Shown here: positions 1 through 64,000 of the stretch, piece after piece
How the letters are laid out: every line of letters starts with the position of its first letter
How positions within the stretch are numbered: the first letter of the stretch is position 1
Origin: Candidatus Omnitrophota bacterium
GTDB taxonomy: Bacteria; Omnitrophota; Gorgyraeia; Zapsychrales; JANLHA01
Direction: 5' to 3'
Length of the DNA stretch: 64,000 bases
Assembly (NCBI GenBank): GCA_038222225.1
Contig: JBBRHV010000001.1
Coordinates: forward strand, 13,864 to 77,863
Notes under the pieces: model-generated
What the model was told of the DNA's origin: nothing
The model's database searches: none
The model's input: the letters and a program-made list of their open reading frames with translations, nothing else
Made by a program: the position numbers and the translations under genes

Positions 1-3000
1 GGGTCGGGATGACGTGAGTGATGCGTTTAAGGTGACAGTTGATGAGGCTACGCCGGCCTATCCGGTGAAGTGGAACACGCTAGAAACGCTGCCGGACGAC
101 CGGCAGGAGGTCGATCCTGTTTCTGGTGGAACCGTTGCCGCGGCCCTTACGGCGAATTTTGTGAATCCGCTTGAAGAGCGGTTCCGTCCCCAGGATGCCA
201 GTGGTTTTTACAATCAAGATGATCAAGCCGGCCAGTTTCCTTTGTTTTATAAAATCCGGGACCAGATTGAATTGCCAATGCTTGGTCTTGTCGCGCAGCC
301 CAATTCATTAAATTGTATGTGGTGGAACCGTACTGATAGTCCTTGTACGGAAGGAATTCTTCCGGATCCGGACGAACAGTTCGTGCTTCCTTATCTTCTG
401 GGAGCGAACGTGGAATATGGGGGCGTTGTTGTTTTGGCCGATACTTTAGCGCCGTTGCTTTATGAAGACTATGCCGGAGGGAACGTTTTTAGGGATATGG
501 GCTTTTATGGCGGTCCGGACAAGGTCGGGACGATTGGTTTAGAAAGGCTGTTTGCAGATGACACGATATGTGCCGAAGTGGCAGCCAGACCGGTTCTCGG
601 GCTTTTTGTCGGTGAAACGCCAGCACAAAGTATTCAGAGTAATGCGAATTTTCCCGGATTTAAGCCGGGAACAGATTTTTATTGCTCGGAAAATTATCCC
701 TATGATGCCCATTGCCGAAAAAATGATCCGGCTGGGGGATGTGTTGAAGTAAGAACCTTTCAGAGAATCGTCGATGGCGTGACCCCAATTCAGTGGGAAA
801 CGTATAGTCAAAGTTTTCCAGTTGATTGCTCTTGCGGGGAGACGGCCACCGCGCACCCCACCAAATGGCCAGACGACATTTTGGATTCTTTTTATCGTAA
901 AATCACAGAGCTAGTGGCGTTGACCAATGAATTGAACTCACTACAGGCGCGTAAGCTTTTGACTACGACATTTGCAGATTGGTACGATAACGTAGCGGAT
1001 TGGATTGAGCCTGCGTATAATAAAGCGGCTTGTGAAGCCGCGGCTAACCCGGCGACTGACCGGTCCTGTCTGGAAACGTACACGAAAAAAGAACGATGGG
1101 GACATCTTTGGGTTTTCCGGGAAGACTTTAGGGAAATTTTTCAGATATTAGAATCTTGGCTCAACAATGTGGAAGATATCACCGATGCTGTCCCGGTTCC
1201 AATCAGCTATCAGGGGGGCAGTTGCGGGGAGGCATGGTGTCTGCCCGATCCGGACTGTGTGATGCTGAAACATTCTAGCGGGGTGGGGCAAACCAAGGAA
1301 GCGCTTGGATATGATACGCCTGTTAAAGACGGAGTCTATGACGCCAATGATGATGGTTTGGATGCTGTTATCCAATGTATGGAATGGGCCGAGACGGCGC
1401 AAGTTGAAAGCTTGACGGTTCCAGGAACCTATTTGCCGGATGTGGGCGTCCAAGGGTACTATATCGCGTGCCTCAATCATTGCGGCACCGCGTATTGTGA
1501 TAATCTGCCGAGGCCGTTTGTTCCGGACTATAAGGTGATTACAACTCGACCGATCGATGCTGATTGGAGGATGCCTTTAGCGGCCGTTGATATGGGAGGT
1601 TACCAAAAATGTCTGAGCTCGATAACAGTGGATCAGTGCATGGCTGCTACCCCCGGAGATACGACGGAGTGCGCGGATACGCCGGGGTTTGCTAATTATG
1701 ATCCGCCAGACGTGGAATATACTGATATTATCGGTCAGTGGACGCCGTGTTTAGGCCTTCCAGTGGTAGCAACGGCGTGTGATGGCGGGACGCCTTGGGC
1801 GTCACTCCTTATTACCTGTGCGACCCCTCGGGAAGACATTGATTTGTGCATGAGAAACCGTTTGAATTCCTGTGGGTGGATTGTTCCCGGAGGAGACACG
1901 AGTTTTTATGACGCCATGATCTTATCGACGGATTGTTCTCCCGGGATTGCCGGGGTTGTGCCGGAGAGTCCTTATCGTAGGTGGCTGAAAGCGAACATTG
2001 CTGTTGCTGATCCTTTAGTGGTTGTGGCGAAGCTTGCGATGCGCAAAAAGTTTTTGATTGCTGTGCGCGATGAAATCGAAGAGGCCCGCAACGGATTTAG
2101 AGAGGCGTATAACCGGCTGACAGAATTTTTAGACAATGGGACAGTCTTTGGTACAGCCATGACATTTAATCAGCCTTCGAATCCTAATCCGTGTGAGGCC
2201 GATATGGAGGCTCAGATTGTCCTTCCGGGCACCCCTACGGGATATGCCGATACGGCTGCTCCAGCCGTTCCGTCCCCGTATCGCCGTCTGGACTCGTTAT
2301 GTGATACAGTACCCTGTAAGATAAGATTTCCATATTCTAACCGTACGGAGGTGCATGGAGGGACTTCATTTACTGGCACCAATCAAGATTCTCCGTCAGA
2401 AATGTTGATCAGGGTGCGGACAATGCAACAGCAGGCGGCCGATGTGGATTATCAAGACTCCGGGCTTCCGGCGTTTGCCATTTATGTTTGGCGGGGAGAC
2501 GCGGAGACGGATCCGGATTGGATGGCTAACGGCGTAATGCATGGGGAAGGGCTTTTGCACGCGGTTAAAGTAGACGCCAGGGTACCTCGTCGCTGTAGAG
2601 GCAGATGTGACTTTTATGGCCAGGGGCCCATGGAGTGGCCGAAAATTGAAACATTCACAACCGGCTTTTTAGGCTCTACGCGCTGTTATGAGCTCCGCAA
2701 TTATTTTGGGATGACCAAAGCGCGCGTCATTCGTTTTGACCAATCACCGAACATTTCAAAGCTTAAATTGTTTAATAAAATCCCTTTTGTTCTTCCGAAT
2801 CTTTCTCATCCGGATGTGGGGACTGGACAAAATATTACGGGAGGGAATGTATTTAGAGTTGGCGGCACGCCGGGGATCTGCGAACAGTATGTCGATCCGC
2901 TTATTATACAGCCGGGGATCTGCGAACAGTATGTCGATCCGCTTATTATACAGTTGATTGCAAACAATGTCCCTCCGACGGTAGATCCGGATTTTCAAAG

Positions 3001-3265
3001 CATACAACAAGCTTTTATGATCAATTGGCCGCCGACAGGCTTGGGCCAACCATGGGGCTCATTGACTGCGGCGCAGCAAGCTGATCTAACCTGCTGGAAT
3101 TTTGTGCATGAGAACATTCTAAGGTACGGCGTGGTCAGCCATAGCTGCGCAAATTATTATTGGGGGGGACCCGGAGGCGCTGGCTATGGCCAACAGGGGA
3201 TGAGGGTTAAATTTGCGCCTTGCAATCAGACATTTATTGAAAGCGGGGATCTGGATGTCCACTAA
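1..3265 (+). CDS. Cys-rich hypothetical protein, probably 5'-partial. The first in-window start is GTG at 14 and the frame is open back to base 2. There is no recognisable catalytic domain. It contains an in-frame 42-bp duplication.
   Basis: The ORF track gives 14..3265 (1083 aa). The frame has no stop upstream to the window edge. It shows coding-like composition and many Cys/Gly/Pro residues. It lies directly upstream of tad genes on the same strand. Confidence 0.65.
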   Translation, partial: GRDDVSDAFKVTVDEATPAYPVKWNTLETLPDDRQEVDPVSGGTVAAALTANFVNPLEERFRPQDASGFYNQDDQAGQFPLFYKIRDQIELPMLGLVAQPNSLNCMWWNRTDSPCTEGILPDPDEQFVLPYLLGANVEYGGVVVLADTLAPLLYEDYAGGNVFRDMGFYGGPDKVGTIGLERLFADDTICAEVAARPVLGLFVGETPAQSIQSNANFPGFKPGTDFYCSENYPYDAHCRKNDPAGGCVEVRTFQRIVDGVTPIQWETYSQSFPVDCSCGETATAHPTKWPDDILDSFYRKITELVALTNELNSLQARKLLTTTFADWYDNVADWIEPAYNKAACEAAANPATDRSCLETYTKKERWGHLWVFREDFREIFQILESWLNNVEDITDAVPVPISYQGGSCGEAWCLPDPDCVMLKHSSGVGQTKEALGYDTPVKDGVYDANDDGLDAVIQCMEWAETAQVESLTVPGTYLPDVGVQGYYIACLNHCGTAYCDNLPRPFVPDYKVITTRPIDADWRMPLAAVDMGGYQKCLSSITVDQCMAATPGDTTECADTPGFANYDPPDVEYTDIIGQWTPCLGLPVVATACDGGTPWASLLITCATPREDIDLCMRNRLNSCGWIVPGGDTSFYDAMILSTDCSPGIAGVVPESPYRRWLKANIAVADPLVVVAKLAMRKKFLIAVRDEIEEARNGFREAYNRLTEFLDNGTVFGTAMTFNQPSNPNPCEADMEAQIVLPGTPTGYADTAAPAVPSPYRRLDSLCDTVPCKIRFPYSNRTEVHGGTSFTGTNQDSPSEMLIRVRTMQQQAADVDYQDSGLPAFAIYVWRGDAETDPDWMANGVMHGEGLLHAVKVDARVPRRCRGRCDFYGQGPMEWPKIETFTTGFLGSTRCYELRNYFGMTKARVIRFDQSPNISKLKLFNKIPFVLPNLSHPDVGTGQNITGGNVFRVGGTPGICEQYVDPLIIQPGICEQYVDPLIIQLIANNVPPTVDPDFQSIQQAFMINWPPTGLGQPWGSLTAAQQADLTCWNFVHENILRYGVVSHSCANYYWGGPGGAGYGQQGMRVKFAPCNQTFIESGDLDVH
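2870..2953 (+). repeat. Perfect 42-bp tandem duplication (2 x ccggggatctgcgaacagtatgtcgatccgcttattatacag), in frame, duplicating the peptide PGICEQYVDPLIIQ.
   Basis: Direct reading gives copy 1 at 2870-2911 and copy 2 at 2912-2953. They are identical. Confidence 0.9.
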
Positions 3266-3307
3266 GAGTTTTCGAATAGCACTCTTGTTATTAGATCGAG
3301 AATTGAT

Positions 3308-3670
3308 ATGATACTATTACGGAATAAAAAAAATAAATCGCGAGGAGTAACAACCGTTGAATATTGCGCGCTGGTTGTCATGATTCTGTCTGCGTTTTGG
3401 TTTGGACTGCGCGGATACATTCAGCGCGGAATGCAGGGTCGCTGGAAGGCGGCCGGAGATGCCTTTGGGCAGGGAAGACAATTTGAGCCAAAGGGCGACG
3501 GCGCGGTTTCAAGAACAGAAGAGTGTTTTTATAGTGAAGAGGTCCACAAATGGGTTGATTTAGAATGTTTTGAAACGGATTGTGACTGCACGAAGGAAAA
3601 CGATGATGCTGATTATGCGACAACCTGTCTTGCATGTATGAACAAGCTCGCGTGTCTGTGCACTTTTTAG
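3308..3670 (+). CDS. tadE: TadE/TadG-like Flp-pilus minor pseudopilin (TadE-like N-terminal motif) with an unusual Cys-rich C-terminal half.
   Basis: The N-terminus is MILLRNKKNKSRGVTTVEYCALVVMILSAFWFGL. This matches the TadE-like signature, a basic leader followed by G-x-(T/A)-(T/A)-VE-(Y/F)-ALV and a hydrophobic helix. It is 120 aa and directly precedes tadB/tadC. Confidence 0.6.
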   Translation: MILLRNKKNKSRGVTTVEYCALVVMILSAFWFGLRGYIQRGMQGRWKAAGDAFGQGRQFEPKGDGAVSRTEECFYSEEVHKWVDLECFETDCDCTKENDDADYATTCLACMNKLACLCTF

Positions 3671-3700
3671 GATAAGGCTTATGGGGGGAGAAACCGATAG

Positions 3701-4558
3701 ATGTTTGTTTTGGCGTTATTTTTCTTTTTTACAACCTGCGTGATCGTCGGATATTGGATCTTACCTTCGGCATATCGTCAATCAATTGCTTTGAACCAAA
3801 AACGGGCGCATCAGCTGTCGTCGAAGCTCGAGAGGGTGATTCCCCGGGCGCAGATTAAGCAGGTTGTTCAGATGTATCTGCTGGCTCCGCTTTTTTTGGG
3901 GGGATTGTTTTATGCTTTTTTTCCTGAAAAAATGCAGGTTTATGGAGCGGTCATCGGAGTGGTCTTTGGTTTCATCTTCCCGTCGATCTACACACAGTTT
4001 TTAATTGCATCCAACAAACAAAAATTTGGCGACCAGTTGATCGATGTTTTGATGATCATGTCGAGCTCTTTCCGCGGGGGCTTAAGTTTAATGCAGTCCA
4101 TGGAAGCCGTTATTGACGAAATGGGAGATCCGTCCAATCAGGAGTTTTCCACCGTTTTAGGGGAAAACAAAATGGGGGTTTCTCTTGAAGAGTCCTTTGA
4201 GCATTTGTACAATCGTCAGCCGTCATCGTCGCTGCAGCAGATGGTCACGGCGATTCTTTTGGCGCGTGAAACGGGCGGGAACTTGCCGGCGATTTTTCAG
4301 CGGATTGTGGAGGTGATCCGTCAGCGCAAACGCATCCAGGGGCAGATTGAGACCTTGACGCTTCAGGGAAAGATTCAGGGCATTGTTATGGCGGCATTGC
4401 CGGTCGTGTTTTTCGCCTGGGTTTCAGGGATCAACCCGGACCATTTTAAGATCATGTATGATACGCCGGTTGGGCGCAATCTTTTGGTGGTGTCATTTCT
4501 GCTAGAAATTATCGGAGCGTTTATGATTTGGCAGATCAGCTCCTTAAAGGATTTTTAA
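3701..4558 (+). CDS. tadB: TadB-like Flp pilus assembly inner-membrane platform protein (T2SS-F / GspF-like domain).
   Basis: It is 285 aa with an N-terminal TM helix. The central segment DQLIDVLMIMSSSFRGGLSLMQSMEAVIDEMGDP...LARETGGNLPAIFQRIVEVIRQRKRIQGQIETLT is typical of the T2SSF domain. A C-terminal TM helix follows. A GGGGAG SD-like motif sits upstream. Confidence 0.75.
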   Translation: MFVLALFFFFTTCVIVGYWILPSAYRQSIALNQKRAHQLSSKLERVIPRAQIKQVVQMYLLAPLFLGGLFYAFFPEKMQVYGAVIGVVFGFIFPSIYTQFLIASNKQKFGDQLIDVLMIMSSSFRGGLSLMQSMEAVIDEMGDPSNQEFSTVLGENKMGVSLEESFEHLYNRQPSSSLQQMVTAILLARETGGNLPAIFQRIVEVIRQRKRIQGQIETLTLQGKIQGIVMAALPVVFFAWVSGINPDHFKIMYDTPVGRNLLVVSFLLEIIGAFMIWQISSLKDF

Positions 4559-4576
4559 TTTTATAAGAGGGGAACT

Positions 4577-5458
4577 ATGCTTTTTATTGCCGCGTTATTA
4601 TGGTTTTTGTGCGCCTTCAGTTTTGTCTTGGGGCTTTTTCCTCTGGAGATGGAGACCCGCCCGACATTGCAGGCCTTCGGCTATGAGTTGCGCCCGACGA
4701 AAAAAAGAAAAAATCCGTTAGCGATCATCCGCTTGATCGCGATGTTTAACCGGCCGTTTGTTGGGTCAGGCAAGCTGCGGGAAAAAATTCTTAAAGAACT
4801 TTCCATGGCCCATGTGAATTTAACGCCGGAGGAATTCTGGCTGTTTAAAGAAATTTCAATTGTGGCGATGCTGGTTTTTACATATCCTCTGATTGAGCCG
4901 GATTACCTGATCATGTGGCTGCTGTTATGTGTGTTTTTCGGATATATGCTGCCCGAGTATTGGCTGCGCGGAAAGATTAAAAAGGTGAAAGGCGTTATTT
5001 TGAAAGAACTTCCTGATGCCGTTGACCTTTTGGGATTGTGCGTGAACGCCGGGTTAGATTTTATGCTGGCTTTGAAGTGGGTTGTTGAAAAATCGCCGCC
5101 ATCGATCATGGTCAGTGAGATGAATATTCTGCTTCAGGAAATTAATGTTGGAAAAACCCGACGGGACGCCTTAAAAGCGCTGTCTTCCAAGTATGATTTG
5201 CCGGATCTCTCAACATTTACGCGTACTTTGATCCAGGCCGATAAAATGGGAACGTCGGTTTCCGAGGCGCTGATCATTCTTTCGGAAGACATGCGTCTGG
5301 CCCGTTACCGTCGGGGTGAACAAATGGCAATGAAGGCGCCGATGAAACTATTGGTTCCGTTGTTGTTTTTTATTTTTCCGGTGGTCGGTATTTTGGTCGG
5401 GGGTCCGATCTTCATTCAATTTATGACCGAGAATCCCATGAGTCGTATTGGTGGGTAA
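4577..5458 (+). CDS. tadC: TadC-like Flp pilus assembly inner-membrane platform protein (T2SS-F / GspF-like domain).
   Basis: It is 293 aa with an N-terminal TM. The segment LPDAVDLLGLCVNAGLDFMLALKWVV...LIQADKMGTSVSEALIILSEDMRLARYRRGEQMAMKAPMKLLVPLLFFIFPVV is T2SSF-like. An AGAGGGG sequence lies 5 nt upstream of the ATG. Only 18 bp separate it from tadB. Confidence 0.75.
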   Translation: MLFIAALLWFLCAFSFVLGLFPLEMETRPTLQAFGYELRPTKKRKNPLAIIRLIAMFNRPFVGSGKLREKILKELSMAHVNLTPEEFWLFKEISIVAMLVFTYPLIEPDYLIMWLLLCVFFGYMLPEYWLRGKIKKVKGVILKELPDAVDLLGLCVNAGLDFMLALKWVVEKSPPSIMVSEMNILLQEINVGKTRRDALKALSSKYDLPDLSTFTRTLIQADKMGTSVSEALIILSEDMRLARYRRGEQMAMKAPMKLLVPLLFFIFPVVGILVGGPIFIQFMTENPMSRIGG

Positions 5459-5586
5459 TCATCAAAAGGAGGGGCTTCTCCGGTCTGGTGCAGTCGATGT
5501 GGCAGTATTTGGTCTGATGAGTTCTTTGTTTTACCTCCAAAAAGAAAAAAGGGCCTGGCGGATTAGCGCACTTTTGTTTTGCGCGG

Positions 5587-5619
5587 AAGGATTCTTTTGT
5601 TTCAAAAGGAATCCTTTCG
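5587..5619 (+). terminator. Candidate hairpin downstream of tadC. The stem GGATTCTTTTG pairs with CAAAAGGAATCC with a one-base bulge and a TTT loop. It is followed only by TTTC.
   Basis: Near-perfect inverted repeat read directly. The weak U-tract lowers confidence that it is an intrinsic terminator. Confidence 0.35.
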
Positions 5620-5718
5620 GCAGAAGGCGCAATTTAAAGGTTTGCTGTTTGAGTAAAAAGGGGACCCTGTAATTAGAGAAGAGGGCTTGAGAAAAAACTG
5701 AAGTTTAAGCAAGATAAT

Positions 5719-5780
5719 TAATGTCCAAAAAATGAAAAATGTCCAATCAGAGAGATAAAAAAAGTTTTTAATGTCCAAAG
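5719..5780 (+). repeat. Three direct copies of (T)AATGTCCAA at 5719-5729, 5738-5747 and 5769-5780 in the leader of the giant gene. The reverse-complement TGGACA half-site recurs at 6011-6020, 6101-6107 and 6140-6146.
   Basis: Direct reading of the intergenic region. This is a candidate operator or iteron-like set of sites. Confidence 0.4.
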
Positions 5781-5920
5781 AATGTGTTAAATTCATGTGT
5801 TCCAGGGGGTTTTATTATATATAAGAAAACATTTATTTGTCCTCGAGAAAATAGTTTTCAAAAAGAACGCAACTCGCTAAAAACAAACAACTTGTTTCCA
5901 AAAAAAATCTTTGAAAAAAT

Positions 5921-5949
5921 TTGTTGCATATATTGACAGGTGGTATACT
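5921..5949 (+). promoter_or_regulatory. Sigma70-like promoter. The -35 is TTGTTG (5921-5926). A 17-bp spacer follows. The extended -10 is TGgTATACT (5941-5949).
   Basis: Sequence match to the TTGACA-17-TGnTATAAT consensus. It sits in an AT-rich intergenic region, 177 nt upstream of the giant-gene ATG. Confidence 0.45.
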
Positions 5950-6036
5950 TTAAACACCTAGCCCGGAGGAAAGTGAGTTAAATTTAAGAAACCGCTTTAC
6001 TTAAGTATTTTGGACAATTCAAAAAAATCTTCATAG

Positions 6037-6064
6037 ACCGCCTTTCCGGCGGTTTTCTTGTTTG
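6037..6064 (+). terminator. Intrinsic-terminator-like hairpin inside the 5' leader. Stem ACCGCC / GGCGGT, loop TTTCC, followed by TTTCTTGTTTG. It is a possible attenuator or the end of a roughly 100-nt leader or sRNA transcript.
   Basis: A GC-rich 6-bp stem plus a U-rich tract lie about 90 nt downstream of the predicted -10 and about 60 nt upstream of the ATG. Confidence 0.4.
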
Positions 6065-6125
6065 TAGAAATCCTTCCGGCTAAAAAACTAACGTACAATC
6101 TGGACATAAAAAAGTACCCACTTTT

Positions 6126-9100
6126 ATGAATGACAGAATGGACATAACTCCACAGGCCCTTCGTGCGGCTGCTTCTGAAGGTTCAGAGCAGGCGGAGATG
6201 CCTATGTCTGATAATGTCCAGAGTGATATATATATATCTAATCCTCAGCGGCCATTTAAAAGCCGTTTTAAGGGTTGGCTTCGTTTAGTTGCTGCTGTTG
6301 TGGTTTTTGTGTTCCTTCCTGAGCAAATCAGCTGGGCCATGAGTTACAATCCGGCGGTTTTATGGAGTGCGCAGCCGATTTCGCTGAGCGGGATGCCAAT
6401 TTCCGCACCAACCGGTCCGGCGTTAGAGCTTCAGCTTCCGCAGCAAGAAGCCTCCGAGATGCTGGCGACCAATATTCAGAGCCTTTTGAGCCGCGCGGCT
6501 CAGGAAGGTAATCGCAATTTGGAGATCCAAATTGCATCTCCCGACGAAAAAGAGTTCCGCAATATTGACGGGCTTCGTGTTTCAGCCAAAACGTCTTTAA
6601 GCCAGGAAAAGATTCAAGAGGCGGTCCGCTGGCTTCGTCAGCCGGAAATTCACCCGCTAAACTGCGGTGTTTTTGCCCTGTATGAATTCTTAAAATTAAA
6701 CAACACTCCGATCTCTCTGGAACAGGCCTCTTTATCGACGCTGTCCATTGACTTGCTTTCTGACATTGTCAAGCCGGGAGATGCGACGCTCAAGACGTCT
6801 TTGTACGCCATCGATAAAGTGGTTTCGCTTTATCAGCTGGAGTATGCGGTCATTAAGCTGGACCCCAAAGAGATCTTGAAACTGAACGCTCCTTTTATTG
6901 CGAATTTCGGAAAAGAACATTTTGTGACCGTCACGGCGCTTGATGAACAGGGCGTTCACATGCAGGACACGGGCGTCGCGCGAACGCTCTCTCAGCCGGA
7001 ATTTTTGGAAAATTTAAGCGGGTATGTTCTGATTTTAACAAAGAATATCCCGATTTCTGTTTCTTACCAAGATGTCAGTGACGTTGAAAAAGCCTTTGTT
7101 TGGGGCGACCGCTGGGTAGACCAATCCGACGAGTTGCCTGGATTATTAGGAGATGTCGGCGCAGCGTGGGCCCGCGCCGGTATGCAGGTTGCCATTTCGG
7201 TCGCTATTACGGTTGTGACCTTTGGTCTGGGATGCGCCATGGCCGTAGCGAGAGACGGCGTTCTCCTGGCCACCGAGCTTGCCAAACTCTTAATGCAGGT
7301 CATTGTTTCTGTGGCCCTGATCGGTATTTCGGAGCTGGTCAACACCATCAATCAGATTGCTGTTTTGAACGGCTGGTGGGATGAAGATGTCGGCTTCGTC
7401 ATAGGAATCGTTATCTCCACGGCCTTGTCGGTGGGGGCGGGCATGTTTGCCGGCGGCGCGGCGGGTTCCCTTGGGGCATCCGGCGCTACAGGAGCGGCGT
7501 CACAGACAGGGTCAGCCATCGGCGGCGCGGCGTTTGCCGGATTAGGCACGGGTATCTCAAATGTCCCTTTGACTTTTGCCAGAAGCTTTGCCCAAGCGCT
7601 CGTCGTTGCGATTCCCAAGGCATATCTTGCCAGGGAGCTGTATGAAATCATTGATATTGACGATCCTATTTTAAAATCAGCCGTGGTGGGGGTCTTGTCA
7701 TCCGTCGGAACCACCATTGGGTTGGTGGGGCTGAGTTTTGGCCTTGACCAAATTGGTTTAAATTCTGTTAATGGGTTTATGGGCATAAATGTCGCCGATT
7801 CTTTTACAGAATTTCTGAAAGATCTCGGTAAAAACGTGGGGCGCACCGTTGCGGCTAATGCGCTGGCGGTCGGGTTAAGATATCTCGCTTTGGAGATTGA
7901 TGATGAAACGTTTGCCGCCGACACCTTGGCGTCGCAGGCCATCGGACAAGTGGGGCAGGCCTTCGGCGGATGGATTTTTGATATGGCGGTGAGCGGATCA
8001 TTGCCGCAGCTTTTTGCCGGGGAGGTCCAGAAGGGGCAGATGTTTCAAGACCCTGGCTCTGAAAAGATGGAGGTGCAGGCGCAGGAGCTTTTTGTGACCA
8101 GGTCAGACGGAACGCCTGCTCGTCTTACCATGGAAGATCCGGGTCGATATACCTATACAGATACTGCAGGGGAGACGGTTTTTCTTAAGCCGGGGGAGGT
8201 GGTCGAGACAGTGCCATTGGAAAGAAACGACGCCGGTCAGTGGGTCCCGCAAGGGACTGCGGATAATAAGAAGGACGACAGCTCCTCTTCAAGCATGAGA
8301 ACTCCCACACAGTTTATGAATGTAAGGACCCATCAGCCGGTCCAAATCGCCGATTTCACAAAAGTTACGACACAGTATTATATAGCCGATAAAAAGGGGA
8401 TGCCGGCCTTTGTCGAGTATGATAAGGCAAGCGGGAAAATTACCATTCCCCAGAAAAGCGTTGACCAGTTGAAAGCCGATAATTTCCTGAATTTAGATGC
8501 TAACACCAAGTATTCTTTGCTCGAAGGAAAAGACAAGAATGGGAACCTGCAGCTGGGTTTAGGAAAAAGCTGGTTTTGGGGGACGCTGACGACAAAAACT
8601 TTGACGTCATTGGTGGGGGTTGCGTTGGCGTTCGGCATGGATCGTCTGGAAGATAAATTTATTGGTAAAGATGATCAGGGGCAGAAAGACAAGTTCCAAA
8701 CGCTCGGGTTTCGGCTGATGGCTTTTCTTGGAACGGCCTTATCAGCGGAAGCCACTGGAGCGCTTTCGCGTTCCATGTTTTCTGCTCCGAGTGGGACAGG
8801 TCTTAAGCCGGGTACGGATACGATCAGTCCATTTGGCGGTATTTTCATGAGGAGCGTAGAGAAGCTTGCATTAGGGATCAACGACAGCATGTTCAGAGCT
8901 AACGGCGCGATGCCGAAAGATTGGGATTGGAGTAATGGTGAAACGTTTAAGTTTGGGGGCGACGGAGTATCACGATATCGATATCAAGCAATAGATCAAA
9001 TGGTGCGTTTTTACGAAGGGGCCGGGGAAAGCGCCGGTTGGGGCTTGGATTCCTATTTTAAGATCAAAGACCTTCGTAAGCAGCTGGAAGGGGAGCAAGA

Positions 9101-12100
9101 GAAAGTAGACGGAAAGAAAAAAACCACGCAAAAATCCGGCGGGTTGTTGAACAGTATCAAAGGTCAGAACCTGTTCGGCGAAGGCGTGTGGAACGGCGGG
9201 AAGGTCGTTAAGGAAGAGAGCACAAAACTCACGGACGCACAATTCCGTTATTTTTTTGTTATGGGTGTGATTAACATTACAACGCAAGCTAAAAATGATT
9301 GGGCCATTGATCAGGTGAACACCAATCTGGCCGGAGGATTTGTCAACAGCGCGAGCGATCTTTATGTGGACGGAGGCATTGCCAAAAACATCAGATTATC
9401 GCTGGGATTTTTATTATCTGGTTTTAATAAACCGGAGATCACGCGGGATATTCTGGGGTTTGCTTATTGTGACTGGAAGGCCGTGCAGACCGGGCAGGTC
9501 GCGGTCAGTAAAGAGGTCTCCAAAAAATTAGTAGATCTGGGAGCAGACAAAGAGAACGCCAAAACAGCCCAAAAGGAAGCGCAGATAGTGGATCGGGCGG
9601 TTTGGGTTCTGTCGATTTCTGAGATGGTAGATTTGGGGAATAATCAGTACTCAGCTATGACCGGCTATAGCATGGTCGGCGTTGGGTGGACGGGATGGGA
9701 CATAGGAGAGAAGGATTTCGGGCGAGGGTTCAGTCATTTAAATTTAAAGATCAACCCTAAAATGGCAGAAAAATTAGGAATTTCAGAAAAGGATATTGAA
9801 AACGGCTTAAAACCAATTAAGGACGGAGAGCTTGCCGGGGAATTTGATAATGCTGCCTCAATCGAAGGGCTTGGGCCGAAGACGGTTTTAGGTATAAAAA
9901 ATGGATTAACAGCGCTGTTTGTTGAGCCGGGGTTAGATACGAACATTAATACATCTATTCGGTTGGCCGGATGGGATCAAGCCGAAGAGATTAATTTTTC
10001 GCGTGGTGCAGGCAGTGAAAGTTGGATGGGAGATGTTAAAAATCCGCATAATATTTCTCTTAAGGAAATGGGTGATCCCGCCAACCGCTTTGTGACCGAC
10101 AGAAAATATACGATAAGCTATCAAAAGGACTATCTTTTCCCGACGGTAAAGAACGCGACATGGTTGATCGGGCGGGTGAGTATAGGCCGGGAGACCTGGG
10201 GATATGAGCTCGACGCAGCAGACAAAACAAAACATCATCTGATGGAGCTGAAGAGCTTCTCAGGGATTAAACGAGCTTACGCAGGGGAAGGCGATCAAAA
10301 GATCTGGAAGCTGGAACAGCTGGATAAACCAAGGCTGAGTGTTTTCGGAATTAAGGGAAAAGTTTTTGGGGAAAAGTTGGCAGAAGCGTTCGCAAGTATG
10401 GGCATTTTTGATGCCGACAGCATTAATAAAGTTTTAAACGGCATCAATCCAGAAGATCTGAAAAGTCTGTACGACGCCGCCAGTGGCAAACTCAGCCCGC
10501 AGCAGAAAAAAGCTGGTTTGACGGCGCTCATTCAGAAGGCCATGGTGGATATTTTGGCTAAGGAAAGTTTTGAGTATAAGTCTCTGAAGGGAGCCATGGC
10601 AGAAGAGGGCGTTAGGATTGCCTTATTTGAAAAGTGGGGAGAAGACAAAAAGGTTGCGGAAAGCGGCCTGGCGCTTTTGGATTTGGGAGATAAACGCGAG
10701 GCTAAGAAAGGCGTGGACCGCTTTGTGTTCAGCCTTAATGCAGACAACCGGCTTTTGATGAATCCGCAGACATTGGATCTTCAAAAAAAGGAAGGCAAGA
10801 ATTCGGCGATAGACGGACTGGGAGTTTTTGAGATTGAAACTTTGGGGATTTCCAACGAAGATATTTTGCAGGGCCGGATAGCGATCGCTAAGGAAGGCGT
10901 CGGGGAAGCACAAATACAGGCCTATCAAGTGGCATTTCAGGCTTTGGATAAATCCGCCCGTCAGATCGCCGGGGTTCAGAATGCCCTGGAGACCATGAGC
11001 GCGCAAGAAGAGAGGGTCGCCAGCTTAACACAGCAGTTGCAGAATCCGGATCTTGACGCTGCGAAGAAAGAGGAACTGAAAAAAGAGATCGCGATCTTAG
11101 ATAGGGAAATAGGTTTGATGAAGGGCAATCTTCTGGTGGGGCATCAGGATATCGTGCAGAAGATTCGCAGCAAAGAAAAGGAAGTCGCTGATCTCATGCA
11201 GCAATGGAACAGTTCGGAATTCGGTTCCAAAAAGAAAGTGGCGCTGGAAGAAAAGATGGCTGCTCTGAATGTGGACATCGTTTCAATGAAAAAGAGCCTT
11301 CCGGAATATGTGCAGATTCTTGCGTCCAAAGACGGGGGTACGAAGGCAGCGTTAGGTAAAATAAAAGAAGAAGGCGCTAAGCTGGCTGCAAATTTGGCAG
11401 AGGTACAGAAGCTCAATCCGCTTACCGCCGGCGAAAAACGATTTGCCCTTGCCAGAATGTTCTTACCGACAAAAGAAGGAACGCATGCCACCTCTTGGGC
11501 AACCTCGTTTTTCCAGGAACGCCCGATCGCGAATTTAAGCTGGGAGTCTTTAAAGAAATATTATACCTATGAGAAAAAGGATGGGGTAACGCCTACTCCC
11601 GAAAAGGTCGCCTTAGGACTGGCGACTGTGGCAAGGGGTGAAAGCGCCAGTTCTCCTTGGGGAAACCTTGGCCAGACAGAAAGCCTTTCGGAATATGTTA
11701 TTAAAGGGAAGTGGACCAATATAAGAGAAACCGGCCTGGTTCATGTTCTGGACTATGAGCTTGGGGATATTCAAATGGGAGCCAATGGAGCCTTGGTGTA
11801 TGAAACCATCGGCACCGACGGAGCTATTTTAAATTTTGACCCGGCCACCGGGCGCGTGATGAAGTACGCTGCTGCTCAGGACGAAACGATTGAAGTTCCA
11901 ACAACGCTGAATAGTGATTTTAAGGAGAATTATGCGGGGACGTATCAAACGCATATTGTTTCGAATCAGAACGGCGTGCAGGTTGGAGGCGGCTCGATCA
12001 TCAGCCACGGGGACAAGTTCGGATGGTCTATCGGCCGCTTAGCGGATGTAGAAATTAAAAATAAGATCGCTGTTTATGATGGCATTAATTCTTATTATTT

Positions 12101-15100
12101 TGACCAGGAGGGCGGCAAGCCGGGGCAGTTCCGTGTCGCTAAAGAATATGAGCTGAAATACGACATGCTGAAATCCGGCTATACCAAAGAAGGCGTTAAG
12201 GACGGCGAAATCGCCCATCGGATGACCGCGGATGTTTTTGAAATGGCTTCGTTTGAAGTCGGCGGAGAAATCGGATATTCTTCGAGCGGAAAAATCTTCG
12301 GTTTCGACGATGCGTCGATCCAGCCGCTGTACCGTTTTGCTGAGGGAAAAAACGCCAAGCTGTTTGCCAAAGTCAAGAACGATCCGGCTGAGCGAGAATA
12401 CAAAGCTGAAAAGATCAATTTTAGTTTTTCAAACGATGGCGACGGGACGTTTGTATCTTTATCCAACTTTACGCTTGTCAAAGGTCAGCAAGACGCCAAA
12501 GCGGAAGGATCCGGCACGAGCGATATGAGTGTTGTGATGAAGGAAATTTTAGTCCCGATTCCGACCTTGTTTAACCGAAACACCGTGACTGCCCGTAAAA
12601 TGAGCAATGAAAATGAAGCGGCCGTTAAGCTCGCGGCCAAAAAACAATTTTCAAATATGAACGAGAAGATCGAGGCCATTGACGGAAACAATATTTTTGT
12701 TGTAACGGCGGCAGAAATGAAAGGCAGCGGAGCTTCTGAAACCGACACGGTTGTGCTGGTGACCGTTCCTGCTCATTCTGAGACGGACAAGCATGGGAAG
12801 ATCATAGAATATCCGGAAGCCTTGCGCCTTTATGTGCGCGAAGAGATTGCCAAAGATGTTTCTAAACTTTCCGATATCAAGATGATGACACACGAGGCAT
12901 TTTTGCAACAGAAGCAAATTGAGGTTGCGGCGGCGGACAATAAAACGAGAAAGGTTGCTTATTCAACAGCGGTTCGGCTGGACAACGAAGGGAACCCTCT
13001 TAAGGGATTGGATGACAGCGGCGCAGTAACGATGTTAGGAGATCTTTCACGTGAGGATTCCCCTTGGGGAAAAGAGATTGCAGCGCAGGCATCTCTGGTG
13101 ACCCGCATCATGGTGGTTGATCCAGCGGATATGCCGACCGGAGAAGGGATGGAGGGGGTCAACGCGGTTTTAAAAGGCAACATTTTGATTGTCACGCAAG
13201 CCGTGATCGACGATCCAAAAGAAATCAATGTGACCGCATTGTCGCATTTCGCTAAAGGAGAAATTATAACGGTGGTTAAAGCCGACGGCACCACCCGTAA
13301 AGTTCTTTTGAGCACGGAACTTTCTTCTGATGAGGGCAAGAAAGTTATCGAACTGGCCCAGCCGGCTTTAGATGCGCGAGCAGAGGCGCGGTTTGCTAAA
13401 ACTCATAAAAAAGGCGATGACCTGTTTGGGCGTAGTGTTTCTGAAGTCCGGGTGGTCGATGACGCGCTGATCGCCAACGGCCAGATGGCGCTGTCTTTTG
13501 AAGGAGATGTTTTGTATGTGGCAGAAGGGGCGCTGGCAAAAATGCAAGAAGCTCTACTGGGCACGCAGGAAACCGGAGAATTTTCGATGGGAGGACCGTT
13601 AGCGCTGGGAAACATCCGTGCTTCTCAAGCTGATCCTAACGGGGTTTATGCCAGCATTGCTTCAGGGCCTTTAGGCCGGATGATCTTAAATGAAAATAAA
13701 TTCACTCTTTATGAGGCTAATCTCAGCGAAGGGGATGTGCCGGGCGAGCTTAGAGCCAGGGACGCAAACGGAGTTCTGATGGGAGAGGCTTTGGTTGAAG
13801 ATGCCGGACCCAAGCGTTTGGCGTATATGTTTAGTCCGTTGCAGCAAGGATATCAGCCGGAGATCAGCGCAGATTTTAATATGAACGGGCGTCTTTTTGT
13901 TCCGGAGTCGAAGAAATTTTCAGTTAATATTTTTGAAGAAAAACAGGAATTAGCCAAGCCCCTGGGAGTTCCGGAAGGAATGCCGAATACGTTTTTGCCT
14001 CAGGCAAGCCGTTCCTTAACAAAATTTAGCGGGATTGCGGATTTTAAAGGCGGAGAGATCCAGATCCATGCCGGGTCAAGAGGCCAGAATGAAGCTTCGC
14101 AGACAATGGCCATAAAGGGAATCATTGACGGTAAAAATGAATGGGTTGCCACAACTCTCAAACAGACCAGTATGGATTTCTTTGATGACTTCGGTCGTAA
14201 ATCATTAAGCCAAGGCTTCTCGCAAGAATTAACGCGAGCCTTATCAAGTGAAAATTGGAAAGTAGCGGTCGATGAGGCGAAAGTGACGCCGGAGGCCGGT
14301 TTGCTGCGCTGGCATGGAGAGGATTTAAATCTGAACGGTTCTTCTGGTACGTTGTTCGCCAAGGTGACTTTGGCTGACGGAACAACGAAGGAATCAAAAG
14401 AGGTTCAGTACCGTCACACGTTTCTTGATCGGCGGTTGATGACCGATGCTGAATATGAAGTATATAAACAGGTTAATGCCGCTTCCCAGAATCAAGGGGG
14501 GGCGTTTGTCCCGCTGAGCGGCCGCGTTGCCGAAGCCTTTGTCAAATCGACGAAGGAAGGAGACCTTCCGATTGATCTGAAAGGTACTCAGATTTATAAG
14601 CGGCCCTTGAGTCAGGCCACGCGCGCGGCCTTGGCGATTTTGCGAAGCATTCTGCAGGATTACCAAGCCAATGGGACGGTTCACGCGAAGAAGGACATGT
14701 TCTTGCCAGGCATGGACAGCCTTGCTGCGGCTTTATCCGGCGCTTCTAAGGGAGAGCTGGACGCAATCATCAAAGAGGCGGAGCAGCTTTATGGGAGAGC
14801 GACACCGGATACGATTGTCAAGACCATGATTTATAAGAATTCTGACTTAGTAGCTATGATGTTGGATGTGGCTTTGGCTCAAGACGGCGCTGGGATGGCA
14901 TTTAAAAGCACTGCCGATGCCGACGGGCTTAAAAGCATGATTGAGACAGATGTTCATTTAGCAGTCTTAGGTAACGGCATGACCGGGATCAACGCTCTAA
15001 AGAATCTTGCTTTGAAGGCCGCGAACGGTGACATGGCAAAAGCCCAAGTAATGTTAAATGAGGTCTCGGCTGTTTTGAGCGGAACGTTCAGAGGGGCGGG

Positions 15101-18100
15101 AATGCTGAATGTTTTAAAACGCACGGAGTATAAGGATGCGGGCATATTAAATGAAATGATCCAGCTGGTTAAGCAAGGGAAAGATGGAAATAGCGGCTTT
15201 GGAGAGATGGAGGATTCCGCCAAATTAGCTGTGCTGGTTTTAGTTGCCGCGATGACTACGGGAAAGACAGACTTGATAAGCAATTTGGATAAGGATAATG
15301 CAGCTGTGAAGTTTTTAAAGCAGATGGGTTATCAACCCGGCATAGAGCTGACAAAAGTTGCCGAAGAATTTGCTAAGGCTTTTGATCTTTCAGATCCGGC
15401 GTTGACTGATAAGCAGAAAATGGAAAGGGCTTCGGGCCTTGCCCTTCTCACCAGTATCGGCAACACGATGAAAGGCGAAGATGATGCCGAGAATGCTTTT
15501 GAATTTATTATTCGAAATTCTGACGCGCTTAAAAACAGTAATTTGTTTTCTCCCAAGCAGGCAGTTTTGAATGAGTTATCTGAAAAAATAAATGTTCTTC
15601 AAAATTCAAGAACGAAAGACGCAAAAACAGGAGAGTTTAAACGTATAGGTTTGACTGTGTTTTCGGCAGATGCTTTGCAGGCTTTAGCGGATTTTGGCAG
15701 GGACCTTAGGGCATCAGTTGAATTGAACAACAAATTGACCGATGCCGGGATTTCTTTCGCGGATCGGGTTTCATTATTAGGAGAAGTCGACAAGCTGCAG
15801 ACGGAAAAAGGCGCAGATGGAAAAGCACTAAGCCCGATAGAGATCGTTGTGAGCTTGCTTGGCGGCGGGCAGAGGGCGCAAATTGCTAAAGTGTTCGGTA
15901 ATCAAGGACTGAATGAAACATTTTTGGATCAAGCGGTGCAGACCTATCAAACAACACAGCGCCAGGCGAAAGAAATAGAATTTATGAAGTTGGCGGGATT
16001 GATGATTTCAGAGGGACCGATCAATAAAGCAAATATTTCTGCGGATAAAGAAGGAGATCCTACTAAGGCGATCTTAAACGTTGACGCAACCAAAGGGCAG
16101 GGATTGTGGATCGCGTTTGGCGCTCCGCAGCAGAATCGTTTAGAAGCCTTTATGGCATCGCTTGCCGGCGGTAATGAATATGAGCTTTCAAAGGCTTTAG
16201 ATGCGAGCGGGATTTCAGTTAAGCAAAAGGAAGAGATTCAGCAGGCGGCTTCTGCGTTCAGTGAAGTGATGGCAGGAGCTGAATATACAGGTGTCAATCC
16301 GCAAGAGGCCTTTGCAAAACTTTTTGTCTCGAAACTTTCTGACGGTACCCTGCAGGCTTTGACCAGTGCAGGTGTGATTGATAAAATTGCACGGATTTCT
16401 AATCCAATCTATGACCAAAAGCAGCTGAATGTGAATTTCAATCCGCTCTTGGAAGGATCTGTGTTTACCAAAGGCGAGCCGGCAGGAACGCCTGGGATCA
16501 TGATTGCGCGCGATGATTTTTCGGGGATCAGTTCAGTTCTAAACAGCGGAGCAGTAACCATTAAGAACGGCATGTTCTTTATTCAAGAGGCAGGGCTTCG
16601 AACCACATCACCGATTTACGCGCCCGGCGTGATCGGACAGATGAAGAATGTGATCAATTATAAAGAAGGCGCGCCTGTCAGCGCTTCTTCGGTCGGCGTT
16701 CAGTATTCAGACATGATGACATCACAGGGCACAGAATGGAATGTTAATTACGGGCTGATCGCCATGCTTAAAGACGGTACTGCTTTCGGTACGTTTGATT
16801 TAGTAGGCGCAGATAAATATCAGCAGGATTATCTTTTTGTTCCGCAGGATTTTAAAGTGTCAGAAGGCTCGATGGCGTCTTTGGCGCAGGGTGAGAACGG
16901 TTGGACTCAGACCCGTTTTGCTGACGGCGCAACACTGAAAGGGGAATTTTTCGGCGGATATATGTCAAAGGATGGGCTTTTAAGCAGCGCAGTTTTGTAT
17001 GGAAAAGGCCCGTTCTGGGAACGGGTGAAAGAAACGCCGACTGGTTATACCCCACGCCAAACGAAAGATATGAATCTGGCAACTCTCGCCATGGTCGAAG
17101 GCGATAACATTATGGGCAATAGCAAGACTGATGTTAAAGAAGCGTATACCCGTTTTACGACGCCGGATAAAGACACGATAGTATCTGCCGTTCCGATGGA
17201 TATCGGACCGGATGGAAATAAAGCATATACGGCCATGGCTGAAAACGGCACGCGTTTGGTGTTTGCTCTTGGCTCCAAGGGCCCTGACGGTGAAGGCTAT
17301 TTTACCGGCATGCTTCGCCCGGATTTCAGACGGCCGGGAAGCTTGCATTTGTTTTCTAAGGATACAGTTCTTTACGATAAAAAAGGCAAGCTTGACCTGT
17401 CCAAGGCGATTATTCAATTTGTTAAAGGCCGCGGAAAATATCAAACCGATATTGGTAATTTCTTAAACGCAGCAGTGGATGAAATATTTTTATCAACAGG
17501 AGTTAAGCCGGGCGTGTCTGTTCGTGAGGGCATGTATGCTTACGGGCGGCTGCCTAGTTCAGAAGCAGTTATACCTAAAGGAAGAGAGGCGCCGGAACAT
17601 TTCGATACAACCGGTACACCTGCCGATGTGCTGGTTGGTCAAGTCTTTACGGAAGACGGCGGAAAATATTTCGGAAAAGGCTTTTTAGGGCGGTTTACGG
17701 ATAATGCGTTTGTTGGTCTTGCGAAGCAGCGGTCATTTCATGGCGATCTGGCGCAGAACGATATTCCTAATTGGCTTGGTTTTGAAGAAAAAGGGCTACA
17801 GGTTTTGGGTGAAGGAGGACAATGGCTTGGCGTAAGCAAGGATACATATAAGGCAAGAGTCTATCAGATATCGCTTGCCAAAAAAGAAGGCAAAGAAGAT
17901 GTCTATGTTCCTATTCTTATGAAGGCAATGACGTTTGCAAATGGCTCAGTAAGGCGGGAATTTAGACTGCAGGGCAAGGAGAAAAAAACAGATGCAGAGT
18001 ATGGGAGTCTTGTATTCAAGAAATTTGAATTGAATTCTCTTGTCGCAAAACTTGAGGCGATAATGCCTAAAGAGAATGTGGAGAAAAAAGACAACAGCAT

Positions 18101-21100
18101 TATCGTTGATGGCAAGAAAATCAGCTTAGATATGAATAGCATGTATCAATTCAGCATGAGGACGGCAAGTTGTCATGCTAACGGAATAGGCGGCTCTGTT
18201 GATCCACAGATGCAACAGCGCCTTGAACTGGCGATGTTAAAGGGTCGAATTCAAGGAACGAAGGAGGAAATTGCGTTTCTTGAGAGCGATGATTACCATG
18301 CGATCGGAGCCTATGGAACCAATTGGGGATATGTGATGGATGAGAACGGAAACGCGGTCCGCATGGAATATTATTTAGATCAGGGGCAGTTTATCGGCCA
18401 GCATGGTAGTGGTGAGGTTGTTCGGACCTTGGGATTACCGGTCATTGAATATCAAAAAGCCATCAAAGAGATCGCTGCTAATGCTGAAAAAAATAAGGCC
18501 GCGAAAGATACAAAGGGCACATTTAACCCCAATGACGTGAAAGTCGGAAGCGATGTCAAGGTACCAACCAGCGTTGACCTTAAAGAGACAGGATTTGTGC
18601 ATGTTGTTGATCTTAAGCAGAGGCTAACCAAGGAACAGGTCGGGATGGATCGTACCGCGCTGTATGATGTACAGGCAGGAGAACGGTCCGCTGGTTTTGT
18701 GATCGATGGAATTGATTTCGAGAAAGGGGAGATCCGTACCCGTTCAACAATGGATCTTGCCGGTACGCAAATTCTTTTGCCAAAGACGGATCTTATTGAT
18801 AAACGGGCAAGCGTGTTTAATCCTTTGAATACGAACGGCAACACGTTTGCGGTTCGCGAGGGAGGCAACAAGAATTCATTTAATCTTTACGCCTGGCAGG
18901 CTTCGCAAAAAGAATACAACAAACAGTTGAAAAAAGCTATCAACGAAACCGGAGGGAAGGCGGTTTTCGATTCGAAGTTTATCGCAAAGCTATTAAACGA
19001 ACCGGTTCCTGCTGGTGGCATGTTTGGTCTTAGCAGAAATCAGAAGGAAAGCGTGAAAATCGTTATTGCGAATCTTGCGACGGCGGAATTTAATAAAAAA
19101 TGGTTTGAGGACGCGAATAATGAAGGCTTCTCGCTGAACTTCCGGGGCATGGATGGTTCCGATGAAATGGCATATATCACCGAAAACCGCAAAGATGGCG
19201 GGTTGGGGATGCTGTTATTTAGTTATAGAGGCGATGCGGCGCTGTTGAATTTTATGAATAATCCAGATCCTATGGCGTATACGAAACCGGAAGAGCGTGC
19301 AGCGCTCCGGATGAGAGAAATTCTTTTTGGTGAAAATGCCGGCCTTGAAAAAGAGATGGTCGATTTTACGGTGAGCCAGCATTATAAAAGTCTCATGCGC
19401 AAAGAAGAAGACTCAAAGATCAATGAATTTCAGACAAATAAGGATGCCGGAATACTTTTAAGCGAGGATGAAAACTATAATAAGCTTACAAGCATTACTG
19501 TTTCTAAAGCAGCTAAAGAGGATAATTCTAAACCGGGATTTATTGCCCGGCTCTTTTCTGACGGTGAGACATTCACCAAGGAAGAGCTGGAGGCTACCAG
19601 AGCTCAAAGAGCCATTGAGTGGCAGAAAAGAAGTTTGAAATATAAAGGAGCGGAATGGTTTGATTTGGCTGCTGATGACGTGACGTTCAAATTTTTATCG
19701 AGCGGGCGCAGAATTGAATATGCCGAGGATGAAGAGTTTGCCAAACGCGCCTTCTATGATTTGGCCTATCATGGATATGATGGATTAAATGTTCACGCTC
19801 ATGCTTTAGGAACATTGGGCAATATGGTCACAACAATGGCCGTTATTGACACGGTGAATTATGCGTGGATGGCAGTAGAGGCAGGCGTGCTGGTTGTTGG
19901 TACGGTGACGACGGGTGTTGGGGGCGCTGCTGGTGCAGGTTTGATGGAAAGCATCAGGCAGGCGGGGATCAGAGCGACCACGAAGTTATTAATGGCCGCA
20001 GCGAAAAGATCTGTTATAGAAATGATAGCAAAAGGCGCCGTGAAGAGGATGGTTATCGGAGCCGGTGTCAACATTGCCGCAACGGCGGTTTTTTCCGGCG
20101 GAGAAGCCAGTTTTGGTGATTATGCTCAGGCGGGTGTTTGGGGAGCTTTGTATTCCCGTCCGTGGAAAAAGGCGTCAACGTATTTGGCAGGACGCATGGC
20201 CATTGCCGGCAGTATTAAAACAGCCGGTCGCGGGATTGCTGCTGTAGGCGGAGGCATCGGCAGGGGCGTTGTCCAATTTGGAGGTAGGATTGGTACGGGG
20301 ATTTCTGATGCTGGATCAGCTTTGGCTGGAAGTATAAGCAGCAACCGTTATGGCGCACAAGCTTTAAGGGCTGCGGAGGTCGCGGGATTTGAAATGAAAC
20401 AAGCTGGAGTGTATATCGGGAAACCCCTTGTCCGGTTCGCGCAAACAGTTAATAAATATCAAACGCCTATAAAAAATGCTGCGATCGGGCTCGGGGCCGC
20501 ATCTGTCGTTGGAGTCGGCGGATACTATGCCATGAATTCTCAGCAAGGGCTTCCTTCTTTTGTAAGAGACAACAAGCTGAGCCTTGCTGTGACCGGAGGA
20601 TTGGTGACAGGAGGACTTTATTTTGGCAAAAAGTATGGGGCATCGGCGCTGCTGGGAATCGATAAATTTGTACAAAATACCATATTCTCAACAGCACCGG
20701 GAAGAATTGCTTTCGGAACCGCGCTTGGCCTTTCGGTAGGATATGGCATCAACAATCTTGCAGGAAAGGACAGCTATGATTCCAGCGGATTTTTCTATTC
20801 TGCCGGGGCTTTAGCTGCTGTAGGCGGGGCAGCTCTTTTAACTAAAAGAATGCCGGCTTCAAGTTTGTTAAGTATAAAAACAGGCTTGGGTAAATATATT
20901 ACTACTCCCATAGGCGGGTTCGCAAAAGCGCATCCTTATTGGACAACCGCTGCTGTTGGAACCATTGGGTTGGAGATCGCGAATGGGTATGGAACAAAAG
21001 AGAGCAATAGCGGGTCATCTTATTTTGGAAGGCCAACGATCGGTCTTTTGGCGGCGATGGCTGCGGTTCGCGCAGGGAAACCGATGGCACGGCTTTTGAA

Positions 21101-24100
21101 AGCCAATCCCGAAGCATTGTTATTCAGCTTTTATCAGACAGGCACTGACGTTCGATATAATCAGGATCCGTCACAAAATACTCTTGCGGGGAATGTGCTT
21201 AGAAGTGTTCTTTTGGCGCCCGGCCGTGCCGTTGTCGGTGGAGTGGCAGGACTCGGAAATCAAGTGGGACTTAAAAATCAAGGCCGTGAATTTTTGGCGC
21301 GCAAAACGTATGCGGAACAAGAGGCGATTTTTACATCTGCCGAAAAGAATTTGGGCAGCGTCGGGGCGGCTGGGCTTTCTTTTGCAACTGCTTATACCCG
21401 TTCCGTATTTGCATGGGGGACCGGCGCTTATCAGACGGCAGCGTTGCTGTCGCCGCTCGATACGATCGCAGAACTCGCTGACATGACACGCAAACCCAAA
21501 AATATTCCGCAGGATACCCCGGAAGATTTCAAATTCTCTCATTTGGCTTGGATGGCCGGAAGCATCATGGGTGTGAAACCCGGGGTGAGCAATTTTATAA
21601 AGCAAAAACCAACATCGTATTTAGAAAAGTTATTGAGCGAAACACACGCATCCATGCCAAGTTTTGTCTTGGTTAATTCAGCTATTAATATTTTTGCGCC
21701 AAGCATTTTTGGTGAAGGCGCCGATCAAATTGACAAACGCATTCAAGCAACGGCGTATCAATCCGACAATATTGCCCGGGGGGCGTTTGGCATGGGCTTG
21801 CTCTGGCAGGCAGCTTCGCCGTTGATCAAGGGGATTTCCGGACGGTTCTCCAGTCGGGTTGAGGGATGGAAGCCGCTTACGCAGACGACAATGGGTGGAG
21901 GATTAGCTGTAGCTGGGACCGCTATGCATGTGTATGGGACCAACTGGAAAGCAGAACTAGAAGAGACAGGCTCTTCTGATGGGGTCTGGGCGAATATCAT
22001 CGCAAACTCCGGGTTGATTGTGCAAGGGGTCGGAACAGCCATTTTGTTGAAACGGACAAGAGCCAATACCTGGAGTGAGAGATTTTTGGAATCCACAAAG
22101 GTTGCTGAAGCGAAAAATGCTGGTTTGTTTAGAGGAGGACCGGGCACTTTAACAGCAGGCGTGACCGACCGCTTTATCCGTGCAGCAGCGTTTGGGACTG
22201 AAGCATCTTTGGGTATTTTGTCAGCTGCGAGTGTGGTTTATGGCAGCAAGAAGCTTGTATTCGACCCGGCCTTGAGCGCGTTTGAGGCCCGTCAAAGCAA
22301 TGAGGCTAAAGGAGGTTTCTGGAGCCATTTTGCCGCGAATTATGTTGAAAAAAGCACCCCGTATCTTTTAAGGGGGCGGGCATATTCAATGGAGAAGCCC
22401 ACCGATCTTTTATCCTTGGCAAAGGCTTTGAATGATAAAGAGCGTGGCATTGAAATTATTGAAAATGAGGCCACGTTTGACGAAAATCGAAAAATTATAA
22501 ACAGTAAGAAATATTCAAAGATGTCTAATGATGAACTTAAGAAAGAGGCGAAAGCGTTAGGTTTAGGAGAAGCGGGAGTTGAGCAATTACTTAAGGATAA
22601 GCAACGGGATACTGTCGTGTGGGCCATCATTTCCGAAAAAGTCAAGAGCGCGATGGAGGCACGTAAGGAAGTGGTTGTTACCAAAGATGGAGAGAAGATC
22701 GAAAGATATAGTCTAGATGGAATGGAGCTGAGGAAAAACAAAGACGGCGAATACGATCGCAAGGTTGGAGGCTATGGAACAGATTTACCAATCTATATAC
22801 TCGAAGGCTTGATGGTGGCTGCCACCGTGAAGGGGGCAAGAGAATATAGTTCCAAACTTAAAACATTGAGAAACAAGCCTGACGCAGCTGAAGGCGTACT
22901 CAGGGGCGGATTGAAAGAGTATTGGGTGGAGGCTGGTCCAAAAACAAAAACAGCTTATGAATTCGGGCAAAAGAATCCATTTGGTACTGCGGCAGCATGG
23001 GCCGGCGCTGGAGGAGTCTTGTACGGCGGCGGGTATTTATTGGAAAGTTATGGAAAGACAGAACAAAGCAAAGCGGCTCAGGACTGGGGCAAGGCATTAA
23101 AATTTGTCGGTACAGTTTCTGTGGGAATCGGCGGGGCGGTTGCAATCGGCGGCATGGGGGACATGCTTTTAAAAGGATCTGGATCCAAGGTGAGTTTTGC
23201 CGGAGGGGCTCACGTTGCAGGGCGGATGGCCGGAAATATGGTTTTGGAAACAGCGAATAATTTATTGACTGTTATGGCTCCGTTATCCGGCGTGTTGGAA
23301 GGCGTTTCCTGGATGGCGAATAAGGCTGTTCCGTTGGCTGGGTCTGAAATGGAGAAGAATTTCTTGAAATACACGGTTGCCGGGTTCTGGGATGATACTC
23401 AGGTTTTGACTAAAGATGGCAAGTGGATGGACAGAGCTGCGGTTAAATATGACGGCGCCACGTCCTTATTGGGAATAGCTGGTCGGGCATATTCATCCGG
23501 ACTGTTTGGTTATGATGCCGCGACAGGAGAATTGAAAGTTGCTTCATTGGGCAAGATTCCCACGACGCCTCAAACATTGCTTCCTCTTCCTGAAAGTATG
23601 GGCGGCCTTCCCGGCGATCAATATAAAGGCGTTCAAGGGCAGATGATCGGTTTTTCTGCCGCCTTGACGGCGTTACGGGCGGCGACTCCGATGCTTAAAC
23701 ATGTTCAGGCCGGAGATTTTGGGCGACGGTTCCAGGCGATGAATCATGCGTTTGATAAGACATTCCAGATTGATTTTTTTGAAATGAATAAAAATTCGGC
23801 GGTCGGCAGGATGGTCAACAACTTCCCGCTTCATCCGGCGCGCATGATTGGCGGAAGCATTGAGGAGATCGGCGAACAGTTTGCCCAGATCGGCCTGCAG
23901 ATGACGCCGGTGGGATATGTGGGGCCGATCTTAAAAGCGTTTGGAGTTTCTCCGGCGGCAGCGCGCAGTTTTTCAGAACAATTCAATGAGGTCGCTCAGG
24001 AAATTGTGTTAAGCGGGCACACGATTGGTGTGAATAATTTCCGTTACGCCAATCGGGAAATCCTGCAATTTTTAACCGGGAACGCCAGCCAATATTCCGG

Positions 24101-27100
24101 CAGCCAAGGGCTTGAAAATTTAAAAACAGACCTAAGGACGGCCGCGAAGGCAGGCTCATTAGGGGATGTCAGGGTAGACGAGATCGATGATGTGGTGAAG
24201 AATTACCGTGAGATCGGAGCTCTCAACGCTTATGGATTGACCTTACCGGGTGTCACAGCGCTTACGGCTGCCGTGGGTATGGCCCAACTTGGAAGAACTT
24301 CGCAAGAACTCTTGGCCGGGTTGAAGAGGGAAGTCGTTCAGGATGTTGCTACCAGAATTGCTTTAAATAATGCCGTGATCGAGCAGCGTGCCGCGGAACA
24401 GGAACGGTATTTTAACGAACATGAACAAGCTCCGACAACACCAGCGTCGGGAGCAGGGGCAGCACCAGGGGCAGCACCAGGGGCAGCACCAGGAGCAGCG
24501 GCAGTGCCAGGAACACCGGCTGCGAATCCAGCAACTCTTTCAGGATCCAATGCAGCAATTCTTCCAGGATCCAGTAAAAAGTTTAATAAAGAGAAGTATT
24601 TGAAGGAACAGGGCTTTATCGATGCGGACAAGCAAGCGGAGATCGTCAGAAGTTATGAACGGTCCTTTGAAGCGCTTGAAGCTAGAACGAATTTGACTGC
24701 TTTGGATATCGCCCAGGCAGCACAAAGTCTTGTGGGTTCTTCGCAGGCAGCGCGTCAGGCATTTAGGCTTGCGATGGATCGTGGCGGATTGCAAGGCGCC
24801 TTACAAGGAGTTACGTATGGTGAGGTGGCAGCATTTTTGCAGGATAGACGATTTGCCGGGACAGAATTCGCGCAATTGGATCAAGACTCCCTCGGGAAGT
24901 TTTTTGGCGACGAAAATCTTTTTGTGGAAGCGGTCCCTGGGCAGCGCGCAGACCGATTGAATCAGGCCGGACAACAGAGGCTGTATGAGGCGATCCTTGG
25001 TTTAGATCAGGGATCTTCACCGGCGCCATCTATGCCGGCTCCCGCAGCAGGCGCCGTTGCTGCACCGGCGGCTGTGACTCCGGAAATGGCTGGCGCACAA
25101 TTACTGCATAGAACGCCTGAGCAAAACGCGCGTATCCAGAAAATCCGTGAGCGGTTAGCAGGCGGAGAGCTCACAGTATACGGAAGCGTTGTCTATGATA
25201 AGGGAACAGGAGGAGCTCTTAGTCCGGAATTTTCCGATGCGGATGGAGCGTATGCTGTATTGATCGATCGTTATGACGGAAAAATTGCTATTGTTGAACA
25301 AAAGGGCGGAACATATCAGATCGATGCTCAGACCAAGATTCTTTTACAGCAGTCACATTATAATCCGAACCAAGAAATTGCCCCTTCTGTTTCAGCGGCC
25401 AAGATGAACACAATATTAGGCCAGAATAAAGTTCATCATCAGCTGGCTGAAGCAAACGCGCTTATCGGCAATATCATACACACACGGATCAGCAAAAAGA
25501 AAACCATTAATCAGGCTGCCGTAGACAAAAACACTGAAGAACTGACAGCCTTATTGGACCAGTTGTTGGAAGCGCAATATGGAGTAGGTCCGGCGAGCGT
25601 TGCGCTTGCCCCATCCGGTCCAGCCCGAACACATGTATTATCAAAATCAAAAGATCCGGCTAAAGATATTGGTGTTAAGTCACAGCCTTTTTCACTGCAA
25701 CTGTCAGGCGTGAGGGTGGGGGTAGCGGGCCAAACAGGGGCGGTCTTCCTTGATCCTTTGATCGAATTGGTCGGCAAGCCCGCTGAGCACGAAAGAGGGT
25801 CGAACACTATTTTTGCCGGGGCCCGCACATTGGGTACAGCTCTCACAGATTTTAAGGATCCGCAGGTTGCCGGCGTTCTCGAGCATGAGGGTGATCATCA
25901 GGACCAGAGATTTGCTTTGAAGCAAGGACAGGCAAGGGGTACTTCGACGGCGTCTCTTGCTAAAGGGATATCTTTGTCGACTAGTTTCTCTTCGAAAATC
26001 ACAAGTCTTGTCGCCCGGATGGGCGGCCGGAGTATTGGAATAGGAGCCCAGCGCTTCGGAAGGCAGATAGGAAGCGCGTATACACATATTTATAATGACC
26101 CGAACGGAAAGCTCCACGCGCAAGGCAGGACAGAAAGCGGTGAAGGCGAGGCTTGGGAAAGGGAAATATCCGGGAAAGTAGATTTGCTGAGGAAAGCAGT
26201 AGACAGTAAAGATTGGCGCAGCGCTCAACGTATGGTGAGAAGCTTGTTGGATGCGAACAGTGTACCGCTGATCCGCAATTTGATGTTGAAACATTCCTAT
26301 CAATGGCGAGAATTGTTGGCAAAAACGCAAGCGGGCACTCTTGGCACAGATTTCGGAATTGTCCAGGTTCCTGGTATGAAGACCGCGGTGGTGGTCTGGC
26401 AGTTTACAGATGGGGAGATAGATGCAGAAACAGGGCGCATAAAAATACAACATCATGCCTTGCCGATCGATGCTTCGGTTATGCAGTTAGCAACACCGGA
26501 AGAAAAGAAGGTAGCGGTCGAGGCGGCCTTGAAACAGATGATTAATGAAAGGGAGCAGCTGGCCGCACGATATAATATGGTGCTGACTGTTTTGGATAAG
26601 GCCCAAAGACAAGGCGTTGAGCTGAGTATGAATCCGGAAACCGGTTTTGCGCTGGGCGCTTTAGCTATGGCGCTCGAAGAGAGTTCAACGACATTGGGGA
26701 ATGCCTTTACGAGCGCCCAAGCAGCCAGCTCAAGCAATAATTTTAACAGTATCAGACAGGAAGAAGGATTGTCTCCTGAGACGCAAGCCCTGCGGGTTGC
26801 GACTGAGATCATGTCCAATTCCCGCCGGATCAATGGCGCCAGTGCCGAATTTACACAACTGGTAGGGCGGGTGGGAGCGCCAGATGAGGTCTTAGAATAT
26901 AATCAGAAGACTGGACGCGGTATTGTTACGAGTAGGTCAGGGGGATTTGAGCTTGTTTCCATCGGCTCAAGCCGTTCATCGGGCCAGATCCGCGATGAAC
27001 GCAGTGCGGTTGATTTTACTGCGCCCTCTGCGACTAAGTATCAGCCTTATGATGAGAGCCGTGCCCGTATTTTTGCTGTTAAGGCTATTCTTTTGGGTGG

Positions 27101-30100
27101 AAATTCCGCGGTTTCGGCAACTCAAGCTGCTCCGGCGCAAGGCGCTCGGGGAGTTCTTATCGGGATTTCAAAAGCTGCCGGAACGGTAATGTCAGCTCTT
27201 TCTTCGGTTGTTTCTTTTTCCTCCACACCGGAGGAATTTGCAAAATATACATTAGGCCGCCAGGCTAATGAAGGAAGCACAACAGCACAAAAGATTTTAG
27301 CAGGTGAGATGCCGCTTCAGTTAAGCGGCACAGCAGCGATTGTTCCGGCCGGATCAGATGCGGCAGTAACCCAGCCGACACCGCGAGCCGCGATCAATGG
27401 AGCATTTAGAGATAGCCAGCCGGTGAATGCGGAACTTTTGGCCGCGTATAATTCAACGGCAGACCGCCCGATCGCGATTCCGCAAAATTATGTTAAGCAG
27501 GGCGAATTTTTAGTTCCTGTAGTAGCAGTTGCAACAACAGGTGCAGCAACATCATTAACCGGCACAGCGGCTGTGTCTACGCCTGTAGCGACATTGCCGG
27601 AAGCAGCGTTACCGCAAGATTTAGGCACGTCGACATCAGTGCAGACATTGCCGGTGCTACCAGTTCTTCAGACGGTTACAACAGGGATGCCGTTAGCCGT
27701 CAATCTGGATGCAATGAAGGTGGAAGACCAGCTGGCGCGCGCACGAATTGAGAATATCACCCAGAGCGGTGATTTAGGGGCAGCTAAGGCCGTGGGCACA
27801 GCTGCATCAAATAAAGAACAACCAACAAGCGTGTCTCAGTCAGCACAAAAACCTTCCGGGCATGGCGGGGTTGAGACACGCACCGTAAATTCAGCGGTGA
27901 TCCTGGATGCGGCGATGAGCGCGAGACCTGATTCCAATCAGGTGCTCGCCACACGCCGTGCAGACGGGACCGTCGTTTCAGTTATAAATCCGAACACGAA
28001 AGCCGTTGAGATCGCCGGAGTGAGCTTGCAGCCTGGCCAGGAAGCGTTGATGGCGCAGGAGCCGGCGACACAAGAGTATAAGGCGATCAAGGTAGAGAGA
28101 AAAGAAGCAGCCGGCCAAACACAGACAGTTGTGAGTGAAGCGGTGACGATCGGAAATATTCAATTAGCCAAGGGAGATCTGGTTGAGTATGCGGATAACG
28201 GAGCGATCAGGATCTTAGATCAGGTAACGCCGCAGATCGTTAAGGCCGAGGTAGCCGGAAGCCTGCGCGGCGATATTCAGCCGAATGCGACCAAGCAGGT
28301 TGCTGTTGAGAAAATCTTTGGTGATTTGAAAGTTATGAAAGCCGATGTGGCTGTTGCGACCGGAGAGACCAAGACGTTGTATGTAGAGCCGACGGCAACA
28401 GTGCAGAAAGCCTTCCCGGGACGTAAGGCAGATTCAAATGGCATGATCCAGCTAAAGGCTGAAGAAGTGGAGGCCGCGTTTAGTTTGGCAAAGACCGGCA
28501 TCATTAATATAGAGAAGACACGCAGAGATCTGAATCAGGCGGTTGTTGTTCAGGCAGAAAATCGCGGAGAGATTAAGGTTTTAGCACAGGCCCCGAAGGT
28601 TTATCAGCAGGCAGTTGAAGCAGCGCGTGAGGATTTACGAAGCCAGTTGCGGATCGCGCAGGCCAAGGCACAGGACAGCAAGGGCGAAGAAGAGAAAGCA
28701 CAATTTGAAACACAGGTCAGTCAGATTGCCAGTGAATTAACTTTGTTACGCGATGAGAATGTTGTTGTCTTAGATGCCCCGCAAGCACAAGTTCAAGCAT
28801 ACCGCAGTGAAGCCAAAGCCACACAATTAAAACCCGAACAAGCCGTTGCTGTTGATCTTGCGTTAAATGAACGCGTGGAAGGCGGTTTTGTGGATAACAC
28901 AGGCCGTGTTGTTGTGTTTGCTGACACAGCAGAGCGGAATTTTGATTTTGCGGTCAAAACAGAGCAGGTGAATTTGATCCAGCAGAGTGTCGCGAAACGG
29001 GTGGCGGAGACAGTTAAACATGAAGTGGCAGCGGCAGCAAATCAATATGAAACAGATGCGGCCAATATTGAAGGAACGCGGACACGGATCGCGACATTAG
29101 CTCTTCCGACGCAGGCGAGCCTGACAGGGCGCGAAGGCGATAAGACCGAGGTGGCAGACGCTTCCAGCATCACCGCTCTGTTAAGCGGACAGACACATGA
29201 GATCAGTACGCCGGTTCAAGCAACAGCGCAAGCGATTGGGACTGCCGGCGCTCCGGCGGTTCAGAACAGAACTGTGAAAGCCATGAAAGATTTAGGCGAA
29301 GCAGAAGCCGGAAAAGTTTTTGCGCAGATCAAAACGCTTAATGAAAATCTGACGGCTGAGGGCGTCTCTGGCTTTGAAAATATGGCCCAGAATATTGAGG
29401 GCTGGGATTGGATGGATAGGGTTAAAAACCAAGGGTTTAATTTTGTTTCCAGAGATCAGCAAGGGAATCTGCGCGGCTACATGGTGGCTGCGCCGGTTCA
29501 GGATATCAGTGCGGAAAAAGGGATTGAAGATTATGTTTGGATTAACTTGTTTGCTGTGGATAAAGATGTCCGCGGACAAGGCGATGCCAATCAATTGATG
29601 ATGGAAGTGGCCCAGCGTGCCGCAAACCAAGGCATTCCTGAGATCCGCTTGGGTGTCTTCAATGATAATCCTGCCGCACGAAAAGTATATGAACAGCGTT
29701 ATGGTTTTTCGCCTTTGAGGGAAAATGAAAATAATGGATGGGATCTTAAGGTTCAGACCAAAGATTTGTTGGCCACAACACAAAGCCTAGTTGCTCAGCA
29801 GAGCGTTGCAAACCAGACAGCGGTATCGGTTCAAGTGGCAACAATGGCAGCAGCGCCAGCCACGAATGCGGCAACACTGAGCGCACCGGAAATGTCACGG
29901 CTGCCGTTTCAGACGGTTGATGCGTATCGTGTTGATCGCGGCATTGTTGTTGTGGATGGAACGCCCTGGGAGAGTGTTTTAGGGGGCGCTTCAACGATTC
30001 AAACGAATGCCGCGGTTCTTCAAGCAGCAAAAGTTGCAGAGGAGTTCGAAGGAAAAGCGATTGAGTTTGCCGATTCTCAGGGGCTTGTCAGGAGGTTTGT

Positions 30101-33100
30101 TGTTCGGGCGCAAACACAGAGCATGACCAGTCCGGATCAAAAGGGTCTTGTGAATATTCGTTTGGAAGATGAATCCGGACGAAACACAGAAAGCCCGGTC
30201 ATGACTGTCTATGTGGAGCCCAACGGAAGGCTTCAGGTCAGCTCTGATTTGATCAATGCCAATGAAGACACGCTTGATGATTTAGGAACGCGCTTAGCAG
30301 TTGTTGGTGAAGGCGCAGGCCGCCAGGTTCAGTTTATGACTTCAACCGGCGAAGTGAAGACTGTTGTTGAAAAGGCAGATCAGGAGTTGGCGGACAACGA
30401 AATCAATGTTTCGGGTGTTATTGGAGAAACAAAAATAGGGCGTCTTAATAATGCCATGGGATTTGACCGGTTTGAGATTGTGAGCAGCGACGGCACACAA
30501 AGCGGAATTGGCGCGTTTGAGAGGATTGTTTCAGAAAATAATCAGAGCGCAGTTACGGCAAGCTCAAAGGCCACATTTAAATTAAGAGCGGAAAAAACGG
30601 ATTCGTCAGATTCCCGTATGGTTCCGCAAGTGGTTGCGCCGGCAGAAACACAACAAACAGATAATGCCAGGATCAATTACCGTTATCCGAAATCAGTGTC
30701 CGCAGGATTCGGTCGCGTTCAAACTTTTGCAGCGAAAGAAAAAATTTCTTTGGCAGCTCATCAAGCCAATAGCGGTGAGGGCGATTTTAAACAAGTGCAT
30801 GTTATTGCATCTGATGCGGCAGATCCGAGAATGCAGGCAGAAATGATGGCGCGTGCAGCACAGGCGGCAACGACCAATTCCGCTGTTTTGGTGTTTGACG
30901 CTACAGATACCGAATCTCCGTTCAAGGCTGTCGAGATTCAAAACGGAGAAGTTCGTTACCGCAATGTTCAGCCAAACGAGATTGAGAGCGGGACAGTGGT
31001 CGTCGCTAATCCTCGTTTGAACGTCGCTGCAGCATTCAAGCCTTCTCTTGAGGCAACGCGCCGCTTGGTGAAGCAGGGGAATGTCATTATTGATCCGGAT
31101 GTCTTTTCAGTTGAATATGATGCGGCTGGTGGAACGCAGCTAACAACAGGATCTGTGGTTGAAATTTCCGCGCTCGAATCATCCAAAATGCATGCGGCAA
31201 GCATTCCTCCGGCACAGGCCCGTTTGATGAAGCGCGTCCGTATTGTTTTAAATGTTGAGAATGGGACCATCTTTTCACGCGAGGCTTTTGTTGATTCTCG
31301 CATTAGCCAATATCAACCGCAGGAACAGCAGAATTTTAAAGATGTGATCTTTGTTTTAGCGCAGGAAAATGCGTTCGATTATGTTCAGATTGATGATTCC
31401 AGCGCCAGCAGCATGCGGACTGAAATCATCCACACTTCTGACGGGTTCAATGTCCTTGTGATCGGCGCTGGTTATGCAAGAACGGACATGAATTTGATTC
31501 AGGATATTGGTAAGGAAGCTGATAAAGATCAAGGGTTTGTTGCACGGGCCGTAAGCGGCGCGTCCGATTGGCTGACACGCATCAAACCGTCCACGGTCCG
31601 GAGTGAAAGAACCGCGGCGGATATTATGGCACGCCGTCAAAATTTAACGATGAATCAAGCTCCGCTCATATCAAAGAAGGAAGCAGCGGCTATGGTTGGG
31701 TCAGGGCAAATTCCCAGTTGGAAACAGGCCGTTGCGAATTTAGACGCGGAAAGGCCAACGACAGGGACCGGCCGAATCACGAATATTGCATCAGATCTCA
31801 AGGCGGCGACGCAAGCTAATTCTGCGGCTTTGAAGTCTTCTCAGAATGATATGCCGGCGGCAATCTCCACGAATGCGGCATCATTAAACACAGGCGCTGA
31901 TCAAGCGGAACGTTCAAGCAATCCAGAAATAGGCACCAATGCCGCTATAACGAGGGATCAGACGCCTCAATTCAGTTATACTCCGGGCGCGGCATTAGAA
32001 GATGAGACGCTCAGCGGGACACTGGATTCCGGCATATTGAGGTTTGATTCAGGCAAAGCCATATTGCCTGTTAATGGCGGTGACCAGAATGACATTTTCG
32101 AGGTCGCTCCAAATGAGATTGTCCGGGTAGCGCATGTTGCCAATCGCGAATATTCTGAAGCTCAGATCAAAACATTAGAGCGGGCACAGGAAGCAGGCAT
32201 TGTCCCCGCTATTACTGAGATCGGACGGGTTTCCGGACGGCAAGGCACATGGCATCAATATGCCCGTTTGGCTAAAGTCTCTGGGGATAATCTCATGATC
32301 TCGGTTTTAGATGAAAACCGCCAGCTGACAGATGAGGAAGCGGATAAGGTGATCCGTTTTGTAGATAAAGGCATCGATGCAGGATATATTTTTGAATTTA
32401 AACCGTCTTCTCTTATGACAGCGGCCAATGGCGAATATGTGACGGTTGATGTTGATCCGATTGAGGTTTCTGCGCAGACACCGCAACGAGAAGCAGCCGA
32501 AATATATTTAGATCTTTACCGCCAGAAGTCATCCTGGAGAGTGATGGATCCGCAGGGTCGCATCGGTGCGCATTTAGAAAAACGCGTACAGCTGCAGCAG
32601 GCCAATGCGGGTAGCGGCGATTCTTCGAGCGGCGTTAATTCAGCTGTGTTAAGTGATCAAAAGCGGCCGTCTATTGAGGCTATCCCAACGCGCGGTCAGA
32701 ATGTCCTGGATTTGATCAAGAGAGCAGCAGATCAAGTGAATTGGCTGAAGGTTAGATTAACGGCTTCTGACAGATCAGACCGGGCTGTTGAGCGTGCTCA
32801 GGATAGAAGAGAGCAAGGCGTTAAACGGGCAGCGACAAGGACAGCTGTTCCATCCACAAATGCAGCAGGAAAGACAATACAGCGTCCGTCTAAAGTTGGT
32901 TCAGTTGTTGTCGGGATCGCCACCAGCACAAAGAATCCGATGGATGCAGAGGCATGGCGACCATTTATGGAAGGGAAGATTAAAGCCGGAGATCAGGCCG
33001 CGATTGCTGAATATGTCGGGTTGTTTTTATCTGGGGATGCCAATTGGGTAGAGTTCCGTCGACTTGTTGAAGAAAGTGAAGCCGCGATAGCAAGAGGAGA

Positions 33101-36100
33101 TACAAACGGAGCTGTTCTGTCTCAGGAGACTGTAGATATTTGGGCTCCGGTTTTAGCGCAAGTCCGTGTTAAAGAAGCGGAGTTGGCTCAGCAGGGGGGA
33201 ACCAGCGCGACCGTTTTGGGCAGCTCAGCATTGGCCCGTAGTGTCCAGTCATTGTTAACGGTCGGCATGCTCGTTCAGGGTATCTCCGGGTTTAATGTTG
33301 GCGCCGCAGAGGCCATTTCTGATTCAGTGAAAGTAGAAATGGCCGCAGATGCCCGTTTAAGAGACGAACTCCAGCGCGCGATGCAGGAGTTTGACAAAAT
33401 TGAACAAAAATATTCGCTTAAACGTGAATTTAAGCCAGGCCTACATATTATTGGTGATTACGATGATGCAAGGCCAACGCTAATCTTGATTCATGGTGGA
33501 TTCTCGAAACCGGATGCGTTCGAGAGATTTGCACCATACTTTAGAGAACAATTCAACATTGTTGTCTTTTCGTATAGCTCCGCGGATCGATTGGAACGTA
33601 CTGGAGAGATCTTCCGGGCAGATTATGAGAGAATGTTTAAAGGAAGTCGTTCGAAGAAGATTATTGTTACGCATTCATTCGGTAGTACGGCCTTTATGAG
33701 AACAATGCTCGATGCAAGCCCTGAATTTAAAGCCCAATTAAAGAAGACCGCTAAGGTGTTTATGTTGTCTCCGGCGTTCTTCGGATCTGCCCGTGTAGGA
33801 ATTGGCGGCAACTGGGTTGTTCAAGGCCAATTATGGCTGGGTTCGCTTGGTGGAGCGTTCGACTTTATGGAAGCGACGCGCAGACAGGCGCGATATAACG
33901 ATCCAAAGGGCAAGACTACGGCAGAATTATATAAACGATATCAAGAATTTAAGGATCTGTTTGATCAAGAAGTGGAAGTGATCGCTTTAACGAACGATTC
34001 TCATGCTCCGAAACGTCAGGAAAGTATTTTAGGTCAACGGTATCAGGAGATTATTGTTGAGGGCGGAACACTGTTACCGGCTGAAACAGATGTTGGACAT
34101 TCTGAGATCCTGCGTCGTAGAGATGTAGCAGAGACGATTATTAAGAAGGCTTTAGAAGATGATGCGAAGGGCGCCACCAATCCAGCTGTTTTGTCTGCTG
34201 ATACAAGGGCTCAGGAAGAAGGAGAACGCGGAATTGAAGTAGAGTTGCCTAATCTTCCGCAGCCGGATATAAATCCAACAATTCTGCCTGACACATCAAG
34301 TCAGCCGTTGCCGATTCAGCTTAATCCGGGCATGTTGCCGATCTATATATTAGGGAAAGCAGACACGTCAAGGCCGGTTCCGTTTGGACGGGATAGTGAA
34401 AGAGACTCTAAACAAACGCCTGTCATTCCTGCTACCGGAAGCCAGTTGCCGCTTCCTCTTATACCGGCAGATGGCGGAACTCCGGGTTCTGGTCCTTCGG
34501 GTACAGGATCAAGGGCCAATTCAACAGCATTTGTGGTCTTAGCGCGCAATATTTTGCCTTCTTCTAAGGACGAAGTGCGTATTGCACCCAATAATTTGAG
34601 TCAAACTCAAGGAGATTTTGAGATAACAGATATTCGAATGGCCAGTCGCAAGAATTGGACTGGTACCGGACTTAGTCCAACGGCAAGGGCATCTGCCGAC
34701 CACTCCACAGTGGTTCAGGCAGACGGAGTAGTAGAGTGGATCAGACTTACAGTTGGGACTGTTGTAGAAGTAGTGGTATTTGACAATGTGGCTAACTTGT
34801 TGAGCAACACTAGCTTAAGTGAAGTGGCGCTTGACGAGGGAGAAGCAGGTGTGTGGACTGTGCGCCTCGGCGCGAACCGCACGCGAGCAGTAGAAGGATA
34901 CGTTGTAGACGTAGAAGTAGTGGTAGCTGTAGAAGCAGAAGCACAAAGTGTGACTGACGGATTGAACTCGGCTATCTTAGGTGGCGTAACGACAGATAAG
35001 GGAGAAACAGAAGCACAGTCTGTACGCGCGAGCGTAGAAAATGTGCAACGTACTGGAATAGTTGTAAGCAACAGAAGCAGCAGTAGTATTAGAGGGAATC
35101 GTTCTTTGAGGGGTCATGATATCGCAGGTCGCGGCATTCTGGTTGTTGCTATTCAGTCTCGGGCTCTGCTTGAGGCCGGAGAAGGCATCTTGAATGTAGT
35201 AAGCGGCTTAGGTACCAAGATCCTGGTTAGTGCAGCTAAGATGGGCAGCAATGTTGTAACAGGTGTCAAACAGGGTTCTAGGAGTGTGGGTTCTGGTAAC
35301 AGAGCAGAGCATTCTAGTCCAGTTGTGATACCTAGAGTTCTTGGAGTACGTACTGGTAGCTCACGCAGTGTCAGTCGTAGATCCGGGAATCGAAATGCCG
35401 AACGTCATAACAGCAAGGTCTTTGGCCGCGCTGTCAGCCGTTTGGTGCGAAGCAGAAGTATTAGAAACATTATTGGAACAGCTGTAAGAAGTAGACGTAT
35501 TCGCTCTGTAGTAAGCCATAGTCGTGAGTCAGGCAGTTCTGCTGAGGGTGAATCCGCTGGATCTGATGCGGATGCTGATGCAGATGGTTCGCGAAGTGTG
35601 GATCAAATTAGTGGAAGTCATGTTGTAGAAGGAAATCGTTCTGTCATCAGTTTAGTAAGTGCGAGCCAAGAAGGAGAAGTGGCTCAAAATGAAGGTTATA
35701 GAGTGCGAAGCCTTCAGAGTATAACCGCCGAATCGAATGCTGCAACACTGGCAAGAGATCAAGCGGCTTCTAGCATTGATGAGAATAGTGTACGAAGAGA
35801 AGTTGTAGAAGGAAATCGCTCTGTCATCAGTTCAGTAAGTGCGGGCCAAGAAGGAGAATTGGCCCAAAATGCAGTTTATGAGGTGCGAAAACTGCGAAAT
35901 GTAACCGCCGAATCGAATGCTGTAACACTGGCAAAAGATCAAGCGGCTTCTGCTGTTACTGGTGATCACAATGTAGACGTCAATCGCTTGCAAGGTGTAG
36001 AAGGTGTAGGCGCTGTATATAGTGAAGTAGGAAGCTCACAGCTCGCAAGAGCTGATTCTGATAATCTTGGGTTGCGCAAAGAAGGAAGAGCGACTCAGGC

Positions 36101-39100
36101 TCGAGCCGTTTCTACCACAAGTAGTCCGGTTGCAACGACAGCTGGAACAGACTTCGGAGGAAGTGTAAAGAGAAGTCAGTTCTGGGTTTCTGACCGTGCG
36201 GCCGGATCCAATGTTAAAGCACGCATCATCCTGACCAGGATGACAGGTGCCTTGAGTACGTTTATCCTCACAATACTCAAAGGCGCTCAATCTATTCGTG
36301 CGCCGAACTTCGTTAATCCAACAGCATATATTAACTTTATGAAGAGCCTGATCGAGGGCGGTCTTTCTGCTGTCCAGACTGCCTATGATCAGGCTTCTTC
36401 ATTAATCAAAGGAGGGTCGCTATGGTTCTCGTTAACACACAACCAGATGTTGAATTCAAGTATTTCCTTGAAGTCCCAAAATCGCGCTGTACCTTCTGTT
36501 CAGGCCGCGAACGTACCAGTGGCAAGACAAAGCTTTATCTTGTCTTCCATGAACACCAACGCGTCTACACTCGCAACGGGCTCAGAGGAACCTGGGAAGA
36601 GCTCGAATCAGGAACCGGCAGACAGCTCAGAAACATCCTCAATGAAGCCTACACAGACGTCAGCATCCCGCGCTACAGTTCAGACAGGTATCAATCGCTC
36701 GTTAATTAAAGGAAAGCTGCTGGCCGTGGCGGCGTTATTTGTCTTTGCTCCAGCCACGGCCGTGGCTGGACCTGTTGTAGCAGCTGGGGCTGGAACAGCC
36801 GCAGTCGTAGCCGTTTCTTTGAGCACGCTTATTATTTTTGATGTCATTATTATAATTGGCATTGGCACTGGGTTCTTCCTGCTGTATCAGCTTGCGAAAA
36901 AGAATAATACTTCGTTTAGGGCGTATCTCAACACACCTCAAGTGAAAAAGGCTTTAGGGACTATTGCGGTAGGCGCTTTATTAAGTATTGTGCTCGCGCC
37001 TAAGCTGGTACTGCTTGTTGCCCCGGCATTAGGCGCAATGATCATCGGAGTTATCGGTTCATATTGGTTTGCGGCCGTTAACGGTATCTTGGCCGCGGTC
37101 TTCATGGCCATGAGCTTGAAGAGCGGAAAGCATCAAACTCAGTTCAAGGCCGCGGCTGCCTTCTTTGCCTTGATCGGATTAGCTAGCGCCTTGGCTGTTC
37201 TGCATGCGGCAGGCCTGGTGACGGGTGTGATCGTGGTGCTCTTTGGGTTTACTTTTGTAACCCTAGCGGTTTACCTCAAGGCAAACTTGTTTGGCGGCAT
37301 GCCGAAATTACCCGAGGCCGTTCAATTCCTGGAATCTTTGATTAGTCAGCTGGGAGAAACCGATAGATTGGCCATCAAAATTCGAACGGTACTCGACAGC
37401 AATGACCGCAAACAAATTCAGCGTCTGGCCAAGAGATTGCGCACCAGCCATTATAAAGCCTCGCAAAGCGATATCTATGCAAATCAGGAGAAGGGCGTTC
37501 ATGCGAAATTGAATGATTTCTTCAGCAAAATTCAGCAGATCGGTACGGCCCGCGAAATTTTAGAAGCATTCAACGATGTCTACAAAGTCATCAGCCAGAT
37601 CCATCCGTTGTTACCGCGAAATATGTTGCTTAAGGTCCTGGTCGCCGGACCGGTGTATCTGGTAGCAGCAGTCGTAGCCGTGATGTATTTCTTCGGCAAG
37701 GCGTTATATCTTTTCGTGGTTCGCATTGAGAATCTGATTAAGTTTATGCGCGATATGCAGGAAAGCAAAGTTACTCCTATCCCGGTCCTGGTTGAGTCGG
37801 CATTACTCCAGATTGAGAATAAAGGATTCTGGCATAAACAGAACGAAGATTTGAATGATTATAAATTCCAGCATCCGTTTATTTACAATATTATCTCCTT
37901 TGCACGAGGCCGTTTGTGGTTGCGTATTTTGTCAGGCACGGTGGTTGTCGTTGGCGTGAAGTTCTTATTTGGCGCGGTCAGCGCGCCGTTATTTGTGGTC
38001 GTGCTGGTCCTCATTGGCCATTCCTTACTCTTGAATATGGCCATGCAGTTGCCGCGTCAGGCACGAAAAATTGTTAACCGGGTGTTCGTTGATTACTTCG
38101 AAGCCAACAGCGAGTTGCGTGACAAACGAGGCGTTCCGACCATGTCGTTGGAGCGTATTTTAGCCGCAGCTGCCGATAACCATATTGATTTGGACCACTG
38201 GAAAGAGGATGAACGTATTATTGCGGCTTATAAGTCCGGCTATCTGTACGCCGAGACTGCGGGATCTCTTCTCAAGGATTTGGAAGCAGTATATGGCAGA
38301 GCCAGTCTGGGTAACCGTGCGATCCGCTTGCTTCTCCTGTATCCGGCGGCCATTGGGTTGTTCTTTATCAATTTGATCGTGCCGTTTGGTCTGATCGCTA
38401 AAGGGCTGAAAATTAATGCTAAAAATAAACGGCTGTTGGCGGTGGCGCAACAACTCGGGTCATTAAAGATGACCTTCTACTCCGGCTTGGTCGGCCTGCT
38501 TGCCATCAACTGGGAAATCAAGTGGGCGGTTGACCTATCCGAAATGATTGGCGGACCGACCGAAACGATCGTCACCACTTTTGAAGGACGCAATGACGAC
38601 CGCAGCGGAAGCCTTTTGAATTTAGGCGATTCGATGGTGAAGGGCGCGGAAGATTGGGCTAATAGCGAGCGTACTGAAAATCAGCGAATCGGGCTTGATT
38701 CCGTTGAGAAAGCCTTTGACAGATTTATGGGGCTCGAGTCAAAAACAGCAGCAGCTCCTGCGGATGCAGCAAAGACAGCTTCCGAGCCGGCTAAAACAGC
38801 AGCAGCTCCTGCAGATGCAGCAAAGACAGCTTCCGAGCCGGTCAAAACAGCAGCAGCTCCTGCAGATGCGGCCAAGAAAGCGAATGCTCAGGGCACAATA
38901 AAAGAAGAGGAGATTGTCAAAATTGATGAAGAGAGATTAACAAAGGCCTTATTGCGGGGGTCTCCGATAGGCACGGCTGAGATCTGGAAGAATTTCACAC
39001 ATCCAGATGAGGTTGCTTTAGTCATTGTGGCTTTGGCGGATGAGCAAAGCAGTTTAAATGTTCGTAAAGTCAGCATGGCAGCGGATAACGGCAGCGGCTT

Positions 39101-42100
39101 GTTTAAAATGAACGAGAAAGACTGGTTTGAAACAGTTGAAAAGATGGTGAATGAGGGCGCCCTGGAAGAACGGTTGTCGTATACTCACGTTTTAGATCCG
39201 AAGATGGCCACCAAAGTTGCGATGGCAAAATTAAATGATCAGTTTGAACTCCTTAAGAAAAACAATCTGATGAACGGTAGATCGCAGGAAGAGGTCCAGA
39301 AATTGGCCTTAGCGGCTTACCGCGTTGGAATGGATGCGGTTGTTAAGGAAGGAAAAGTTCCGGCTGAGGCGCAAAAATTTGTTGAGCAGGTCATGGCCAA
39401 GTATCGCCAGTCTCTTAAAAAGTTCCGCGCCGCAGACGGTTTGGAAGTTATCTATGGGCTGTCTAAACCCACGCCGGAGATTCCGGTCTTTACGCCATAC
39501 ACCAACGGCCTTGAACTCATCGGCATTCATGCTGGGTTGCAAGTTGCTGTTTCGGCTGATGCGAAAACCGTTGTCCTGGAAAAAGTTGAACAGCGGGATC
39601 AGGATGGAAAGAGCCGCAAGAATATGAGCTTTGCGACGCAGCTCACAGCAGATTTAAAAGTTGAGACGGCAGCGGACGGCACACGGACATTGATCCTTGA
39701 CCGCAGCCATTATGAGCTCAACGAGAATCAATTGCCTAACGCCTTCGTGCCGTTGATGGAGCAGTTTGGCGTCACGAGAATCATCATCCGCGGCAAACAG
39801 CCTCTTGAATATTTCAAAGAAAAAGACGGAACGATCAATTTCAAGCGGTTCCTGCAGACAGGGGCGACTGGTCAAACATACCGTGAAGCCGGCTATTATG
39901 GCACAAGCGTTGATATGAGCGACTGGACAGTCACAGTTCAGGTTCCGTTTGCATCTCCGGTCCGTACACCGGTTGCAGGAACCGTTGCGGAAGAACCGGT
40001 GCTGACAGCTAACGGCTGGAGAATTATGATCAAGGCCGAGAACAATATTGAAACAATTTTCTCGGACTTAGGTGAAGTTTCCGTCAAGGCCGGACAGGAA
40101 CTCAAGACCGGAGATATTTTAGGTCTGGCCGGGCAGTTCAAGACAGCCGTTAAAACAGAATATCATTTCCGCGCTCAAGTTGTGGAGGATGCTAAACCTG
40201 AACATAAGCATGTAAATCTTTTGAAAGAAAATGATACAGACTCTACAATCGAAAAGATCCGCCTGGCCTTTGTGAAGAATTTCAACCTCGATCAGGCGGA
40301 AGTTGATTTCTATACAGGCAAAACTGAAACCGCTGCCGAACGCCAAGCTAAAGCAGAACGTGCCATTGAAGAGAATAACGCGAACATTGAAAAGGGTCAG
40401 GCTGAAATTGAGAAACAAAAAATCGCTGTTAAGCAAGCCAACGATCCTGAACAGATCAGACGCAGAGAACAGAATGCGGTTGGGTTCTATTTATTCGGTA
40501 AACGAGATTGGGATTCCGCTAATCCGTTCGGAGGCGCAACCGCCAGCCGTACGATGTCTGATGCTTTATACGGCGCACCAGTCAACAAAGGTAATCTGTG
40601 GGTCGGGGTTGGGTTTAATTCCATTTACTCAACCGCAGTCGGCGGCCCGTCGATTAGCTTGGGAGATAGAACACTTTCGTTTGATTCTTCCTTCGGAATC
40701 AGCAACAACGCTTTAGGTCAGTGGGGTCAGATAGCCGGCCAGGCATTTGGGTTTGAAGATGTTTTGAGCAAGGGAGTGACCTCAACAGCTTTATGGGGTG
40801 TAACAGCCGCAGACATAACATTGTCGCTTCGTGACACATATTTCGATCAAAGAAATCGTTTACCGCAGTTCGGTGGCACAGAACTCTTTGATCAGGGATG
40901 GATCTTTAACAAGCCGTGGAAGCTGGCTTTGGATACATCAGAAGTTGTGCCGAACGCCCGCGCTATCAACGGTGAATGGGTCAGCAATCCATATCATCAT
41001 ACAGATTTACCGGCGGCACGCATCTTGGAGTACCCGAACAAACTCTTCAAGGGATTATTAACGTTTGATATTTTCACGTCTGATTTCTGGAAAGATAATC
41101 CGCTGCACAAACCGTATGAAGCTATCTGGCATGAAGGCTGGATGCAGCGTGAATGGAGCAAGAGCGCGTTTGAAAATCTTGACCAAAGCAGAATTTCGGC
41201 CTTCAGCCGTCTGTCGGGAAGTCCGGAAGAATTGATTTACGGCCGGGTGAGCTTGGACGGCAGAGAGCTTTCTTACACAGAAAACATGAAGGAATTCCCA
41301 TACCTCAGATATGATTCAGCTACAGGCGATTATGCGGTTCGTGAATTCTTTGAAAAGTCGCAGAACTGGAGACGCAATGTTGAGCCAGGCACATTGAACA
41401 TTGCCCTATCACGCGCGGCGATGTTGAATCTTCCGGACCTCAGACAACAGTTCATTTTAGGTCAGGCTATTGACGGATATACAGTGAATCCGCTCACCGG
41501 AAAAGTTTATGATCCGACGTTTGGATCCTTAGGCCGACCGATGCTGTTTGATTACTTCGGTGTTCCGAGTTTCGGAACAACACATTATCTTGACCGGGAA
41601 ACGGAAAAAATTCCCGGCGATCCGCGCTATGCATGGAATTACACCGATGACCAAGGCAACGTTAAGCAGGCTTACTCTTCATATTTGAGAACGCCTCTCG
41701 CCGGAGGAATCGATCTTGGTTTTGATGTTAAGCAAAACCCGGGTGAAACAGGATTGTTAGTTGTCTTTAATGCGGATGGGTCATTGAAAGAGACAAAGCG
41801 TTTGACCGAGGATCTAAGCAGCTTCTCTTATACAGCACTCACCACGGAGAATAAGAGCAAAACGACAATGAACATCCATAAGAAATTGACCTTAGATACT
41901 TACGAAAAGGCAAAAGACGGAACTTTCTCAGATCAGGCTAAACATACTGAAATTCCGTTTGCCGGATTGCAGGTGGTTGTTAAACATAAGGGCCTGACCA
42001 ACACTGTTTTTGAAGCTGAAAAAGGCCAGAAGACAACCGATACGGTTTGGGCCCTGGCAGACGGGAAATTTGTGAAAGGTGAGATCGCGGTCGTGGTTCC

Positions 42101-45100
42101 GTTCCCGGCTAAAGAGAGAATTCCTTACGGACGCATGTTCTCCGAAGGCAGAATGTATTATCTGTATACCTCCAAAGATTATAATGTTCATCCGAAGGTT
42201 GAGAACGAAGATGTCTACGGCTTAAGCATTCAGGTCGTGGATGCCACGGGCAAAGTGGTCCGTGATGAGCCGATCAGAAACCAGGGCCAGCTTAAGACTA
42301 TGCTCGGCGTTGGCGTTGAAGGGGTATTTAAGCTTTTTGAATTAGGGGCCAATGCCGATAACATTTATGTGACGATGGATGATAAACAGGTCTACGCGGT
42401 GGAATTAGGCGACACCAATGAAGCGATCAAGAAAGACAATCTTCCGCCGATACGGGAAGTTTCGGTCCGTCTCCAGCAGGATCCGAAGCCCGAACGCGTT
42501 GAGCAATTCGGCGACACGTTGATGAAGGCCGGCACGGAATATAAGATCTCCGTTGAAGACTTAAATAAATGGGTCCAATCTTTAAAAATCGAAGGATTGA
42601 ATTCAAAAGAGACAGCGGAATTGCTGGCCAATGTTAAGAAATTCGACGGCATTTCAAAGCACCGCACAGCAAAATCAGAGGCTGCCAATAAAGCGTATGA
42701 GATCTTAAAGAAGATGCAGGAGAACGCAGGCAAAGCAGCGTTCAATGCTCATGCCAAAGCTTTCAACCAGGTCATGCGCTCTCTGGCAGACCAGGACGAG
42801 AAGATGGTCTCGATGAACTCCTTAGAGCGCGTTCTGATCCTGGTTGCCCGCGACAGAGCCGCGGTCAACAACGAGACCGATGATGACGGCAGCAAGTTTA
42901 TGGCGTATCTCAAAGCGGAAGCCAAAAAGTACGGGTTCGGTAATGTGATCAAACGTGAGATCGCCGCCTACTTCGGACGCGCGACCGCTTCGATCTTAGG
43001 TAAGCCGGAGTGGCATAACAAAGAGATCGCTCAATTAGGCCAGGCCATCGATCGCAATATCAATCTGCAGGATCCGAATTTTATCTCCGCTGCTGACGCC
43101 TATGCATTAGACACAGAAGAAAAGCCGATCGGAGAGCGCATTCAATACATTGACAATCAATTAAACGGTTATACGGACGCAAATGGTGTCGAGCATGTCG
43201 GATTAAGTACGCGCAGAACACAGTTGGAAACGATCCGTGATACACGCGCTTGGGAGAATCCGGATGAAGAAGTGGATCTGCTGTTTGATTACGCAACAGA
43301 AGTTGTTCCGGGGATCGAAAGAAACCGCGCGCAGCTGCGGGAACTGCAAAACAACTCCTTGGGTTACTGGACGAGAGAAAATCAAAGAGCCCAAGCGATG
43401 CTGACAGACAGAAATTATGGAGGCGAATCGTATCGTGCGTATGTGACCTATACCCAGTCGATGATTGATATGGTAAATCGGGAGATCGCGCTAACACGGC
43501 AGGCATTAAGGATCCTCGAGCGGCACCAGAATGTTTATGTCGCGTTAGGTCAGAACGGCTATCAAGCAGCTGGATGGCAGAGCGCAGGCCGCTTGGTTCA
43601 GGATCAGATCGATATGGTTAATACGCAAATTAGCATTTTCAACGAACAGCGCACCATGCTGGTTGACGCACAAGAGGCCGGCACCATTCCTAATTTCAAG
43701 AAACTGAGATTGATTCCGTACAACCGCACAGATGACCTTCCGAAAGATGTCAAAACAATTCCTGAGACGTTTACCTGGTTAAGAGGCGAGCGCGATGAGT
43801 TCGGCAACCAGACTTCAAATGGACGCATAGACAATATCGCTAGAGATTACCAATACTTTACGGATGGTATTTTGCACACGTCAGGTCCGGACGGCATTTA
43901 CAGTCAAGACGTCGTCAATCTGGCCCGCGACTTCCAGAGAACATTGAGAGATCCGGATTATCAATACAGCAGAGGCGCCTGGCTGGATAATACAACCGTG
44001 ATTTCCGAATACGCATTATATAACGATCCGGAATTCGGGCTGCTTACTCAATTAAGCAGAGATACCGCTCTTCAGAACGGCACCTCAACGGAGACGCCGT
44101 TACAGGTTTTGGAACGCCAGCTTGCTTATCAGAGAAAATTGCAGCTCCTCTATCAGACCCGCGCCGACCTCCAGAATGATATGGCAGCCTTGATCGAAAG
44201 CGGCAATTACTACAGGACGCCGGAGATCGCCAATCGCATCAACAAGATCATTGATAATGAGCGTACATTTGCTTTAAATTCATTATCAACGGTTGAGAAA
44301 TTCAGCGGCGCCGGTAATTCGTTGCGCGAAATGAATGAGGCCTTAAGCAGCTTAAATGACGCCTTGGTCATGGAGCTGAATGAGAAGGCAGAGCTCAGCC
44401 AATACGCTCAGGCCGTGGAGGTGCTGGTCAAACAGGTTGGCAGCAACTTAGAGGATTACAGCAAGGCTTGGACGCAATTCAACGATCAGTTGCTTGCTAT
44501 ACGCGCTCAATTGGTTGCCAAGGTTCGGGCCAGCAACCTGGCCGAAACCGTGAAGCTTGAAAAGATCAAGAACATTGATCTGTTCCTGGCTAATCTTTCC
44601 GCGAAACACGCGCCGCAAAAAGATGTGTATGTGGCCGGTCGATATTTTGTTTACGGTGAGTCAGCTGGAAAAGACGCCATGCGCACCTCCGGCACCAACG
44701 AATCCGGAGACGTGGGTGCAGTGAAAGTGGCGCAGACAGGCGATTTCGCCACATACCGTCAGTTCAATTTAAGAGATGTGGCCAGCGGCAACATGATCCA
44801 TGTCGGCCAGGTTCAGTCAGCTGCTCCCGGCGCTGCTCAGAATTCTTATGCTGTCGGAATCATCAACCTGACGCCGGAAACTCAAAACAGCTTGTTCAAT
44901 ATTGGAGTTGGCCCGTCAAAGAGCTATCGTTATCTGCAGAGCGCTGACCCGGATAAAAAGGGTAAAGGCATGACCGAACACGCTGGATTGGTTTTCAGCG
45001 ATGTTGCTATCAGAGATGGAAAATTGACACTGACAGCCAGCGGCATCCTGAAGGCCAATGTCAACGGCGACAATGGAATGACCGGAGGCGTGACGGCCGG

Positions 45101-48100
45101 CGCATATTATCAGTTCAACGATCGCACCCAGGTCAAGCTTGAAATGGGTGTTAGCGGTTCCGGCCGCACAACAGATGCAGAGCTTACGGCGATCGACACA
45201 TTCACCGGAAAGCAAATTTTCAAGGATACCGTTAAGATCAATAACACCGACTGGTTTGATTATCAGAAGATGACCTTTACGCATGCCTTGAATAAAAATT
45301 TGTCGCTCCGCTTCTCCGGAAGCCGTGAATTTGAACAGGGCGCCATGGGCATTGCCGAAGATGTGACATCCTATTTTGGCACAATCGGGGCTGATTGGAA
45401 ATTCGGCGATCTTCTCATGAAGGACGACAAACTTCTGATTTCAGCGGATTATGGGTTTAACGCCAACCGTGAAGCCGGCGATCGCACTCGTCTCATGCTG
45501 CAGTATCAGCAATTCTATACCTCTGTTGGCATGTTCGGCGAGGCACTGTATTACAATGCCGGCATCAAGTTAACGGATTCCTTAGTCGCTGAATTCGGCC
45601 AGCAGAAGACCGGCGATCTTTACGGACGTTTAGGATATGATCACAGCGGTTTGCGTTGGGATGCCGGTCTTACTGGTCAGGGCCAGGTCAGCAGCGGATT
45701 AAAAGTAGACCTTTTGAATATGCCTGGATTCCTGACCAAGCTCTTTAAGATCGAAACACCGGAAAACTTCAAGATGCCGGAACTGCATACCCGCAAACTT
45801 CAGACATTACAGGAGAAGATCATCTTCGCTCCGTTGGCAGAGGCACAGCATCAGACGGTCCAGATGAACGTTAATAAGACGGAAGCCACCAAAGACATCG
45901 CTAAATATACAACGCTTGTCAACGCAGTGAATGGACATGATGTGATTCCCGGCCAGCATGCCATTGCCGCTGACATCAAGATTTTAACGGATCCGAATAT
46001 TTCAGCCGAGGCGATGCCGCTGTACGGTCCGTCACCATTTGGATTAACACAGGCGGATAAGACGTATACAATGCGCTTTGTTGATCTGACACCAGAACAG
46101 CTGACCAAATACGGCATCGGCAAATATCCGAAAGAAGAAAGATTCTACATCCGCAGCACTTGGATCGATGCGCAAGGCCGTACGCAATCATTCAGTCAGG
46201 AATTTGCCGCGCAAGGCCTGGTGATCTTAACCGAGAACATTGACAAGTTAAGCGTTGAGACTCAGAAGGCGCTGGGCACATACCGCAACATTATTCCGGT
46301 CAAGCTCACCAACGCCGGTTATGAAGCGACCAAGGACGCACGCTTCGGAATGGTCGCCGGGCAGACGATCACAGCTGAAGATTTCGCTCTTTGGCTAGAT
46401 AACACTGTTGATAATGGAACGATCTCAAGCCGCGTGATGAGCCAGGTTGATCCGAAGACCGGCGAACCGGCACGTCAGCTGTTCCTGGCCAAAGACGGCA
46501 AAGTCACATCCTTAGACCTTACGAAGGAAGGGTATGATGCGATCGATAAATACACTGAGAACAAAATTTTGGTTCCTGTGGAAAGCGGATTAACAGTATA
46601 TTTGACCGGTGCAGAAGCACTTCAGTGGATCTTGGATGGCAAGTTGATTTATATGAAAAATATAGATCCTAAGATTGACGCTACACATGTTTTAGCAACG
46701 GCTGATGGGAAATTAGTCGGTTACGGTGATGCCATTGTGAAAGGAAAGTATTTGGTTCCGGAAATCGAAGCGTTTATGAAGGACAAGGTCTTGGTTCCGT
46801 TAAAGGGCGTCCGGTCTTCAACAGCTTATTTAACCGGAGCAGAAGCACTTCAGTGGATCTTGGACGGCAAACTAATCTACATTGAAAATACAGATCCTAA
46901 TATTGATGCTACACATGTCTTGGCAACAGCTGATGGAGAGCTGGTCGGTTACGGAAATGCTTTGATTGACGCCGGTTATATGATTCCGGAAGTTGAAGAA
47001 TTCATGAAAGACAAGGTTGGAGTTTTGACCTCCGAAGGAAGCCGTTACTTGACAGTTGACCAGTTTGAAGCGCAGAAAGAGGCTTTGGATGCTGCTTATC
47101 GTCCGAATGCAGAAGGCAAGATGATCCTTTCAGTCCCGGCTCCGAAGCAGACAAAGTTTAGAGTAACCACTTTCGAATCTGAAGGAGAAAAATATGTCGG
47201 CGTCAAGCTTCCTACAGAGATCGAAAAGAGAAATAAGGCGATGGATGACGGGCGGGCATATTTTGAGAACGGCCAGTTCATTATCCAGGATGCCGGCAAT
47301 GAGGCCAATCGTATCGTCGGCACCATAGCCGGAGAAAAATTGCTTGAACCGGCAGCTTATGTCACAAAGGCGACCGTGCCGCAGATGAAGTATAAAGAGG
47401 GAGAACAGGTTTTTGTTAAGGGTAAGGGTTATGCATATTATGAGAAAACATTGACCGGGAAATATGAGCCGACCGCAAAAGTGATCTACAACGCCGAGAA
47501 AGACGCAAAGGTTCCGGGTTATCTACCGCTCAAGAGAGTTGTCGTGATCTTACCGAACAGAGCAGCGCAGATTGAAGGGGAACTCCTCTTGAACAAATTC
47601 GGAGCAGTGGAAATTAGCTCGATCCAAAAGAGATATTATTTTGTTATCGGTGAAGACAAAGTAGGCGCCTATGTTCCAGTTGATGAATTGGTCAACCGAC
47701 GCTCAGAATTTATAAGTAAAGTTCAAGAGATCGTTCGATATGGCGACACCTTAGAGCGAATCTATTTGGATGCCAGCGCAGCTGACGGTCAGGTGGATGA
47801 AAACGATAAAGTCACGATTGTACGCAGCAACAGCCGTACTGACATTTACCGATTAGGACAATATACTATCGACGCCAGTGGAAAACTCACCTTAACAGGT
47901 GATCCGATCGGCGAAGACCTTCTTCTTGCTCCTGAGGCGGATGGTTCGATTAAGGCTCAATTGATATATGGAATTCAGCCGTTCGTGATCCCGGCTGCGG
48001 AAGTTAAAAACAACACATATCATTTGAACAGAGATTTCTATTATCAGAGAGAAACCATCAATGTCTATAATGCTGAAGACAAGCAAATCCGACAGATCAT

Positions 48101-51100
48101 GCCGTTAAGCGATACGATTATTTATTTATCGCCAAAGGATGGTTATGCAACGCATGTGACAGATTTGAGCGGCAATCTCAGAATTGTTTCTCAGACAGTC
48201 GAACGAGTGGAGAATGGCGAAAAGGTCGTTGAGACAACAGATGTTCAGGTGGATGGGAAGAACAATGGATTCGCAATGGTCAAGAGGACCACCTATAAGA
48301 ACGGCGCATTGCGCGAGATTTTGGTCGGGGTTATGAAGCTTGCCAATAAATATGATCTGAGCCAGCCGTTCCCGACAGTTAAGCCGGAGATCTTCACGCT
48401 TAGAGATTCTTATTCTCAATCTGAGCGCAGAGTTGATATTCGAACCAACGGCGAATGGCATGAAGGATGGAGAATTTATGGAAAGATCAACAAGCATATT
48501 CAGCGGTTAGAGGCTCAGCAAACCCGGACAGTTGAAGAGGATCGACAGCTTGCAGCATTGCGACAGGCGCAGACATTTGTGGATAAATTCACTCCGTCGA
48601 CTAAAGAGGCCTTAGATGCGCTGGCTGGAAGAGGAATTCAGCTGAATGTTCAGTTAAGCCCGAAAAACAGCGTTGCTGTAAACAAAGACACAGTTCTTAC
48701 GCCTACGGTTGTGGTGTTCCCGAATCAGGTTATATCCATTGATTGGCGCTTAGATAACGATATTTTAAATCGCAAGCTTATCACTGTACGCGCAGCTCAG
48801 GGCCGTATTGTAGAGATGATTGTCGGAACCGAATTTGATCAGCGAAGCGGAGAGGTTACAAAGACGTATACATTGACATCCGACGCCCAGATCAAGAGCC
48901 GGTTTGAAACAGCTCCTGCTCCGGAAAGAGCTGACAATATCTTTACTGGGCTCATTGTTAAGAGCTTTGCAGAGGTTGCGCATAAGCGATTCTCGGATGA
49001 GACCGCTAACCTGTGGAAGTTCTTAGAATATCATGGCGTGTCTCAAGCAACGCCGCTGACAGTCTTAAAAGAAACACCATATTTACCGGATGAAACCGGA
49101 AGATATACAGAAAAAGAAGGCGCAGCAACAACGCATTATCTGATCCCGGATGACAGCCGCGGCCGAAGCTTGACTGTGGTTTATCCGACTGAAGATCAGA
49201 GTTTGAACTTATGGCAATTTGAAGGCCGGGAGGTTCGCATAACCAATGGTAAAGAGCGAAAAGTGACCTTCGGCGTCGGCGTCACTCCAGGAAACATCAC
49301 ATTTAAGAAGGACGGAAGCTTGCGCGGTATTGAAATCTATCACACAACCGTGCGCGAACAGCAGATCAATATTTCCTATACTCAAAAGGTCGTGGAAAAC
49401 GGCACGACTCATGAACGCGAATATACTGTTACGAAAGAAAAAGACGGGGCGCTTAAATTAGTGGTTAAGCAGGATGGAAACACGATCGCTTTAGCGGTTG
49501 GAAATGAATATGAGGTCCTGGACTCAGGCTTAAAGAAGAATGTTTTCTTTACACAGGGCGGTCAATTATTAGCAGAGAGCCATCAAAAGGTCGTTGGCCA
49601 GATCCTCAAAGAGATTTTGGGTGTTCAGGTTCTCGGCGAAAAGATCACGATCTATGATGTTCTTTCACCGTATAGACGTCCAGTGTTCTCGTTCGATCTG
49701 GAAGGCAATCTTGTAGACGAATATCTGGAGCAGGAGTTCAGCATCGGCGAAGAAGTGAAGCTTGATGGAACAAAGACATATGTTCAGAAAACAAAACTCC
49801 GCGTTATAGAGCCGGAAGGATACGCGCCGGATAAGAGGTATGAACAGGAATATCATTATACCGGCGACAAGATTGATTCCAAGGCGCGCCCGGGTCTGTG
49901 GCAAAAGTGGGCGGAAGATTCGTCTTCCTGGATGAATATTTCTAAATTGTGTGGCTTGTTTGTCTTCCTTGCTTTCGGTGTCGGCAGGCTTTGGTCCTGG
50001 ATCGGAAACATTGTCCGCTGGATCAAAGGTGTTAGAAAAGGTAAGACTCAGCCGGATTCAATTACACTGCAGTATACGCCTGAAGAGATCGAAGCGGTTC
50101 TTGAAGCGATCAAGAATCTGCCGGATTACGGATGGCAGTCTGGCATTGCGGATCAGGCCCGGGAAGCCGTTGGGGCAGAATTCAAACGAAGATTGTATGC
50201 CGGTGAGCGTGTGGAAGATATCGTGAAAGACCATTTCAGTTATTACAGAAAGAACTGGTTTATACCGGTCATGGGTAATACGAAGGATAAGGATGCGATC
50301 CTAACTGCGGATGAATTTAAAGCTCAGCTGGCTGAGATCGATGCCTATGGCGTTAAAGAAATGTACATCAATTCTATGACAAAGATCGGAGCAGATAAGC
50401 TGTCTTATGTATCTCTCTCCACGGGCGCTGCATTGTTCTGGATCGCTATGCAGAGATATAAAAAGGCGAGAGCTGATGGAGATAAGGTTGACGCGCCTGA
50501 CGCGCCGAGCGCTACCAATGCGAGCGTCAATCTCGGACATGAGATTGAATTTAAACATGTTGGAATATTCTCTAAGTTATTGACTCTTCATAATGGAAAG
50601 TCAAAAAGTGAGGCCATTCATCATGATGATATTGATTTGTATTTCAGGACACCAGGGTGGTTGAAGCGCTACATTACGCAAGACGATGATGGAGAGACGG
50701 GTAGAGATATCATTGCAAAAGAGGTTGCAGATCAGCTCTCTGGGGCTAAAAAGGTTGGAATCAATGAGATTCTATTGAAAGCCTATCCGGATGTCAAGAC
50801 CGGGTGGCGTGGTATTAAAGGACGGGCCCGTATGCTTACGACCATCTTGAAATATCTCAATGTCATCGTAGGGATAACCGCTATAGGGAGTTACGGGTTG
50901 GTTTGGAGCGGAACATTTTCATTGTCTGTGGCGATTTCTGCCAGCACTTTGGCCTGGTTGGGCGGACTTGTCATCTTCATTGCATTGTTGGTCGCGATCA
51001 ATTTCGGCATAAGATTTGCCGATAAAAAATGGCAAGAAAAGCTGACGTTAAAGGAACAGAAAACTTGGGATACAGTGCCTTTGGATGCAGGAATTAAGCC

Positions 51101-54100
51101 AGAAGATTATCCGAAAGGAACCAATGGACGCAACTGGCGGGCAAGGATGATTTTTGCCATTATTATAGGTATGAAGCTCATTGCGGGTCTTTATATGTTC
51201 AAGTGGTTATCTGTACCAGTTGGCATTGCCTGGAAAGGCACTGTGCTCTTGCCGGCAGTTCTGGGCGGAGGCACGTTGATCGGCGGAAACTTATTGATTG
51301 TGGGTCTGTTTGGAGTCGTTTTTGCTGGGATATTCCTGCTGGATATTTTTGCCTATTTCTATCTGGTCGAGACGGTGCTTGGGACTTGGATCGCCCGTTA
51401 TCAAGGGATCAATCGCGTGCATAGCTGGAGACGCAACTCGCTGAGCGAAGGCGCTTGGATGCTCTCTCTGTTTGGATTGCTCAAATGGGTCTTGCCGGTC
51501 AACGCCGCTCTTATTCAGCAGTATCTTTTGCTTGGTATTGGATATGTTGTTAAGAGCAGCACTGTCATTGCCTTCTTCAGTACACCGGTAGGCGGGGTCG
51601 TTATGGTTGTTGGTGTGGTCATCTTGCTATTGGCTTTAAGGGCTATTGTAAACGCAATTTTAAGTTCAATGGGATTTGAACGCATTGGGGGCGATACGTT
51701 TGTAGAAATGTTTGGTAAAGCGCAGAAACAATTTGCTAATAAAATTCTTCCGTCTTCGGTGGTCCGGCCGGATGGCACCAGGGCGGCATTGACAGCGCGT
51801 GAAAAGTTTGTGGCCTGGGTCAAGGCGTGGAACATGATCGTTCATCAGATGAGAGAAGATGATATTATCGGCGATGAAGAGGAGAAGAGATTAAGCTATA
51901 AGTTCACAGGAGAGTCTGAAGAGGATTTCTTGGAGATCACAGGTAAGATCACAGGGCCGGATCTGACGGTTACACCTAAAGACGGACGCGCACGCAAGCG
52001 CCTGCAGCATTTCATCTCTACCTTATTTATGGATATGGAGCAGACCCCGATTTGGGAGAGAATGTATTTGTTCTCTGCTGTGTGTCCAATCTTTGAAGAG
52101 CCGAATATGTATCCGTTTAAAGATAAGTCGGTTGGGGTTTACGATGCTATTAATGAAGTATACAAGACAGGAAAGACGTTCTTGACGCATATTATTTCAA
52201 AGGTTCCGCATCAGTGGCAGTATTTTATTCAGCGCATGGAAGACAAATTGCAGATTTTTACAGAAGAAATGACTGAAAAAGCAAAGACGAATCCGAAGAT
52301 CACTCAAGACATGATCGATGAGGCTGTCAGTCGTAAGCGGGATGATATTGCGGCCATGAAGGCGCTTGGTATGGGTCAGAGGCTGGTGCTTAAGGATACC
52401 GAGATGATCAATGAGGTCCGGGCCTGGGTCAGCTACCGCTTCCAGCCGTTCTCCCGTACAGCGCGCGGGATCATGACGTATCATCAAATGTATGAGTTCC
52501 AGGCTAAGGTCAATTATCCGACCGCAGAAGCTCTGAATGCCACACAGAAGATCCGGGGTGAGAAGCCGGAAGAAAAGAAGAAGAGTTACGTGCAGCGCAT
52601 TATAGACATTGTTAATGAGAAATTTGAATTTGTGGTTGGGGATTTTGTTTACGGGGGTCATCGGAATGGTACAGACGGATCTCCTGAAGCCATGCTCAGA
52701 GATGATATGCATGCGCTTATGGCCAAGTTCCCGGGAGGCATTAAGCTTGTGTATTGTGCAGCTCCAGATAAAAAGAACCCTAATTATGCACCAGTAAAAG
52801 TTGAGTATTTTGCAGGTGTTCCGACACAGGAAGATCGGGATGCCGGTGTGATTATGCATGAGTATGAGGATGAATATACTCATCAAATCACCGGATACTT
52901 GAAACAGGTCCGCGCCTTTAATATTCATAGTTATTTCTTTGCCGGCCAAGGAAAACCGGTCAACCAGAATAACATGTTCCGTTTCACCAAAGGTGAGATC
53001 ACGCAGATGATGGATATGAACCAGGATATGTATCTGGAGGAGACGTTTAAGGCGCCAAGCATGATGGAAGAGTTCCGTAAAGATCCTAAGATCGCGATCA
53101 TAGGGTTCCCTGAAGATATCTTTACAGATTACTTCAGCCCTGCCGGTGCTGTCCACGCCTTCGGAGATCGGACATTTGTCACCATGGTTCAGAGGGTCTT
53201 AGAGTTTATGGGGATCCGCTTCCATTACGGGCATCCGGACTTTGTCCGTACCAATGCCTTTAGACAGCTGGGCTTATTGAGCGCGCCGTGGGTGAACGAA
53301 GACATTTTTGGCGCGTATAAAGCCATGCTTTATGGGCAGAAAGTGATCAATCGCGAAACCATGCAGGCGGGTAAAGCGCGGGAAGCTATGTATATTGCTT
53401 TGATCGGTATTTCAGAAAAATTCGGCGCCGGCGGATCTGAACAGCCGTTGACATATATTGTTCAGCTCCTTAACCGTTCAGGCATTTTCGGATTTGCGCA
53501 AGGATTTATGCATGTGGTCGCGTCCATGGGTTATTTCTTGCGCAAGGAAGTCATCGTTCTGACAAATAACAACTATATTTTGATCCTCCTGTTCTTAGGG
53601 GTGAGCGCGTTTGCGGCCTTCCCGAACGAGTTGACATGGGGTCTGATTGGTTTATTGATGTCACAGGCCATTACCTCTACCGGATGGGCTCAGGTCTGTA
53701 TCGAAGATGGGTTGATTTTAGGAACTATTCGATTTATAAAATTGTTCCCGTCTTTGGCCATGACATACATGTCTTTGATTTATAACGCTTTTGCTCCGGG
53801 AAGCAGAAAAGCGTATGTGAATCAAGCCGGCTATGTGGCAACAGGTCGGCCTCCGGGGCTTCAGCACATGTATCCGTTCAGGCCGACGAACCATATTCTT
53901 GTTAAGTTAAGGGTCATTGCCGGCGATCTTTATGGACATGTAAACTTGAGCGGATATGCCTGGGTGGTTCCGATGGTCGCGATCTTAGTGAGCGGCCTTA
54001 TCTTGTGGCTGAATCCTGGTCAGGTGTATTCATTATTCTTTATTATGTTAATCCTGTCCAGTATGTTTGCTCCGTTTATCCTGAGCCCTGGTTCTACACC

Positions 54101-57100
54101 GATCACCATGGGTATCCGCCGTTGGTATAAACAGCATTTCACGGATGATGTTCCGAGATTCTTTGAGAAGATCGATAGTTTTGGGAAGGAGGACACCATT
54201 AAAGATGTCCTATTTTCTGGGAAAACCAAACCTGAGCCAGCTGGTTTTGAAATGAACAAAGAGTTCAAGAAAAACGGAGTACAGCATGTAACAATTAATG
54301 GCCAGGATCTTACAGTCGGAAAAGAGGTTTTAACGGTAATGGATGTAAACGGAGTTTCTGAACCGACCGGCTATAAGGTTAAGGAAATATTCAAGAATAA
54401 GGTGGTTCTCGAAAAAGGAAAAGAAGATTTTATTGTACACAGAATGAATGCTTATTATGGAGCCGCCAGAATAGTAATAGTGGCAGTTGTAATAGGAGCG
54501 GTGTGGCTTATTCCGGGCAATTACCTTTATATAGGAATTATTCTCTTCAGCATTTTCTACCTGGGGTTAGGCTTTGTTTCAGATGCCAAGAATCTTTGGG
54601 CTAAGATCTTAAAACTCAAAAATATTCAGAAGATTCTGAACCATCCAAAAGTTAAAAAGATCCGGGATGATCAAGCAAAGAAAGCCAAAGAGCGTAAGGA
54701 TGAGCTAGCAAACGGCAAAGAGCGCTCAACAGCTGAAAAGGTTCGGGATTTTCTGACATTACCGAAAGGTAAAACTTTACGGGATATTATTAATCTTTAT
54801 ATGACAGGCATCATTGTCATGTTGATGTTGACCGCGTTGGGGGTTGTTACATCGGTTATTGTTGCCGCTCCATATACGGCCGGGTTGTTTATTCGTGCTC
54901 AGATCAAGTTCTTACGTCTGCCGTCTTTGGCGAAGTTTGTCGGCTGGTCTTCTCTTGTTATTTGGCTAAGTAAGCTGGCTGTTCCGGCAATCTTATTATA
55001 CACAGGCGGGTTTGCGGCATTTTTGGCCGTGGTTGGGTTTGAGGTTATCATCGGATCCTTCGCATCAGGGCTGTTCACCGGAGAGGCCGAGGATGCACAA
55101 TTGGCCTTAGATATTCGTTCGCTCCATGAGGAAAAATCTCAGAGTGTAAAGGGTACAAACAGCGCGGTCTTGGCTAATCAGAAGAATGACGGCAAGAAAG
55201 ACCTCGCCCGCACTGAAGACGGCGAGGCATTGAATGACGGACAAGAAGCTTTCTTAAGAACATTGATCGATCAATATCAGGATCAGATCGCCGCGGGTGA
55301 GCCGGTCGATGCTGCGGTCATTGAGAAAATTGCCGCTCTCCTCAGAGAGCAAGGGTATGTTCATGTTGCCAATGCTCTTCTGAGTAAAACCGTTGTCCGC
55401 GGGCCTCCGTCATTGTTTACTGATTTTGAAGAAAGCATCCATAGAGTCCTTCTGGGTACTATCACAGGGACTCACATCATCATCAATCCGATGATCCTTT
55501 CTCATCCGGTGGAATTAGCCCGCACGATCATTCATGAAGCGGGTGCTTCTGCCGGGTTGTCCCATAACGAAAATAAAGAACTCGAAAAATTAGCGCATCC
55601 GCTTTTGGTGGCGATCGACGGCCTCTCAGCAACAGGGAAGTCCGCCGTTAGCGGTTATTTAAGCAAAGACCTCAAATTTGTCAATATCTCCATCGGGTTG
55701 ATCTACCGTTTCTTCGCCGCATTTATCAAACAATCCAATTTTGCGGTGCTCAGCGATCTCGAATTTGAGCAGCTCCGCGAGATGGCTGAAAAGATCAGCT
55801 ATGTGAAGAATGAAAACGGCGAGTGGAATTTTGTGGTTAACGGTCAGGTGATCAACAGCAATGATCCGGCGTACTTTAATCCGGAAATTGAGAAAGCACT
55901 CAGCGAGCATCTCTCCAAAAAACTCCATCCGTTAGTCCTTCCGGTGGCCAGAAGAGTTATCCGTCAGGTTTTGGCCAGCGGTGAGAACGTTGTTGTTGAG
56001 GGTAGGATTGCCTGTGATTATATCGCTCCATTTGCTGATGTGAAATTGAATATTGTTGCAGAATATTCTGTACGCGCGCAGAGACGGATGGAGCAGCGCA
56101 TCGCGCAGCATGGCATAGAGAAAGCCTATATGGATGCCATAGGCACCAAGAACGCGGCAGAATACCAGCAACGGGTGAGAATGGTCGCCCATGAAATTTA
56201 TGAAAAAAGTGGGCATAAGCCCGGGAATGACCTGGCCAATTGGGCGGAGGCGGAAAAGAGGGTCAGAGCTGAAATGGCTTCTAAGATCGAAGAGGGAGCA
56301 AGGACAGTGGAGGCGGAAAAGAGGGTCAAAGCTGAATTGGCTGCCAAGATTGAAGAAGGATTGCGGAGACGCGATAGAAAAGATCAGGAACATTTACCGA
56401 AAGCGCCAGTTCAGCCCGGTAATGTTGTTGAGATCGACACAACGCATGCCCATGGTTTGGATGAGACCATTAGCAAGGTTCAGAAAGTTATTTCTCAGGC
56501 CTATCTCAGCGGACGAACAGGCCTCAGCCCGCAAGTCGCAGAGGTGACGCAGCAATTAGCATCTTTGAAGGCAGGCGAAGCTATTCCAGAAAGCTTGAAA
56601 CAGGCCATTTTGAAGGTCTTGCCGGTGATCGGTGAATTGAGCGAAGCCAAGATCGTTCACACGTTCCGCAATCTTGAATATCTGCACAGATTAGCAGCGC
56701 AGGATTTTGATTATTTCTACGATCACTTAAGCGAGCAAGAACGCGCCACGGTTGAACGGGCAGAATATGTGGCAGCGTTACAGAGCATCTATAAAGCGTA
56801 TGCAGCGTTAAGCGCACAGGAAAAAGAAGCGTTATGGCTGACTGTCGCGCTTCATGACATCGGATATATCCGTGTTAAGGACCATACCCACATGAGAGTC
56901 GGGGCTGAGATGGCTCGCCCGATTTTGGAAAACATCGGATTGAACCATGAGCTGATCGACCTTGTGGTCTTTACAATCAGCCAGCATGGTTCTATCGGAA
57001 ATTTGGCCCTGGGTGAAACAACTCCGAAGACAATGTTAAAGGCTTTAAGCGCCGTCAGCCCGGCTCTTCGGGCTGGACGTGCCCGGTTTGTCCGCCTCAT

Positions 57101-60100
57101 GAACAGCATGGATCTTTGCGGGTGGCATGTTGAAGAAAGCCGCTTGACGCTTTATTGGCAGAAGATTTTTGAACAATTCAGCTCAATCGCTCAATTAGAA
57201 GCCGCGGCACAGGCTGGAAATTATCATACACATCGTTTAGAGAAGTTCGCCCGCACAGAATTCGAAAAACAAGCCACACCGGAAGATCTTGAGAGATTAA
57301 ATCAGACTATCGAAAAATTAGTTTCTGAAGATGAGCGAGAACAATTCTATGCATGGCTCAATTCAGATATGTACATGGATTATTATGAGCCTATTTTCTG
57401 GGGCTTAAATCAAGGTGATCCGTCATATGTATCGCTGGTTAAGTTATTAAGGACATATTTCCACATTACAACTTCATTGAACGGGAAAATGCCAGAGCTT
57501 CGTCTCTGTGAGATCACGACAACCTTCCGGGAAATTTCTTCAAGTATGAAACGGCAGTATATTATTAAAGAACTGAAGGCGATTTTGGCGCTGATGCCCG
57601 AGCAGTTCACATTGAGTGATGCTACGGTCCATTTGTCAGGCAATAACTGGGTCCGGTTCTTTGGAATTCCGCTGATTCTGAGGGGCCAGTGTCTTGTGAT
57701 CGACTTCCAGTATCTTCACTTCCGTGTTTTATTGTTCAAGCTGCGCGAAAGAGTTGGTCTCAAGCGCGGGTTCTCCCGTAAAACCGGATGGCAGGTTGAA
57801 GAAGCGGCCATGGATTTCACAGGCCAGCAGCCGCTTGTTGAATCAACATCGGAAACAGCGATGGAACGCGCGCAAAAAGCGCATACGGTTATCAGCTGGA
57901 TCTACAGCAGCCATGAAGCCTGCAAGGCATTTGTGCAGTATCTTCGCGGATATGCTGTTGGGCACACATACCGCAATCGATTGATGCCGTTGTATTTTAC
58001 TGTTTATAATTTCTTGGCAGGCCGGGCATTGAACGACCGGAGGGTCTTGTCTGCGGTCGAAGCAGATTTGTTAAAAGGCAATGTCACAGTTCATCATCAC
58101 GCATGGTTCGGAAGCGATGATGTGGCGGTATCCAGAAGTAAACATGGTTCAGCGGTCAATGTGGCTCAGCCAGCTAAACGCACATTCCGTATTTTGGTTA
58201 TGGGTTGTGCCGAGAAACCGAATGGGCGCGGATCGTTGGATGTCCTGAAAGAGATCCTGGACAGGCTGCCGAACCGGTCTGAATATAATATTGAGATCGT
58301 CGGAAATGACATCGCCTTCCAGGAAGAGTTTTACGCATTCAATGACAAAGGGACATGTTTAGGAAAGCGCCATACGCGTTTTGAATTTGATGAAAACGGC
58401 GTTTTTGTTGACCCGAATTCCGGGATCAGGTATGTCCGTATTGATATTACGAAACCGGAAAACAATCTGTTAAGTGGAGAATTTACGCCGGACAGCGGGT
58501 ATGATGTTGTCATCAACTCAAGAATTGCAGTTCAATATGGGGATTACCCGGATAAAGTCGAGAGCATCAGAAAGAATTCATTGAAGATTATTAATGAAGG
58601 CGGGCTGCTCCTGTTTGATACGCAGGATACTGACCATGCCGAAGTTTGGACAAAGGGAAACAACGGCGAAGCAATTCAAATTGGGTTTGCTGTTCCGTAT
58701 ATTGATATTTGGTCAGAGAGCAAGCGCGTTGAGAAGATCCTGGCTCGTATCTATGATGTCAATGGGGAAGATGCCGAACTTGTTCGCCAGGCATTCCACA
58801 TGAGGCTCGCATTTGCCGGGACACAAGGTTTAGTATTCGCGAGGAGCATCCTGGCTCAATTCTTGGGGATCTTTGGGGAGCAGCCGATTGCAATTGCGGC
58901 ATTCCTGTTGCGCGGGATCAGTATGGAAGCTGTTCAAGAGGTTTTTGGAGAGCAAACAGCGGCACAGATCGCGGCGATCAATGGGCTTATTCCTGCAGCC
59001 GATGAAGTCGTGATCTCAAGGCAAGCGTTGTGGGCATTTGAGAATTTCAACAGCCTTGAGCATGTGGAGATCCTTCCGGCCAACGTCGGCGTATTGGAGA
59101 ACCGTCAGATGTTGTATCGTGACGGGTTGTATCAGATTGAAGCTGCTACCGTCGGTGAAAAAATGGTTTTGATTATAAGCAAAGTTACGCCGGAGCAAAT
59201 CACATCCAAGATCATTGCGTTGCATGGTGAATATGCGGTTAAATATCAGAAAATGATCGGTGCGACAAACAGCGCGGTTCTGTCAAGCCAGAATGATGAG
59301 AGCAGCGCCAAGGTCATGGATGCCGATGCATGGGCACTTGATGCTAAGAACGTGTTTGAAGATGCTATCCGTAGTCTGATCGCTAAAGCCAGCCAGATCA
59401 TTCGCTGGTTAAAGATCAGACTCTATGTGACAGACCGTAGCGACAAAGTAGTGGCTAAAGAACAGCAAAGAGTTGAAGAGATGCCGTTAGCCGCAGCCGA
59501 ACCTCAGAGACCGAATCGCGTGGGTTCAGTGGTTCATACGTCAAGTTCGCATGAACAGAATCCGAACATGGCTGTTTGGAGACAGTATTTCGAAGGCAAA
59601 CTTGCGGCAGGTACAAACGCAGCTGTTTCCGCGCCTGACCGCATGGGCAAAACAACTGCCGATTATGAAGCTGAATTTGCTGCACGGTTCAATGATGCAA
59701 CCGACGCTGCATGGCAACAATTCCGCGCCGCGGTTGAAGCCAGCCCGGCTGATTATGCTCCTGTCTGGGTGAAGATTTTAGAGAAGGCAAAAGCAGGTAA
59801 GTCGGTGGAAACCGGTAAAGTGGTTGAGTTTGGAAAAACAGTTGAGTTGGTTGAGTTGGGCAAAGCAGTTGAGTGGGCTGGATCAAATGCAGCGGTTAAT
59901 TTGGTAAAGGCAGAAGATGTAATCGTTCGGTTTGACCGGTTCGCATTCTGGGTTTATGGCGCTACTCAATGGCTGAAGATCGCGCTTCATGTGACCGATT
60001 ACAGCGATCGGGCCGTGGCTAAAGAACAGGTTCGCGTGGAAGAGTCCCAGCTTCAACCGACCGGTCCGCCGGTTGGCTCCATGAATGTTAATCGTTTGAG

Positions 60101-63100
60101 TCGTAAAGGTTCAGTGGTTCATACATCAAGCTCTGATGTGCAGAACCCGAACCTGCCGGTTTGGAGAGGTTATTTCGAAGGCAAACTCTCCGCAAGCACT
60201 AACGCCGCCGTTCTTTCATCTGACCGCATGGGCAAAACCTCCGTTGATTATGAAGCTGAATTTGTTGCACGGTTCAATGATACAACCAACGCTGCATGGC
60301 AGGAATTCCGCGCCGCGGTTGAAGCTCATCCGGCAGAATATTCTTCTGTCTGGACAAAGATCGCAGAAAAAGCAAAAGCAGCCAAGGCGCAGGCAGAAAA
60401 GCCGGTTGAGTCGAAAGGAACAGTTCAAACGGTTGAGTTGGGAACGGCAAAAACTCTAAACGCTGCGGTATTATCCCGCCGTAATTTCATTCAGAGCATC
60501 GCGGTTGCAGGTGCTGCGATTTTAGCCGGCGGATGCGCTTCGCCTACGGAAAAAATGCTTCGCGGATGGTCCAATCTTTCCATTGAAGAGCAGCGCAAAC
60601 AGATCGAGGGTATGAAGGCGATCGCCAGTGAATTTAAGGCCAAGGATACCCGTGAATTTCTAACAGAACCAGCTTTGAGGTTCCTGGAGACTCAAGCCAA
60701 GATTTCACGTAAAGACGCACTGTCTATTCGCATTCTATTCACGTCTGATGAGATGTCATCGGTAATCGGGGTGTCGACTGACGCAGGAACGATGACGCGC
60801 GCGAAATTGGGAGAATTAAGGAATCGTTTCTTAAGACATGTTCCGTCAATGAGGGCTGAGTGGCAGGAAGCCTTTGATCTGATGGAACAAAATATTTTTG
60901 ACGGTCGGGATGTGGTGGTTGTTCTCAGGGAAAGTTTATTTGATACAGAGGCCTTGGATGACTTTAGAATTGCTCAGGTTGTTCACGAAGCTGTGCATTG
61001 GGCGCAATTCACGTTCCGCAGTAAAAAGATGGGCCTGTCCTTCGGGAGGGGTGCTGAAGAATATCTCGAGCTTGAAATTGAGAAGGAAGCCTACGCGCTG
61101 CAGATGCTGTATTTGGCAGGGCGCGGAAAAACCTGGGCAACAATAGCCGTATTTTTCGCCGGAGATGCTCCGAGCGGAAAGGCGGAGGTTGACGGGCCTT
61201 TGGCCGCGGAATTTGAACAGACCCGGTTTGGGCACGGATTGAAACAAATTTGGGATACGCGCGTTGCGCCGAAACTTTCGTCGGGTAAAGCGGTTGAGTC
61301 GGAACCGACCAATTCCGCGGTAAGCACATTTGTAGTACAAACCAAAAGTCCGGTGCTAGGTACACAGGGACGAAACCAAACCGTCAAAGACGGTCAGTTG
61401 TTCAATGTCACGCAGCGTTGGCTAGAGCCGCTTGTTGATGAAGGGGCGACAACAGGCGATTCGCTTGAAGCCAACGCTGCGGTGACGAACTATTTTGAGC
61501 GTTCTTCTGACAGCATGACCTTCTCAGGAAAAGGGCGAGTTGTTCCGGCAAGAACGCGACAGCTTCCGCAGACAATTGAAGAAGATATGCTGCCGGCCTT
61601 GCCGGCCTCAAGTTTACCGGAAAATACGCCGGTGCGCGAGCTTCCGGCAATCCCGAGCTTACCAATAAACATTCAGTTGATCGTGCCGGTGTTTGGCGGC
61701 GCTAACGGAAATGGAAATGGAAAAAGAAGAGGTGGTCCGTATTCGATGATCGCCTTTGCCAGGACATTGGGCGGTTCACGCGCGAATTTAAGAGCTCCGC
61801 GCAGCTTGAATGCTGATAATTTTGGAAAACGACATTTGGTCAATTCGGCTCTAAGAGCCTCAGGCCGTAATTTTGCTTCAACAGGTTTGAGTGACGTGGC
61901 GCATGGCTCAAATGGCGACGATGCTAATAGCGCTGTTACAAATAGCGACGAAGATTCGGATGCAGACGCTGCCACGGGTGCGTCCAACGTCGAAGGTGTG
62001 CGCGCGGTAAGAGAGCGGCGGTTCAATGTGGCTTGGTTGAGTTCACGTTCATTTGTCGCTGAACATAAGGATGGAACATGGGCTATTGTTTTTGAGGACG
62101 ATCTATTTTATGGCGTGGTCGGCAACACGATGCTCGACACTGTTAAATTCCTCCAGAGTGCCGGATTCAAGAACGCGATGGTGGTGGATGCGGGCAGCCG
62201 CGGAGCGTTTACCGCCAAAGGAAAAGAAGGGGCTCTCTTTAGTGAATCGCGCGTTCCGGGCAAGGGGCCGTACACATATTTGAATGTCCTGTCGAACCAT
62301 GATTTCCCGAAGACTCCCGCACCGTCACAGAAACCGGTCGGGAAAAATCATGCCGTACTCCATGGCGGTCAAAACGAGAAGCGAAAATCAGCTGCTGCAT
62401 TCAGCAAGGGCGCAGCAGTCATATCCGGGACCAACGCTGCTTCACACAATCATCACCGGAATAAAGGGTCAAAGGATAAAAAGGGGATTCAGGCTAGGGC
62501 AGTTTCAGATAAGAGATCATCAGCGAATAATCCTCGAAACATGGGTCGCCGCAACTTTATCCGAAATGCACTGTTGGCGGGCGGGGCCGCGGGACTTGGG
62601 TTTGGCGCCTGGTTCTCCTTGCGAGGACGCGCGTTTGATCCTCTGTTCTGGAAGGCCTTTGGTTTGAAGAAGGATCTCGCGCTGTTAATAAAGTATTTGG
62701 AACAGGTCGGCGAATGGTTGCGTTATAACGGTTATGCGCACATGGATGTTGTTGAAGCGTATCTTCAGGCCGTCCGTGAAAAAGCCGAAGTCATTGATCT
62801 CAATATCGGAAGTCAGGTTTTTGGAAAGGCCGAGGATCCTGTTAGCGGAGACATTCATATTGAATTGAATATCGGGTCATTGTTCCGTATGGCCGAAGCG
62901 GTTCAGACCATTTCTAAAATCGCCCAGCGTGAGCAGGGGGCTGGCGCCGCAAACGATACGACCATGTTTGTGCAGGTGATTGTTGAATCGTTGGTCCGTG
63001 AAGCCTGGGGTTATGACCTGATGGTGCGCAACCGTCCCGGACGCAAGCAGTTCGTGAACGTCTTTAATGATCTCCGGCTAAAGATTCAGGAAGCGGACCG

Positions 63101-64000: not shown

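Follow-up and report, generated by a model that had tools for sequence, protein, structure and literature searches.

A Tad-like operon end with two cysteine-rich proteins directly upstream of an Omnitrophota giant gene

Genes and features of the locus

The window, i.e. the whole stretch of DNA that was analysed, comprises 64,000 nucleotides of contig JBBRHV010000001.1 of a Candidatus Omnitrophota bacterium. Four genes on the same (+) strand occupy positions 1-5458 and encode a large cysteine-rich protein, a 120-aa pilin-like protein, a TadB-like protein and a TadC-like protein; a giant gene follows. This gene order and its coordinates, first given in a sequence-only reading of the window, were confirmed by the open reading frames and by T2SSF domains. 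The features are:

2..3265, + strand: large cysteine-rich protein gene, 3' 1087 codons; the frame is open from position 2, at the left edge of the window
2876..2959, + strand: perfect 42-nt tandem duplication inside the large gene, repeating the peptide ICEQYVDPLIIQPG
3308..3670, + strand: minor-pilin-like protein of Flp type (class III signal), 120 aa, assigned by alignment with orthologues and with upstream paralogous minor pilins
3701..4558, + strand: TadB-like inner-membrane platform protein, 285 aa, single T2SSF domain (Pfam E=7.9e-18)
4577..5458, + strand: TadC-like inner-membrane platform protein, 293 aa, single T2SSF domain (Pfam E=6e-12)
5459..6125, + strand: intergenic region between tadC and the giant gene, with repeats, a promoter-like box, a leader and a hairpin
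6126..63998, + strand: giant gene, at least 19,291 codons from the probable ATG at 6126, running off the window

The frame of the large gene is free of stops from position 2 up to the GTG at position 14. The length of 1083 aa assigned to it earlier was therefore an effect of the window edge, which cuts a protein of 1519 aa (P0001, with 100% identity to the window part). Its cysteine richness did hold up, as did that of the pilin-like protein. Cysteine accounts for 37/1087 residues (3.4%) in the window part of the large protein and for 9/120 (7.5%) in the small one, compared with 0.35% in TadB, 1.0% in TadC and 0.08% in the giant ORF (16 in 19,305). Against a background of 1%, the binomial tails for this excess are 3e-10 and 4e-6, respectively. 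The motifs singled out previously are present, with CSCGE at nt 827-841, CDCTKE at nt 3581-3598 and CLACMNKLACLC at nt 3626-3661. The 42-nt duplication was not present in the homologues P0002 and P0003.

The 120-aa protein starts with KSRG/VTTVEY, followed by a hydrophobic helix and a shared YIQRGMQGRWKAAGD motif, and RG/VTTVEY conforms to the G/xxxxEY processing motif of Flp-type pilins. Its C-terminal half has the cysteine pattern C..C..CxC..CxxC..CxC, and the Flp_Fap match is weak (E=0.062). The protein had been called TadE-like; however, the TadE model PF07811 gave no match at E<=1 in the window protein or in five orthologues, and the only weak TadE match (E=0.02) fell on a different gene, encoding a protein of ~95 aa upstream of the large gene in locus L011. 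By alignment, it is a paralogue of the Flp-type minor pilins encoded in the same locus. The cysteine positions are only partly kept between orthologues.

Two paralogous single-domain T2SSF proteins of ~290 aa, as found here, are a feature of Tad (type IVc) systems. The 90% cluster that holds the TadB-like protein is named 'type II secretion system F family protein [Candidatus Omnitrophota bacterium]'. A Gsp-type T2SS platform was considered and rejected, as the GspF model TIGR02120 scored 15.9 bits against a cut-off of 424 and two separate proteins, each with a single domain, make up the platform.

The giant ORF is stop-free for at least 19,305 codons, from 6084 up to the edge of the window, and its product has a Peptidase_C39-like domain close to the N-terminus and many TM segments. 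The intergenic region contains three ATGTCCA repeats (5721, 5739 and 5771), a conserved extended -10-like box TGGTATACT at 5941 with a conserved leader 5' of the giant gene, and a terminator-like hairpin (6035-6055) ~70 nt ahead of the giant gene ATG; Rfam gave no match in 5459..6125. The hairpin and the promoter-like box make co-transcription with the giant gene doubtful.

Conservation among related Omnitrophota

Six related loci share the same block order, namely a protein of ~430-655 aa, a protein of ~90 aa, the large protein, the cysteine-rich pilin, TadB, TadC and the giant gene, with large-protein identities of 26-57%. The adjacency to the giant gene, pointed out in the sequence-only reading, is kept in every relative whose contig extends that far. 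Orthologues of the giant ORF follow tadC in L003 (24,214 aa), L004, L006 and L010, and in L011 an 869-aa ORF after tadC reaches the contig end. The small cysteine-rich pilin-like gene between the large gene and tadB is also conserved in relatives; in L009 no gene was called at this position.

Where upstream DNA was available, the relatives encode a PPIase (SurA-like), RcpC/CpaB, a secretin, TadZ::TadA, a DUF192 protein, Flp-like pilins and minor pilins. The corresponding domains (Secretin + TonB_C, a T2SSE + ParA fusion, DUF192, RcpC and Rotamase) were found in L002, L003, L004 and L008. The TadZ::TadA fusion measures 718-720 aa in these four loci and in L010, and the best NCBIfam match of this ATPase was the TadA family TIGR03819 with 325 bits, below the cut-off of 373. 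GspE was rejected as its identity (TIGR02533, 39 bits against a cut-off of 630). In L008, CpaB (TIGR03177) scored 89.7 bits, above the cut-off of 71, and the CpaC-type secretin consists of T2SS-T3SS_pil_N and Secretin domains fused to TonB_C. The Flp-like proteins are 51-52 aa long, carry KGQ(N/T)I(V/I)EY and match Flp_Fap weakly, below the gathering threshold. The class III signal [GA]-Q-x3-E-[YFL] occurs in ~ten proteins per locus, comprising the ~50-aa Flp-like major pilin and about nine more. The genes called in the ~19-kb locus of L008 and L003, PPIase through giant gene, include no prepilin peptidase TadV/CpaA (Peptidase_A24-type); in the relatives its gene may lie elsewhere, an arrangement reported for Bdellovibrio.

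TadB and TadC make up the inner-membrane platform, and the relatives encode the remaining parts of the machine in the same operon; for the genome of the window, we infer these upstream genes from synteny. Since tadA and flp are present upstream in the relatives, the large gene does not belong to an unrelated operon there. The gene order is indeed unlike the canonical flp-tadV-rcpCAB-tadZABCDEFG, in a system that is of Tad type by its TadB and TadC in the window and by the RcpC/CpaB, secretin, TadZ::TadA and Flp-like proteins of the relatives. The earlier description of the arrangement as atypical is apt in comparison with textbook Tad loci, but not within the Omnitrophota, where it is standard and published. 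Positions 1-5458 are the distal end of a Tad-like (type IVc pilus-type) operon directly 5' of the Omnitrophota giant genes.

The large protein family and its possible role

The large protein belongs to an unannotated Omnitrophota family with 328 representatives at E<=1e-3. Its members range from 1075 to 1739 aa, with lineage-specific insertions and, in one member, a Big_7 Ig domain; conservation is strongest in the first 250 aa and the last ~250 aa. Cysteines are the most conserved residues of the family and occupy 20 of the 80 most conserved alignment columns in 101 members, at a median content of 3.7%. All of the first 11 homologues checked contain 42-72 cysteines, and the number is even in 72% of the family. 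Hence, the cysteine richness of the window protein is not a chance feature.

The N-terminus, which lies upstream of the window, consists of a basic leader, a GQ junction, a hydrophobic helix without Glu5 and a second hydrophobic hairpin. The basic leader, the GQ and the Glu5-less helix are conserved in the family, and three N-terminal hydrophobic segments are kept in 36/36 members, with acidic sequence after the third. This combination of a basic N-terminus, three hydrophobic segments and an acidic stretch predicts that the cysteine-rich bulk of the protein lies outside the cytoplasm.

The large protein has no Pfam, NCBIfam or PDB sequence match, and PF13400, PF07811 and vWA gave no match in 36 family members. 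The vWA or known adhesin domain suggested earlier found no backing at the level of domain, sequence or fold, including an AF2 model (pLDDT 69.6) that gave no convincing fold match, and neither a vWA domain nor the C-terminal beta-propeller of PilY1/PilC was recognised. A helical bundle in the model weakly resembles ClyA-type pore formers (ClyA/Nhe/Ahl/Xax fold). Neither sequence nor profile comparison linked the large protein to TadG, TadE or KilN, and hhalign of its N-terminus with those of the locus pilins aligned 14 columns (the basic-GQ junction only) at 15% probability. In comparison with L004, the large protein, the cysteine-rich pilin and the giant protein are 50/57/58% identical, against 91% for TadB and 92% for TadC. 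Such fast divergence of the large protein and the pilin is as expected for exposed parts that contact a partner.

We lean towards the interpretation that the window holds the distal end of a Tad-like operon in which the large protein is a TadG/KilN-like part of a priming or tip module, serving cell contact and/or display of the giant protein. By analogy, the most likely role of the cysteine-rich proteins would be that of a disulfide-rich TadG/KilN-like tip or accessory module. The earlier proposal of disulfide-stabilised pilus-tip components is a reasonable inference, in line with both the analogy to TadG/KilN and a topology predicted to be extracytoplasmic. The 1519-aa protein would be the large TadG/KilN-like accessory protein of the system, anchored by its pilin-like, Glu5-less N-terminal helix and the hydrophobic hairpin, with ~1350 residues facing the periplasm or the exterior and stabilised by many disulfides. 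The 120-aa protein would be the last of the minor pilins of the locus, and disulfides, or possibly metal, would hold together a small knot at its C-terminus. Together with the neighbouring proteins of ~500 aa and ~90 aa, these two could form the module that primes or tips a short Flp filament, which would mediate contact with host or prey cells and/or help to bring the giant protein to the cell surface.

A rather unlikely alternative is a pseudopilus-driven, functionally T2SS-like secretion system for the giant protein, in which the Glu5-less large protein acts as a GspK-like cap or cargo adaptor. The T2SS tip pseudopilin GspK also lacks Glu5, and the large protein pairs this lack with a basic-GQ junction. 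The giant protein, with few cysteines and many TM segments, needs some export route, the set of about nine minor pilins is unusually large, and a secretion-type locus adjoins the giant gene in every relative whose contig extends that far and is also described beside giant genes in published surveys. However, all recognisable parts are Tad/Cpa by sequence (CpaB, a TadZ domain, a TadA-best ATPase and a ~50-aa Flp-like pilin), and the platform consists of two ~290-aa single-domain proteins instead of one GspF of ~400 aa. Moreover, passage of a many-TM protein of >2 MDa through a secretin seems doubtful, and the giant gene is apparently served by a promoter and leader of its own. We give still less credence to a membrane-resident periplasmic scaffold or alignment factor that is neither tip nor adhesin, with cysteines that merely stabilise periplasmic structure. 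The three hydrophobic segments in 36/36 members should hold the large protein in the inner membrane, and the conserved extra hairpin argues against its extraction into the filament and favours a membrane-resident role; conservation is also highest at the two ends, as would be expected of machine contacts. Yet the protein matches the giant protein in its overall rate of divergence, which is far above that of TadB/TadC, and its variable length and insertions, including Big_7, are more typical of exposed, modular proteins.

Zn or Fe sites instead of disulfides seem improbable for the cysteine clusters, even though both the CxC...CxxC of the pilin and the large protein's runs of CC/CxxC could be read in this way. 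The CDC-x12-CLAC-x5-CLC of the 120-aa protein resembles zinc-knuckle spacing, and one pilin orthologue gave a very weak match to a CXC zinc domain (E=0.14, far below threshold). The predicted extracytoplasmic location of the cysteine-rich parts, the prevalence of even cysteine numbers in the large-protein family and the incomplete conservation of cysteine positions among the pilins all speak against metal. It is a similarly speculative idea that the family adapts a Tad-derived machine to a job outside known type IV filament systems, as a giant-protein pseudopilus cap or as a membrane-inserting tip against prey; the weak ClyA-type resemblance would fit the latter. If this were true, the family would define type IV filament accessory proteins of a new functional class.

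Comparison with known systems

A Tad-type pilus or secretion cluster upstream of giant genes has already been published. Earlier work describes the Omnitrophota locus upstream of giant genes (West-Roberts et al. 2023, bioRxiv 10.1101/2023.11.21.568195), Tad complexes of Velamenicoccia and a grouping of Omnitrophota TadB/TadC with those of Bdellovibrionales (Seymour et al. 2023, PMC10066038), and a secretion-type locus beside 13/14 giants (2026 preprint). As far as these texts go, the published loci share with ours the phylum, the position directly upstream of the giant gene and the parts (gspD-type secretin, gspE-type ATPase, gspF-type platform, rcpC, Rotamase_2 PPIase and many small class III signal proteins), and nothing essential differs. 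The sole new detail is that the large cysteine-rich protein belongs to an undescribed family without recognisable fold. In a term search of the available text of the Omnitrophota giant-gene papers, 'cysteine' occurred 0 times, and neither this family nor the cysteine-rich terminal pilin was singled out there; the text of West-Roberts et al. 2023 contains none of the words 'promoter', 'terminator' and 'operon'.

The Kil Tad pilus of the predatory bacterium Myxococcus xanthus has tip complexes of KilL/KilM/KilN (TadE/F/G-like; Herrou et al. 2025, PMC12075869). KilN is large, and its extra domain, with long helices and a beta scaffold, has no PDB homologue (PMC12075869). Both systems combine a Tad-type machine with several minor pilins and one very large protein, and the models of these proteins are alike in make-up, neither having a PDB match. 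No such likeness was seen in sequence. At ~1100-1700 aa, the Omnitrophota protein exceeds KilN in size by far; it is also rich in cysteine, without Glu5 and extended by an additional hydrophobic hairpin, and its locus has ~ten pilin-like genes and adjoins a giant gene. In Bdellovibrio bacteriovorus, the Tad system has a TadZ::TadA hybrid ATPase, its tad loci lack a TadV prepilin peptidase, and the TadG tip protein is needed for full predation efficiency and prey invasion (bioRxiv 10.64898/2026.07.08.737194). The fusion and the lack of TadV recur in the Omnitrophota loci, whereas the Bdellovibrio tad genes are dispersed over several loci and do not adjoin a giant gene.

With the Tad/Flp system of Aggregatibacter and the Cpa system of Caulobacter, the Omnitrophota loci share single-domain TadB/TadC, a TadA-type ATPase, TadZ, RcpC/CpaB, an RcpA/CpaC-type secretin and G/xxxxEY pilins. 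Compared with these canonical systems, tadZ and tadA form a fusion, the secretin carries a fused TonB_C domain, and tadV, rcpB and tadD were not recognised. In addition, the Omnitrophota loci have many more minor pilins, with pilin genes inserted between tadA and tadB, and the position of TadG is taken by unannotated cysteine-rich proteins.

Gene content of the locus and its counterpart in relatives

Positions 1-5458 of the window contain four closely spaced genes, all on the forward strand, with intergenic gaps of 42, 30 and 18 nt.

2 (open) to stop at 3263-3265, forward: large-protein ORF
3308-3670, forward: 120-aa ORF
3701-4558, forward: 285-aa ORF, TadB-like, single T2SSF domain (E=7.9e-18)
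4577-5458, forward: 293-aa ORF, TadC-like, single T2SSF domain (E=6e-12)

From 6084 to its right edge, the window is one open frame without stops, of at least 19,305 codons; this giant gene probably starts at the ATG at 6126. Judged by sequence, the two proteins with a single T2SSF domain follow the TadB/TadC pattern; both score far under the cut-offs of the GspF and PilC models, and the cluster of TadB is named Omnitrophota T2SS-F family protein. The first ORF had been read as a protein of 1083 aa. No stop codon separates position 2 from the listed GTG at 14, and the ORF is 100% identical to the database protein P0001 of 1519 aa. Hence, it represents the C-terminal 72% of P0001.

The whole operon is visible on contigs of relatives, where it follows the housekeeping genes gyrA, CN hydrolase and Ldh. 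The related loci with names come from Candidatus Omnitrophota MAGs, and one is labelled "uncultured Planctomycetales".

Gene order of the operon in relatives
1: SurA-like PPIase
2: RcpC
3: secretin, T2SS-T3SS_pil_N plus C-terminal TonB_C domain
4: TadZ::TadA fusion, 718-720 aa
5: DUF192
6: 77-78-aa gene, opposite strand
7: 560-574-aa protein, weak HTH-like N-terminus
8: Flp-like pilin, ~50 aa
9: class III signal protein, 64-70 aa
10: five proteins of 100-140 aa
11: protein of 430-655 aa
12: protein of ~72-111 aa
13-14: large protein, then Cys-rich small protein
15-16: TadB, then TadC
17: giant ORF (24,214 aa in locus L003)

The RcpC homologue matches CpaB above the NCBIfam cut-off, and the closest NCBIfam match of the ATPase is the TadA family. 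The TadZ::TadA fusion (~720 aa; 930-3092 in L004) is highly conserved, with 63-99% identity, mostly 65-79%, among the 120 clusters listed (P0016-P0135), of which the named ones are nearly all annotated as Omnitrophota. The gene call in L009 has only 684 aa and no ParA domain listed, probably owing to a different start site. The distal block of the operon is also kept in the more distant loci L006, L007, L009, L010 and L011. Since relatives carry Tad genes upstream of this block, the scenario of no tadA or flp nearby, which was looked for, does not apply in this lineage; in the window's own genome, synteny predicts the upstream machine genes. The sequence-only reading had tied a Tad-type system to the giant gene. 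This link is upheld by the platform genes of TadB/TadC type in the window, and by relatives in which the operon of Tad-type machine genes, its paralogous set of Flp-type pilin-like genes and the adjacency to the giant gene are all conserved.

The spacer ahead of the giant gene

Six loci were compared in the spacer that separates tadC from the giant gene.

Window: 5459-6125
L004: 16636-17230
L003: 16282-16800
L006: 8910-9400
L010: 16275-16960
L011: 13203-13560

An extended -10-like box, TGnTATACT, occurs in the spacer (window copy TGGTATACT at 5941), and a leader, CTAGCCCGGAGGAAA, is conserved in the window, L004 and L003. About 70 nt 5' of the giant ATG, the window has a terminator-like hairpin (6035-6055; GACCGCC..GGCGGTT followed by a T-run). 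Compensatory changes mark the hairpin of L003, while in L010 another hairpin takes the equivalent position. According to RNAalifold, the 3' arm of the hairpin may instead pair with an upstream AACCGC, a possible antiterminator. No Rfam family matches the spacer. Overall, the spacer points to a promoter of its own and an attenuator-like leader for the >58-kb giant gene. Because the box (6/6 loci) and the hairpin (four loci) lie between tadC and the giant ATG, co-transcription of the Tad operon with the giant gene is doubtful.

The heptamer ATGTCCA/TGGACAT occurs in three forward-strand copies 5' of the promoter-like box (5721, 5739 and 5771) and in one inverted copy near the start codon (6101). 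It is found at the equivalent place in L004, L003, L006, L010 (a single copy) and L011, and is a candidate site of regulator binding, perhaps for the conserved 560-574-aa protein with an HTH-like N-terminus that relatives encode after DUF192. Residues 238-321 of the giant ORF match Peptidase_C39 (E=1.5e-8), and N-terminal C39 domains in Omnitrophota giants are described by West-Roberts et al. 2023 (bioRxiv 10.1101/2023.11.21.568195).

Two cysteine-rich proteins

The Cys motifs quoted in the sequence-only reading were found where it had placed them, and the Cys richness of the large and the 120-aa protein was confirmed by measurement.

Cysteine content of the encoded proteins
Large protein (window part): 3.4%
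120-aa protein: 7.5%
TadB: 0.35%
TadC: 1.0%
Giant ORF: 0.08% (16 Cys in 19,305 residues)

The low-Cys giant ORF directly 3' of the Cys-rich proteins forms a sharp contrast. Cys richness is a trait of the large-protein family as a whole: homologues have 42-72 Cys each, the median content is 3.7% (101 members), and Cys occupies 20 of the 80 most conserved alignment columns, numerous residues being invariant or nearly so. We infer that the Cys-rich parts are disulfide-bonded and located outside the cytoplasm.

Close relatives of the large protein are very scarce in a word-indexed database; when 1.84 billion representative proteins were searched with a profile, 328 family members reached E<=1e-3, and 187 reached E<=1e-30. 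Their lengths are mostly 1100-1700 aa, and conservation is highest in the C-terminal ~250 residues. A chance ORF is ruled out by six conserved related loci and ~330 representative sequences. Pfam, NCBIfam and PDB sequences gave no match for the window protein, P0001, its homologues P0002 and P0003, or a 57-sequence profile, and nothing recurrent across 36 members; the vWA or adhesin domain that had been suggested is rejected, as no match to one turned up. AlphaFold2, run on the 57-sequence alignment, gave a moderately confident model of 1087 residues (pLDDT 69.6, pTM 0.68) with long bundles of helices and an alpha/beta domain at the C-terminus, for which Foldseek returned no match (E>4). This conserved Cys-rich family with three hydrophobic segments thus has no recognisable fold, and it cannot be assigned to TadG, PilY1 or any adhesin family.

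All 36 members examined begin with a basic leader, followed by G-Q and a hydrophobic helix without Glu at +5, and by a second hydrophobic stretch whose length would allow a helical hairpin. In a profile-profile comparison with the pilin N-termini of the locus, the leader-GQ junction alone aligned, in register, at 15% probability. The sequence after the hairpin is acidic, and by the positive-inside rule an N-in/C-out topology is likely, which would place the Cys-rich ~1350 residues outside the cytoplasm.

An invariant or near-invariant DxxDxDxDG motif (PDVLDFDNDG; P0001 205-213, within 199-213) lies 5' of the window start and bears a resemblance to a calcium-binding loop. Most members have a second, EF-hand- or dockerin-like loop, FDxNxNGxxxxxE (window protein ~440-455), which is degenerate in the window's clade. 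Both are possible calcium sites. The large gene also contains a perfect 42-nt tandem duplication (2876-2959), which doubles the peptide ICEQYVDPLIIQPG including a family-conserved Cys. It is absent from P0002 and P0003, and may have arisen by recent slippage or be an artefact of the assembly.

Each locus encodes about ten proteins with a basic leader, the motif [GA]-Q-x3-E-[YFL] and a hydrophobic helix. The 120-aa protein of the window has KSRG/VTTVEY, and the motif Y-I-Q-R-G-M-Q-G-R-W-K-A-A-G-D..G-Q is common to this protein and its upstream 107- and 109-aa paralogues. It appears to be a Flp-type minor pilin of the locus family, set apart by its Cys-rich C-terminal extension. The earlier label "TadE-like" holds for the kind of protein, a Tad-type minor pilin; as a family assignment it was ruled out, as neither this protein nor five orthologues matched the TadE HMM. 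For the 120-aa protein, the PDB holds no sequence relative.

Identity of window proteins to their orthologues in L004, L003 and L006
TadB: 91%, 67%, 67%
TadC: 92%, 67%, 71%
Large protein: 50%, 33%, 26%
Cys-rich pilin: 57%, 42%, 48%
Giant protein N-terminus: 58%, 44%, 40%

These identities imply that both Cys-rich proteins change at the pace of the giant protein rather than at that of the machine core. Their fast change would fit exposure to a changing partner.

Proposed role and comparison with known systems

The Omnitrophota, an abundant and uncultured group of ultra-small bacteria, are thought to be predators or parasites and handle proteins of 20,000-150,000 residues. We propose that a priming or tip module (TadE/F/G-like) of a short Flp filament would be built from the large protein, the Cys-rich pilin and the ~500-aa and ~90-aa proteins encoded next to the large one. 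What mainly speaks against a tip location of the large protein is its conserved hydrophobic hairpin, which leaves a membrane-scaffold role as an alternative. The module may serve to contact host or prey, and/or to present the giant protein at the surface.

The Tad-like locus beside the giant gene is a prime candidate machinery for host attachment or giant-protein handling, as the literature already states. West-Roberts et al. 2023 describe exactly this conserved locus 5' of Omnitrophota giant genes, with gspD, gspE, gspF, rcpC, a Rotamase_2 PPIase and many class III signal genes; they do not discuss promoters or terminators. In Seymour et al. 2023 (PMC10066038), Tad complexes and giant ORFs are treated as markers of symbiosis or predation, and the Tad complex of V. 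archaeovorus LiM is expressed in co-culture. According to a 2026 preprint, secretion or pilus genes flank 13 of 14 giants. The window is therefore mainly a further instance of a published, phylum-typical locus. Cysteine is not mentioned in the accessible text of these three sources; what is added here is that the Cys-rich large-protein family and the Cys-rich terminal pilin are now defined as parts of the locus that lack annotation and a recognisable fold and evolve fast. Both are the obvious candidates for the end of the machine that contacts the host or couples to the giant protein, and would lend themselves to structural work, to proteomics of attached versus free cells and to cryo-ET.

The C-terminal TonB_C fusion of the secretin (E=2.5e-15; L008 8108-9949, L004 1-888, L002 1-874) is unusual for RcpA/CpaC-type secretins, and might link the outer-membrane channel to peptidoglycan or another partner. 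The same kind of TadZA hybrid has been reported in Bdellovibrio (bioRxiv 10.64898/2026.07.08.737194). The large protein resembles TadG/KilN, the large minor pilins of predatory Tad systems, in both position and architecture, and the extra domain of KilN likewise has no PDB homologue (PMC12075869).

Follow-up and report, generated by a model that had tools for sequence, protein, structure and literature searches.

Candidate cis-regulatory region of a giant Omnitrophota gene: a repeated motif, an extended -10 promoter and a terminator-like leader hairpin

The 667 bases (5459-6125) in front of the giant gene described here are best explained as its cis-regulatory region, the gene being an Omnitrophota giant gene with a C39-peptidase type of N-terminus. 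The elements of the region, namely TGTCCA/TGGACA sites, a promoter and a terminator-like hairpin in the 5' leader (Table 1), are present, go beyond what chance would give, and have kept both position and sequence in dozens of related lineages. Judging from the sequence, we hold with modest confidence, slightly above even, that operator arrays for a DNA-binding regulator and a promoter-proximal conditional terminator together control the gene. Binding of a protein to the motif, termination at the hairpin and regulation of read-through are inferred.

The stretch of DNA analysed, here called the window, is 64,000 nt long. The giant ORF runs from ATG 6126 without a stop up to base 64000, that is, over more than 19,291 codons within the window. 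Its neighbours in the window are tad genes, and a 120-aa ORF nearby reads as a Flp/TadE-type prepilin. No DNA-binding Pfam domain was present in the neighbouring genes, and no regulator candidate was found in the neighbourhood. For comparison we used 68 non-redundant loci that encode relatives of the N-terminal part of the giant protein (identity 30-70%), and a Candidatus Omnitrophota MAG supplied the nearest of them; these loci share phylogeny, so counts over them overstate the independent support. The N-terminus M-x-[DEN]-R-[LM]-D is kept in about 26 lineages.

An earlier note on this DNA had described most of these features, and all of them were found, with coordinates off by 1-2 nt at most: the three direct repeats lie at 5720-5778 (given as 5719-5780), the inverted TGGACA sites flanking the start at 6011, 6101 and 6139 (the last given as 6140), and the GC stem with its U-tract at 6035-6064 (given as 6037-6064). 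Compared with the related locus L002, identity is 80-100% in the leader, 75-80% in coding sequences and 0-45% in 5459-5715, and this phylogenetic footprint makes the array, the upstream blocks, the promoter and the leader stand out over diverged intergenic DNA.

Table 1. Features of the region upstream of and around the start of the giant ORF (positions in the window)
Feature	Position	Strand	Remarks
Three direct AATGTCCAA repeats, proposed operator/UAS array (AATGTCCANTCTG array)	5720-5728, 5738-5746, 5770-5778	+	Exact matches
Block TTATTATATATAAGAAA (5812-5828) and box TCGAGAAAATAG (5843-5854)	5812-5854	.	85% identical to L002, where neutral intergenic DNA has diverged
Box GCAACTCGCTAAAAACAAACAACT	5870-5893	.	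Counterpart in relatives CGTAACnnATTGAAAAnAAACAAC; 50-75 nt 5' of the -10 in many loci
Sigma-70-type promoter	5921-5949	+	-35 TTGTTG 5921-5926; 17-nt spacer; extended -10 TGgTATACT 5941-5949
5' leader, ~170 nt	5956-6125	+	More conserved than flanking coding sequence
5'-proximal segment CACCUAGCCCGGAGGAAAGUGAG...AAACCGCUUUAC	5957-5999	+	Predicted stem-loop (MFE); 100% identical in L002
TGGACA site in leader (TTTTGGACAATTC)	6011-6016	-	14-nt context identical in L002, both flanks differ
Terminator-like hairpin, proposed attenuator terminator	6035-6064	+	Stem 6035-6042 / 6048-6055, loop TTTCC, T-tract TTTTCTTGTTTG
CCTTCCGG, second copy of the terminator-loop sequence, 3' of hairpin	6072-6079	+	Repeat families D6, I2; kept in L002
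TGGACA site (CAATCTGGACATAA), 25 nt 5' of start codon	6101-6106	-	-17 to -35 site in many lineages
Start codon of giant ORF	6126-6128	+	Protein begins MNDRMDI...; without Shine-Dalgarno
Full motif CAGAATGGACATAA across codons 3-8, +13 site	6134-6147	-	TGGACA core 6139-6144
TAATGTCCAGAG, +89 coding-region site, in the orientation of the upstream array	6212-6223	+	TGTCCA 6215-6220; complementary to 6099-6107

A motif repeated around the start of the giant gene

Seven TGTCCA/TGGACA hexamers occur in 5459-6260, compared with a mean of 0.28 and a maximum of 4 in 20,000 dinucleotide-preserving shuffles. The excess is local, since the whole 64-kb window holds 31 hexamers against 25.7 expected and shows no over-representation. 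The array of three repeats, about 165-225 nt 5' of the -10, is kept in L002 although the flanking intergenic DNA is unalignable. Sites are spaced by 14-21 bp within arrays and by 31-52 bp around the start, with no helical phasing; the window array itself, with a core of 9-13 nt, has irregular spacings of 18 and 32 nt. The repeats had been called iterons, and we have dropped this label together with the idea of a replication origin: no replication gene is present, GC skew is positive on both sides and does not switch, and the repeat spacing is irregular, where origin iterons are evenly spaced units of 17-22 bp beside a rep gene or an AT-rich unwinding element. DnaA boxes were rejected as well, as their motif differs.

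The repeats are also conserved in related loci, where they are enriched around the start: across the 68 loci hexamer density is 3.49/kb within -900 to +150 of the start and 0.58/kb elsewhere. The conserved element is longer than TGTCCA. It reads AA-TGTCCA-N-TCTG (about 13 nt) and is sometimes a 15-bp palindrome. In its extended form TGTCCANTCT it matches 124 times in 74.8 kb of start-proximal sequence and 19 times in 525 kb of other sequence, an enrichment of about 46-fold; the majority of those 19 are found shortly past -1000. Clusters of two to four sites, mostly 150-300 nt 5' of the -10, are found in most of the 68 loci, and the flanking-base preference is alike in upstream-array and coding-region sites. 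Thus a specific motif is over-represented and conserved in orthologous regions, as an operator array is defined, and the comparison supports the view that TGTCCA/TGGACA sites are conserved specific elements of the sort expected of regulator-binding sites. A literature search for a TGTCCA operator returned nothing relevant.

The motif even constrains the N-terminal peptide of the protein (codons 4-7), a clear case that extends across many lineages. At the +13 site every R-[LM]-D lineage uses the codons AGA (AAA for Lys), xTG, GAC and Axx, while in the rest of the gene the shares of AGA, xTG and GAC among the Arg, Leu and Asp codons are 23%, 40% and 32%, respectively. A further TGTCCA is present at +68 to +116 in 14 loci, with differing flanking codons. 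Palindromic instances are TGTCCAGACTGGACA (L059) and TGTCCAGTCTGGACg (L004), and AATTTCCAGTCTGGAAATT is a variant in L058 and L069; such palindromic sites are typical of dimeric DNA-binding proteins.

The arrays and the start-proximal sites are anchored differently. The arrays keep their place relative to the promoter, and those of L004 and L018 lie beyond the terminator of the upstream operon, so the arrays are not part of the mRNA. The start-proximal sites keep step with the start codon and not with the promoter, and this, together with a predicted RNA helix, means that some of the signal may work at the RNA level. In that case UGGACA (-25/+13) would pair with UGUCCA (+89), instead of or besides any role in DNA, and the long-range helix enclosing the start codon, which lacks a Shine-Dalgarno, would control translation initiation or mRNA stability. 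We regard this as rather unlikely. The MFE fold of 6080-6240 does close with 6099-6107 / 6214-6222 (z = -2.95, 1/200 shuffles), equivalent helices are predicted in L004 (z = -2.27) and L002 (z = -1.73), and of 9 lineages that are roughly independent, 7 have a complementary variable base N in the paired sites, against about 3.4 expected (an estimate, p ~0.02). However, opposed copies of any 13-nt motif are complementary automatically, L002 favours another pairing partner than the window, and the upstream arrays, 5' of the promoter and behind a terminator in the two loci mentioned, are left unexplained, while palindromes in DNA that is not transcribed speak for a protein that binds DNA. It was also considered that the upstream array could give a sense sRNA complementary to the mRNA start; this is unlikely, as the array comes directly after the upstream operon's terminator with no promoter between.

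Opposed copies of the motif flank the promoter (for example 5765-5777 / 6101-6113, 13 nt, 92% complementary, I6) with an IHF-like box between them, and they could in principle bound an invertible promoter segment subject to phase variation. This is extremely improbable and was rejected: a reversed promoter motif was seen in 0 of 68 loci, the region is the same in L002 and in nine contigs of differing sample origin, the window shows no recombinase gene close by, and there are several sites per side and one more in the coding region. Sites for a DNA-binding regulator remain the reading that we prefer for the motif.

The promoter and the leader

The sigma70-like promoter with an extended -10, proposed in the earlier note, is borne out by the sequence and conserved in relatives. 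Its -10 hexamer TATACT (5944-5949), with TG at 5941-5942, ends 177 nt before ATG 6126, and A-tracts lie 5' of the promoter at 5900-5919. The -35 matches TTGACA at 3 of 6 positions, and relatives have CTTGCC at a distance of 16-17 nt; a generic promoter scanner missed the promoter because of this weak -35. The sequence TGnTATACT is present in 54 of the 68 loci, and when both strands of 600 kb are counted it occurs 54 times upstream of homologues against 7 times in all other places; the promoter is 95% identical to that of L002. Transcription would start at about 5956, as placed from the promoter.

Between array and promoter, the block and box at 5812-5854 are possibly further protein-binding sites, and by eye TCG(A/T)CGAGAAA-like boxes were seen at a similar place in L016, L023, L031, L054 and L055. 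A minus-strand promoter-like match from 5843 to 5814 also falls within this conserved block. The relatives' counterpart of the box at 5870-5893 appears to resemble, on the reverse strand, the IHF consensus, and the box itself may be a site where the DNA bends between array and promoter.

At the other end of the leader, the sequence 5' of ATG 6126 bears out that the giant ORF lacks a convincing Shine-Dalgarno; the tadB and tadC genes just upstream carry GGGAG and GAGGGG. ATG 6204, with GGAG upstream, was tried as an alternative start and rejected, as it is not kept in L002 and the N-terminus from 6126 is conserved.

The hairpin in the leader, AGACCGCC / TTTCC / GGCGGTTT (6035-6055) followed by TCTTGTTTG, begins 86 nt after the -10. 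It has a stem of 7-8 pairs, 5 of them G-C, a loop of 5 and a stability of about -11.4 kcal/mol, and the T-tract, interrupted by C and G, stands directly 3' of the stem. It thus has what is demanded of an intrinsic terminator in sequence (a stem of at least 5 pairs, a loop of 3-8 and a T-tract), and among the sites listed as terminator-like for 3000-9000 it has the most stem and G-C pairs. L002 has the same stem and T-tract, and the loop there is 1 nt shorter by deletion. The window-type leader occurs in two versions in our data, those of the window and L002, and their stems are identical; 15 further contigs reached through TadC homologues were each identical to L002 or had other leader types.

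The whole-leader fold is no better than shuffles (z = -0.55). Candidate alternative pairings in the window are GGAAAG (5969-5974) with CUUUCC (6042-6047) of the terminator loop and AACCGC (5989-5994) with GCGGUU, with no sequence variation between the two versions, and a convincing antiterminator was not found in the window's own leader. L004 carries CCTTTCCGC, similar to the second loop copy of the window, 5' of the start.

In relatives the hairpin recurs at a fixed distance from the promoter. Among 40 loci whose leaders measure 120 nt or more, 29 have a terminator-like hairpin that starts 86-135 nt after the -10, and the density of terminators is 2.0/kb in leaders and 0.15/kb in coding sequence. 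About 30 relatives share a common leader RNA that Rfam does not contain; it has a GCCACGG loop, and its terminator covaries. In the terminator stem 97% of cells are paired, 7 of 9 pairs show compensatory changes and 0 of 500 shuffles are as good. An alternative helix that overlaps the 3' arm of the terminator is 78-79% paired, compared with 31-47% in slid controls, and 1-4 of 500 shuffles are as good, which is moderate support. Taken together, the recurring promoter-spaced terminator, the covarying stem and the alternative pairing in relatives fit attenuation. Two other readings of the relatives' leader were rejected. A leader peptide from a conserved ATG about 9 nt before GCCACGG fails, as all three frames occur and close relatives have no ATG; a CsrA-type GGA site fails, as GGG often stands in place of GGA and GCCACGG is invariant.

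The window leader belongs to the same gene family and has the same promoter and terminator distance as the relatives' leaders. By eye the 5'-proximal segment resembles their GCCACGG loop (GCC-CGGAGG / GCCACGGA), and the hairpins can be set side by side (GACCGCC-UUUCC-GGCGGU / GACUACC-..UUUCCGC-GGUAGUC), but covariance models built from the relatives give the window no significant score. With the model R1 of the GCCACGG-loop leader, the whole-window search gave no match and the window scored 6.1 bits (E = 0.18 in 1 kb, filters off), while seed and non-seed relatives score 27-80 bits. With the model R2 of the terminator (GRCURCC...GGYAGYC), the whole-window search again gave no match, and the window hairpin scored 7.5 bits (E = 0.38 in 1 kb). 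In Rfam 15 the best match of window 5300-6400 was 21 bits against a gathering score of 57, and among the relatives there were 0 hits in 20 at the gathering threshold and nothing credible in 6 at E up to 1.

A strong promoter with a terminator-like hairpin 86-135 nt behind it, as seen in many lineages, would also suit a stand-alone sRNA of about 100 nt (~5956-6064), with the giant gene using its own downstream promoter; the 5' half of the leader is 100% conserved relative to L002, and a -10-like TACAAT lies at 6095-6100. We consider this very unlikely. The promoter-hairpin unit is always in the sense direction and immediately 5' of the giant gene in the 68 loci, no conserved second promoter exists between hairpin and start, where the context of the -25 site varies by lineage, and 6056-6115, after the hairpin, is as conserved as the part before it. 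A match in Rfam is also absent.

The hairpin could instead be non-regulatory: a constitutive terminator that leaks, a structure that stabilises the RNA, or a chance fold in a leader conserved on other grounds. Its short stem and interrupted T-tract, and the leader fold no better than shuffles, agree with this, and of about 14 leader differences between the window and L002 about 1 falls in the hairpin, which is not unusual (an estimate, p ~0.3); moreover, the leaders of L012, L013, L084 and L089, of 160-175 nt, have no terminator. Nevertheless, the positional regularity and the covarying stem and competing helix in relatives are hard to explain without function, and we find this reading quite unlikely.

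Attenuation or repressor control had been thought plausible in the earlier note. The recurring terminator with a covarying stem in relatives and the conserved specific sites speak for it; what did not stand is TGTCCA alone as the motif, which is about 13 nt.

Proposed two-layer control and known systems

The control that we propose has two layers. In the first, at the DNA, a sequence-specific protein would recognise AA-TGTCCA-N-TCTG, or in some lineages TGTCCAG-N-CTGGACA. It would sit on the three-site array about 200 bp 5' of the strong extended -10 promoter and also on the opposed sites around the start codon (-115, -25 and +13) and on one at +89, and the outcome could be repression by looping out the promoter and leader, or activation from the upstream array. 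In the second layer, at the RNA, transcripts from about 5956 would meet the terminator-like hairpin some 80-110 nt later, and only RNA polymerases that pass it would transcribe the gene of more than 58 kb.

Multi-operator DNA looping, including operators in coding regions, is known from lac, gal, ara and deo. As in lac O1/O2/O3 and these other systems, opposed copies of the motif lie upstream, near the start and in the coding region and enclose the promoter and leader; the window differs in its mostly asymmetric motif with one strong half-site, in the lack of helical phasing and in that activation is possible. The palindromes of L059 and L004 have the same 7-1-7 geometry as TetR-type 15-bp operators (tetO), which is a lead only, as they do not resemble tetO in sequence, no gene of the TetR family is close by, and most sites have one half only. 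For the second layer, terminator/antiterminator leaders and riboswitch platforms likewise carry a promoter-proximal terminator-like hairpin in the 5' leader, and in relatives the upstream GCCACGG loop and its flank are complementary to the loop of the terminator and to the bases that open its 3' arm. The differences are that no Rfam family was found and that the window leader is without a clear antiterminator.

Processive antitermination elements (RfaH/ops, LoaP leaders, EAR of Bacillus eps, lambda nut and HK022 put) are similar in having a promoter-proximal element at a fixed distance, then a terminator, in a very long unit with no Shine-Dalgarno, but none has a sequence match in the window. 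For ops (GGCGGTAGnnTG), the window sequence GGCGGTTTTCTTG matches the first 6 bases only (GGCGGT) and the relatives' GGTAG covaries as an RNA stem, and we rejected it. In a more speculative reading, to which we give little probability, the leader and the non-template copies of the motif around the start would be the loading site of a processivity or antitermination factor, such as a NusG paralogue or a protein binding the GCCACGG-loop RNA, enabling read-through of the leader terminator and then transcription, and coupled translation without a Shine-Dalgarno, over at least 58 kb. If this were true, giant genes would have a specialised system of elongation control, and the 13-nt motif would be both a DNA operator and an RNA or non-template-strand signal, strong enough to fix codons 4-7.

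Meaning for the giant genes of Omnitrophota

The giant genes of Omnitrophota rank with the longest on record: up to about 85,000 codons have been reported, and a 2026 preprint gives 147,155 aa. The accounts consulted describe their domains and neighbouring secretion genes, and the words promoter and terminator do not occur in the main texts of these accounts. The region described here offers an initial view, open to test, of how a gene this costly may be switched. It also gives concrete handles on the question of how a gene of 60-250 kb is transcribed, translated and finished: a motif with which to fish for the regulator and its regulon, a promoter with a leader terminator, and, in relatives, a covarying leader RNA that is new to Rfam.

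The giant gene and its neighborhood

The giant ORF runs from ATG 6126 (+) to base 64000, where it is still open, with more than 19,291 codons lacking a stop; residues 224–307 match Peptidase_C39. Cysteine occurs only 16 times among the 19,291 residues. The best genome match of the protein is a Candidatus Omnitrophota MAG, with 70% identity across the first 600 aa. The gene and neighborhood in the window match the giant Omnitrophota genes of West-Roberts et al. (bioRxiv 10.1101/2023.11.21.568195), for which a C39 domain at the N-terminus and, upstream, a conserved type-II-secretion-like locus are reported. The terms "promoter", "terminator" and "intergenic" are absent from the main text of that preprint, and promoter, terminator, leader and riboswitch are all absent from a 2026 preprint on Omnitrophota long proteins.

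The tad-like locus upstream is headed by a large protein (14–3265, +, 1083 aa), whose counterpart in L002, the nearest relative of the window, has 1474 aa (L002:2784–7208); neither has a credible Pfam match. The N-terminus of the following 120-aa protein (..KSRGVTTVEYCALVVMIL..) reads like a Flp/TadE-type prepilin, which suits such a locus. Between the TadB/TadC-like genes and the giant ORF lies an A+T-rich spacer of 667 nt, in which G+C falls to 29%. In two relatives (L087:1939–2631 and L088:2115–2807, −), tadC and the TGTCCA array are separated by the insertion of a Y1 transposase gene of the IS200/IS605 type. No Shine-Dalgarno sequence precedes the giant gene, in line with the earlier note, which had seen no convincing one, though tadB and tadC each have one.

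Features of the window and of related loci (L-numbers)
Feature	Position	Strand	Remark
120-aa protein ORF	3308–3670	+	no Pfam match; precedes TadB/TadC-like pair
Two T2SS-F/TadB-TadC-like genes	end 5458		domain matches
Direct repeat AATGTCCAA	5720, 5738, 5770	+	exact matches
TCGnCGAGAAA-like box	between array and −35		by eye
Box CGTAACnnATTGAAAAnAAACAAC	between array and −35		by eye
Promoter TTGTTG - 17 nt - TGgTATACT	5921–5949	+	
TGGACA inverted sites	6011, 6101, 6139	−	hexamer search
Terminator-like hairpin	6035–6055	+	followed by TTTTCTTGTTTG
Extra TGTCCA	6215	+	hexamer search
GCCACGG leader RNA	L016:5553–5673; L041:429–534; L019:674–778		about 27 more loci
Tandem modules or adjacent GCCACGG copies	L025:5489–5747; L039:5596–5872; L045:1106–1348; L055:5784–5890		

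Conserved motif sites and promoter

One genome locus, seven protein homologues with contigs and 74 metagenome loci were reduced to 68 non-redundant loci, each encoding a relative, 30–70% identical, of the N-terminal 600 aa. Comparison with L002 works as a phylogenetic footprint. Positions 5459–5715 are unalignable (0–45% identity), so neutral intergenic DNA has fully diverged. Identity is about 70% in the three upstream repeats, about 85% in block 5812–5865 and 80–100% in the promoter and leader (5896–6125), above that of the flanking coding sequence (75–80%).

The three direct repeats and the inverted TGGACA sites of the earlier note are all present, together with a further TGTCCA. The hexamer shows no excess over the whole window (31 observed, 25.7 expected), while 5459–6260 alone contains seven; 20,000 shuffles of this stretch averaged 0.28 and never exceeded 4. 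Among the 68 loci, TGTCCA/TGGACA reaches 3.49 per kb from −900 to +150 of the start and 0.58 per kb elsewhere. Aligning the sites lengthened the motif to AA-TGTCCA-N-TCTG, with flank preferences that are equal in the non-coding upstream arrays and the start-region sites and missing from background copies. The extended form TGTCCANTCT has 124 matches in the 74.8 kb around starts, compared with 19 in the remaining 525 kb, and the majority of these 19 fall just past the −1000 limit.

A typical array comprises two to four sites, mostly in TGTCCA orientation and mostly 150–300 nt upstream of the −10. Around the ATG the motif is reversed, with one copy near −24 and another at precisely +13, and a further site, at +68 to +116, is again TGTCCA. 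Codons 4–7 of a conserved N-terminal peptide, M-x-[DEN]-R-[LM]-D-[IKN], make up the +13 site, and AGA (AAA for Lys), xTG, GAC and Axx are the codons there in all lineages that have the peptide. Elsewhere in the giant gene AGA makes up 23% of Arg, xTG 40% of Leu and GAC 32% of Asp codons, so selection acts on the nucleotides. The peptide itself may matter too, since L016 and L082 keep a similar one with other codons.

Perfect or nearly perfect palindromes of 15 bp occur among the sites (L059, TGTCCAGACTGGACA; L004, TGTCCAGTCTGGACg). L058 and L069 lack TGTCCA and have in its place, about 250–330 nt upstream of the gene, the palindromic variant AATTTCCAGTCTGGAAATT. This suggests that the motif and its regulator changed together. 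In L004 and L018 the array directly follows the terminator of the upstream operon, placing the arrays outside the mRNA. The sites thus read as putative operators for a regulator that would bind DNA as a dimer and drift in specificity between lineages; the neighboring genes include no candidate for it.

Because opposed copies are complementary, the mRNA is also predicted to close a helix around the start codon (6099–6107/6214–6222; z = −2.95), and L004 and L002 have comparable predicted helices. The variable base N agrees between partner sites in seven of nine roughly independent lineages (p about 0.02 by our own estimate). Such a helix may add translational control; it cannot account for the upstream arrays. 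A palindromic (TA)n run, GATATATATATATC, lies in the coding region just 3' of the +89 copy (6225–6240, +) and is not kept in L002.

The extended −10 promoter that the earlier note had proposed is borne out: TGnTATACT, with CTTGCC 16–17 nt upstream and A-tracts, precedes the homologue in 54 of the 68 loci and occurs only seven times elsewhere (600 kb, both strands). Two more boxes recur upstream of it in the relatives, and that of CGTAACnnATTGAAAAnAAACAAC resembles an IHF site on the reverse strand. A minus-strand promoter-like site (5814–5843; AGGACA, 18 nt, TATAAT; 10 of 12 bases) is directed at the repeat array from within the block 85% conserved with L002, where its −35 is not conserved.

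The TGTCCA repeats had been called iterons in the earlier note. There is no rep gene, the repeat spacing is irregular and no skew switch is seen, and both iterons and a replication origin were rejected accordingly. An invertible promoter was likewise rejected (reversed in none of the 68 loci; nine contigs identical), as were ops/RfaH, CsrA sites and a leader peptide.

Terminator-like leader hairpins and the GCCACGG RNA

The GC stem and T-tract noticed in the leader are present, and this hairpin ranks top in stem and G-C pair count among the terminator-like sites listed in 3000–9000. The fold of the whole window leader does not surpass shuffles. Across the loci, leader length varies from 27 to about 690 nt, and 29 of the 40 leaders of at least 120 nt contain a terminator-like hairpin starting 86–135 nt after the −10 (86 nt in the window), independently of total length. 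Such hairpins reach 2.0 per kb in leaders; the figures are 0.70 for leader antisense, 0.42 for sequence upstream of the promoter and 0.15 for the sense strand of coding sequence.

About 30 relatives share a leader RNA of three parts, a GCCACGG loop motif, a linker and a terminator, which always lies upstream of giant-gene homologues and matches no Rfam family. GCCACGG never varies and usually occupies a hairpin loop; a stem closes around it in 22 of 29 cases (mean z −1.67). The terminator stem (GRCURCC/GGYAGYC) has 97% of cells paired in an alignment fitted to that stem, with compensatory changes in 7 of 9 pairs and no shuffle equaling it; an unfitted MAFFT alignment gives 5 of 9. Moreover, the 3' part of the terminator loop, together with the first three 3'-arm bases, is complementary to GCCACGG and its 3' flank. 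This alternative helix is 78–79% paired (31–47% in slid controls; equaled by only 1–4 of 500 shuffles), its flank shows compensatory changes AU/UA/CG, and as a candidate it would compete with the terminator. Some lineages have two leader modules or two GCCACGG copies, adjacent in L055 (AAAGCCACGGAAAAGCCACGGAAAAAG), suggesting that a trans-acting factor binds more than once.

By eye, the window leader resembles these RNAs (GCC-CGGAGG vs GCCACGGA; hairpin GACCGCC-UUUCC-GGCGGU vs GACUACC-..UUUCCGC-GGUAGUC), and GGAAAG at 5969–5974 is complementary to its loop CUUUCC. Covariance models of the GCCACGG-loop leader (R1) and of the conserved terminator (R2), built from relatives without the window, give it 6.1 and 7.5 bits, and searches of the whole window with both did not find it; it was therefore not filed as a family member and counts as an analogue in the equivalent position. 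All reachable sequences contain just two versions of the window-type leader, and their stems are identical. Inside the giant ORF, R1 has a match of 18.3 bits (E = 0.03) at AAAGGCCGCGGAAAA (17404–17493, +), which resembles the loop variant ACCGCGGA of L044 and L063 with no terminator stem after it, and is probably a chance match. The leader also has a Shine-Dalgarno-like GGAGGAAAG followed by the two-codon mini-ORF GUG AGU UAA (5965–5982, +); in L004 the matching position downstream of the promoter (about 8262–8282) reads GAGGAACGUG GCC CGU UAA.

A control region of C39-type giant genes

Regulator binding, conditional read-through and terminator activity of the window hairpin are steps of control that we infer from sequence. 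The observation in the earlier note is real and applies more broadly: C39-type Omnitrophota giant genes have a conserved control region that had not been described before. Its elements are of familiar kinds, namely operator arrays, a strong promoter and a leader terminator; what is new is the particular motif and the leader RNA of the relatives.

Follow-up and report, generated by a model that had tools for sequence, protein, structure and literature searches.

N-terminal C39 peptidase domains are already on record for the giant Omnitrophota proteins termed 'Archaeovorins', and the text of the preprint that describes them proposes that the domain cleaves the giant protein or other substrates, with a non-catalytic, C39-like role also mentioned (West-Roberts et al. 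2023, bioRxiv 10.1101/2023.11.21.568195). An architecture cluster of 24 proteins defined by PF03412 appears in a further preprint (bioRxiv 10.64898/2026.06.07.730766); the Omnitrophota giant-gene preprints describe a conserved T2SS-like locus upstream of the giant genes, and a SecA-DEAD domain is reported for most Omnitrophota giant proteins of this class. The structurally characterized relatives to which the domain can be compared are LahT150 (6mpz), PCAT1 (4ry2) and ComA (3k8u), all of MEROPS family C39. FapD, which acts in the Fap amyloid secretion system of Pseudomonas as a stand-alone periplasmic C39 protease, is needed for secretion and has a substrate that lacks a canonical GG leader (PMC5557850). 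In the HlyB-type C39-like domain (CLD; 3zua) the common fold is associated with the movement of a very large unfolded substrate.

The locus analysed here lies in a 64,000-nucleotide stretch of an Omnitrophota contig (JBBRHV010000001.1), referred to as the window, and comprises the following genes.

6126 to 63998, + strand: giant ORF with its 3' end past the window, encoding 19,291 or more amino acids of an Omnitrophota-type giant membrane protein
3701-4558 and 4577-5458, + strand: two adjoining T2SSF-family genes (Pfam PF00482), a GspF/TadB/TadC-like inner-membrane platform

Translation of the + strand of the window gives a frame without a stop from 6084 to 63998, and the ATG at 6126 is the likely start, where MNDRMD aligns with the start of an 80%-identical Omnitrophota homologue (locus L002). 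The at least 19,291 residues encoded between this ATG and the window end agree with the original prediction of a protein of roughly 19,000 residues or longer. Along the giant protein Pfam places C39, GNAT, M23, glucan synthase, cytidylate kinase and HD domains in frame, and a Kyte-Doolittle scan detects several transmembrane (TM) clusters. The two T2SSF genes upstream score 65 and 46 bits with PF00482, respectively, and are matched in size and order both in locus L002, which belongs to an Omnitrophota MAG, and in locus L001; the closest genome is this MAG (80% identity), in which the upstream secretion genes follow the same order. The 668-nt spacer upstream of the giant gene, scanned for promoters and terminators, gave no signal above shuffle expectation.

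As in the Archaeovorins, the host is a member of the Omnitrophota, the ORF is very long and has several TM clusters, T2SS-like genes lie upstream, and a C39 domain is found near the N-terminus beside a predicted signal peptide. There is no difference in kind, and the present protein is another orthologue; Pfam finds no SecA-DEAD domain in the part of the giant protein that lies inside the window. The named homologues are Omnitrophota without exception, and homologues already carry the NCBI label 'cysteine peptidase family C39 domain-containing protein'. The C39 head of the giant proteins is therefore already known from preprints and NCBI names, and it is real and ordinary for this class of protein. 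What we add is the conservation of the triad, the missing Gln, the signal/anchor and AFVWG motifs and a topology based on charge bias, a residue-level analysis that the accessible preprint text does not contain.

The core of the domain and its key residues are positioned as follows.

6573 to 7085, + strand (aa 150-320): core of a C39-family papain-fold peptidase, found with Pfam, a PDB profile search, AlphaFold2 (AF2) and Foldseek
6630-6632, + strand: Trp169
6663-6665, + strand: Cys180
6750-6752, + strand: Asp209
6918-6920, + strand: His265
6966-6968, + strand: Asp281

Residues 150-320 form a genuine C39-family papain-fold domain. The two motifs on which the original prediction was built, HPLNCGVFALYEFLKL from nt 6651 with Cys180 and EHFVTVTALDEQGVHMQD from nt 6915 with His265, are both present in the + strand translation, and the predicted span of 6570-7050 ends too early, the core reaching about aa 320 (nt 7085). 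PF03412 (Peptidase_C39) matches the giant protein with 41.9 bits (cut-off 22, E = 1e-10) in an alignment that spans profile positions 45-131 of 133, which is the His/Asp half only, and it matches 37 of 41 family members, with scores of 38-42 bits cited against the same cut-off. It is the sole Pfam family at E ≤ 10 in aa 1-662; thus, of the two C39 models named at the outset, PF03412 is significant and PF13529 (Peptidase_C39_2 / C39-like) is not matched. Searched against the PDB as a single sequence with phmmer, the domain returned one chance S-layer match (E = 0.73), and a family profile was therefore needed to retrieve LahT (6mpz, 1.3e-10), PCAT1 (1e-5) and ComA (2e-3). The profile alignment sets His265 on the catalytic His of 'NHFVV' and Asp281 on the catalytic Asp of 'DP' in LahT/PCAT1, and Cys180 falls on the Cys of the LahT 'ECG' in a weak sub-alignment. 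Exhaustive searching of 1.84 billion representatives recovered 244 homologues at E ≤ 1e-3, compared with 3 relatives from a word-indexed search. Among NCBIfam models the NHLP bacteriocin ABC exporter peptidase region stays below threshold (16.6 bits, cut-off 853), a result that fits C39 without amounting to membership of that exporter family. A further C39 copy was sought with the family HMM across the 19,291 residues and was not found.

The AF2 model of the domain has a pLDDT of 94.3 and a pTM of 0.89, and its best Foldseek matches in the PDB are all C39 domains (6mpz first, then 4ry2 and 3k8u), the top 20 being C39 or C39-like bar one papain-like cysteine protease toxin (9l5u). Superposition on 6mpz (E = 1e-6) gives an r.m.s.d. 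of 2.6 Å over 128 columns and a target TM-score of 0.72. ComA and LahT had been put forward as the structures to compare, and the model indeed fits the C39 domains of LahT, PCAT1 and ComA best, so that the assignment to C39 is borne out by sequence and fold alike. Cys180 opens a helix (residues 31-42 of the model), His265 lies just before a strand, and Asp281 closes the next strand, which is the arrangement of the papain fold. An extended AF2 model adds a further element.

6441 to 6572, + strand: ordered N-terminal extension with a helix (aa 106-126) and a strand (aa 132-135)

Another strand (aa 149-152) spans the boundary between this extension and the core. The pLDDT of the extended block is 73-89 over the helix aa 106-126 and 54-57 over the loop aa 133-152, and L121 and A125 are conserved in those homologues whose alignment extends N-terminally to this point. 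The domain does not follow right after the TM anchor, as had been supposed: about 80 residues intervene, partly ordered as this extension.

LahT150, PCAT1 and ComA share the fold of the giant-protein domain (TM-score about 0.72 on the target, r.m.s.d. 2.6-3.8 Å) and the arrangement of Cys, His and Asp at His+16, with 'HFVV' and 'D(P/T)G' aligning, whereas identity is only 17-21% and the giant-protein domain is without the oxyanion-hole Gln at Cys-6, which we take to be Gln11 in ComA numbering. The LahT counterpart of this residue in the profile alignment is the Gln of 'QMEALEC'; the position is E174 here and G, E, D, S, K or N across the family, and semi-conserved polar residues occur nearest at Cys-4 (H/N/Q) and Cys-1 (N/P). 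Relative to the C39 domains of PCAT/AMS transporters, that of the giant protein has no ABC fusion, is predicted to be periplasmic and not cytoplasmic, is about 13 residues longer between the Cys helix and 'KTSL' (a stretch that includes the invariant Asp209), and carries extra N- and C-terminal elements, with no double-glycine substrate evident.

Conservation was counted in 161 homologous domains, with denominators that vary by position. Cys180 is kept in 146/154 (95%), His265 in 154/160 (96%) and Asp281 in 124/155 (80%), with Glu in a further 15, and all three are invariant in a 34-sequence subfamily (A2); the proposed catalytic Cys is thus conserved among homologues, and the original prediction stands on this point as well. 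His265 comes 85 residues after Cys180, and Asp281 is at His+16. Cys180 is the sole Cys in aa 70-350 of a protein with 16 Cys in its whole 19,291 residues, and exactly one Cys is present in 128 of 144 homologous domains. Asp209 and Trp169 are invariant residues particular to this family. Because Cys, His and Asp are conserved and Cys180 is alone in this region, the sequence and the model argue that the domain is probably an active cysteine endopeptidase with a Cys180/His265/Asp281 triad, more likely so than an inactive C39-like domain.

The placement of the domain relative to the membrane turns on the segment at the N-terminus.

6252 to 6365, + strand (aa 43-80): conserved signal/anchor signature, consisting of PFKSRFKGWLR, an 11-residue hydrophobic core, and PEQISWA followed by MSYNPAVLW

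This signature is nearly invariant in 34-94 homologues, with F48, W51, Q67, W70, A71 and Y74 invariant in A2. The TM anchor originally proposed is present as a hydrophobic segment (aa 48-72 in a Kyte-Doolittle scan, a continuous 25-residue helix in AF2), which may instead be a cleavable Sec signal peptide: the h-region is only about 11 residues long, Pro occupies -7, and the residues S-W-A in positions -3 to -1 suggest a candidate SPase I site after A71. The signature was not taken for a prepilin-type (class III) signal, as it has neither G at -1 nor E at +5. Mean K+R around the segment is 2.8 in the N-flank versus 0.46 in the C-flank, and the N-flank is the more positive in 88 of 94 homologues and never the less positive. 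Since the domain sits behind a conserved positive-inside signal/anchor, which may be a cleavable Sec signal, it is probably periplasmic or otherwise extracytoplasmic, as judged by the positive-inside rule only. In this it would resemble FapD, which by its description is likewise an extracytoplasmic C39-type Cys/His protease, free of an ABC transporter and linked to secretion; FapD, however, is small and encoded as a protein of its own in an amyloid operon, whereas here the domain heads more than 19,000 residues beside T2SS/Tad-like genes.

Two further features follow the domain.

7092 to 7145, + strand (aa 323-340): post-domain motif AFVWGDRWVDQSDELPGL, conserved among homologues and directly before the TM cluster
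7176 to 7739, + strand (aa 351-538): Gly/Ala-rich hydrophobic, TM-like cluster of 4-5 segments, by hydropathy prediction only

In A2 the motif is invariant at W326 and G327 and almost so at F324 and G339, its A/F/W/G/W residues are kept in 41-63 of the 44-64 homologues extending so far, and its first part is ordered in AF2 (pLDDT about 87). The multi-TM cluster expected after the domain is thus seen in the Kyte-Doolittle scan, and aa 351-538 match no Pfam family, ABC_membrane included. The C39 domain is the earliest recognisable globular domain of the giant protein, in agreement with the original prediction, which also correctly had it free of an ABC transporter: Pfam finds neither ABC_membrane nor ABC_tran in aa 1-662 at E ≤ 10 or in the 19,291 residues at E ≤ 0.01. 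With no ABC domains, a degenerate PCAT or PCAT/AMS bifunctional ABC transporter is rejected. The double-glycine leader motif E-h-x2-h-x-G-[GAS] was observed 0 times in the 19,291 residues versus 0.6-2 expected, and therefore no substrate site was found; loose and relaxed forms of the leader are not enriched in the protein, and plain GG is under-represented (101 versus 137 expected). A scan of the 6 kb upstream of the giant gene gave no convincing small leader-peptide ORF of the double-glycine type.

That the Cys and His motifs of a long ORF coincide by chance, without a real domain behind them, draws only on the prior expectation that a chain of 19,000 residues will repeat short motifs; this reading is refuted by significant Pfam, PDB-profile and fold matches, by residue conservation among the 244 homologues and by the high-confidence AF2 model, and its probability is practically nil. 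It is highly unlikely, too, that the domain is a non-catalytic CLD as in HlyB, which would bind or tether an unfolded chain, for instance the nascent giant protein as it is exported. The catalytic Cys is absent from CLDs, whereas 95% of 154 homologues in the giant-protein family retain it, although the giant protein has hardly any other Cys, and His and Asp are retained as well. The missing oxyanion Gln would suit a CLD, those of HlyB (3zua, 7sgr) and Vibrio (3b79) are among the fold matches, and West-Roberts et al. 2023 raise the possibility, but the active peptidases LahT, PCAT1 and ComA outmatch the CLDs by both sequence and fold.

A papain fold put to other chemistry, such as acyl or amide transfer of the BtrH/CtaG type, or a cell-wall amidase or transglutaminase acting on prey envelopes, with no leader-type endoproteolysis, is unlikely. 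It could draw on the family's own invariant Asp209 and Trp169, on the missing Gln and on the envelope-directed enzymes borne by the giant protein (M23 peptidase and glucan synthase), and CtaG and BtrH-like proteins are among the weaker matches; yet CtaG, BtrH and 3erv stand at E-values of 7e-3 to 0.15, against 1e-6 for the peptidases, with poor TM-scores, and the NlpC/P60, CHAP and transglutaminase families of Pfam are unmatched at E ≤ 10. Distinctly improbable is a cytoplasmic domain as in the PCATs, one that would trim the leader from a small partner before export, with the TM cluster as a degenerate export channel. To our knowledge, the biochemically characterized transporter-borne C39 domains are all cytoplasmic, and the TM cluster after the domain is PCAT-like, but the positive-inside bias puts the domain on the trans side, ABC_membrane and ABC_tran are missing, the upstream 6 kb shows no small double-glycine-leader ORF, and a TM segment lies within 150 aa after the domain in only 43 of 92 homologues.

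Taken as a whole, the data are explained best, and with reasonable likelihood, by an active C39 endopeptidase that resides in a conserved head, faces the periplasm and cuts exported polypeptide; the identity of the domain, the conservation of its residues and the architecture are established by the data, and the activity, location and substrate are what we infer. The consensus of the head module reads PFxSRFKxWIR, a hydrophobic core, PEQxSWAFNYNPxVLW, C39 and AFVWGxxWxDRSDxLPGL. This Omnitrophota module runs from the positive-inside signal/anchor with PEQxSWAFNYNP through a linker to the C39 domain, AFVWG and the membrane segments. The hydrophobic segment would take the N-terminus through Sec with its N-terminal end inside, and the peptidase, held on the periplasmic face by the downstream membrane segments, would there cut exported polypeptide. 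Its most likely target would be exposed linkers of the giant protein, in the same or neighbouring molecules, and alternatively proteins on which the neighbouring T2SS/Tad-like machinery acts, with a recognition sequence other than the canonical double-glycine leader. A more elaborate version is doubtful, though we give it some weight: the module would be an Omnitrophota-specific export-and-maturation head whose periplasmic C39 domain has lost both the Gln and the GG specificity and cuts a polyprotein into separate enzymes at new, non-GG sites during membrane threading, perhaps in a process linked to the T2SS/Tad-like apparatus encoded next to it.

As the idea of cleavage, a speculation that the original prediction shares with the published accounts of this protein class, is already in the literature, the window adds one example and residue-level detail, and no new concept. 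The question at stake is whether giant bacterial proteins of 20,000-150,000 residues each act as one chain or are split into parts, and the conserved, apparently active C39 head offers the most concrete handle on it, as a foldable unit of about aa 100-345 with one putatively essential Cys. If the polyprotein is indeed cut, the giant genes would encode membrane 'polyproteins' of bacteria that carry their own maturase.

The + strand frame of the giant protein is open from nt 6084 to 63998, the last complete codon in the window, and its first ATG, at 6126, opens a product (MNDRMDITPQ...) whose start aligns with that (MDDRLDINMQ...) of an 80%-identical homologue from an Omnitrophota MAG. The protein has at least 19,291 residues, its 3' end lying beyond the window, and contains only 16 cysteines (0.08%). 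The frame is real coding sequence, with same-frame Pfam domains scoring above their thresholds along its length.

Pfam domains along the giant protein
aa ~7760, + strand, GNAT, above threshold
aa ~11270, + strand, Peptidase_M23, above threshold
aa ~15284-15826, + strand, Glucan_synthase (1,3-beta-glucan synthase), 172 bits
aa ~16495-16665, + strand, cytidylate kinase, above threshold
aa ~16900, + strand, HD, above threshold

A weak alpha/beta hydrolase (aa ~9120) and a DUF2934 are likewise embedded in this frame, and the enzyme domains span window positions ~29400-57000. TM clusters at aa ~10190-10760, ~14600-15190 and ~15800-16320 set them apart, and modules of cytoplasm type (kinase, GNAT) and of periplasm type (M23) therefore appear to alternate.

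Translation places Cys180, within HPLNCGVFALYEFLKL (from nt 6651), at 6663-6665 and His265, within EHFVTVTALDEQGVHMQD (from nt 6915), at 6918-6920, exactly the codons named in the original prediction of a C39-like peptidase. Of all Pfam families, PF03412 (Peptidase_C39) alone matches within aa 1-662, even with the limit relaxed to E<=10; its score is 38-42 bits against a cut-off of 22, in an alignment confined to the His/Asp half (profile positions 45-131). PF13529, the other model proposed for the domain, gave no match in that search. Searched exhaustively with HMMER, 1.84 billion representatives yielded 244 relatives, of which 130 reach E<=1e-10, and a profile of 41 relatives matches three solved C39 domains, namely the LahT double-glycine protease domain 6mpz (E=1.3e-10), PCAT1 (1e-5) and ComA (2e-3). 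These alignments pair the catalytic His of 'NHFVV' with His265 and the Asp of 'DP' with Asp281, while the Cys of the LahT 'ECG' falls on Cys180 in a weak second aligned segment. In line with the proposed structural comparison to LahT or ComA, the best Foldseek PDB neighbours of an AlphaFold2 model built on the 41-relative alignment (mean pLDDT 94.3, pTM 0.89) are these same C39 domains, led by 6mpz (E=1e-6, TM-score 0.72 on target, rmsd 2.6 Å, 128 columns) and followed by PCAT1, ComA and the HlyB C39-like domain. Cys180 is modelled as the first residue of a helix, a β-strand begins right after His265, and Asp281 ends the next strand, which in the model is the papain-fold placement. The domain belongs to the C39 family, and the probability that its Cys/His motifs arose by chance is negligible.

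Catalytic residues across 161 aligned domains (152 proteins)
Cys180, kept in 146/154
His265, kept in 154/160
Asp281, kept in 124/155, with a further 15 Glu

The Cys and His singled out originally are thus conserved in homologues, and the whole triad is invariant in a closer 34-sequence subfamily. The family has invariants of its own, Asp209 (161/161) and Trp169 (151/153), and ~13 extra residues from the Cys helix to the 'KTSL' motif. Whereas classical C39 peptidases have the oxyanion Gln at Cys-6, the alignment shows Glu174 there, at a position variable across the family; near the Cys, semi-conservation is limited to H/N/Q at Cys-4 and N/P at Cys-1. Some other papain-fold chemistry is an unlikely reading, less probable than our preferred one. 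The C39-like domain (CLD) of HlyB is inactive, and a rival reading would give the present domain a corresponding chaperone-like role. Cys180 is the only Cys in aa 70-350 and exactly one Cys occurs in 128 of 144 homologous domains, which in so Cys-poor a protein argues strongly for a functional nucleophile, and makes an inactive CLD very unlikely.

As predicted, the domain is free of an ABC transporter: Pfam finds neither ABC_membrane nor ABC_tran in the whole 19,291 aa, and the family HMM finds a single C39 copy. A hydropathy scan shows a single hydrophobic segment at aa 48-72 and, in agreement with the predicted downstream multi-TM cluster, 4-5 segments at aa 351-538, the next coming not before aa ~5657. 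Of the relatives, 95/113 have one lone hydrophobic segment ahead of the domain, and only 43/92 have a TM segment within the 150 aa that follow it.

Conserved motifs around the C39 core
6252-6365 (aa 43-80), + strand, N-terminal signature conserved in ~94 Omnitrophota relatives
7092-7145 (aa 323-340), + strand, conserved A-F-V-W-G-x-x-W-x-D-R-S-D-x-L-P-G-L motif between C39 core and TM cluster

The signature reads P-F-x-S-R-F-K-x-W-I-R, 11-12 hydrophobic residues, then P-E-Q-x-S-W-A-F-N-Y-N-P-x-V-L-W. It is nearly invariant, both flanks included, far above the need of a generic signal peptide, and may serve specifically for targeting or recognition, or else mark where processing occurs. In the second motif W326 and G327 are invariant in the 34 sequences, and its start is ordered in an extended AlphaFold2 model (aa 33-350, pLDDT 82), as are a further helix at aa 106-126 and some short strands ahead of the core. 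The aa 48-72 region resembles a Sec signal peptide with a putative SPase I site after Ala71, given the short hydrophobic core and the Pro -7, Ser -3 and Ala -1 preceding 'F/M-N-Y-N-P'; it may instead be an uncleaved anchor, since AlphaFold2 draws it as one continuous 25-residue helix. Across 94 relatives the mean K+R is 2.8 in the N-flank vs 0.46 in the C-flank, the N-flank being more positive in 88/94 and less positive in 0/94. By the positive-inside rule, this excess would keep the N-terminus cytoplasmic and put the C39 domain on the periplasmic side. A cytoplasmic, PCAT-like leader peptidase is quite unlikely, again less probable than our preferred reading.

Double-glycine-leader-like motifs number 0 in the giant protein vs 0.6-2 expected. 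Relaxed forms show no enrichment, and GG dipeptides are under-represented (101 vs 137±11 in shuffles); together these counts argue against classical double-glycine specificity. A precedent for a C39 protease that stands alone in the periplasm is FapD, from the Fap system of Pseudomonas; it is needed for secretion, and its substrate has no canonical GG leader (PMC5557850). The results here establish what the domain is, that its triad is conserved, and the architecture around it. As to activity, sidedness and substrate, we infer, and think it reasonably probable, that the domain is an exported, membrane-tethered and active C39-type endopeptidase that would process an exported polypeptide, most likely the giant protein itself or, alternatively, clients of the adjoining secretion machinery.

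Genes and spacer upstream of the giant gene
14-3265, + strand, 1083-aa ORF, no Pfam/NCBIfam match
3308-3670, + strand, 120-aa ORF with class-III-signal-like N-terminus, just upstream of the T2SSF genes
between the 120-aa ORF and the giant gene, + strand, two T2SSF genes
5459-6125, non-coding spacer of 668 nt directly before the giant gene

The sole match among 185,579 species-representative genomes, the Candidatus Omnitrophota MAG JAKLFA010000003.1 (80% identity over the domain), shares this gene order (a large ORF followed by T2SSF genes of 285 and 293 aa and then the giant gene), and a second metagenomic contig is arranged likewise, its giant gene being split into many short gene calls. The 1083-aa ORF is Cys-rich, probably truncated at the window start, and contains PGICEQYVDPLIIQ twice as a short internal duplication; its counterpart in the Omnitrophota MAG locus L002, at the same position, has at least 950 aa. 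The 120-aa ORF starts with MILLRNKKNKSRG followed by VTTVEYCALVV, resembling a Flp/TadE-type class III signal, and scores 13.5 bits against Pfam Flp_Fap, below cut-off. The spacer has a terminator-like hairpin at 6035-6055, no obvious Shine-Dalgarno before ATG 6126, and promoter/terminator counts not above shuffle expectation. Eight homologues looked up were all from NCBI or JGI; the NCBI records are 6/6 Omnitrophota, including Gorgyraea and Gygaella, and several already bear the name 'cysteine peptidase family C39 domain-containing protein'. A subset of the Omnitrophota homologues, 2,000-3,200 aa long (P0033, P0067, P0075, P0079, P0086, P0090, P0104, P0111), have 2-3 internal C39-type copies, at aa ~600 and ~1500-1900, in place of a single N-terminal one.

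The original prediction is confirmed as an observation and supported in its interpretation, and both coincide with published statements on this protein class; the C39 feature is real and already known for Omnitrophota giant proteins. West-Roberts et al. (bioRxiv 10.1101/2023.11.21.568195) report C39 domains close to the N-terminus of Omnitrophota giant proteins, beside a predicted signal peptide, propose that they cleave the giant protein or other substrates, mention an inactive CLD-like role as well, and describe a T2SS-like locus conserved upstream of the giant genes. In a 2026 preprint (bioRxiv 10.64898/2026.06.07.730766), a group of 24 proteins with PF03412 ranks among the two largest architecture clusters of Omnitrophota long proteins. 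The additions made here are at residue level: conservation of the triad, a lone Cys, absence of the Gln, the conserved signal/anchor and AFVWG motifs and the charge-bias topology. A testable question is whether the giant protein is a polyprotein that the C39 domain matures.

Follow-up and report, generated by a model that had tools for sequence, protein, structure and literature searches.

A giant Omnitrophota-type membrane-threaded protein with a candidate outer-membrane barrel upstream of its GT48 module

The 64,000-nucleotide stretch of DNA analysed here (the window) very probably holds the first 19,305 residues of an Omnitrophota-type giant membrane-threaded protein. Domain matches, transmembrane (TM) clusters and low-confidence barrel models support the original prediction that an inner-membrane GT48 module, a degenerate LytM domain and a possible outer-membrane barrel sit together in one chain. 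The proposed envelope-spanning reading is topologically coherent by domain order, and the barrel-to-GT48 order is kept in nine lineages. This envelope module (aa ~10,200-16,330) may be a single-chain two-membrane device for glucan synthesis and export or tethering. We know of no protein shown to be integral to both membranes.

In a six-frame stop scan, frame +3 is open over nt 6084-63998, giving 19,305 codons without a stop and running past the window end, and each of the other frames has at most 1,087 open codons. The start-codon contexts indicate ATG 6204 (GGAG 6 nt upstream) or ATG 6126/6138 as the likely start.

3308-5458, + strand: Tad/type IVb pilus genes, a Flp/TadE-like prepilin and two T2SSF (TadB/TadC-like) genes (ORFs, Pfam, motif)
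6084-63998, + strand: giant ORF, 3' end beyond the window (six-frame stop scan)
6204-6338, + strand: Sec-signal-peptide-like segment RPFKSRFKGW-LRLVAAVVVFVFL-PEQISWA|MS (sequence reading and Kyte-Doolittle (KD) peak at aa 64-82)
6633-7058, + strand: Peptidase C39 domain (Pfam PF03412, E 1.5e-8, 34.9 bits against a cut-off of 22)

The upstream genes match Pfam T2SSF with E 8e-18 and 6e-12, and the prepilin carries a G|VTTVEY motif read from the sequence. The N-terminus of the giant protein looks like a signal peptide, and the C39 domain is apparently active, as its sequence keeps Cys194 (NCGVFAL) and His279 (HFVTV). Nearly all module homologues come from Omnitrophota MAGs. The 46 related GTDB loci are mostly Omnitrophota, and of eight GT48-module homologs four have a source name, in each case Candidatus Omnitrophota or Omnitrophica. 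The giant ORF might be suspected of being a decaying pseudogene or an artefact of assembly or annotation, because an exact-match look-up of the TadB-like T2SSF gene (nt 3701-4558) returned one 2.8-kb Logan contig only. However, 19,305 stop-free codons at 48% GC are impossible by chance, domain scores are far over curated cut-offs, there is an ortholog fragment with 68-76% identity, and dozens of related loci have open frames spanning 22 kb. The probability of this explanation is negligible, and we regard it as already effectively refuted.

Omnitrophota giants are typically multi-TM proteins that begin with a C39 domain and have T2SS/Tad genes nearby (West-Roberts et al. 2023, bioRxiv 10.1101/2023.11.21.568195; Nielsen & Lui 2026, bioRxiv 10.64898/2026.06.07.730766), and TM clusters thousands of soluble residues apart are their published norm (10.1101/2023.11.21.568195; 10.64898/2026.06.07.730766). 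The present protein resembles them in its ORF of >10,000 aa, its N-terminal C39 domain beside a signal-peptide-like segment, its clustered TMs, its mosaic of metabolic and cell-wall-related domains, and the Tad/T2SS genes directly upstream. In contrast to the published giants, its 19,305 available residues showed no SecA_DEAD, HEAT, TPR, GT5/GT1 or dockerin domain. The two papers say nothing of a GT48 glucan synthase, an M23 domain or an outer-membrane-type barrel, and the 2026 survey states expressly that it obtained no credible barrel calls. The C39-led multi-TM type is already known, whereas the embedded barrel and its GT48 link are previously undescribed in Omnitrophota giants.

KD 19-mer peaks of at least 2.0 numbered 32, against 5.4 (maximum 12) in 200 shuffles, and were strongly clustered. 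Peaks of at least 1.6 numbered 47 against 32.6 in shuffles, so that lone weak peaks carry little weight. The TM counts, and hence the sidedness of the blocks, come from this simple hydropathy. Four well-separated multi-TM clusters had been predicted, of which hydropathy retained three robust ones, together with several single TMs. The clusters placed at 7130-7780 and 36700-38560 were recovered with slightly shifted limits (nt 7182-7745 and 36717-38393), and that at 50850-55070 was recovered as two TM blocks which flank the GT48 catalytic domain and thus form one FKS1-like unit. TMs absent from the prediction are at aa 64-82 (signal-peptide-like), 14622-14640, 18131-18151 and 19241-19262.

7182-7745, + strand: TM cluster 1, aa 367-554, ~4-6 helices, Gly/Ala/Ser-rich (hydropathy)
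19818-23351, + strand: Gly/Ala-rich block, aa 4579-5756, candidate membrane segments (composition, hydropathy)
36717-38393, + strand: TM cluster 3, aa 10212-10770, ~9 helices (hydropathy and loop charge counts)
63804-63869, + strand: TM helix near the window end, aa 19241-19262 (KD 2.31)

Small-xxx-small motifs are enriched in TM cluster 1 (z 3.9). The Gly/Ala-rich block (nt 19818-23351; 13.5% Gly, 13.7% Ala) had been read as a glycine-zipper-rich TM cluster of ~1,150 aa (19820-23350) resembling a pore or channel. Its GxxxG motifs are at the level of composition (20 observed, 21.2 expected, z -0.3), and it has no Pfam match. It contains ~six uncharged Gly-rich segments of 17-22 aa, all weakly hydrophobic, whose membrane insertion is uncertain. 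A 1,150-aa TM cluster is not convincing here, and the glycine-zipper pore or channel was rejected as a composition effect, with no motif enrichment.

29409-29708, + strand: GNAT acetyltransferase domain (Pfam PF00583, E 8e-12; NCBIfam rimI-like)
39933-40178, + strand: degenerate M23/LytM domain (Pfam PF01551 Peptidase_M23, E 1e-8, 35.7 bits against a cut-off of 28.7)

The chain runs from GNAT through ~9 TMs, the M23 domain, the barrel, a conserved TM and a pre-TM1 region to GT48. GNAT is expected to be cytosolic because it depends on acetyl-CoA. In TM cluster 3, three tight hairpins, whose K/R-rich loops face the entry side, are joined by three further TMs, and this odd count would pass the chain from inside to outside. 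A K/R-rich stretch directly follows the cluster, an unusual feature in a translocated segment. Since cytosolic GNAT and ~9 TMs precede the LytM domain and barrel, and a TM and then the cytosolic pre-TM1/GT48 part follow them, we infer that this block is extracytoplasmic, and the coherence of the envelope-spanning reading follows from this domain logic.

The LytM-like domain claimed at 39905-40190 was found by Pfam, and it is indeed degenerate, with four of the five catalytic or zinc residues replaced. In alignment with PDB 2hsi, 3slu and SpoIIQ (3uz0), HxxxD has T for H and P for D, the catalytic H is D, and the first H of HxH is E. In an ortholog the H, D and first-HxH changes recur, and the fourth residue is H, not D. 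The best NCBIfam match is SpoIIQ, a protein-docking module in a channel bridging two membranes, with E 8e-6 and a score well short of the family cut-off. As in SpoIIQ, EnvC and NlpD, an M23 fold with replaced zinc and catalytic residues would be a catalytically dead module for docking to peptidoglycan or a partner. Unlike those proteins, this domain, of weak similarity (E 8e-6), sits inside a putatively periplasmic block of 3,850 aa, and no SpoIIIAH-like or amidase partner was identified here.

43425-44606, + strand: pre-barrel all-alpha region, long coiled-coil-like helices (AlphaFold model 2 secondary structure)
44796-45677, + strand: outer-membrane-type beta-barrel candidate, aa 12905-13198 (amphipathicity and AlphaFold models)

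The pre-barrel region is modelled with pLDDT 74-88 over aa ~12559-12709 (AlphaFold model 2), has a 100-degree hydrophobic periodicity of 0.77 against 0.63 +/- 0.04 in shuffles, and is conserved together with the barrel in colinear homologs. The beta-barrel-like region predicted at 44980-45730 gained support at aa 12905-13198 from period-2 amphipathicity, seen at family level, and from two low-confidence AlphaFold models (mean pLDDT 51 and 55, pTM 0.48 and 0.34), which were built on alignments of only 7-8 sequences. The models have ~16 antiparallel strands of 12-25 residues in a meander. With two search methods, the top structural neighbours of both models were almost only outer-membrane barrels; the matches from Foldseek are weak (E ~1e-3, TM-score 0.3-0.43) and do not favour polysaccharide porins. 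Sequence and profile comparisons linked the region to no solved outer-membrane protein, no Pfam barrel family and neither of the E. coli BcsC and PgaA barrels. Pfam detected neither a TPR domain ahead of the barrel nor a PilZ or c-di-GMP module. The structural evidence for an embedded barrel is soft, and a genuine outer-membrane-type barrel is somewhat probable.

Alternatively, the beta-rich segment may be a soluble beta-sandwich or open sheet, periplasmic or cytoplasmic, with the barrel an artefact of the low-confidence models and the protein, as in other Omnitrophota giants, restricted to the inner membrane. The low pLDDT and the lack of a sequence link to outer-membrane proteins are consistent with this, period-2 amphipathicity fits soluble sandwiches too, and DeepTMHMM gave no credible barrels in 947 Omnitrophota giants, although the survey authors expect only soft calls at such length (10.64898/2026.06.07.730766). 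However, the convergence of two independent models and two search methods on outer-membrane barrels argues against a soluble domain, and so many long strands in a meander would be unusual for soluble sandwiches. We consider the soluble domain rather unlikely.

47931-49946, + strand: conserved, putatively extracytoplasmic N-extension of the bacterial GT48 module, aa 13950-14621 (jackhmmer, BLAST colinearity)
49947-50003, + strand: conserved single TM helix, aa 14622-14640 (KD in aligned homologous loci)
50856-55058, + strand: GT48 (FKS1-like 1,3-beta-glucan synthase) module (Pfam PF02364, E 1.4e-50; PDB FKS1, E 9e-21; hydropathy)

The GT48 module comprises TM block 1 (aa 14925-15190), the catalytic domain (15298-15840) and TM block 2 (15823-16325), with invariant motifs such as NQDxY and RxHYGHPD, and in nearly all loci the match lies in an open frame filling the entire locus. 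Its N-extension is present in 54 related sequences (jackhmmer), and the segment aligned to the single TM reaches a KD of at least 1.4 for 19 of the 25 homologous loci listed, although their sequences diverge. In the window and in L002, L007, L008, L009, L017 (=P0002), L043, L050 and L057, 330-900 aa separate the barrel from the N-extension downstream of it. The barrel was not detectable in ~16 GT48 loci with enough upstream sequence, and in one fragment that carries it (P0006) the 2,200 aa downstream contain no GT48 extension. FKS1 combines a TM region with a large cytosolic region, and the same fold is found in the cellulose synthase BcsA, for which BcsC is the outer-membrane partner (PMC10499315). 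The module resembles fungal and plant FKS1/callose synthases in its Pfam Glucan_synthase score (173 bits), flanking TM blocks, conserved motifs and the region before the first TM block (aa 14680-14925), which is matched by two FKS-like metagenome loci (L059, L076) taken to be eukaryotic. It differs in being bacterial and embedded in a giant ORF, in its added ~670-aa extracytoplasmic N-extension and extra TM, and in having no evident Rho1-type regulator.

The protein would thread the cytoplasmic membrane repeatedly, its TM clusters splitting the chain into alternating cytoplasmic and periplasmic blocks. The cytoplasmic blocks would hold nucleotide- or CoA-dependent enzymes (GNAT, GT48 catalytic domain, CMP kinase, HD), and the ~3,850-residue block from TM cluster 3 to the TM at aa 14622 would hold the dead LytM domain, an alpha-helical stalk and the ~16-strand barrel outside the cytoplasm. 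After the barrel, the chain would re-enter the membrane and form an FKS1/BcsA-like GT48 synthase-translocase, which may polymerise beta-glucan and translocate it across the inner membrane, with the tethered barrel anchoring the assembly in the outer membrane and probably serving as polymer exit. The envelope module would then be a single-polypeptide equivalent of synthase-dependent exopolysaccharide secretion systems (BcsA/BcsC for cellulose, PgaC/PgaA for PNAG, PelF/PelB, Alg8/AlgE). It differs from them in being one polypeptide rather than an operon, with a GT48 rather than GT2 synthase, no detected TPR, PilZ or c-di-GMP module, no porin sequence similarity, and a barrel that lies within the chain, between membrane anchors, instead of at the C-terminus. 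Barrel insertion, product and coupling are inferred, and the whole explanation including glucan export is tentative.

A real outer-membrane barrel may instead be only a tether that fastens the inner-membrane-anchored protein to the outer membrane, its closeness to GT48 being structural. The outer-membrane tethers OmpM/SlpA combine an SLH domain, a coiled-coil stalk and a barrel, and the giant protein would share their order of cell-wall-type binding domain, long helical stalk and barrel. It has, however, no SLH domain, inner-membrane anchors on both sides and far larger spacing. In another variant, the barrel would work like type V secretion and translocate neighbouring chain segments to the surface, where they would contact prey. 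Against both stand the conservation of barrel-GT48 order and spacing in nine lineages, the 1,600 aa between the LytM domain and the barrel, and the absence of passenger-like repeats or adhesin domains adjoining the barrel (Pfam). Even taken together, we judge them unlikely.

55608-56987, + strand: cytidylate kinase, DUF2934 and HD domains, expected to be cytosolic (Pfam; NCBIfam cmk E 7e-18; PDB cytidylate kinases)
60474-60536, + strand: internal Tat-type lipoprotein signal SRRNFIQSIAVAGAAILAGG|C, aa 18131-18151 (NCBIfam TAT_signal_seq E 2.9e-5)

The Tat signal lies ~18,130 residues into the chain, contains the protein's sole [ST]RRxF[LIVM] motif, and has as lipobox Cys one of only 16 Cys in the protein. 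Such a textbook signal and the apparently active C39 domain are consistent with a polyprotein, in which C39 or signal peptidases acting at internal signals would cut the ORF into separate inner-membrane, periplasmic, lipoprotein and outer-membrane products. No envelope-spanning chain would then be needed, and either glucan export or tethering would fit. The same idea has been put forward for giants (10.1101/2023.11.21.568195). We hold a polyprotein to be fairly unlikely, as no cleavage sites were identified. In L017 the barrel and GT48 parts are in different frames, as separate products would allow, but this break may be a sequencing error, and the barrel-GT48 frame is continuous in all other loci.

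A six-frame scan of the window gave 19,305 stop-free codons in frame +3 (nt 6084-63998), running beyond the 3' end; the next longest open stretch in any other frame has at most 1,087 codons. The best-placed start of this giant ORF is the ATG at nt 6204, with a GGAG 6 nt upstream. Read by eye, the N-terminus from this ATG consists of a K/R-rich n-region, a hydrophobic LRLVAAVVVFVFL and SWA/MS, and the segment at aa 64-85 reads like a Sec signal peptide. Internal repetition as the origin of the ORF length was ruled out, because a single domain of ~170 aa was the sole repeat found by self-BLAST, and this domain, present in three copies, has no family assignment. Domains were assigned by Pfam, NCBIfam and PDB sequence searches. 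The features are as follows (aa positions refer to the giant ORF, frame +3).

nt 2-3262: Cys-rich ORF (by eye) of at least 1,087 aa, extending beyond the 5' end of the window
nt 3308-5458: Flp/TadE-type prepilin (G/VTTVEY) and two T2SSF (TadB/TadC-like) genes, directly upstream of the giant gene
aa 238-321: Peptidase_C39 (PF03412; Pfam, E 1.5e-8)
aa 7776-7875: GNAT (E 8e-12)
nt 32562-33083, 59211-59750 and 59967-60449 (aa 8827-9000, 17711-17889 and 17962-18122): repeated ~170-aa domain; copies 2 and 3 share 63% identity and lie directly before the internal Tat signal
aa 11284-11365: Peptidase_M23 (E 1e-8)
aa 15298-15840: Glucan_synthase/GT48 (PF02364; E 1.4e-50; FKS1 PDB chains, E 9e-21)
aa 16509-16679: cytidylate kinase (E 4e-20)
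downstream of the cytidylate kinase: DUF2934 and HD (Pfam)
nt 60474-60536 (aa 18131-18151): internal Tat-type lipoprotein signal, SRRNFIQSIAVAGAAILAGG followed by C

No PDB sequence relatives were found by phmmer for three of the four 5,000-aa chunks, and permissive Pfam searches (E up to 5) of the Gly/Ala block, the LytM-to-barrel region and the barrel-to-GT48 region returned noise alone. Within the 19,305 aa, there was no Pfam match to SecA_DEAD-like, HEAT/TPR or GT5/GT1 domains; the gene extends past the window. The ORF at nt 2-3262 had no Pfam match either; within it, a short sequence (GICEQYVDPLIIQ) is repeated exactly in tandem (two copies).

The M23 domain had been described as a degenerate M23/LytM domain, and this proved correct. 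It scores 35.7 bits in Pfam against a gathering cut-off of 28.7, with its catalytic and zinc residues replaced. Compared with the PDB M23 enzymes and SpoIIQ, the His and Asp of HxxxD are Thr and Pro, the catalytic His is Asp, and the first His of HxH is Glu. An ortholog fragment (P0001, 68-76% identical) also matches M23, at 39.7 bits, and carries the same substitutions of the HxxxD His and Asp and of the first HxH residue, with a His in place of the window's Asp. The closest NCBIfam match is SpoIIQ (E 8e-6, far under its cut-off). Judged by these residues, the domain is a degenerate LytM domain rather than an active peptidase.

Hydropathy gave 32 peaks with KD of at least 2.0, tightly grouped, against 5.4 in shuffles. 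At KD of at least 1.6, the 47 peaks are a slight excess over the 32.6 in shuffles, so lone weak peaks require further support. Three of the four TM clusters of the original prediction are robust by this measure. The first, predicted at nt 7130-7780, lies at aa 367-554 (nt 7182-7745), and the third, predicted at nt 36700-38560, spans aa 10212-10770 (nt 36717-38393) with ~9 helices. This third cluster opens with three tight hairpins, and its entry-side loops are K/R-rich with no acidic residues. The last, predicted at nt 50850-55070, is real but comprises two blocks, aa 14925-15190 and 15823-16325 (together nt 50856-55058), around the GT48 catalytic domain. In addition, we found TM elements absent from that prediction: the N-terminal signal-like segment, aa 14622-14640, the Tat/lipobox segment at aa 18131-18151 and aa 19241-19262. 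At aa 14622-14640, the aligned segment has KD of at least 1.4 in 19 of the 25 homologous loci listed, though the sequence itself is unconserved.

The remaining cluster, a glycine-zipper-rich TM block of ~1,150 aa at nt 19820-23350, is unsupported as described. The block is 13.5% Gly and 13.7% Ala and contains about six uncharged segments of 17-22 aa, each weakly hydrophobic; no family matched it in Pfam at E up to 5. A composition-controlled shuffle led us to reject a glycine-zipper channel or pore: the block has 20 GxxxG motifs where 21.2 are expected (z -0.3), and 3 GxxxGxxxG where 2.9 are expected. The small-xxx-small enrichment that this block lacks is present in cluster 1 (z 3.9 above composition; GxxxG z 2.4), which also has one stretch of 64 residues with no charged residue.

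Taken as a whole, the original observation holds in part, and its interpretation likewise finds partial support. Many separated TM clusters in one chain are already known biology of the Omnitrophota giants. These proteins have been described with an N-terminal C39 near a signal peptide, many hard-to-predict TM helices, SecA_DEAD domains and T2SS-like loci upstream (West-Roberts et al., bioRxiv 10.1101/2023.11.21.568195), and 94% of 916 long proteins carry TM helices or a signal peptide (Nielsen & Lui, bioRxiv 10.64898/2026.06.07.730766). The present protein shares with them an ORF of more than 10,000 aa, an N-terminal C39 with a signal-like segment, numerous TM helices and adjacent T2SS/Tad genes; its upstream Tad/type IVb pilus set agrees with the T2SS/Tad neighbourhoods reported for the giant genes. 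The two surveys describe many inner-membrane helices and zero outer-membrane elements, and glucan synthase, GT48 and M23 are unmentioned in both (10.1101/2023.11.21.568195; 10.64898/2026.06.07.730766). The literature library searched contained no paper pairing "Omnitrophota" with "glucan synthase". A barrel family within a giant ORF and its conserved pairing with GT48 appear to be unreported so far. The function of giant Omnitrophota proteins has largely been unassigned, though the proteins themselves are known.

The GT48 domain is well supported, with 172.9 bits against a cut-off of 37.2, TM blocks on both flanks and the invariant motif columns. TM blocks on either side of the catalytic domain are shared with FKS1 (PMC10499315). 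Eight homologs of the GT48 module were found, every one a partial protein on a short contig; the four that carry a source name are, without exception, labelled Candidatus Omnitrophota or Omnitrophica. A search of GTDB genome contigs with the single GT48 protein returned nothing, and an alignment-based scan found 46 loci, the majority in Omnitrophota. The others were some Planctomycetales-labelled bins, a few Endomicrobia, one Verrucomicrobiaceae and one Methanosarcinales MAG. In nearly every bacterial locus, the match lies inside an open frame spanning the entire 22-kb stretch. Metagenomes yielded 401 relatives, of which the remoter ones resemble eukaryotic FKS genes.

The conserved module exceeds the Pfam domain. 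A predicted extracytoplasmic N-extension (aa 13950-14621), a single TM and a pre-TM1 region (aa ~14680-14925) are conserved in 54 sequences, and the extension of ~670 aa with its one extra TM is carried by the bacterial GT48 modules (loci L002-L057 from GTDB and JGI). Two FKS-like metagenome loci (L059 and L076), which we take as eukaryotic, match the pre-TM1 part alone. That FKS1-type GT48 synthases are widespread in one bacterial phylum is relevant to how the callose and beta-glucan synthases of eukaryotes arose.

A beta-barrel-like region had been predicted at nt 44980-45730, and the segment studied here (aa 12905-13198, nt 44796-45677) largely overlaps it. Neither the segment nor its family profile had a match in a word-indexed homology search. 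Seven relatives emerged when 1.84 billion representatives were scanned exhaustively with HMMER; five are fragments longer than 1,100 aa, and the other two have 179 and 720 aa. The barrel family now counts ~16 members. An AlphaFold model from an 8-sequence alignment is all-beta with ~16 long strands (mean pLDDT 51, pTM 0.48). Another model, built independently for aa 12440-13240, repeats the strand pattern, and the preceding region is all-helical, partly with pLDDT 74-88. The Foldseek top matches of both models are nearly all outer-membrane barrels, at weak values (E ~1e-3, TM-score 0.3-0.43) and without favouring polysaccharide porins.

A rival reading is a soluble beta domain wrongly modelled as a barrel. 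Sequence and profile comparisons show no link to known outer-membrane proteins: the family matched nothing meaningful in PDB and nothing in Pfam, and hhalign against the E. coli BcsC and PgaA barrels gave probabilities of at most 0.2%. The sequences of the family give evidence that is free of AlphaFold. The period-2 hydrophobic moment of the family is 0.78 against 0.52 ± 0.06 in column shuffles, exceeding 300 of 300 shuffles, and the hydrophobic alternation is seen strand by strand. In the pre-barrel region, it is the 100-degree helical moment that is raised (0.77 against 0.63 ± 0.04 in shuffles). A modelling artefact is somewhat unlikely. The structural evidence for the barrel agrees across methods, at low confidence, and the balance tilts slightly toward a genuine outer-membrane-type barrel. 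As a further line of evidence, we considered the last-strand beta-signal GxxΦDΦ, which fits the window and the fragments P0001, P0002 and P0003, and rejected it because it is lost in the wider family alignment.

The candidate barrel lies 330-900 aa upstream of the GT48 N-extension in the window and in L002, L007, L008, L009, L017 (the locus of P0002), L043, L050 and L057, and this order and spacing are kept in nine lineages within one ORF. About 16 other GT48 loci with sufficient upstream sequence had no detectable barrel, and the barrel fragment P0006 has no GT48 extension in the 2,200 aa downstream. The linkage is therefore a property of a clade and not universal. In L017 (Candidatus Zapsychrus exili), the barrel frame differs from the GT48 frame at nt 8999-9066, with ~70 nt of overlap, as either a sequencing frameshift or a true two-gene split.

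Several domains suggest how the chain may be threaded. GNAT is expected to be cytosolic because it needs acetyl-CoA. The K/R-rich entry side and the ~9 helices of cluster 3 would place the following block outside, and this block would hold the degenerate LytM domain, a helical stalk and the barrel, each a module typical of the envelope. The TM at aa 14622 would then bring the chain back to the cytosol, and would be followed by the FKS-like pre-TM1 region, by a TM block with an even number of helices and by the catalytic domain of GT48. This inferred scheme is self-consistent, and is built on simple hydropathy and expected domain locations. Which side of the membrane the first 10,000 residues occupy would hinge on how many helices cluster 1 has and whether the Gly/Ala block inserts.

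The envelope module (aa ~10,200-16,330) may be a fused form of synthase-dependent exopolysaccharide secretion. In cellulose secretion, the partner of BcsA is BcsC, a 16-stranded porin. The cellulose synthase BcsA and FKS1 have a common fold (PMC10499315). By analogy, a putative GT48 synthase-translocase would be tied covalently, via ~1,400 periplasmic residues, to a ~16-strand barrel with a helical stalk, with the dead LytM domain as a possible docking module for peptidoglycan or a partner. Like the exopolysaccharide porins PgaA, BcsC, PelB and AlgE, the barrel is genetically coupled to an inner-membrane synthase and has period-2 strands; it matches no known barrel family by sequence or profile. 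No TPR was found before the barrel by Pfam even at E up to 5, and the region is helical. The full reading as a one-chain glucan export machine, with glucan as the putative product, is tentative and somewhat improbable as a whole. A real barrel might instead serve purely as a tether or as a polypeptide translocator. The barrel-GT48 order and spacing are kept across the lineages, and we consider this alternative improbable.

In its most far-reaching form, the export reading has a single chain in both membranes, in which helical inner-membrane anchors would flank a ~16-strand BAM-type barrel hard-wired to GT48, as a whole trans-envelope polysaccharide machine conserved in a clade. We regard this as somewhat unlikely. 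We know of no protein demonstrated to be integral to both membranes. A genuine barrel would make this, to our knowledge, the first such chain, and would challenge current views of the joint action of Sec, YidC and BAM on a single substrate. Proteolytic processing is another possibility, by C39, whose domain retains Cys194 and His279, or at signals inside the chain, for example the Tat/lipobox at aa 18131-18151. Such cleavage would ease the topological difficulty and fits either function. A real barrel would also suggest a concrete, testable role for the conserved module of 6,000 residues, in which ultra-small predatory or epibiotic bacteria would make beta-glucan and export it across the envelope, or use the module for attachment.

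The internal Tat/lipobox may be left over from a gene fusion or may mark a point of Lgt/LspA processing within the chain. The motif [ST]RRxF[LIVM] occurs once in the giant protein, at this signal. The protein is extremely poor in cysteine, with only 16 among 19,305 residues (0.08%); the Cys of the signal is one of them, and seven are grouped at aa 16644-17425. Among the GT48 loci, one giant-ORF locus (L046, JAIWAR010000013.1) is binned to a Methanosarcinales archaeon MAG; the contig may instead belong to an Omnitrophota epibiont living on methanogens and have been placed in the wrong bin.

Follow-up and report, generated by a model that had tools for sequence, protein, structure and literature searches.

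Of the long genes of the Omnitrophota, 86% contain one or more "fuzzy tandems", which the study concerned concluded are not recent expansions (bioRxiv 10.64898/2026.06.07.730766). Omnitrophota giant genes have also been reported to possess C39 N-termini and an upstream T2SS-like locus (bioRxiv 10.1101/2023.11.21.568195), and most of them, not all, carry a divergent SecA DEAD-like domain (West-Roberts 2023). Here we describe the repeats of one giant gene in the window, i.e., the whole 64,000-nucleotide stretch that was analysed. Scattered along this gene are six or more local tandem duplications, all of them in frame, independent and unrelated to one another.

The giant gene and its relatives

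The frame runs from position 6084 to 63998 without a stop codon (19,305 codons) and remains open where the window ends; the true length of the gene exceeds 19,305 codons, and the window covers most of it. Pfam matches in its product include a C39 peptidase (N-terminal, residues 224-307, E 1.5e-8), GNAT, M23, 1,3-beta-glucan synthase, cytidylate kinase, DUF2934 and HD domains, with weak matches to alpha/beta-hydrolase and SLT; no Pfam family is present twice. A crude hydropathy scan revealed about 26 hydrophobic segments in four clusters, which are probably membrane-spanning. No Pfam match to the SecA DEAD-like domain was found at E<=0.01 in the 19,305 residues of the window-limited product; since the gene is cut by the window end, this domain may lie beyond it. 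With its long ORF, its C39 domain and transmembrane segments, and the T2SS-like genes nearby (Table 1), the gene is of the Omnitrophota type.

A search of the GTDB species representatives turned up a single relative, an Omnitrophota MAG (67% aa). SRR19962012 contains a 2.8-kb contig that is 100% identical. Cross-species comparison was made with a single informative genome, the Omnitrophota MAG RA.bin146 (L002), which belongs to a different species (52-72% aa in collinear blocks). L002 falls short of the 12-bp, 63-bp and module B/C sites, and three repeat sites are comparable. Of the relatives, L002 has an open frame of 21.8 kb and L003 one of 21.6 kb.

Table 1. Coordinates of the giant gene, its repeats and neighbouring features in the window.
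Feature	Position	Strand	Remarks
Exact 42-bp repeat, x2	2869-2952		in upstream ORF
Two T2SS-F/TadBC-like genes	3701-4558 and 4577-5458	+	upstream of giant gene; T2SSF matches
Giant gene	6126..63998	+	likely start ATG 6126; runs past the 3′ end of the window
12-bp array, x3.8	24454..24499	+	97% identity; encodes (GAAP)n in Ala/Pro/Gly linker
18- and 24-bp arrays	24478-24573	+	weaker; follow the 12-bp array
Module A	32637..33113	+	old diverged copy; about 34-43% aa to the module; BLASTP E 4e-17
Low-dS, low-GC3 island	34650..36710	+	contains the 180-bp repeat
180-bp unit, copy 1	35622..35801	+	60 aa, VVEGNRSVISLVSASQEGE...
180-bp unit, copy 2	35802..35981	+	
Nested gene, 95 codons	36422..36709	+	+2 frame; at island end
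51-bp array, x3	38742..38894	+	encodes KTAAAPADAAKTASEPA
76-aa unit U0	46365..46592	+	oldest copy; about 20-24% aa to U1 and U2; ortholog in RA.bin146
76-aa unit U1 (228 bp)	46593..46820	+	
76-aa unit U2	46821..47039	+	without counterpart in RA.bin146
63-bp array, x2	56244..56369	+	88% nt; encodes AEAEKRVRAEMASKIEEG, DUF2934 C-terminal edge
Module B	59268..59894	+	repeat core 59403-59867
27-bp repeats	59809-59874	+	in module B tail
Module C	59886..60473	+	tandem copy of B; core 59967-60449

Tandem repeats in the giant gene

The five repeats that the first-pass annotation had listed are all found where it placed them, and they are far above chance. TRF returned nine rows for the giant gene, with scores of 85 to 542, against zero to two rows each and a top score of 58 for 20 codon-shuffled versions; the blastn and blastp self-matches of the gene and protein agree with the TRF repeats. 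The copies lie head to tail, and the periods (12, 27, 51, 63, 180, 228 and 564/585 bp) are all multiples of 3, which bears out the description of in-frame tandem duplications such as slippage or unequal recombination would produce. With every unit a multiple of 3 and within the ORF, the repeats do not fit a phase-variable simple-sequence contingency locus, in which a changing number of short units shifts the frame or alters a promoter. The 18-, 24-, 27-, 42- and 63-bp repeats had been missed.

None of these five repeats is exact, their identities ranging from 72% to 97%. The wording "exact or near-exact" misdescribes the large ones (77% nt for the 180-bp, 72% for the 228-bp and 78% for the 564-bp unit) and fits only the 12-bp array and copies 1 and 2 of the 51-bp array. 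Nor do they constitute a family: self-comparison of the 19,305 residues by blastp revealed almost nothing similar internally beyond the repeats, and the units are unrelated to each other and stem from events of different ages. Together the tandems make up about 4% of the CDS.

The short arrays encode Ala/Pro-rich or Glu/Lys/Arg/Ala-rich helix-like stretches. Copies 2 and 3 of the 51-bp array are 94% and 75% identical to copy 1, and the array forms the linker that joins transmembrane cluster 2 to the SLT and M23 domains; RA.bin146 is without this 17-aa repeat and has a different Pro/Ala/Lys linker at the site. The 12-, 27-, 51- and 63-bp arrays would most likely have originated by replication slippage. 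The one consequence that seems plausible is a local spacer becoming longer or shorter by a few to 17 residues with each step; among all the repeats, a role in setting spacer length is plausible for the 51-bp Ala/Pro/Lys linker only.

The 180-bp copies are 86% identical over 158 nt (35614-35771 versus 35794-35951) and share 63% aa across the full unit. They sit in a Ser/Val/Ala/Gly/Arg-rich segment where the giant frame has an omega of about 1, and shows no protein-level constraint over the repeat. Two copies occur at the same site in RA.bin146 (L002 6890-7249), which makes the duplication shared or ancestral. The L002 copies are 93-95% identical to each other. Across the first 108 nt of the unit, the two copies match at 95% in L002 and at 84% in the window, and copies from different genomes match at 75-81%. 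This greater likeness within than between genomes suggests gene conversion or re-duplication after an ancestral duplication, part of the unit having apparently been homogenised in RA.bin146. A formal alternative would be that each lineage duplicated the site independently. At two of the three comparable sites (228 bp and 51 bp), the two species have different copy numbers.

Over whole units, U1 and U2 share 70% aa (77-82% nt by local alignment), and an HMM of the unit finds three units in the window versus two in L002. The third, older unit, U0, had been overlooked. The older relative of the 564-bp unit, which the first-pass annotation did report, proved to be module A, a distant third copy 26 kb upstream of the B/C tandem pair; it is bracketed by TN[SG]AVL motifs, is followed by the alpha/beta-hydrolase and is conserved in RA.bin146. 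Modules B and C (62% aa) are offset by 564 bp at their start and by 585 bp past a 7-codon indel. A search of 1.84 billion representatives gave ten matches to this module of about 190 residues, approximately eight of them genuine (the other two were spurious FN3 arrays) and one having two tandem half-modules; the module is a real but rare family. It is predicted to be all-helical, AF2 (12 sequences, mean pLDDT 72) giving four confident helices at residues 100-183 (pLDDT of about 72-98 in 10-residue blocks).

Divergence between copies was estimated by the Nei-Gojobori method, units of 17 to 190 codons giving a wide error on dS. The values are 0.15 for copies 1 and 2 of the 51-bp array, 0.15-0.23 for the 180-bp pair (omega 0.9-1.25), 0.48 for the 63-bp pair (56246-56360), 0.86 for B and C (omega 0.29) and 1.39 for U1 and U2 (omega 0.11); dS for the last four pairs is not near zero, as a recent duplication would have it. 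Gene conversion resets dS, so that these figures date the last homogenisation rather than the duplication. The 228-bp and 564/585-bp pairs are old, with largely randomised synonymous sites (dS 0.9-1.4), and both copies in each pair are held by purifying selection (omega 0.1-0.3); they are therefore functional extra domains and not fresh copies. These 76-aa and ~190-aa duplications most likely arose by unequal recombination. We consider this explanation as a whole probable; on it, the giant gene has grown mainly by the addition of unrelated modules and not by repeat expansion.

A nested gene and alternative explanations

The 180-bp repeat lies in an island which, compared with RA.bin146, has a dS of 0.25 and a dN of 0.18, versus 2.1 and 0.22 for the remainder of the gene. 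Its GC3 is 0.26-0.46 in both genomes, against backgrounds of approximately 0.5 and 0.65. At the island end is an out-of-frame small gene, which is more unusual than the repeats themselves. It is preceded by a strong hairpin (36339-36402) and a Shine-Dalgarno sequence (AAAGGAGG, 36407-36414), has an omega of 0.08 in its own frame, indicative of purifying selection, and its stop codon falls exactly at a homology breakpoint. It is probably a true coding sequence. The 95-aa product matched Endonuclease_7 (PF02945) only at E 0.13 (12.6 bits; cut-off 23.6), which is no significant match to the HNH/Endonuclease VII (His-Me finger) family profile, and homologs were found neither in PHROGs, NCBIfam, PADLOC and PDB sequences nor in phage genomes and viral contigs.

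These features invite a reading in which the 180-bp repeat is not a protein module but a DNA-level feature of a recently exchanged or co-converted 2-kb cassette ending in the nested gene, with break repair or co-conversion around that gene driving duplication and homogenisation. Were this true, a selfish, independently translated nested gene inside a linker-coding stretch would keep the host frame open, it might encode a degenerate His-Me/Endo VII-like nuclease whose break repair causes the duplication and homogenisation, and the cassette would have passed between species, or been co-converted, far later than the other parts of the gene. The depressed dS at similar dN, the low GC3 in both genomes, the omega of about 1 of the giant frame over the repeat, the 93-95% identity of the L002 copies, the selection on the nested gene together with the position of its stop codon, and the weak Endonuclease_7 similarity all speak for it. 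However, the nuclease assignment is sub-threshold and without a homolog in the databases searched, the island borders yielded no terminal repeats, the low dS could reflect paralog conversion or synonymous constraint instead, and the comparison involves two genomes only. We regard the full selfish-cassette reading as unlikely, and as much less certain than the coding status of the nested gene.

The first-pass annotation had read the repeats as recent, ongoing module expansions with strain-variable copy number, tuning the length of an extracellular structure. The youth of the 12-bp array and of copies 1 and 2 of the 51-bp array, the copy-number differences between the two species and the position of the 51-bp linker between a transmembrane cluster and peptidoglycan-hydrolase domains are in its favour. 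"Recent" is not supported for the large repeats, which have a dS of 0.86-1.39 and an omega of 0.11-0.29, and for the 180-bp duplication common to two species. The units are, moreover, unrelated to each other and form a small part of an otherwise non-repetitive protein, each step amounting to at most about 1% of its length. As to the extracellular placement, the membrane side of each repeat was read from the neighbouring domains and the hydropathy scan, by which several repeats, adjoining the cytoplasmic-type enzyme domains GNAT, cytidylate kinase and HD, would be in probably cytoplasmic segments. As a whole, this reading is quite improbable. Far less probable still is that a short-read assembler collapsed or expanded the repeats, for which we found no support: where a copy exceeds read length, the copies differ by 12-28%, which lets reads place uniquely, the near-identical arrays span 46-153 bp and are shorter than a typical read, a second MAG, assembled independently, has the same two-copy 180-bp arrangement, and nothing interrupts the reading frame. 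The hazard for short-read assembly that had been anticipated is thus not supported. Lastly, two similar copies with many non-synonymous differences (the 180-bp pair, omega about 1) might recall the TR/VR pair of a diversity-generating retroelement or other targeted hypermutation, as might the 228-bp pair. The mismatches are not adenine-specific (A>G 5, G>A 5 and T>C 3, among others, in the 180-bp pair, the 228-bp pair being similar), both copies are within the ORF, and Pfam detected no reverse-transcriptase domain in either the giant-gene product or the three ORFs upstream. The unbiased mismatch spectrum effectively refutes this reading.

Comparison with known systems

The gene resembles the non-Dockerin type of West-Roberts et al. 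2023 in being a giant single ORF with an N-terminal C39 domain, many transmembrane segments, peptidoglycan-hydrolase domains, T2SS-like genes immediately upstream and an Omnitrophota MAG as nearest relative. Unlike that type, it has no SecA DEAD-like domain in the 19,305 available codons and has a 1,3-beta-glucan-synthase domain instead. Giant adhesins and the Dockerin/TSP3-type giants are likewise very long bacterial proteins with tandem copies, but mostly contain tens of copies of one domain, their length being set by copy number, whereas two to four copies occur here and no repeated domain dominates.

Ala/Pro-rich flexible linkers are familiar from the E2 lipoyl-domain linkers and TonB. Judged by composition, the 51-bp and 12-bp arrays may be comparable, as the AAPA/KTAAAP-type sequence that they code for links a membrane anchor to the catalytic domains. 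Tandem repeats evolve in concert in surface-protein genes of bacteria, among them those for streptococcal alpha C and M proteins and Bap/Esp. As in these genes, the copies of the 180-bp unit are more alike within than between genomes; unlike them, the unit has only two copies, with 5-16% divergence, in a segment with an omega of about 1, and nothing was found that points to phase or antigenic variation.

The repeats are closest to the fuzzy tandems, which are also in-frame diverged copies in genes of >10,000 codons that have accumulated synonymous and tolerated non-synonymous changes; the verdict of that study, "not recent large-scale expansions", agrees with our dS values. This gene ranks low among such genes, tandems taking up about 4% of its CDS and no Pfam domain being repeated, and it belongs to the "multi-enzyme" and not the "tandem-repeat scaffold" class (bioRxiv 10.64898/2026.06.07.730766). 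Since none of the repeats is exact, most are old and their share of the gene is so small, they are ordinary, and they are an instance of the fuzzy tandems already reported in long Omnitrophota genes, to which our cross-species comparison adds a case of shared duplication with homogenisation.

Tandem repeats of the giant gene

The giant gene lies in a frame of 19,305 codons without a stop (6084-63998), likely begins with the ATG at 6126 and continues past the 3′-end of the window. All five tandem repeats that the first-pass annotation placed in this frame were found at or near the positions it gave, every period being divisible by three, and TRF scored the real repeats at 85-542 versus 58 at most in 20 codon-shuffled versions of the gene. 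None of the listed repeats is exact, and for the large ones the description as "exact or near-exact" does not hold. The older relative reported for the 564-bp unit is present at 32637-33113 (approximately 34% aa identity; E 4e-17); in the 564-bp pair itself a 7-codon indel shifts the offset from 564 to 585 bp. A single exact tandem repeat exists in the window (2 × 42 bp; 2869-2952); it encodes PGICEQYVDPLIIQ twice and is located outside the giant gene, in an upstream ORF (14-3265; 1,083 aa) without a Pfam hit.

Features of the giant gene in window coordinates. dS and omega are Nei-Gojobori comparisons of copy against copy and carry much noise where units are short; since dS is reset by gene conversion, the values tell the age of the last homogenisation rather than that of the duplication. 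Asterisks mark repeats added here to those of the first-pass annotation.
Feature	Position	Strand	Identity or evidence	dS	omega
12 bp x3.8	24454-24499	+	97% identity		
18- and 24-bp arrays*	adjoin 12-bp array	+			
180 bp x2	35614-35771 vs 35794-35951	+	86% nt over 158 nt; full units 77% nt, 63% aa	0.15-0.23	0.9-1.25
Nested ORF, 95 codons, +2 frame	36422-36709 (L002 7669-7956)	+	3′ end of island		
51 bp x3	38742-38894	+	other copies 94% and 75% to copy 1	0.15 (copies 1-2)	0.18
Third 76-aa unit (U0), older*	46365-46592	+	profile HMM, unit comparison		
228 bp x2 (U1/U2)	46593-46820 vs 46821-47039	+	local 77-82% nt; whole units 72% nt, 70% aa	1.39	0.11
1,3-beta-glucan synthase (FKS-type), strong	51975-53603	+	Pfam E 1.8e-50		
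63 bp x2 array*	56246-56360	+		0.48	0.33
564/585 bp x2 (B/C)	59403-59867 vs 59967-60449	+	78% nt, 62% aa	0.86	0.29
27-bp repeats*	59809-59874	+			
Peptidase_C39	near N-terminus of giant protein	+	Pfam		
GNAT acetyltransferase	giant-gene frame	+	Pfam		
Alpha/beta-hydrolase, weak	giant-gene frame	+	Pfam		
SLT domain, weak	giant-gene frame	+	Pfam		
Peptidase_M23	giant-gene frame	+	Pfam		
Cytidylate kinase	giant-gene frame	+	Pfam		
DUF2934	giant-gene frame	+	Pfam		
HD	giant-gene frame	+	Pfam		

The repeats had been called a family, which they do not form. The 12-bp array encodes (GAAP)n within an Ala/Pro/Gly linker, and the 63-bp array a Glu/Lys/Arg/Ala-rich, probably helical sequence bordering DUF2934. 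The 51-bp array, which encodes KTAAAPADAAKTASEPA three times, is located directly after transmembrane cluster 2 and ahead of the SLT and M23 peptidoglycan-hydrolase domains. The 228-bp units are copies of a 76-aa domain beginning (T)xYLTxAEAxxW, of which a profile HMM found exactly three units in the window (U0, U1, and U2). The 564/585-bp pair (modules B and C) and its older relative (module A) represent a helical module of approximately 190 aa with the core WLKxxLxVTDRSD ... RVGSVVHxSSS..QDP..VWRxYFEGK ... GKT..DY..EF ... WQxFR, a rare family, its conserved core defined here, that tends toward tandem occurrence.

Chunked self-BLASTP of the whole protein revealed essentially no further internal similarity, so that the tandem copies make up only about 4% of an otherwise non-repetitive protein. 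Word-indexed protein searches with the 180/51-bp region, the B and C modules, and the 76-aa units returned no match; such searches do not reach even the ortholog in RA.bin146, an Omnitrophota MAG, and their empty result does not mean that the sequences are unique. Pfam scans at permissive settings, covering units, modules, and the low-divergence island discussed below, gave no credible family, and two hits of the representative-protein search with the module profile (P0007 and P0008) were discarded as FN3 arrays matching its low-complexity part. A hydropathy scan revealed 26 hydrophobic segments in four clusters (aa 68-552, 10214-10767, 14956-16317, and 19241), between which soluble stretches reach approximately 9,600 residues. 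The match to 1,3-beta-glucan synthase sits in a 12-helix membrane cluster of this bacterial gene.

Copy number, age, and origin of the repeats

RA.bin146 (JAKLFA01; contig L002), which belongs to a different species, is the sole relative among GTDB species representatives; a metagenome scan added a more distant one (L003; 42% aa) on a 1.17-Mb contig, which keeps the 1,3-beta-glucan synthase region at 42-52%. The frames of both are also open over >21 kb. A 2.8-kb Logan contig of SRR19962012 is 100% identical to window 3170-5941. L002 is collinear with 29.9-46.8 kb of the window, in blocks of 52-72% aa identity interrupted by lineage-specific insertions.

At the 180-bp site, L002 shares the two-copy layout, with a period of 192 (nt 6890-7081 and 7082-7249). 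In the first 108 nt of the unit its copies are 95% alike and those of the window 84%, versus 75-81% for pairs between genomes. The common layout, and the greater identity within than between genomes, indicate that the duplication is shared by both species and that gene conversion or a renewed duplication has homogenised its copies, in the L002 lineage at any rate; independent duplications at the same site in both lineages would be a less parsimonious explanation. A shared, partly homogenised pair of this kind in two species cautions against dating duplications by copy identity alone. The 228-bp site has two units in L002 (U0 and U1) versus three in the window, where U1 and U2 are 70% identical at the aa level and each only 36-41% identical to U1 of L002. 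Being closer to each other than to that unit, they point to an origin of U2 after the split or to its loss in L002. At the 51-bp site the linker of L002 is a different Pro/Ala/Lys sequence and lacks the repeat. The species differ in copy number at two of the three comparable sites, those of the 12-bp, 63-bp, and B/C repeats lying beyond the coverage of L002; L003 shows nothing recognisable at these latter sites and has no counterpart of the 228-bp repeat or the B/C pair.

Most of the repeats are not recent, contrary to what had been proposed. The spread of dS among the pairs indicates events scattered across a long time, the two largest being old (dS 1.39 and 0.86, counted from the last homogenisation). 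Both copies of each large pair (228 and 564/585 bp) are under purifying selection and are therefore retained functional domains. The omega of approximately 1 of the 180-bp pair is due to its position inside the island.

We accept the proposed origin by slippage and unequal recombination, the short linker arrays being most likely ordinary products of the former and the domain-sized units of the latter; a DGR-type mechanism is excluded by unbiased mismatch spectra. The repeats had also been thought to tune the length of an extracellular structure and to endanger short-read assembly. Copy number would have no meaningful effect on the length of a protein of >19,000 residues, and the 51-bp linker alone is a plausible determinant of a local spacer. 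Three observations make assembly error unlikely: the divergence between long copies is 12% or more, a read is longer than any of the near-identical arrays, and one of the arrangements is found again in a MAG assembled independently.

Directly past the nested ORF the two genomes cannot be aligned (window 36,710-38,913 vs L002 7,957-8,561); here the window has approximately 2.2 kb with about eight hydrophobic helices, versus about 0.6 kb with about three in RA.bin146, which has two private insertions of its own (L002 aa 1539-1848 and 3086-3312). The gene therefore evolves through the gain and loss of large in-frame blocks. As the repeats show, it has grown mainly by taking on unrelated modules, local duplications having been added only slowly and some of these retained as functional extra domains.

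A low-divergence island and a nested reading frame

Sliding comparison of the orthologs reveals that synonymous sites are saturated almost throughout (pS 0.47-0.93), with the exception of an island at approximately 34,650-36,710 (L002 approximately 5,950-7,957; pS 0.06-0.36), within which the 180-bp repeat lies and which extends as far as the nested ORF and the homology breakpoint. Across its 649 codons dS is 0.25, dN 0.18, and omega 0.73, versus 2.1, 0.22, and 0.11 for the remaining 3,655 codons compared, that is, a synonymous divergence about eight times lower with similar dN. GC3 in the island is only 0.26-0.46 in either genome (backgrounds approximately 0.5 and 0.65), codon position 2 is the most changed, and the giant-frame product is rich in Ser/Val/Ala/Gly/Arg.

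The nested ORF is preceded by a Shine-Dalgarno sequence (AAAGGAGG; 36407-36414) seven bases upstream and by a strong hairpin (36339-36402; -41 kcal/mol, z -4.5) largely kept in L002. Its product includes the peptide MVLVNTQPDVEFK..., and the giant frame reads ...SLTHNQMLNSSISLK... The alignment with the L002 ortholog is gapless, and neither frame is interrupted in either genome. Of the 36 differences, 6, 2, and 28 lie at codon positions 1, 2, and 3 of the nested frame (p 8e-8), and the same bases give an omega of 0.08 in the nested frame versus 1.75 in the giant frame; the ORF is therefore very probably a real gene, placed out of frame where the giant gene encodes a linker. Alignability between the two genomes ends at its stop codon. 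The sole hint of a family is a sub-threshold match to Endonuclease_7 (E 0.13); searches of NCBIfam, PHROGs, PADLOC, PDB sequences, phage genomes, and viral contigs turned up no homolog. Just past the stop lies a terminator-like hairpin (36716-36733; 36690-36730), followed in the giant frame by KGKLLAVAALFVFAPATAVAG, which resembles a signal peptide or N-terminal anchor and is preceded by AAGGA and an in-frame GTG. These features hint that translation of the downstream part, too, might begin at an internal start.

As for the cause of the island, an RNA-level explanation was rejected, with no Rfam hit and ordinary folding-energy z-scores (mean -0.30 in the island, -0.44 elsewhere), as was alternative-frame coding over its whole length, the other frames being full of stops except at 36,389-36,706. 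Recent exchange or co-conversion, conversion with a paralog, and synonymous constraint are the candidates left. No terminal inverted or direct repeats were found at its borders. The island might be a cassette, exchanged or co-converted in recent times and linked to the nested gene.

Boundary motif and comparison with known giant genes

The motif [GA]TN[SAP]AV[LS] occurs 24 times in the giant protein, versus 4.25 expected and a maximum of 10 in 200 shuffles; its sites include nt 32637, 33105, 34179, 55158, 59268, 59886, 60201, 60459, and 63738, and flank modules A, B, and C and the alpha/beta-hydrolase. It is found eight times in L002, not at all in L003, and again in three module-bearing fragments from other MAGs (P0001, P0002, and P0004). 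The motif may represent a linker between modules or a site of proteolytic processing, on which the C39 domain would perhaps act. Through the nested gene and the island the locus gains somewhat in interest, and these two, with the TN[SA]AVL motif, bear on whether a giant gene yields a single polypeptide or several products upon expression and processing.

In themselves the repeats contribute little. Among long Omnitrophota genes 86% possess at least one fuzzy tandem, judged not to be recent expansions (2026 preprint, bioRxiv 10.64898/2026.06.07.730766); the general phenomenon is already documented, and those of the window are another instance of a known feature. The gene falls in the multi-enzyme class of that study. 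Two T2SS-F/TadBC-like genes are located immediately upstream, and a C39 N-terminus, many transmembrane segments, and an upstream T2SS-like locus are the described traits of the Omnitrophota giant genes (bioRxiv 10.1101/2023.11.21.568195), with which the window gene agrees in all three.

What the first reader, a model, noticed from the sequence alone, without database searches (positions are those of the whole stretch)
50850..55070. Complete FKS1/callose-synthase-like GT48 glucan-synthase module, with flanking TM bundles, embedded in a bacterial megaprotein
Several of the most conserved Fks1 motifs are present with correct order and spacing: IDANQDNYLEE, ILGAREYIF, KLHYGHPDF, NEDIYAG...GG.I.H.EY.Q.GKGRD, KIGAGMGEQ. 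The module has the Fks1-like topology of a multi-TM N-bundle, a roughly 530-aa cytoplasmic domain and a multi-TM C-bundle. GT48 is essentially a eukaryotic (fungal/plant) family. A near-full-length copy inside a prokaryotic giant protein is unexpected. It suggests either horizontal acquisition from a eukaryote or an ancient bacterial GT48 lineage. Functionally it could synthesise or bind a beta-glucan, perhaps at a host or prey interface.
Basis: partly seen in the sequence, partly recalled or inferred. Interest (0 to 1): 0.9.

Follow-up and report, generated by a model that had tools for sequence, protein, structure and literature searches.

The report
Bacterial Fks1-like glucan synthase in giant protein
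A bacterial protein of more than 19,000 amino acids contains a probably active copy of the enzyme that fungi and plants use to make beta-1,3-glucan, and the same module recurs in giant proteins of at least two bacterial phyla, although this enzyme family is treated as eukaryotic in the papers I could search.

Summary
The core observation is real, but the quoted motif strings are yeast Fks1 strings. The window holds diverged equivalents: MDMNQDMYLEE, IIGFPEDIF, RFHYGHPDF, NEDIFGAY, QAGKAREA, KFGAGGSEQ.

The region lies in one stop-free frame (6084 to the window end, at least 19,305 aa). It matches Pfam Glucan_synthase at 172.7 bits against a cutoff of 37.2. An AlphaFold model (pTM 0.81) has Fks1/Fks2 as its 13 best PDB matches.

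The Fks1 catalytic positions are kept in the window and in 49-50 of 50 bacterial relatives. These are K1082, D1102, N1104, E1221 and D1222.

The last four transmembrane helices (54456-55034) could not be tied to the Fks1 fold.

The module is native and recurrent. Its codon usage matches the rest of the gene. 19 species genomes carry it, in Omnitrophota, Elusimicrobiota/Endomicrobia and bins labelled Planctomycetales, nearly always inside giant open frames.

In a neighbour-joining tree, bacterial and eukaryotic sequences separate with 98/100 bootstrap support. Recent transfer from a fungus or plant is therefore unlikely, but the root is unresolved.

No paper I could search reports this. The product (beta-1,3-glucan?) is inferred only.

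The parts
6126..63998 (+). Giant ORF, at least 19,305 aa and truncated by the window end, that hosts the module. First ATG codons are at 6126 and 6138.
   Evidence: The frame is stop-free from 6084 to 63998 and start candidates are listed. Pfam finds Peptidase_C39 (nt 6795-7046), GNAT (29409-29708), Peptidase_M23 (39933-40178), Glucan_synthase, a cytidylate-kinase-like domain (55608-56120) and HD (56814-56987).
50121..50672 (+). Putative diverged FKS1_dom1-like (Fks1 accessory-domain-like) soluble domain, giant aa 14680-14863.
   Evidence: hhalign of a 14-sequence bacterial profile against a 17-sequence eukaryotic N-terminal profile gives prob 97.2%, E 2.9e-11, aligned to P0090 residues 255-441. 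Pfam FKS1_dom1 in P0090 is at 332-443. A reversed-template control gives no hit. A query restricted to the soluble part gives the same register at prob 71.6%, E 3.5e-5. The Pfam HMM itself does not detect the domain.
50949..51650 (+). N-terminal transmembrane bundle, giant aa 14956-15189, with about 6-7 hydrophobic segments. It includes the TM5/6-like stretch with the FLLDIFAYFY motif (nt 51333-51362).
   Evidence: The segments come from a Kyte-Doolittle scan. phmmer aligns aa 15072-15117 to Fks1 676-721 (domain 1, weak). hhalign matches aa 15008-15109 to callose synthase 660-762 at E 3.4e-5. This part of the model has low pLDDT.
51975..53603 (+). GT-A catalytic domain, the Pfam Glucan_synthase match at giant aa 15298-15840. 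Functional motifs:
- F15337/E15339 (equivalents of Fks1 Y849/E851) at nt 52092-52100
- GQGKPVNQN at 52944-52970 (K1082/N1085 equivalents)
- MDMNQD at 53010-53027 (D1102-x-N1104 equivalents)
- HYGHPD at 53223-53240
- NED at 53295-53303 (E1221/D1222 equivalents)
- GKARE at 53370-53384
- GAGGSEQ at 53424-53444
   Evidence: The Pfam match is and the alignment to Fks1. The residue roles come from review PMC12715860. The positions are invariant across 20 bacterial modules and kept in 49-50 of 50 bacterial-type sequences. This region of the model is mostly above pLDDT 90. Coordinates were checked.
53496..54146 (+). Conserved C-terminal transmembrane region, giant aa 15805-16021. It carries the Y-x-x-TGR motif (nt 53832-53858) and the APF-x-x-x-P motif (54066-54101), both shared with callose synthases.
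   Evidence: The core alignment with eukaryotic GT48 extends through these motifs. TGR is invariant in the 20 bacterial modules. Conservation with the loci ends at about aa 16021-16040. Model pLDDT here is mostly 80-90.
54147..54455 (+). Poorly conserved linker or insert, giant aa 16022-16124.
   Evidence: There is no BLAST conservation with the loci and pLDDT is below 50.
54456..55034 (+). Four further hydrophobic helices, giant aa 16125-16317. Whether they belong to the Fks1-like C-terminal bundle is not established.
   Evidence: The helices come from the Kyte-Doolittle scan. A short block at aa 16230-16370 is conserved in some loci. The model is low-confidence and Foldseek coverage of Fks1 does not increase.
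3701..5458 (+). Two T2SSF (TadB/TadC-like) platform genes immediately upstream of the giant gene. They give locus context and are not part of the module.
   Evidence: Pfam T2SSF matches at E 7.9e-18 and 6e-12. Tad/T2SS-like loci next to Omnitrophota giant genes are described in West-Roberts 2023 and Seymour 2023.

Best explanation
The region is a genuine, native and probably active member of glycosyltransferase family 48, the family of fungal Fks1 and plant callose synthase. It is built into the membrane-spanning part of a giant protein from an Omnitrophota-like bacterium.

Shown:
- Homology to GT48.
- An Fks1-like fold, with a GT-A catalytic domain inserted between two transmembrane bundles.
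- Retention under purifying selection of the residues that bind UDP-glucose and catalyse transfer in Fks1: K, N, D-x-N, E-D and GK-x-R.
- Recurrence of the module in giant proteins of Omnitrophota and Elusimicrobiota.

Inferred:
- The catalytic domain faces the cytoplasm and takes UDP-glucose.
- It adds glucose processively to a growing beta-glucan chain, most likely beta-1,3-linked, as in all characterised GT48 enzymes as far as I know.
- It threads the chain through a channel formed by its own flanking helices into the periplasm or cell surface.
- There the polymer could form or anchor the coat or attachment matrix that these small, host-dependent bacteria build together with the extracellular parts of the same giant protein.
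For: - Pfam PF02364 matches at 172.7 bits against a cutoff of 37.2. The same domain scores 226 and 205 bits in the Endomicrobiaceae and Ca. Zapsychrus relatives.
- phmmer against Fks1 PDB chains gives E about 1e-21, with motif-by-motif alignment.
- The AlphaFold model has pTM 0.81 and a catalytic domain mostly above pLDDT 90.
- Foldseek ranks 1-13 are all Fks1/Fks2, down to E 8e-25 with about 1,000-1,200 aligned columns. GT2 processive synthases (BcsA, CesA, HAS, Chs) follow.
- The functional residues named in review PMC12715860 are present in the window. In 50 bacterial-type sequences the counts are K 50/50, D 50/50, N 50/50, E 49/50, D 50/50 and GK-x-R K/R 50/50.
- An FKS1_dom1-like domain lies upstream, in the order expected for Fks1.
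- GC content and synonymous codon usage are native; the module ranks 9 of 16 tiles.
- 19 species genomes carry the module, 17 of them within open frames that run off the fetched locus at one or both ends.
- 788 representative clusters match, 111 of them at E <= 1e-30.
Against: - There are no biochemical data. The sugar donor, the linkage and processivity are extrapolated from eukaryotic GT48.
- The Y849 equivalent is Phe in the window, although this position also varies in eukaryotes.
- The N-terminal bundle is poorly modelled and has two or three extra hydrophobic segments relative to Fks1. The topology and the channel are therefore not demonstrated.
- Pfam covers only profile positions 3-510 of 819. 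The last Fks1 helices (about TM13-17) have no established counterpart.
- Fks1 needs Rho1-GTP for activity, and no equivalent regulator is known here.
- I did not check whether the genome makes UDP-glucose.
Confidence: 0.62

Rival explanations
1. The module is an active GT48-fold enzyme with a different chemistry. It might make another polysaccharide (a different linkage or sugar), or glycosylate a lipid carrier or the giant protein itself, rather than make beta-1,3-glucan.
For: - Identity to eukaryotic GT48 is only about 28% in the core.
- The residue after the catalytic Asp differs: M or I here, A in fungi.
- The Y849 equivalent varies.
- The fold is shared with GT2 synthases that make cellulose, chitin and hyaluronan.
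- Giant Omnitrophota proteins carry many other sugar-metabolism domains.
Against: - All characterised GT48 enzymes make beta-1,3-glucan. One paper's text describes a diatom enzyme loosely.
- The donor-binding and catalytic positions are the same as in Fks1.
- Plant callose synthases also have D-M-N, so that difference does not imply a new chemistry.
Confidence: 0.22
2. The module is a decayed pseudo-enzyme. The giant protein retains it only as a membrane anchor, a scaffold or a glucan-binding element.
For: - Most of the giant protein lacks recognisable domains.
- Part of the TM region is poorly modelled.
- A second, very divergent Omnitrophota clade has lost HYGHPD. This shows the family can drift.
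Against: - The catalytic K, D-x-N, E-D and GK-x-R are invariant or nearly so across 50 bacterial sequences. These sequences share as little as about 30% identity with the window, which is the signature of selection on catalysis.
- Even the divergent clade keeps K, D, N, E and D.
Confidence: 0.08
3. The GT48 sequence is eukaryotic DNA, either an assembly chimera or contamination. Alternatively it is a very recent transfer from a fungus, plant or alga.
For: The GT48 literature I could search treats the family as eukaryotic. The best named non-bacterial hit is an orchid callose synthase.
Against: - The module is in frame within 57.9 kb without a stop codon.
- GC, GC3 and synonymous codon usage are typical of the rest of the ORF.
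- The same arrangement occurs in 19 independent genomes, including a complete 1.84-Mb Endomicrobiaceae chromosome.
- Identity to any eukaryote is only about 25-28%, against 40-60% to bacterial relatives.
- The bacteria|eukaryote split has 98/100 bootstrap support.
Confidence: 0.02

Closest known systems
Fungal Fks1/Fks2 (beta-1,3-glucan synthase catalytic subunit, CAZy GT48; PDB 7xe4, 7yuy, 8jzn, 9wy1, 9wzs)
   Same: - The Pfam family is the same.
- These are the best structural matches, with about 1,000-1,200 aligned columns.
- The order of parts is the same: accessory-like domain, TM bundle, GT-A domain, TM bundle.
- The ED motif, D-x-N in place of DxD, and the K/N/E donor-binding residues are the same.
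   Different: - Identity is about 17% over the structural alignment.
- The motif is D-M-N rather than D-A-N.
- The accessory domain is detectable only by profile-profile comparison.
- There are extra hydrophobic segments before the GT domain.
- Counterparts of the last helices are not established.
- There is no Rho1 partner in bacteria.
- It is not a free-standing protein of about 1,900 aa but an internal module about 14,700 residues into a polypeptide of at least 19,305 aa.
Plant and protist callose synthases / chrysolaminarin-type GT48 (for example P0006 orchid callose synthase 7; Cyanophora and Pavlovales homologues)
   Same: - These have the closest motif forms: DMNQD, G-x-GKP-x-NQN, Y-x-ATGR, APF-x-x-NP.
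- Core identity is about 28%.
- The FKS1_dom1 region aligns.
   Different: - The eukaryotic proteins have a Vta1-like N-terminus and a full C-terminal bundle.
- They form their own clan, with the split at 98/100.
- The bacterial versions have NED where most eukaryotes have SED, and GK-A-RE where eukaryotes have GK-G-RD.
Giant 'Archaeovorin'-type / multi-enzyme proteins of Omnitrophota (West-Roberts 2023 bioRxiv 10.1101/2023.11.21.568195; Seymour 2023 PMC10066038; 2026 preprint 10.64898/2026.06.07.730766)
   Same: - The ORF is enormous.
- A C39 peptidase sits near the N-terminus.
- There are many TM helices and scattered enzyme domains (GNAT, HD, peptidases).
- A Tad/T2SS-like locus lies upstream.
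   Different: These papers report GT1, GT5 and starch-synthase domains. Neither the main texts nor the one supplement held mentions a GT48/Glucan_synthase module. No SecA-DEAD domain was found in the part of the protein visible in this window.
Bacterial GT2 processive synthases (BcsA cellulose synthase; CrdS-type curdlan synthases by general knowledge)
   Different: The sequence family is different, with no GT2 Pfam hit. The motif is D-x-N instead of DxD. No PilZ or c-di-GMP module was detected.

Membership tests
CAZy GT48 / Pfam PF02364 Glucan_synthase | Significant match to the family profile above the curated threshold | tested here: met
   172.7 bits against a gathering score of 37.2, E 1.5e-50, profile positions 3-510 of 819. 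Relatives score 226 and 205 bits.
CAZy GT48 / Pfam PF02364 Glucan_synthase | Fks1-type three-dimensional fold: a GT-A domain inserted between two TM bundles | tested here: met
CAZy GT48 / Pfam PF02364 Glucan_synthase | Catalytic ED motif (Fks1 E1221/D1222) | tested here: met
   N-E15739-D15740 is present. E is kept in 49/50 and D in 50/50 bacterial-type sequences.
CAZy GT48 / Pfam PF02364 Glucan_synthase | D-x-N ('DAN') motif in place of the GT-A DxD (Fks1 D1102-A-N1104) | tested here: met
   D15644-M-N15646 is present. D and N are kept in 50/50 sequences. The middle residue is M or I, as in plant and protist enzymes.
CAZy GT48 / Pfam PF02364 Glucan_synthase | UDP-glucose-binding residues (Fks1 Y849, E851, K1082, N1085) | tested here: met
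   E15339, K15624 and N15627 are present. In bacterial-type sequences they are kept in 48/50, 50/50 and 42/50. The Y849 equivalent is F15337 in the window, and this position also varies in eukaryote-type sequences, where Y occurs in 25 of 39.
CAZy GT48 / Pfam PF02364 Glucan_synthase | N-terminal accessory domain (Pfam FKS1_dom1, PF14288) before TM1-6 | tested here: inconclusive
   The Pfam HMM finds nothing even at E <= 5. hhalign aligns aa 14680-14863 to the FKS1_dom1 region of callose synthases at prob 97.2%, E 2.9e-11. A restricted query gives 71.6%, E 3.5e-5, and a reversed control gives no hit. The evidence leans positive.
CAZy GT48 / Pfam PF02364 Glucan_synthase | Full C-terminal bundle (Fks1 TM7-17) forming the glucan channel | tested here: inconclusive
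   Homology extends through the TGR and APF-x-x-x-P motifs to aa about 16021. Pfam profile positions 510-819 are unmatched. The four further helices are poorly modelled and add no coverage.
CAZy GT48 / Pfam PF02364 Glucan_synthase | [quoted passage not shown] | not testable with these tools
   This needs enzyme assays and product analysis.
CAZy GT48 / Pfam PF02364 Glucan_synthase | Activation by Rho1-GTP (fungal Fks1) | not tested
   This is a regulatory feature of fungal enzymes. No candidate partner was examined here.
Omnitrophota-type giant membrane proteins | ORF of tens of kilobases with many TM helices and a C39 peptidase near the N-terminus | tested here: met
   The frame is at least 19,305 aa and stop-free. 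Peptidase_C39 lies at aa 238-321. There are 37 hydrophobic segments in clusters. This agrees with the description.
Omnitrophota-type giant membrane proteins | SecA DEAD-like domain (present in most, per West-Roberts 2023) | tested here: inconclusive
   There is no SecA hit at E <= 0.01 in the 19,305 aa visible. The ORF continues beyond the window.
Omnitrophota-type giant membrane proteins | Adjacent T2SS/Tad-like locus | tested here: met
   Two T2SSF genes lie at 3701-5458, directly upstream.
GT2 processive synthases (BcsA/CesA/Chs/HAS) | Match to a GT2 or cellulose-synthase sequence profile | tested here: not met
   Only PF02364 and a sub-threshold Ctr hit were found at E <= 1. The similarity to GT2 is structural only.

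The most novel reading that the evidence does not exclude
GT48 is not a eukaryotic invention. A deep and diverse bacterial GT48 lineage lives inside the giant surface proteins of host-dependent Omnitrophota and Elusimicrobiota. On this reading, the eukaryotic beta-1,3-glucan synthases (Fks1, callose synthase, chrysolaminarin and paramylon synthases) descend from a bacterial gene of this kind. That would give the antifungal target Fks1 a bacterial outgroup and a bacterial model system.
Probability: 0.28. Interest if true: 0.85.

Novelty: new variant of a known kind. Interest (0 to 1): 0.72.

Why it matters
- **Family origin.** GT48 makes callose in plants and the main wall glucan in fungi, and it is the target of echinocandins. 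Published GT48 phylogenies that I could read contain only eukaryotes and are midpoint-rooted for lack of an outgroup. A diverse prokaryotic lineage with the catalytic site kept supplies sequences to root that tree. It also reopens the question of where the family came from.
- **Experimental system.** It could provide a bacterial system for structure-function work on the Fks1 mechanism without Rho1.
- **Giant proteins.** It gives the enigmatic giant proteins of Omnitrophota and Elusimicrobiota a concrete, testable biochemical activity. The prediction is extrusion of a beta-glucan at the cell surface, possibly part of the 'coat' or the attachment matrix used on host cells.

Tried and rejected
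- A genome-contig scan with single-sequence patterns found no relative. The alignment-based scan succeeded.
- The search for homologous proteins with the 20-sequence module alignment returned nothing. It was swamped by 8,000 word-sharing candidates, probably from TM-rich words, and the search was wasted.
- An 86-sequence alignment failed internally.
- The afdb50 fold library was unavailable.
- NCBIfam has no model for the module. This fits the 'hypothetical protein' labels in NCBI records.
- Pfam and PDB sequence searches of the conserved upstream region (aa 13701-14949) found nothing. Only profile-profile comparison did.
- There are no tRNA or Rfam hits in the window.
- Contamination, assembly chimera and recent eukaryote-to-bacterium transfer were considered and rejected.
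- The pseudo-enzyme reading was considered and judged unlikely.
- Literature searches for GT48 together with Omnitrophota, Elusimicrobia or giant genes, and for a prokaryotic origin of callose synthase, found no prior report. One supplement could not be read.

Full report
**1. What is in the sequence**

The window has a single stop-free frame on the + strand from 6084 to 63998. It runs off the 3' end and encodes at least 19,305 aa. Likely start codons are ATG 6126 or 6138.

Two T2SSF (TadB/TadC-like) genes lie directly upstream, at 3701-4558 and 4577-5458.

Pfam finds few domains in the giant protein (coordinates checked):
- Peptidase_C39 near the N-terminus
- GNAT
- Peptidase_M23
- Glucan_synthase
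- a cytidylate-kinase-like domain
- DUF2934
- HD

Hydrophobic helices occur in clusters. Together this is the published portrait of Omnitrophota giant genes: huge ORFs, an N-terminal C39 peptidase, many TM helices, scattered enzymes and an adjacent T2SS/Tad-like locus.

**2. Check of the observation**

They are the yeast Fks1 versions. The window has diverged equivalents in the same order:

| Motif in the window | nt coordinates |
|---|---|
| GQGKPVNQN | 52944-52970 |
| MDMNQDMYLEE | 53010-53042 |
| IIGFPEDIF | 53097-53123 |
| RFHYGHPDF | 53217-53243 |
| VNEDIFGAY | 53292-53318 |
| QAGKAREA | 53364-53387 |
| KFGAGGSEQ | 53418-53444 |
| YVATGRPPG | 53832-53858 |

The formal tests are unambiguous:
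- Pfam PF02364 Glucan_synthase matches at E 1.5e-50, 172.7 bits against a cutoff of 37.2.
- phmmer against PDB sequences hits only Fks1/Gsc2 chains at E about 1e-21.

Its letter-by-letter description was recalled rather than read.

**3. Anatomy**

The module has these parts, in order:
- An N-terminal bundle of about 6-7 hydrophobic segments lies at aa 14956-15189 (nt 50949-51650). It contains an FLLDIFAYFY stretch that aligns with the conserved TM5/6 region of GT48.
- A soluble domain of about 600 aa follows. The Pfam match covers aa 15298-15840, nt 51975-53603.
- A conserved C-terminal membrane region extends to aa about 16021 (nt 54146). It carries the Y-x-x-TGR and APF-x-x-x-P motifs, which plant callose synthases also have.
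- Next come a non-conserved insert and then four more helices at aa 16125-16317.

A second AlphaFold model that includes those four helices is poor there, with pLDDT 28-72. Their membership in the module is therefore open.

Upstream, a region co-conserved with the module in the relatives has no Pfam or PDB sequence match. Profile-profile comparison aligns aa 14680-14863 (nt 50121-50672) to the FKS1_dom1 region of callose synthases:
- The full bacterial profile gives prob 97.2%, E 2.9e-11.
- The Pfam position of FKS1_dom1 in the template was verified.
- A reversed control gives no hit, and a restricted query gives 71.6%, E 3.5e-5.

It follows the Fks1 order of accessory domain, TM bundle, GT domain, TM bundle.

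**4. Structure**

An AlphaFold2 model of aa 14890-16060 was built with a 40-row alignment. It has mean pLDDT 78.8 and pTM 0.81, and the catalytic domain is mostly above 90.
- Foldseek against the PDB returns Fks1/Fks2 as ranks 1-13. E-values run from 8e-25 to 6e-16, with about 1,000-1,230 aligned columns and query TM-score up to 0.55.
- BcsA, CesA, hyaluronan and chitin synthases follow.

**5. Is it likely to be active?**

The Fks1 review lists the ED motif (E1221/D1222), the D-A-N motif (D1102, N1104) and the UDP-glucose binders Y849, E851, K1082 and N1085.

The window has E15739/D15740, D15644-M-N15646, E15339, K15624 and N15627. The Y849 equivalent is F15337.

| Fks1 position | Kept in 50 bacterial-type sequences |
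|---|---|
| K1082 | 50/50 |
| D1102 | 50/50 |
| N1104 | 50/50 |
| E1221 | 49/50 |
| D1222 | 50/50 |
| GK-x-R Lys and Arg | 50/50 each |

These 50 sequences share as little as about 30% identity with the window. The Y849 position varies in eukaryotes too. This pattern indicates selection on catalysis and argues against a pseudo-domain.

**6. Native and recurrent**

The module's GC (0.466), GC3 (0.529) and synonymous codon usage fall in the middle of the distribution for the rest of the ORF. It ranks 9 of 16 tiles.

A scan of one genome per species found the module in 19 genomes:
- Omnitrophota, including Ca. Zapsychrus exili
- bins labelled Planctomycetales or Planctomycetia
- Elusimicrobiota: a complete 1.84-Mb Endomicrobiaceae chromosome, Ca. 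Proruminimicrobium and Ca. Endomicrobium embiratermitis

In 17 of the 19, the match sits in an open frame that runs off the fetched locus at one or both ends, giving 813 to more than 7,500 aa of visible frame. The two exceptions have frames of 2,470 and 2,776 aa. In Ca. Zapsychrus the ORF overlaps a preceding 3,010-aa ORF by 26 nt, which looks like a split giant gene.

The exhaustive search of 1.84 billion cluster representatives found 788 matches, 111 of them at E <= 1e-30. Many of the best are proteins of 2,300-7,900 aa with the module deep inside. Those that carry names are Omnitrophota or Elusimicrobiota 'hypothetical proteins'.

**7. Evolution**

I built a neighbour-joining tree from 490 core columns and 97 sequences. 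Bootstrap support from 100 replicates:

| Grouping | Support |
|---|---|
| All eukaryote-type sequences against all bacterial-type | 98/100 |
| Endomicrobia clade | 98/100 |
| Very divergent second Omnitrophota clade | 100/100 |

The eukaryote-type set includes an orchid, Cyanophora, Protostelium, Pavlovales and unnamed relatives (labels).

Mean core identity to the window:

| Group | Identity |
|---|---|
| Window's own clade | 51% |
| Endomicrobia | 39% |
| Eukaryotes | 28% |
| Divergent Omnitrophota clade | 26% |

The bacterial motif forms (DMNQD, G-Q-GKP-x-NQ) resemble plant and protist enzymes rather than the fungal DANQD.

These results exclude a recent transfer from a sampled eukaryotic group. 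They fit a deep bacterial lineage. The tree is distance-based and unrooted, and eukaryotes are under-sampled because only the best 150 hits to a bacterial query were available. Giant-protein domains are also reported to evolve fast. The direction of an ancient transfer therefore remains open.

**8. Mechanism (inferred)**

By analogy with Fks1, I propose the following. The GT-A domain sits on the cytoplasmic face and binds UDP-glucose. It transfers glucose with inversion to the non-reducing end of a growing chain, using D15740 as the base and the D-x-N and K/N/E residues for donor binding. The polymer leaves through a channel between the flanking helices.

In a diderm bacterium the chain would emerge in the periplasm. 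Further export is unknown.

The same polypeptide carries large, presumably extracellular stretches. Carriers are thought to be epibionts or predators with a 'coat'. A surface or attachment glucan is therefore the most economical role.

Nothing here tests the linkage, processivity, regulation or localisation.

**9. Novelty**

The papers on Omnitrophota giant genes report GT1, GT5 and starch-synthase domains and many others. Neither their main texts nor the one supplement held mentions Glucan_synthase or GT48. The West-Roberts supplements could not be read.

The GT48 evolution papers I read consider only eukaryotes. Searches combining GT48 with these phyla found nothing.

The proteins are already public and carry a precomputed PF02364 tag. 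The fact is therefore discoverable in databases, but it appears undescribed. I rate it a new variant of a known kind: a bacterial GT48 lineage embedded in giant proteins.

**10. Limits**
- The organism of the window is not identified. Its closest relatives are Omnitrophota at 40-60% identity.
- The TM topology is not established.
- The phylogeny is simple neighbour-joining.
- One profile search was wasted.
- The AFDB library was unavailable.

Noticed in passing
window 55608-56987: Directly downstream of the GT48 module, in the same ORF, lie three domains: a cytidylate (NMP) kinase-like domain (Pfam 72.9 bits; NCBIfam cmk 70.8 bits, below its cutoff), DUF2934 and an HD domain. These are nucleotide-handling domains next to a UDP-releasing transferase. 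Only one relative (L016) shows the kinase-like region nearby.
   Followed up: partly
window 48681-50120 (giant aa 14200-14679): This stretch is co-conserved with the GT48 module in many relatives (BLAST blocks start at aa about 13774-14283). It has no Pfam or PDB sequence match, and I did not model its fold.
   Followed up: partly
window 36702-40178: A dense cluster of about 10 hydrophobic segments (giant aa 10207-10767) is followed by a Peptidase_M23 domain (nt 39933-40178). This may be a second membrane-embedded unit with a peptidoglycan endopeptidase.
   Followed up: no
window 6795-7740: A Peptidase_C39 domain at aa 238-321 is followed by four hydrophobic segments (aa 370-552). This matches the N-terminal layout reported for Omnitrophota giant proteins.
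   Followed up: partly
window 14-3265: A 1,083-aa ORF upstream of the two T2SSF genes has no Pfam match. Its frame is open from base 2, so the gene may begin before the window.
   Followed up: no
window 52197-53156 (- strand): A 319-aa antisense ORF (GTG start) lies entirely inside the GT48 catalytic domain. It is most likely a chance open frame opposite a conserved coding region.
   Followed up: no
proteins P0084, P0115, P0060, P0052, P0057, P0149, P0081, P0106: A second, very divergent GT48-like clade (100/100 bootstrap) contains proteins of up to 6,932 aa; the two members that carry source names (P0084, P0115) are Omnitrophota. HYGHPD has become FYGH(G/S)A and the Q-D of DxNQD is lost, but K, D, N, E, D and GK-x-R are kept. 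It may have a different specificity.
   Followed up: partly
L015 9050-17380; L021 1-22238: In Ca. Zapsychrus exili the GT48 ORF (2,761 aa) overlaps a preceding 3,010-aa ORF by 26 nt. In metagenomic locus L021 the GT48 gene (2,330 aa) sits in a run of abutting co-directional large ORFs without Pfam hits. These are either giant genes split by frameshifts or sequencing errors, or a true operon form of the same system.
   Followed up: partly
proteins P0067, P0069, P0070: These unnamed metagenomic proteins (1,000-2,100 aa, filling 5-7-kb contigs) group with Cyanophora GT48 (96/100) inside the eukaryote-type clan. Their organisms are unknown, so the bacteria/eukaryote boundary in the tree rests partly on unlabelled sequences.
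   Followed up: partly
window 1-64000: GC skew is positive in every 2-kb tile (0.03-0.25). AT skew changes sign at about 8 kb, near the start of the giant gene, and again within the GT48/TM-rich region (about 50-56 kb).
   Followed up: no
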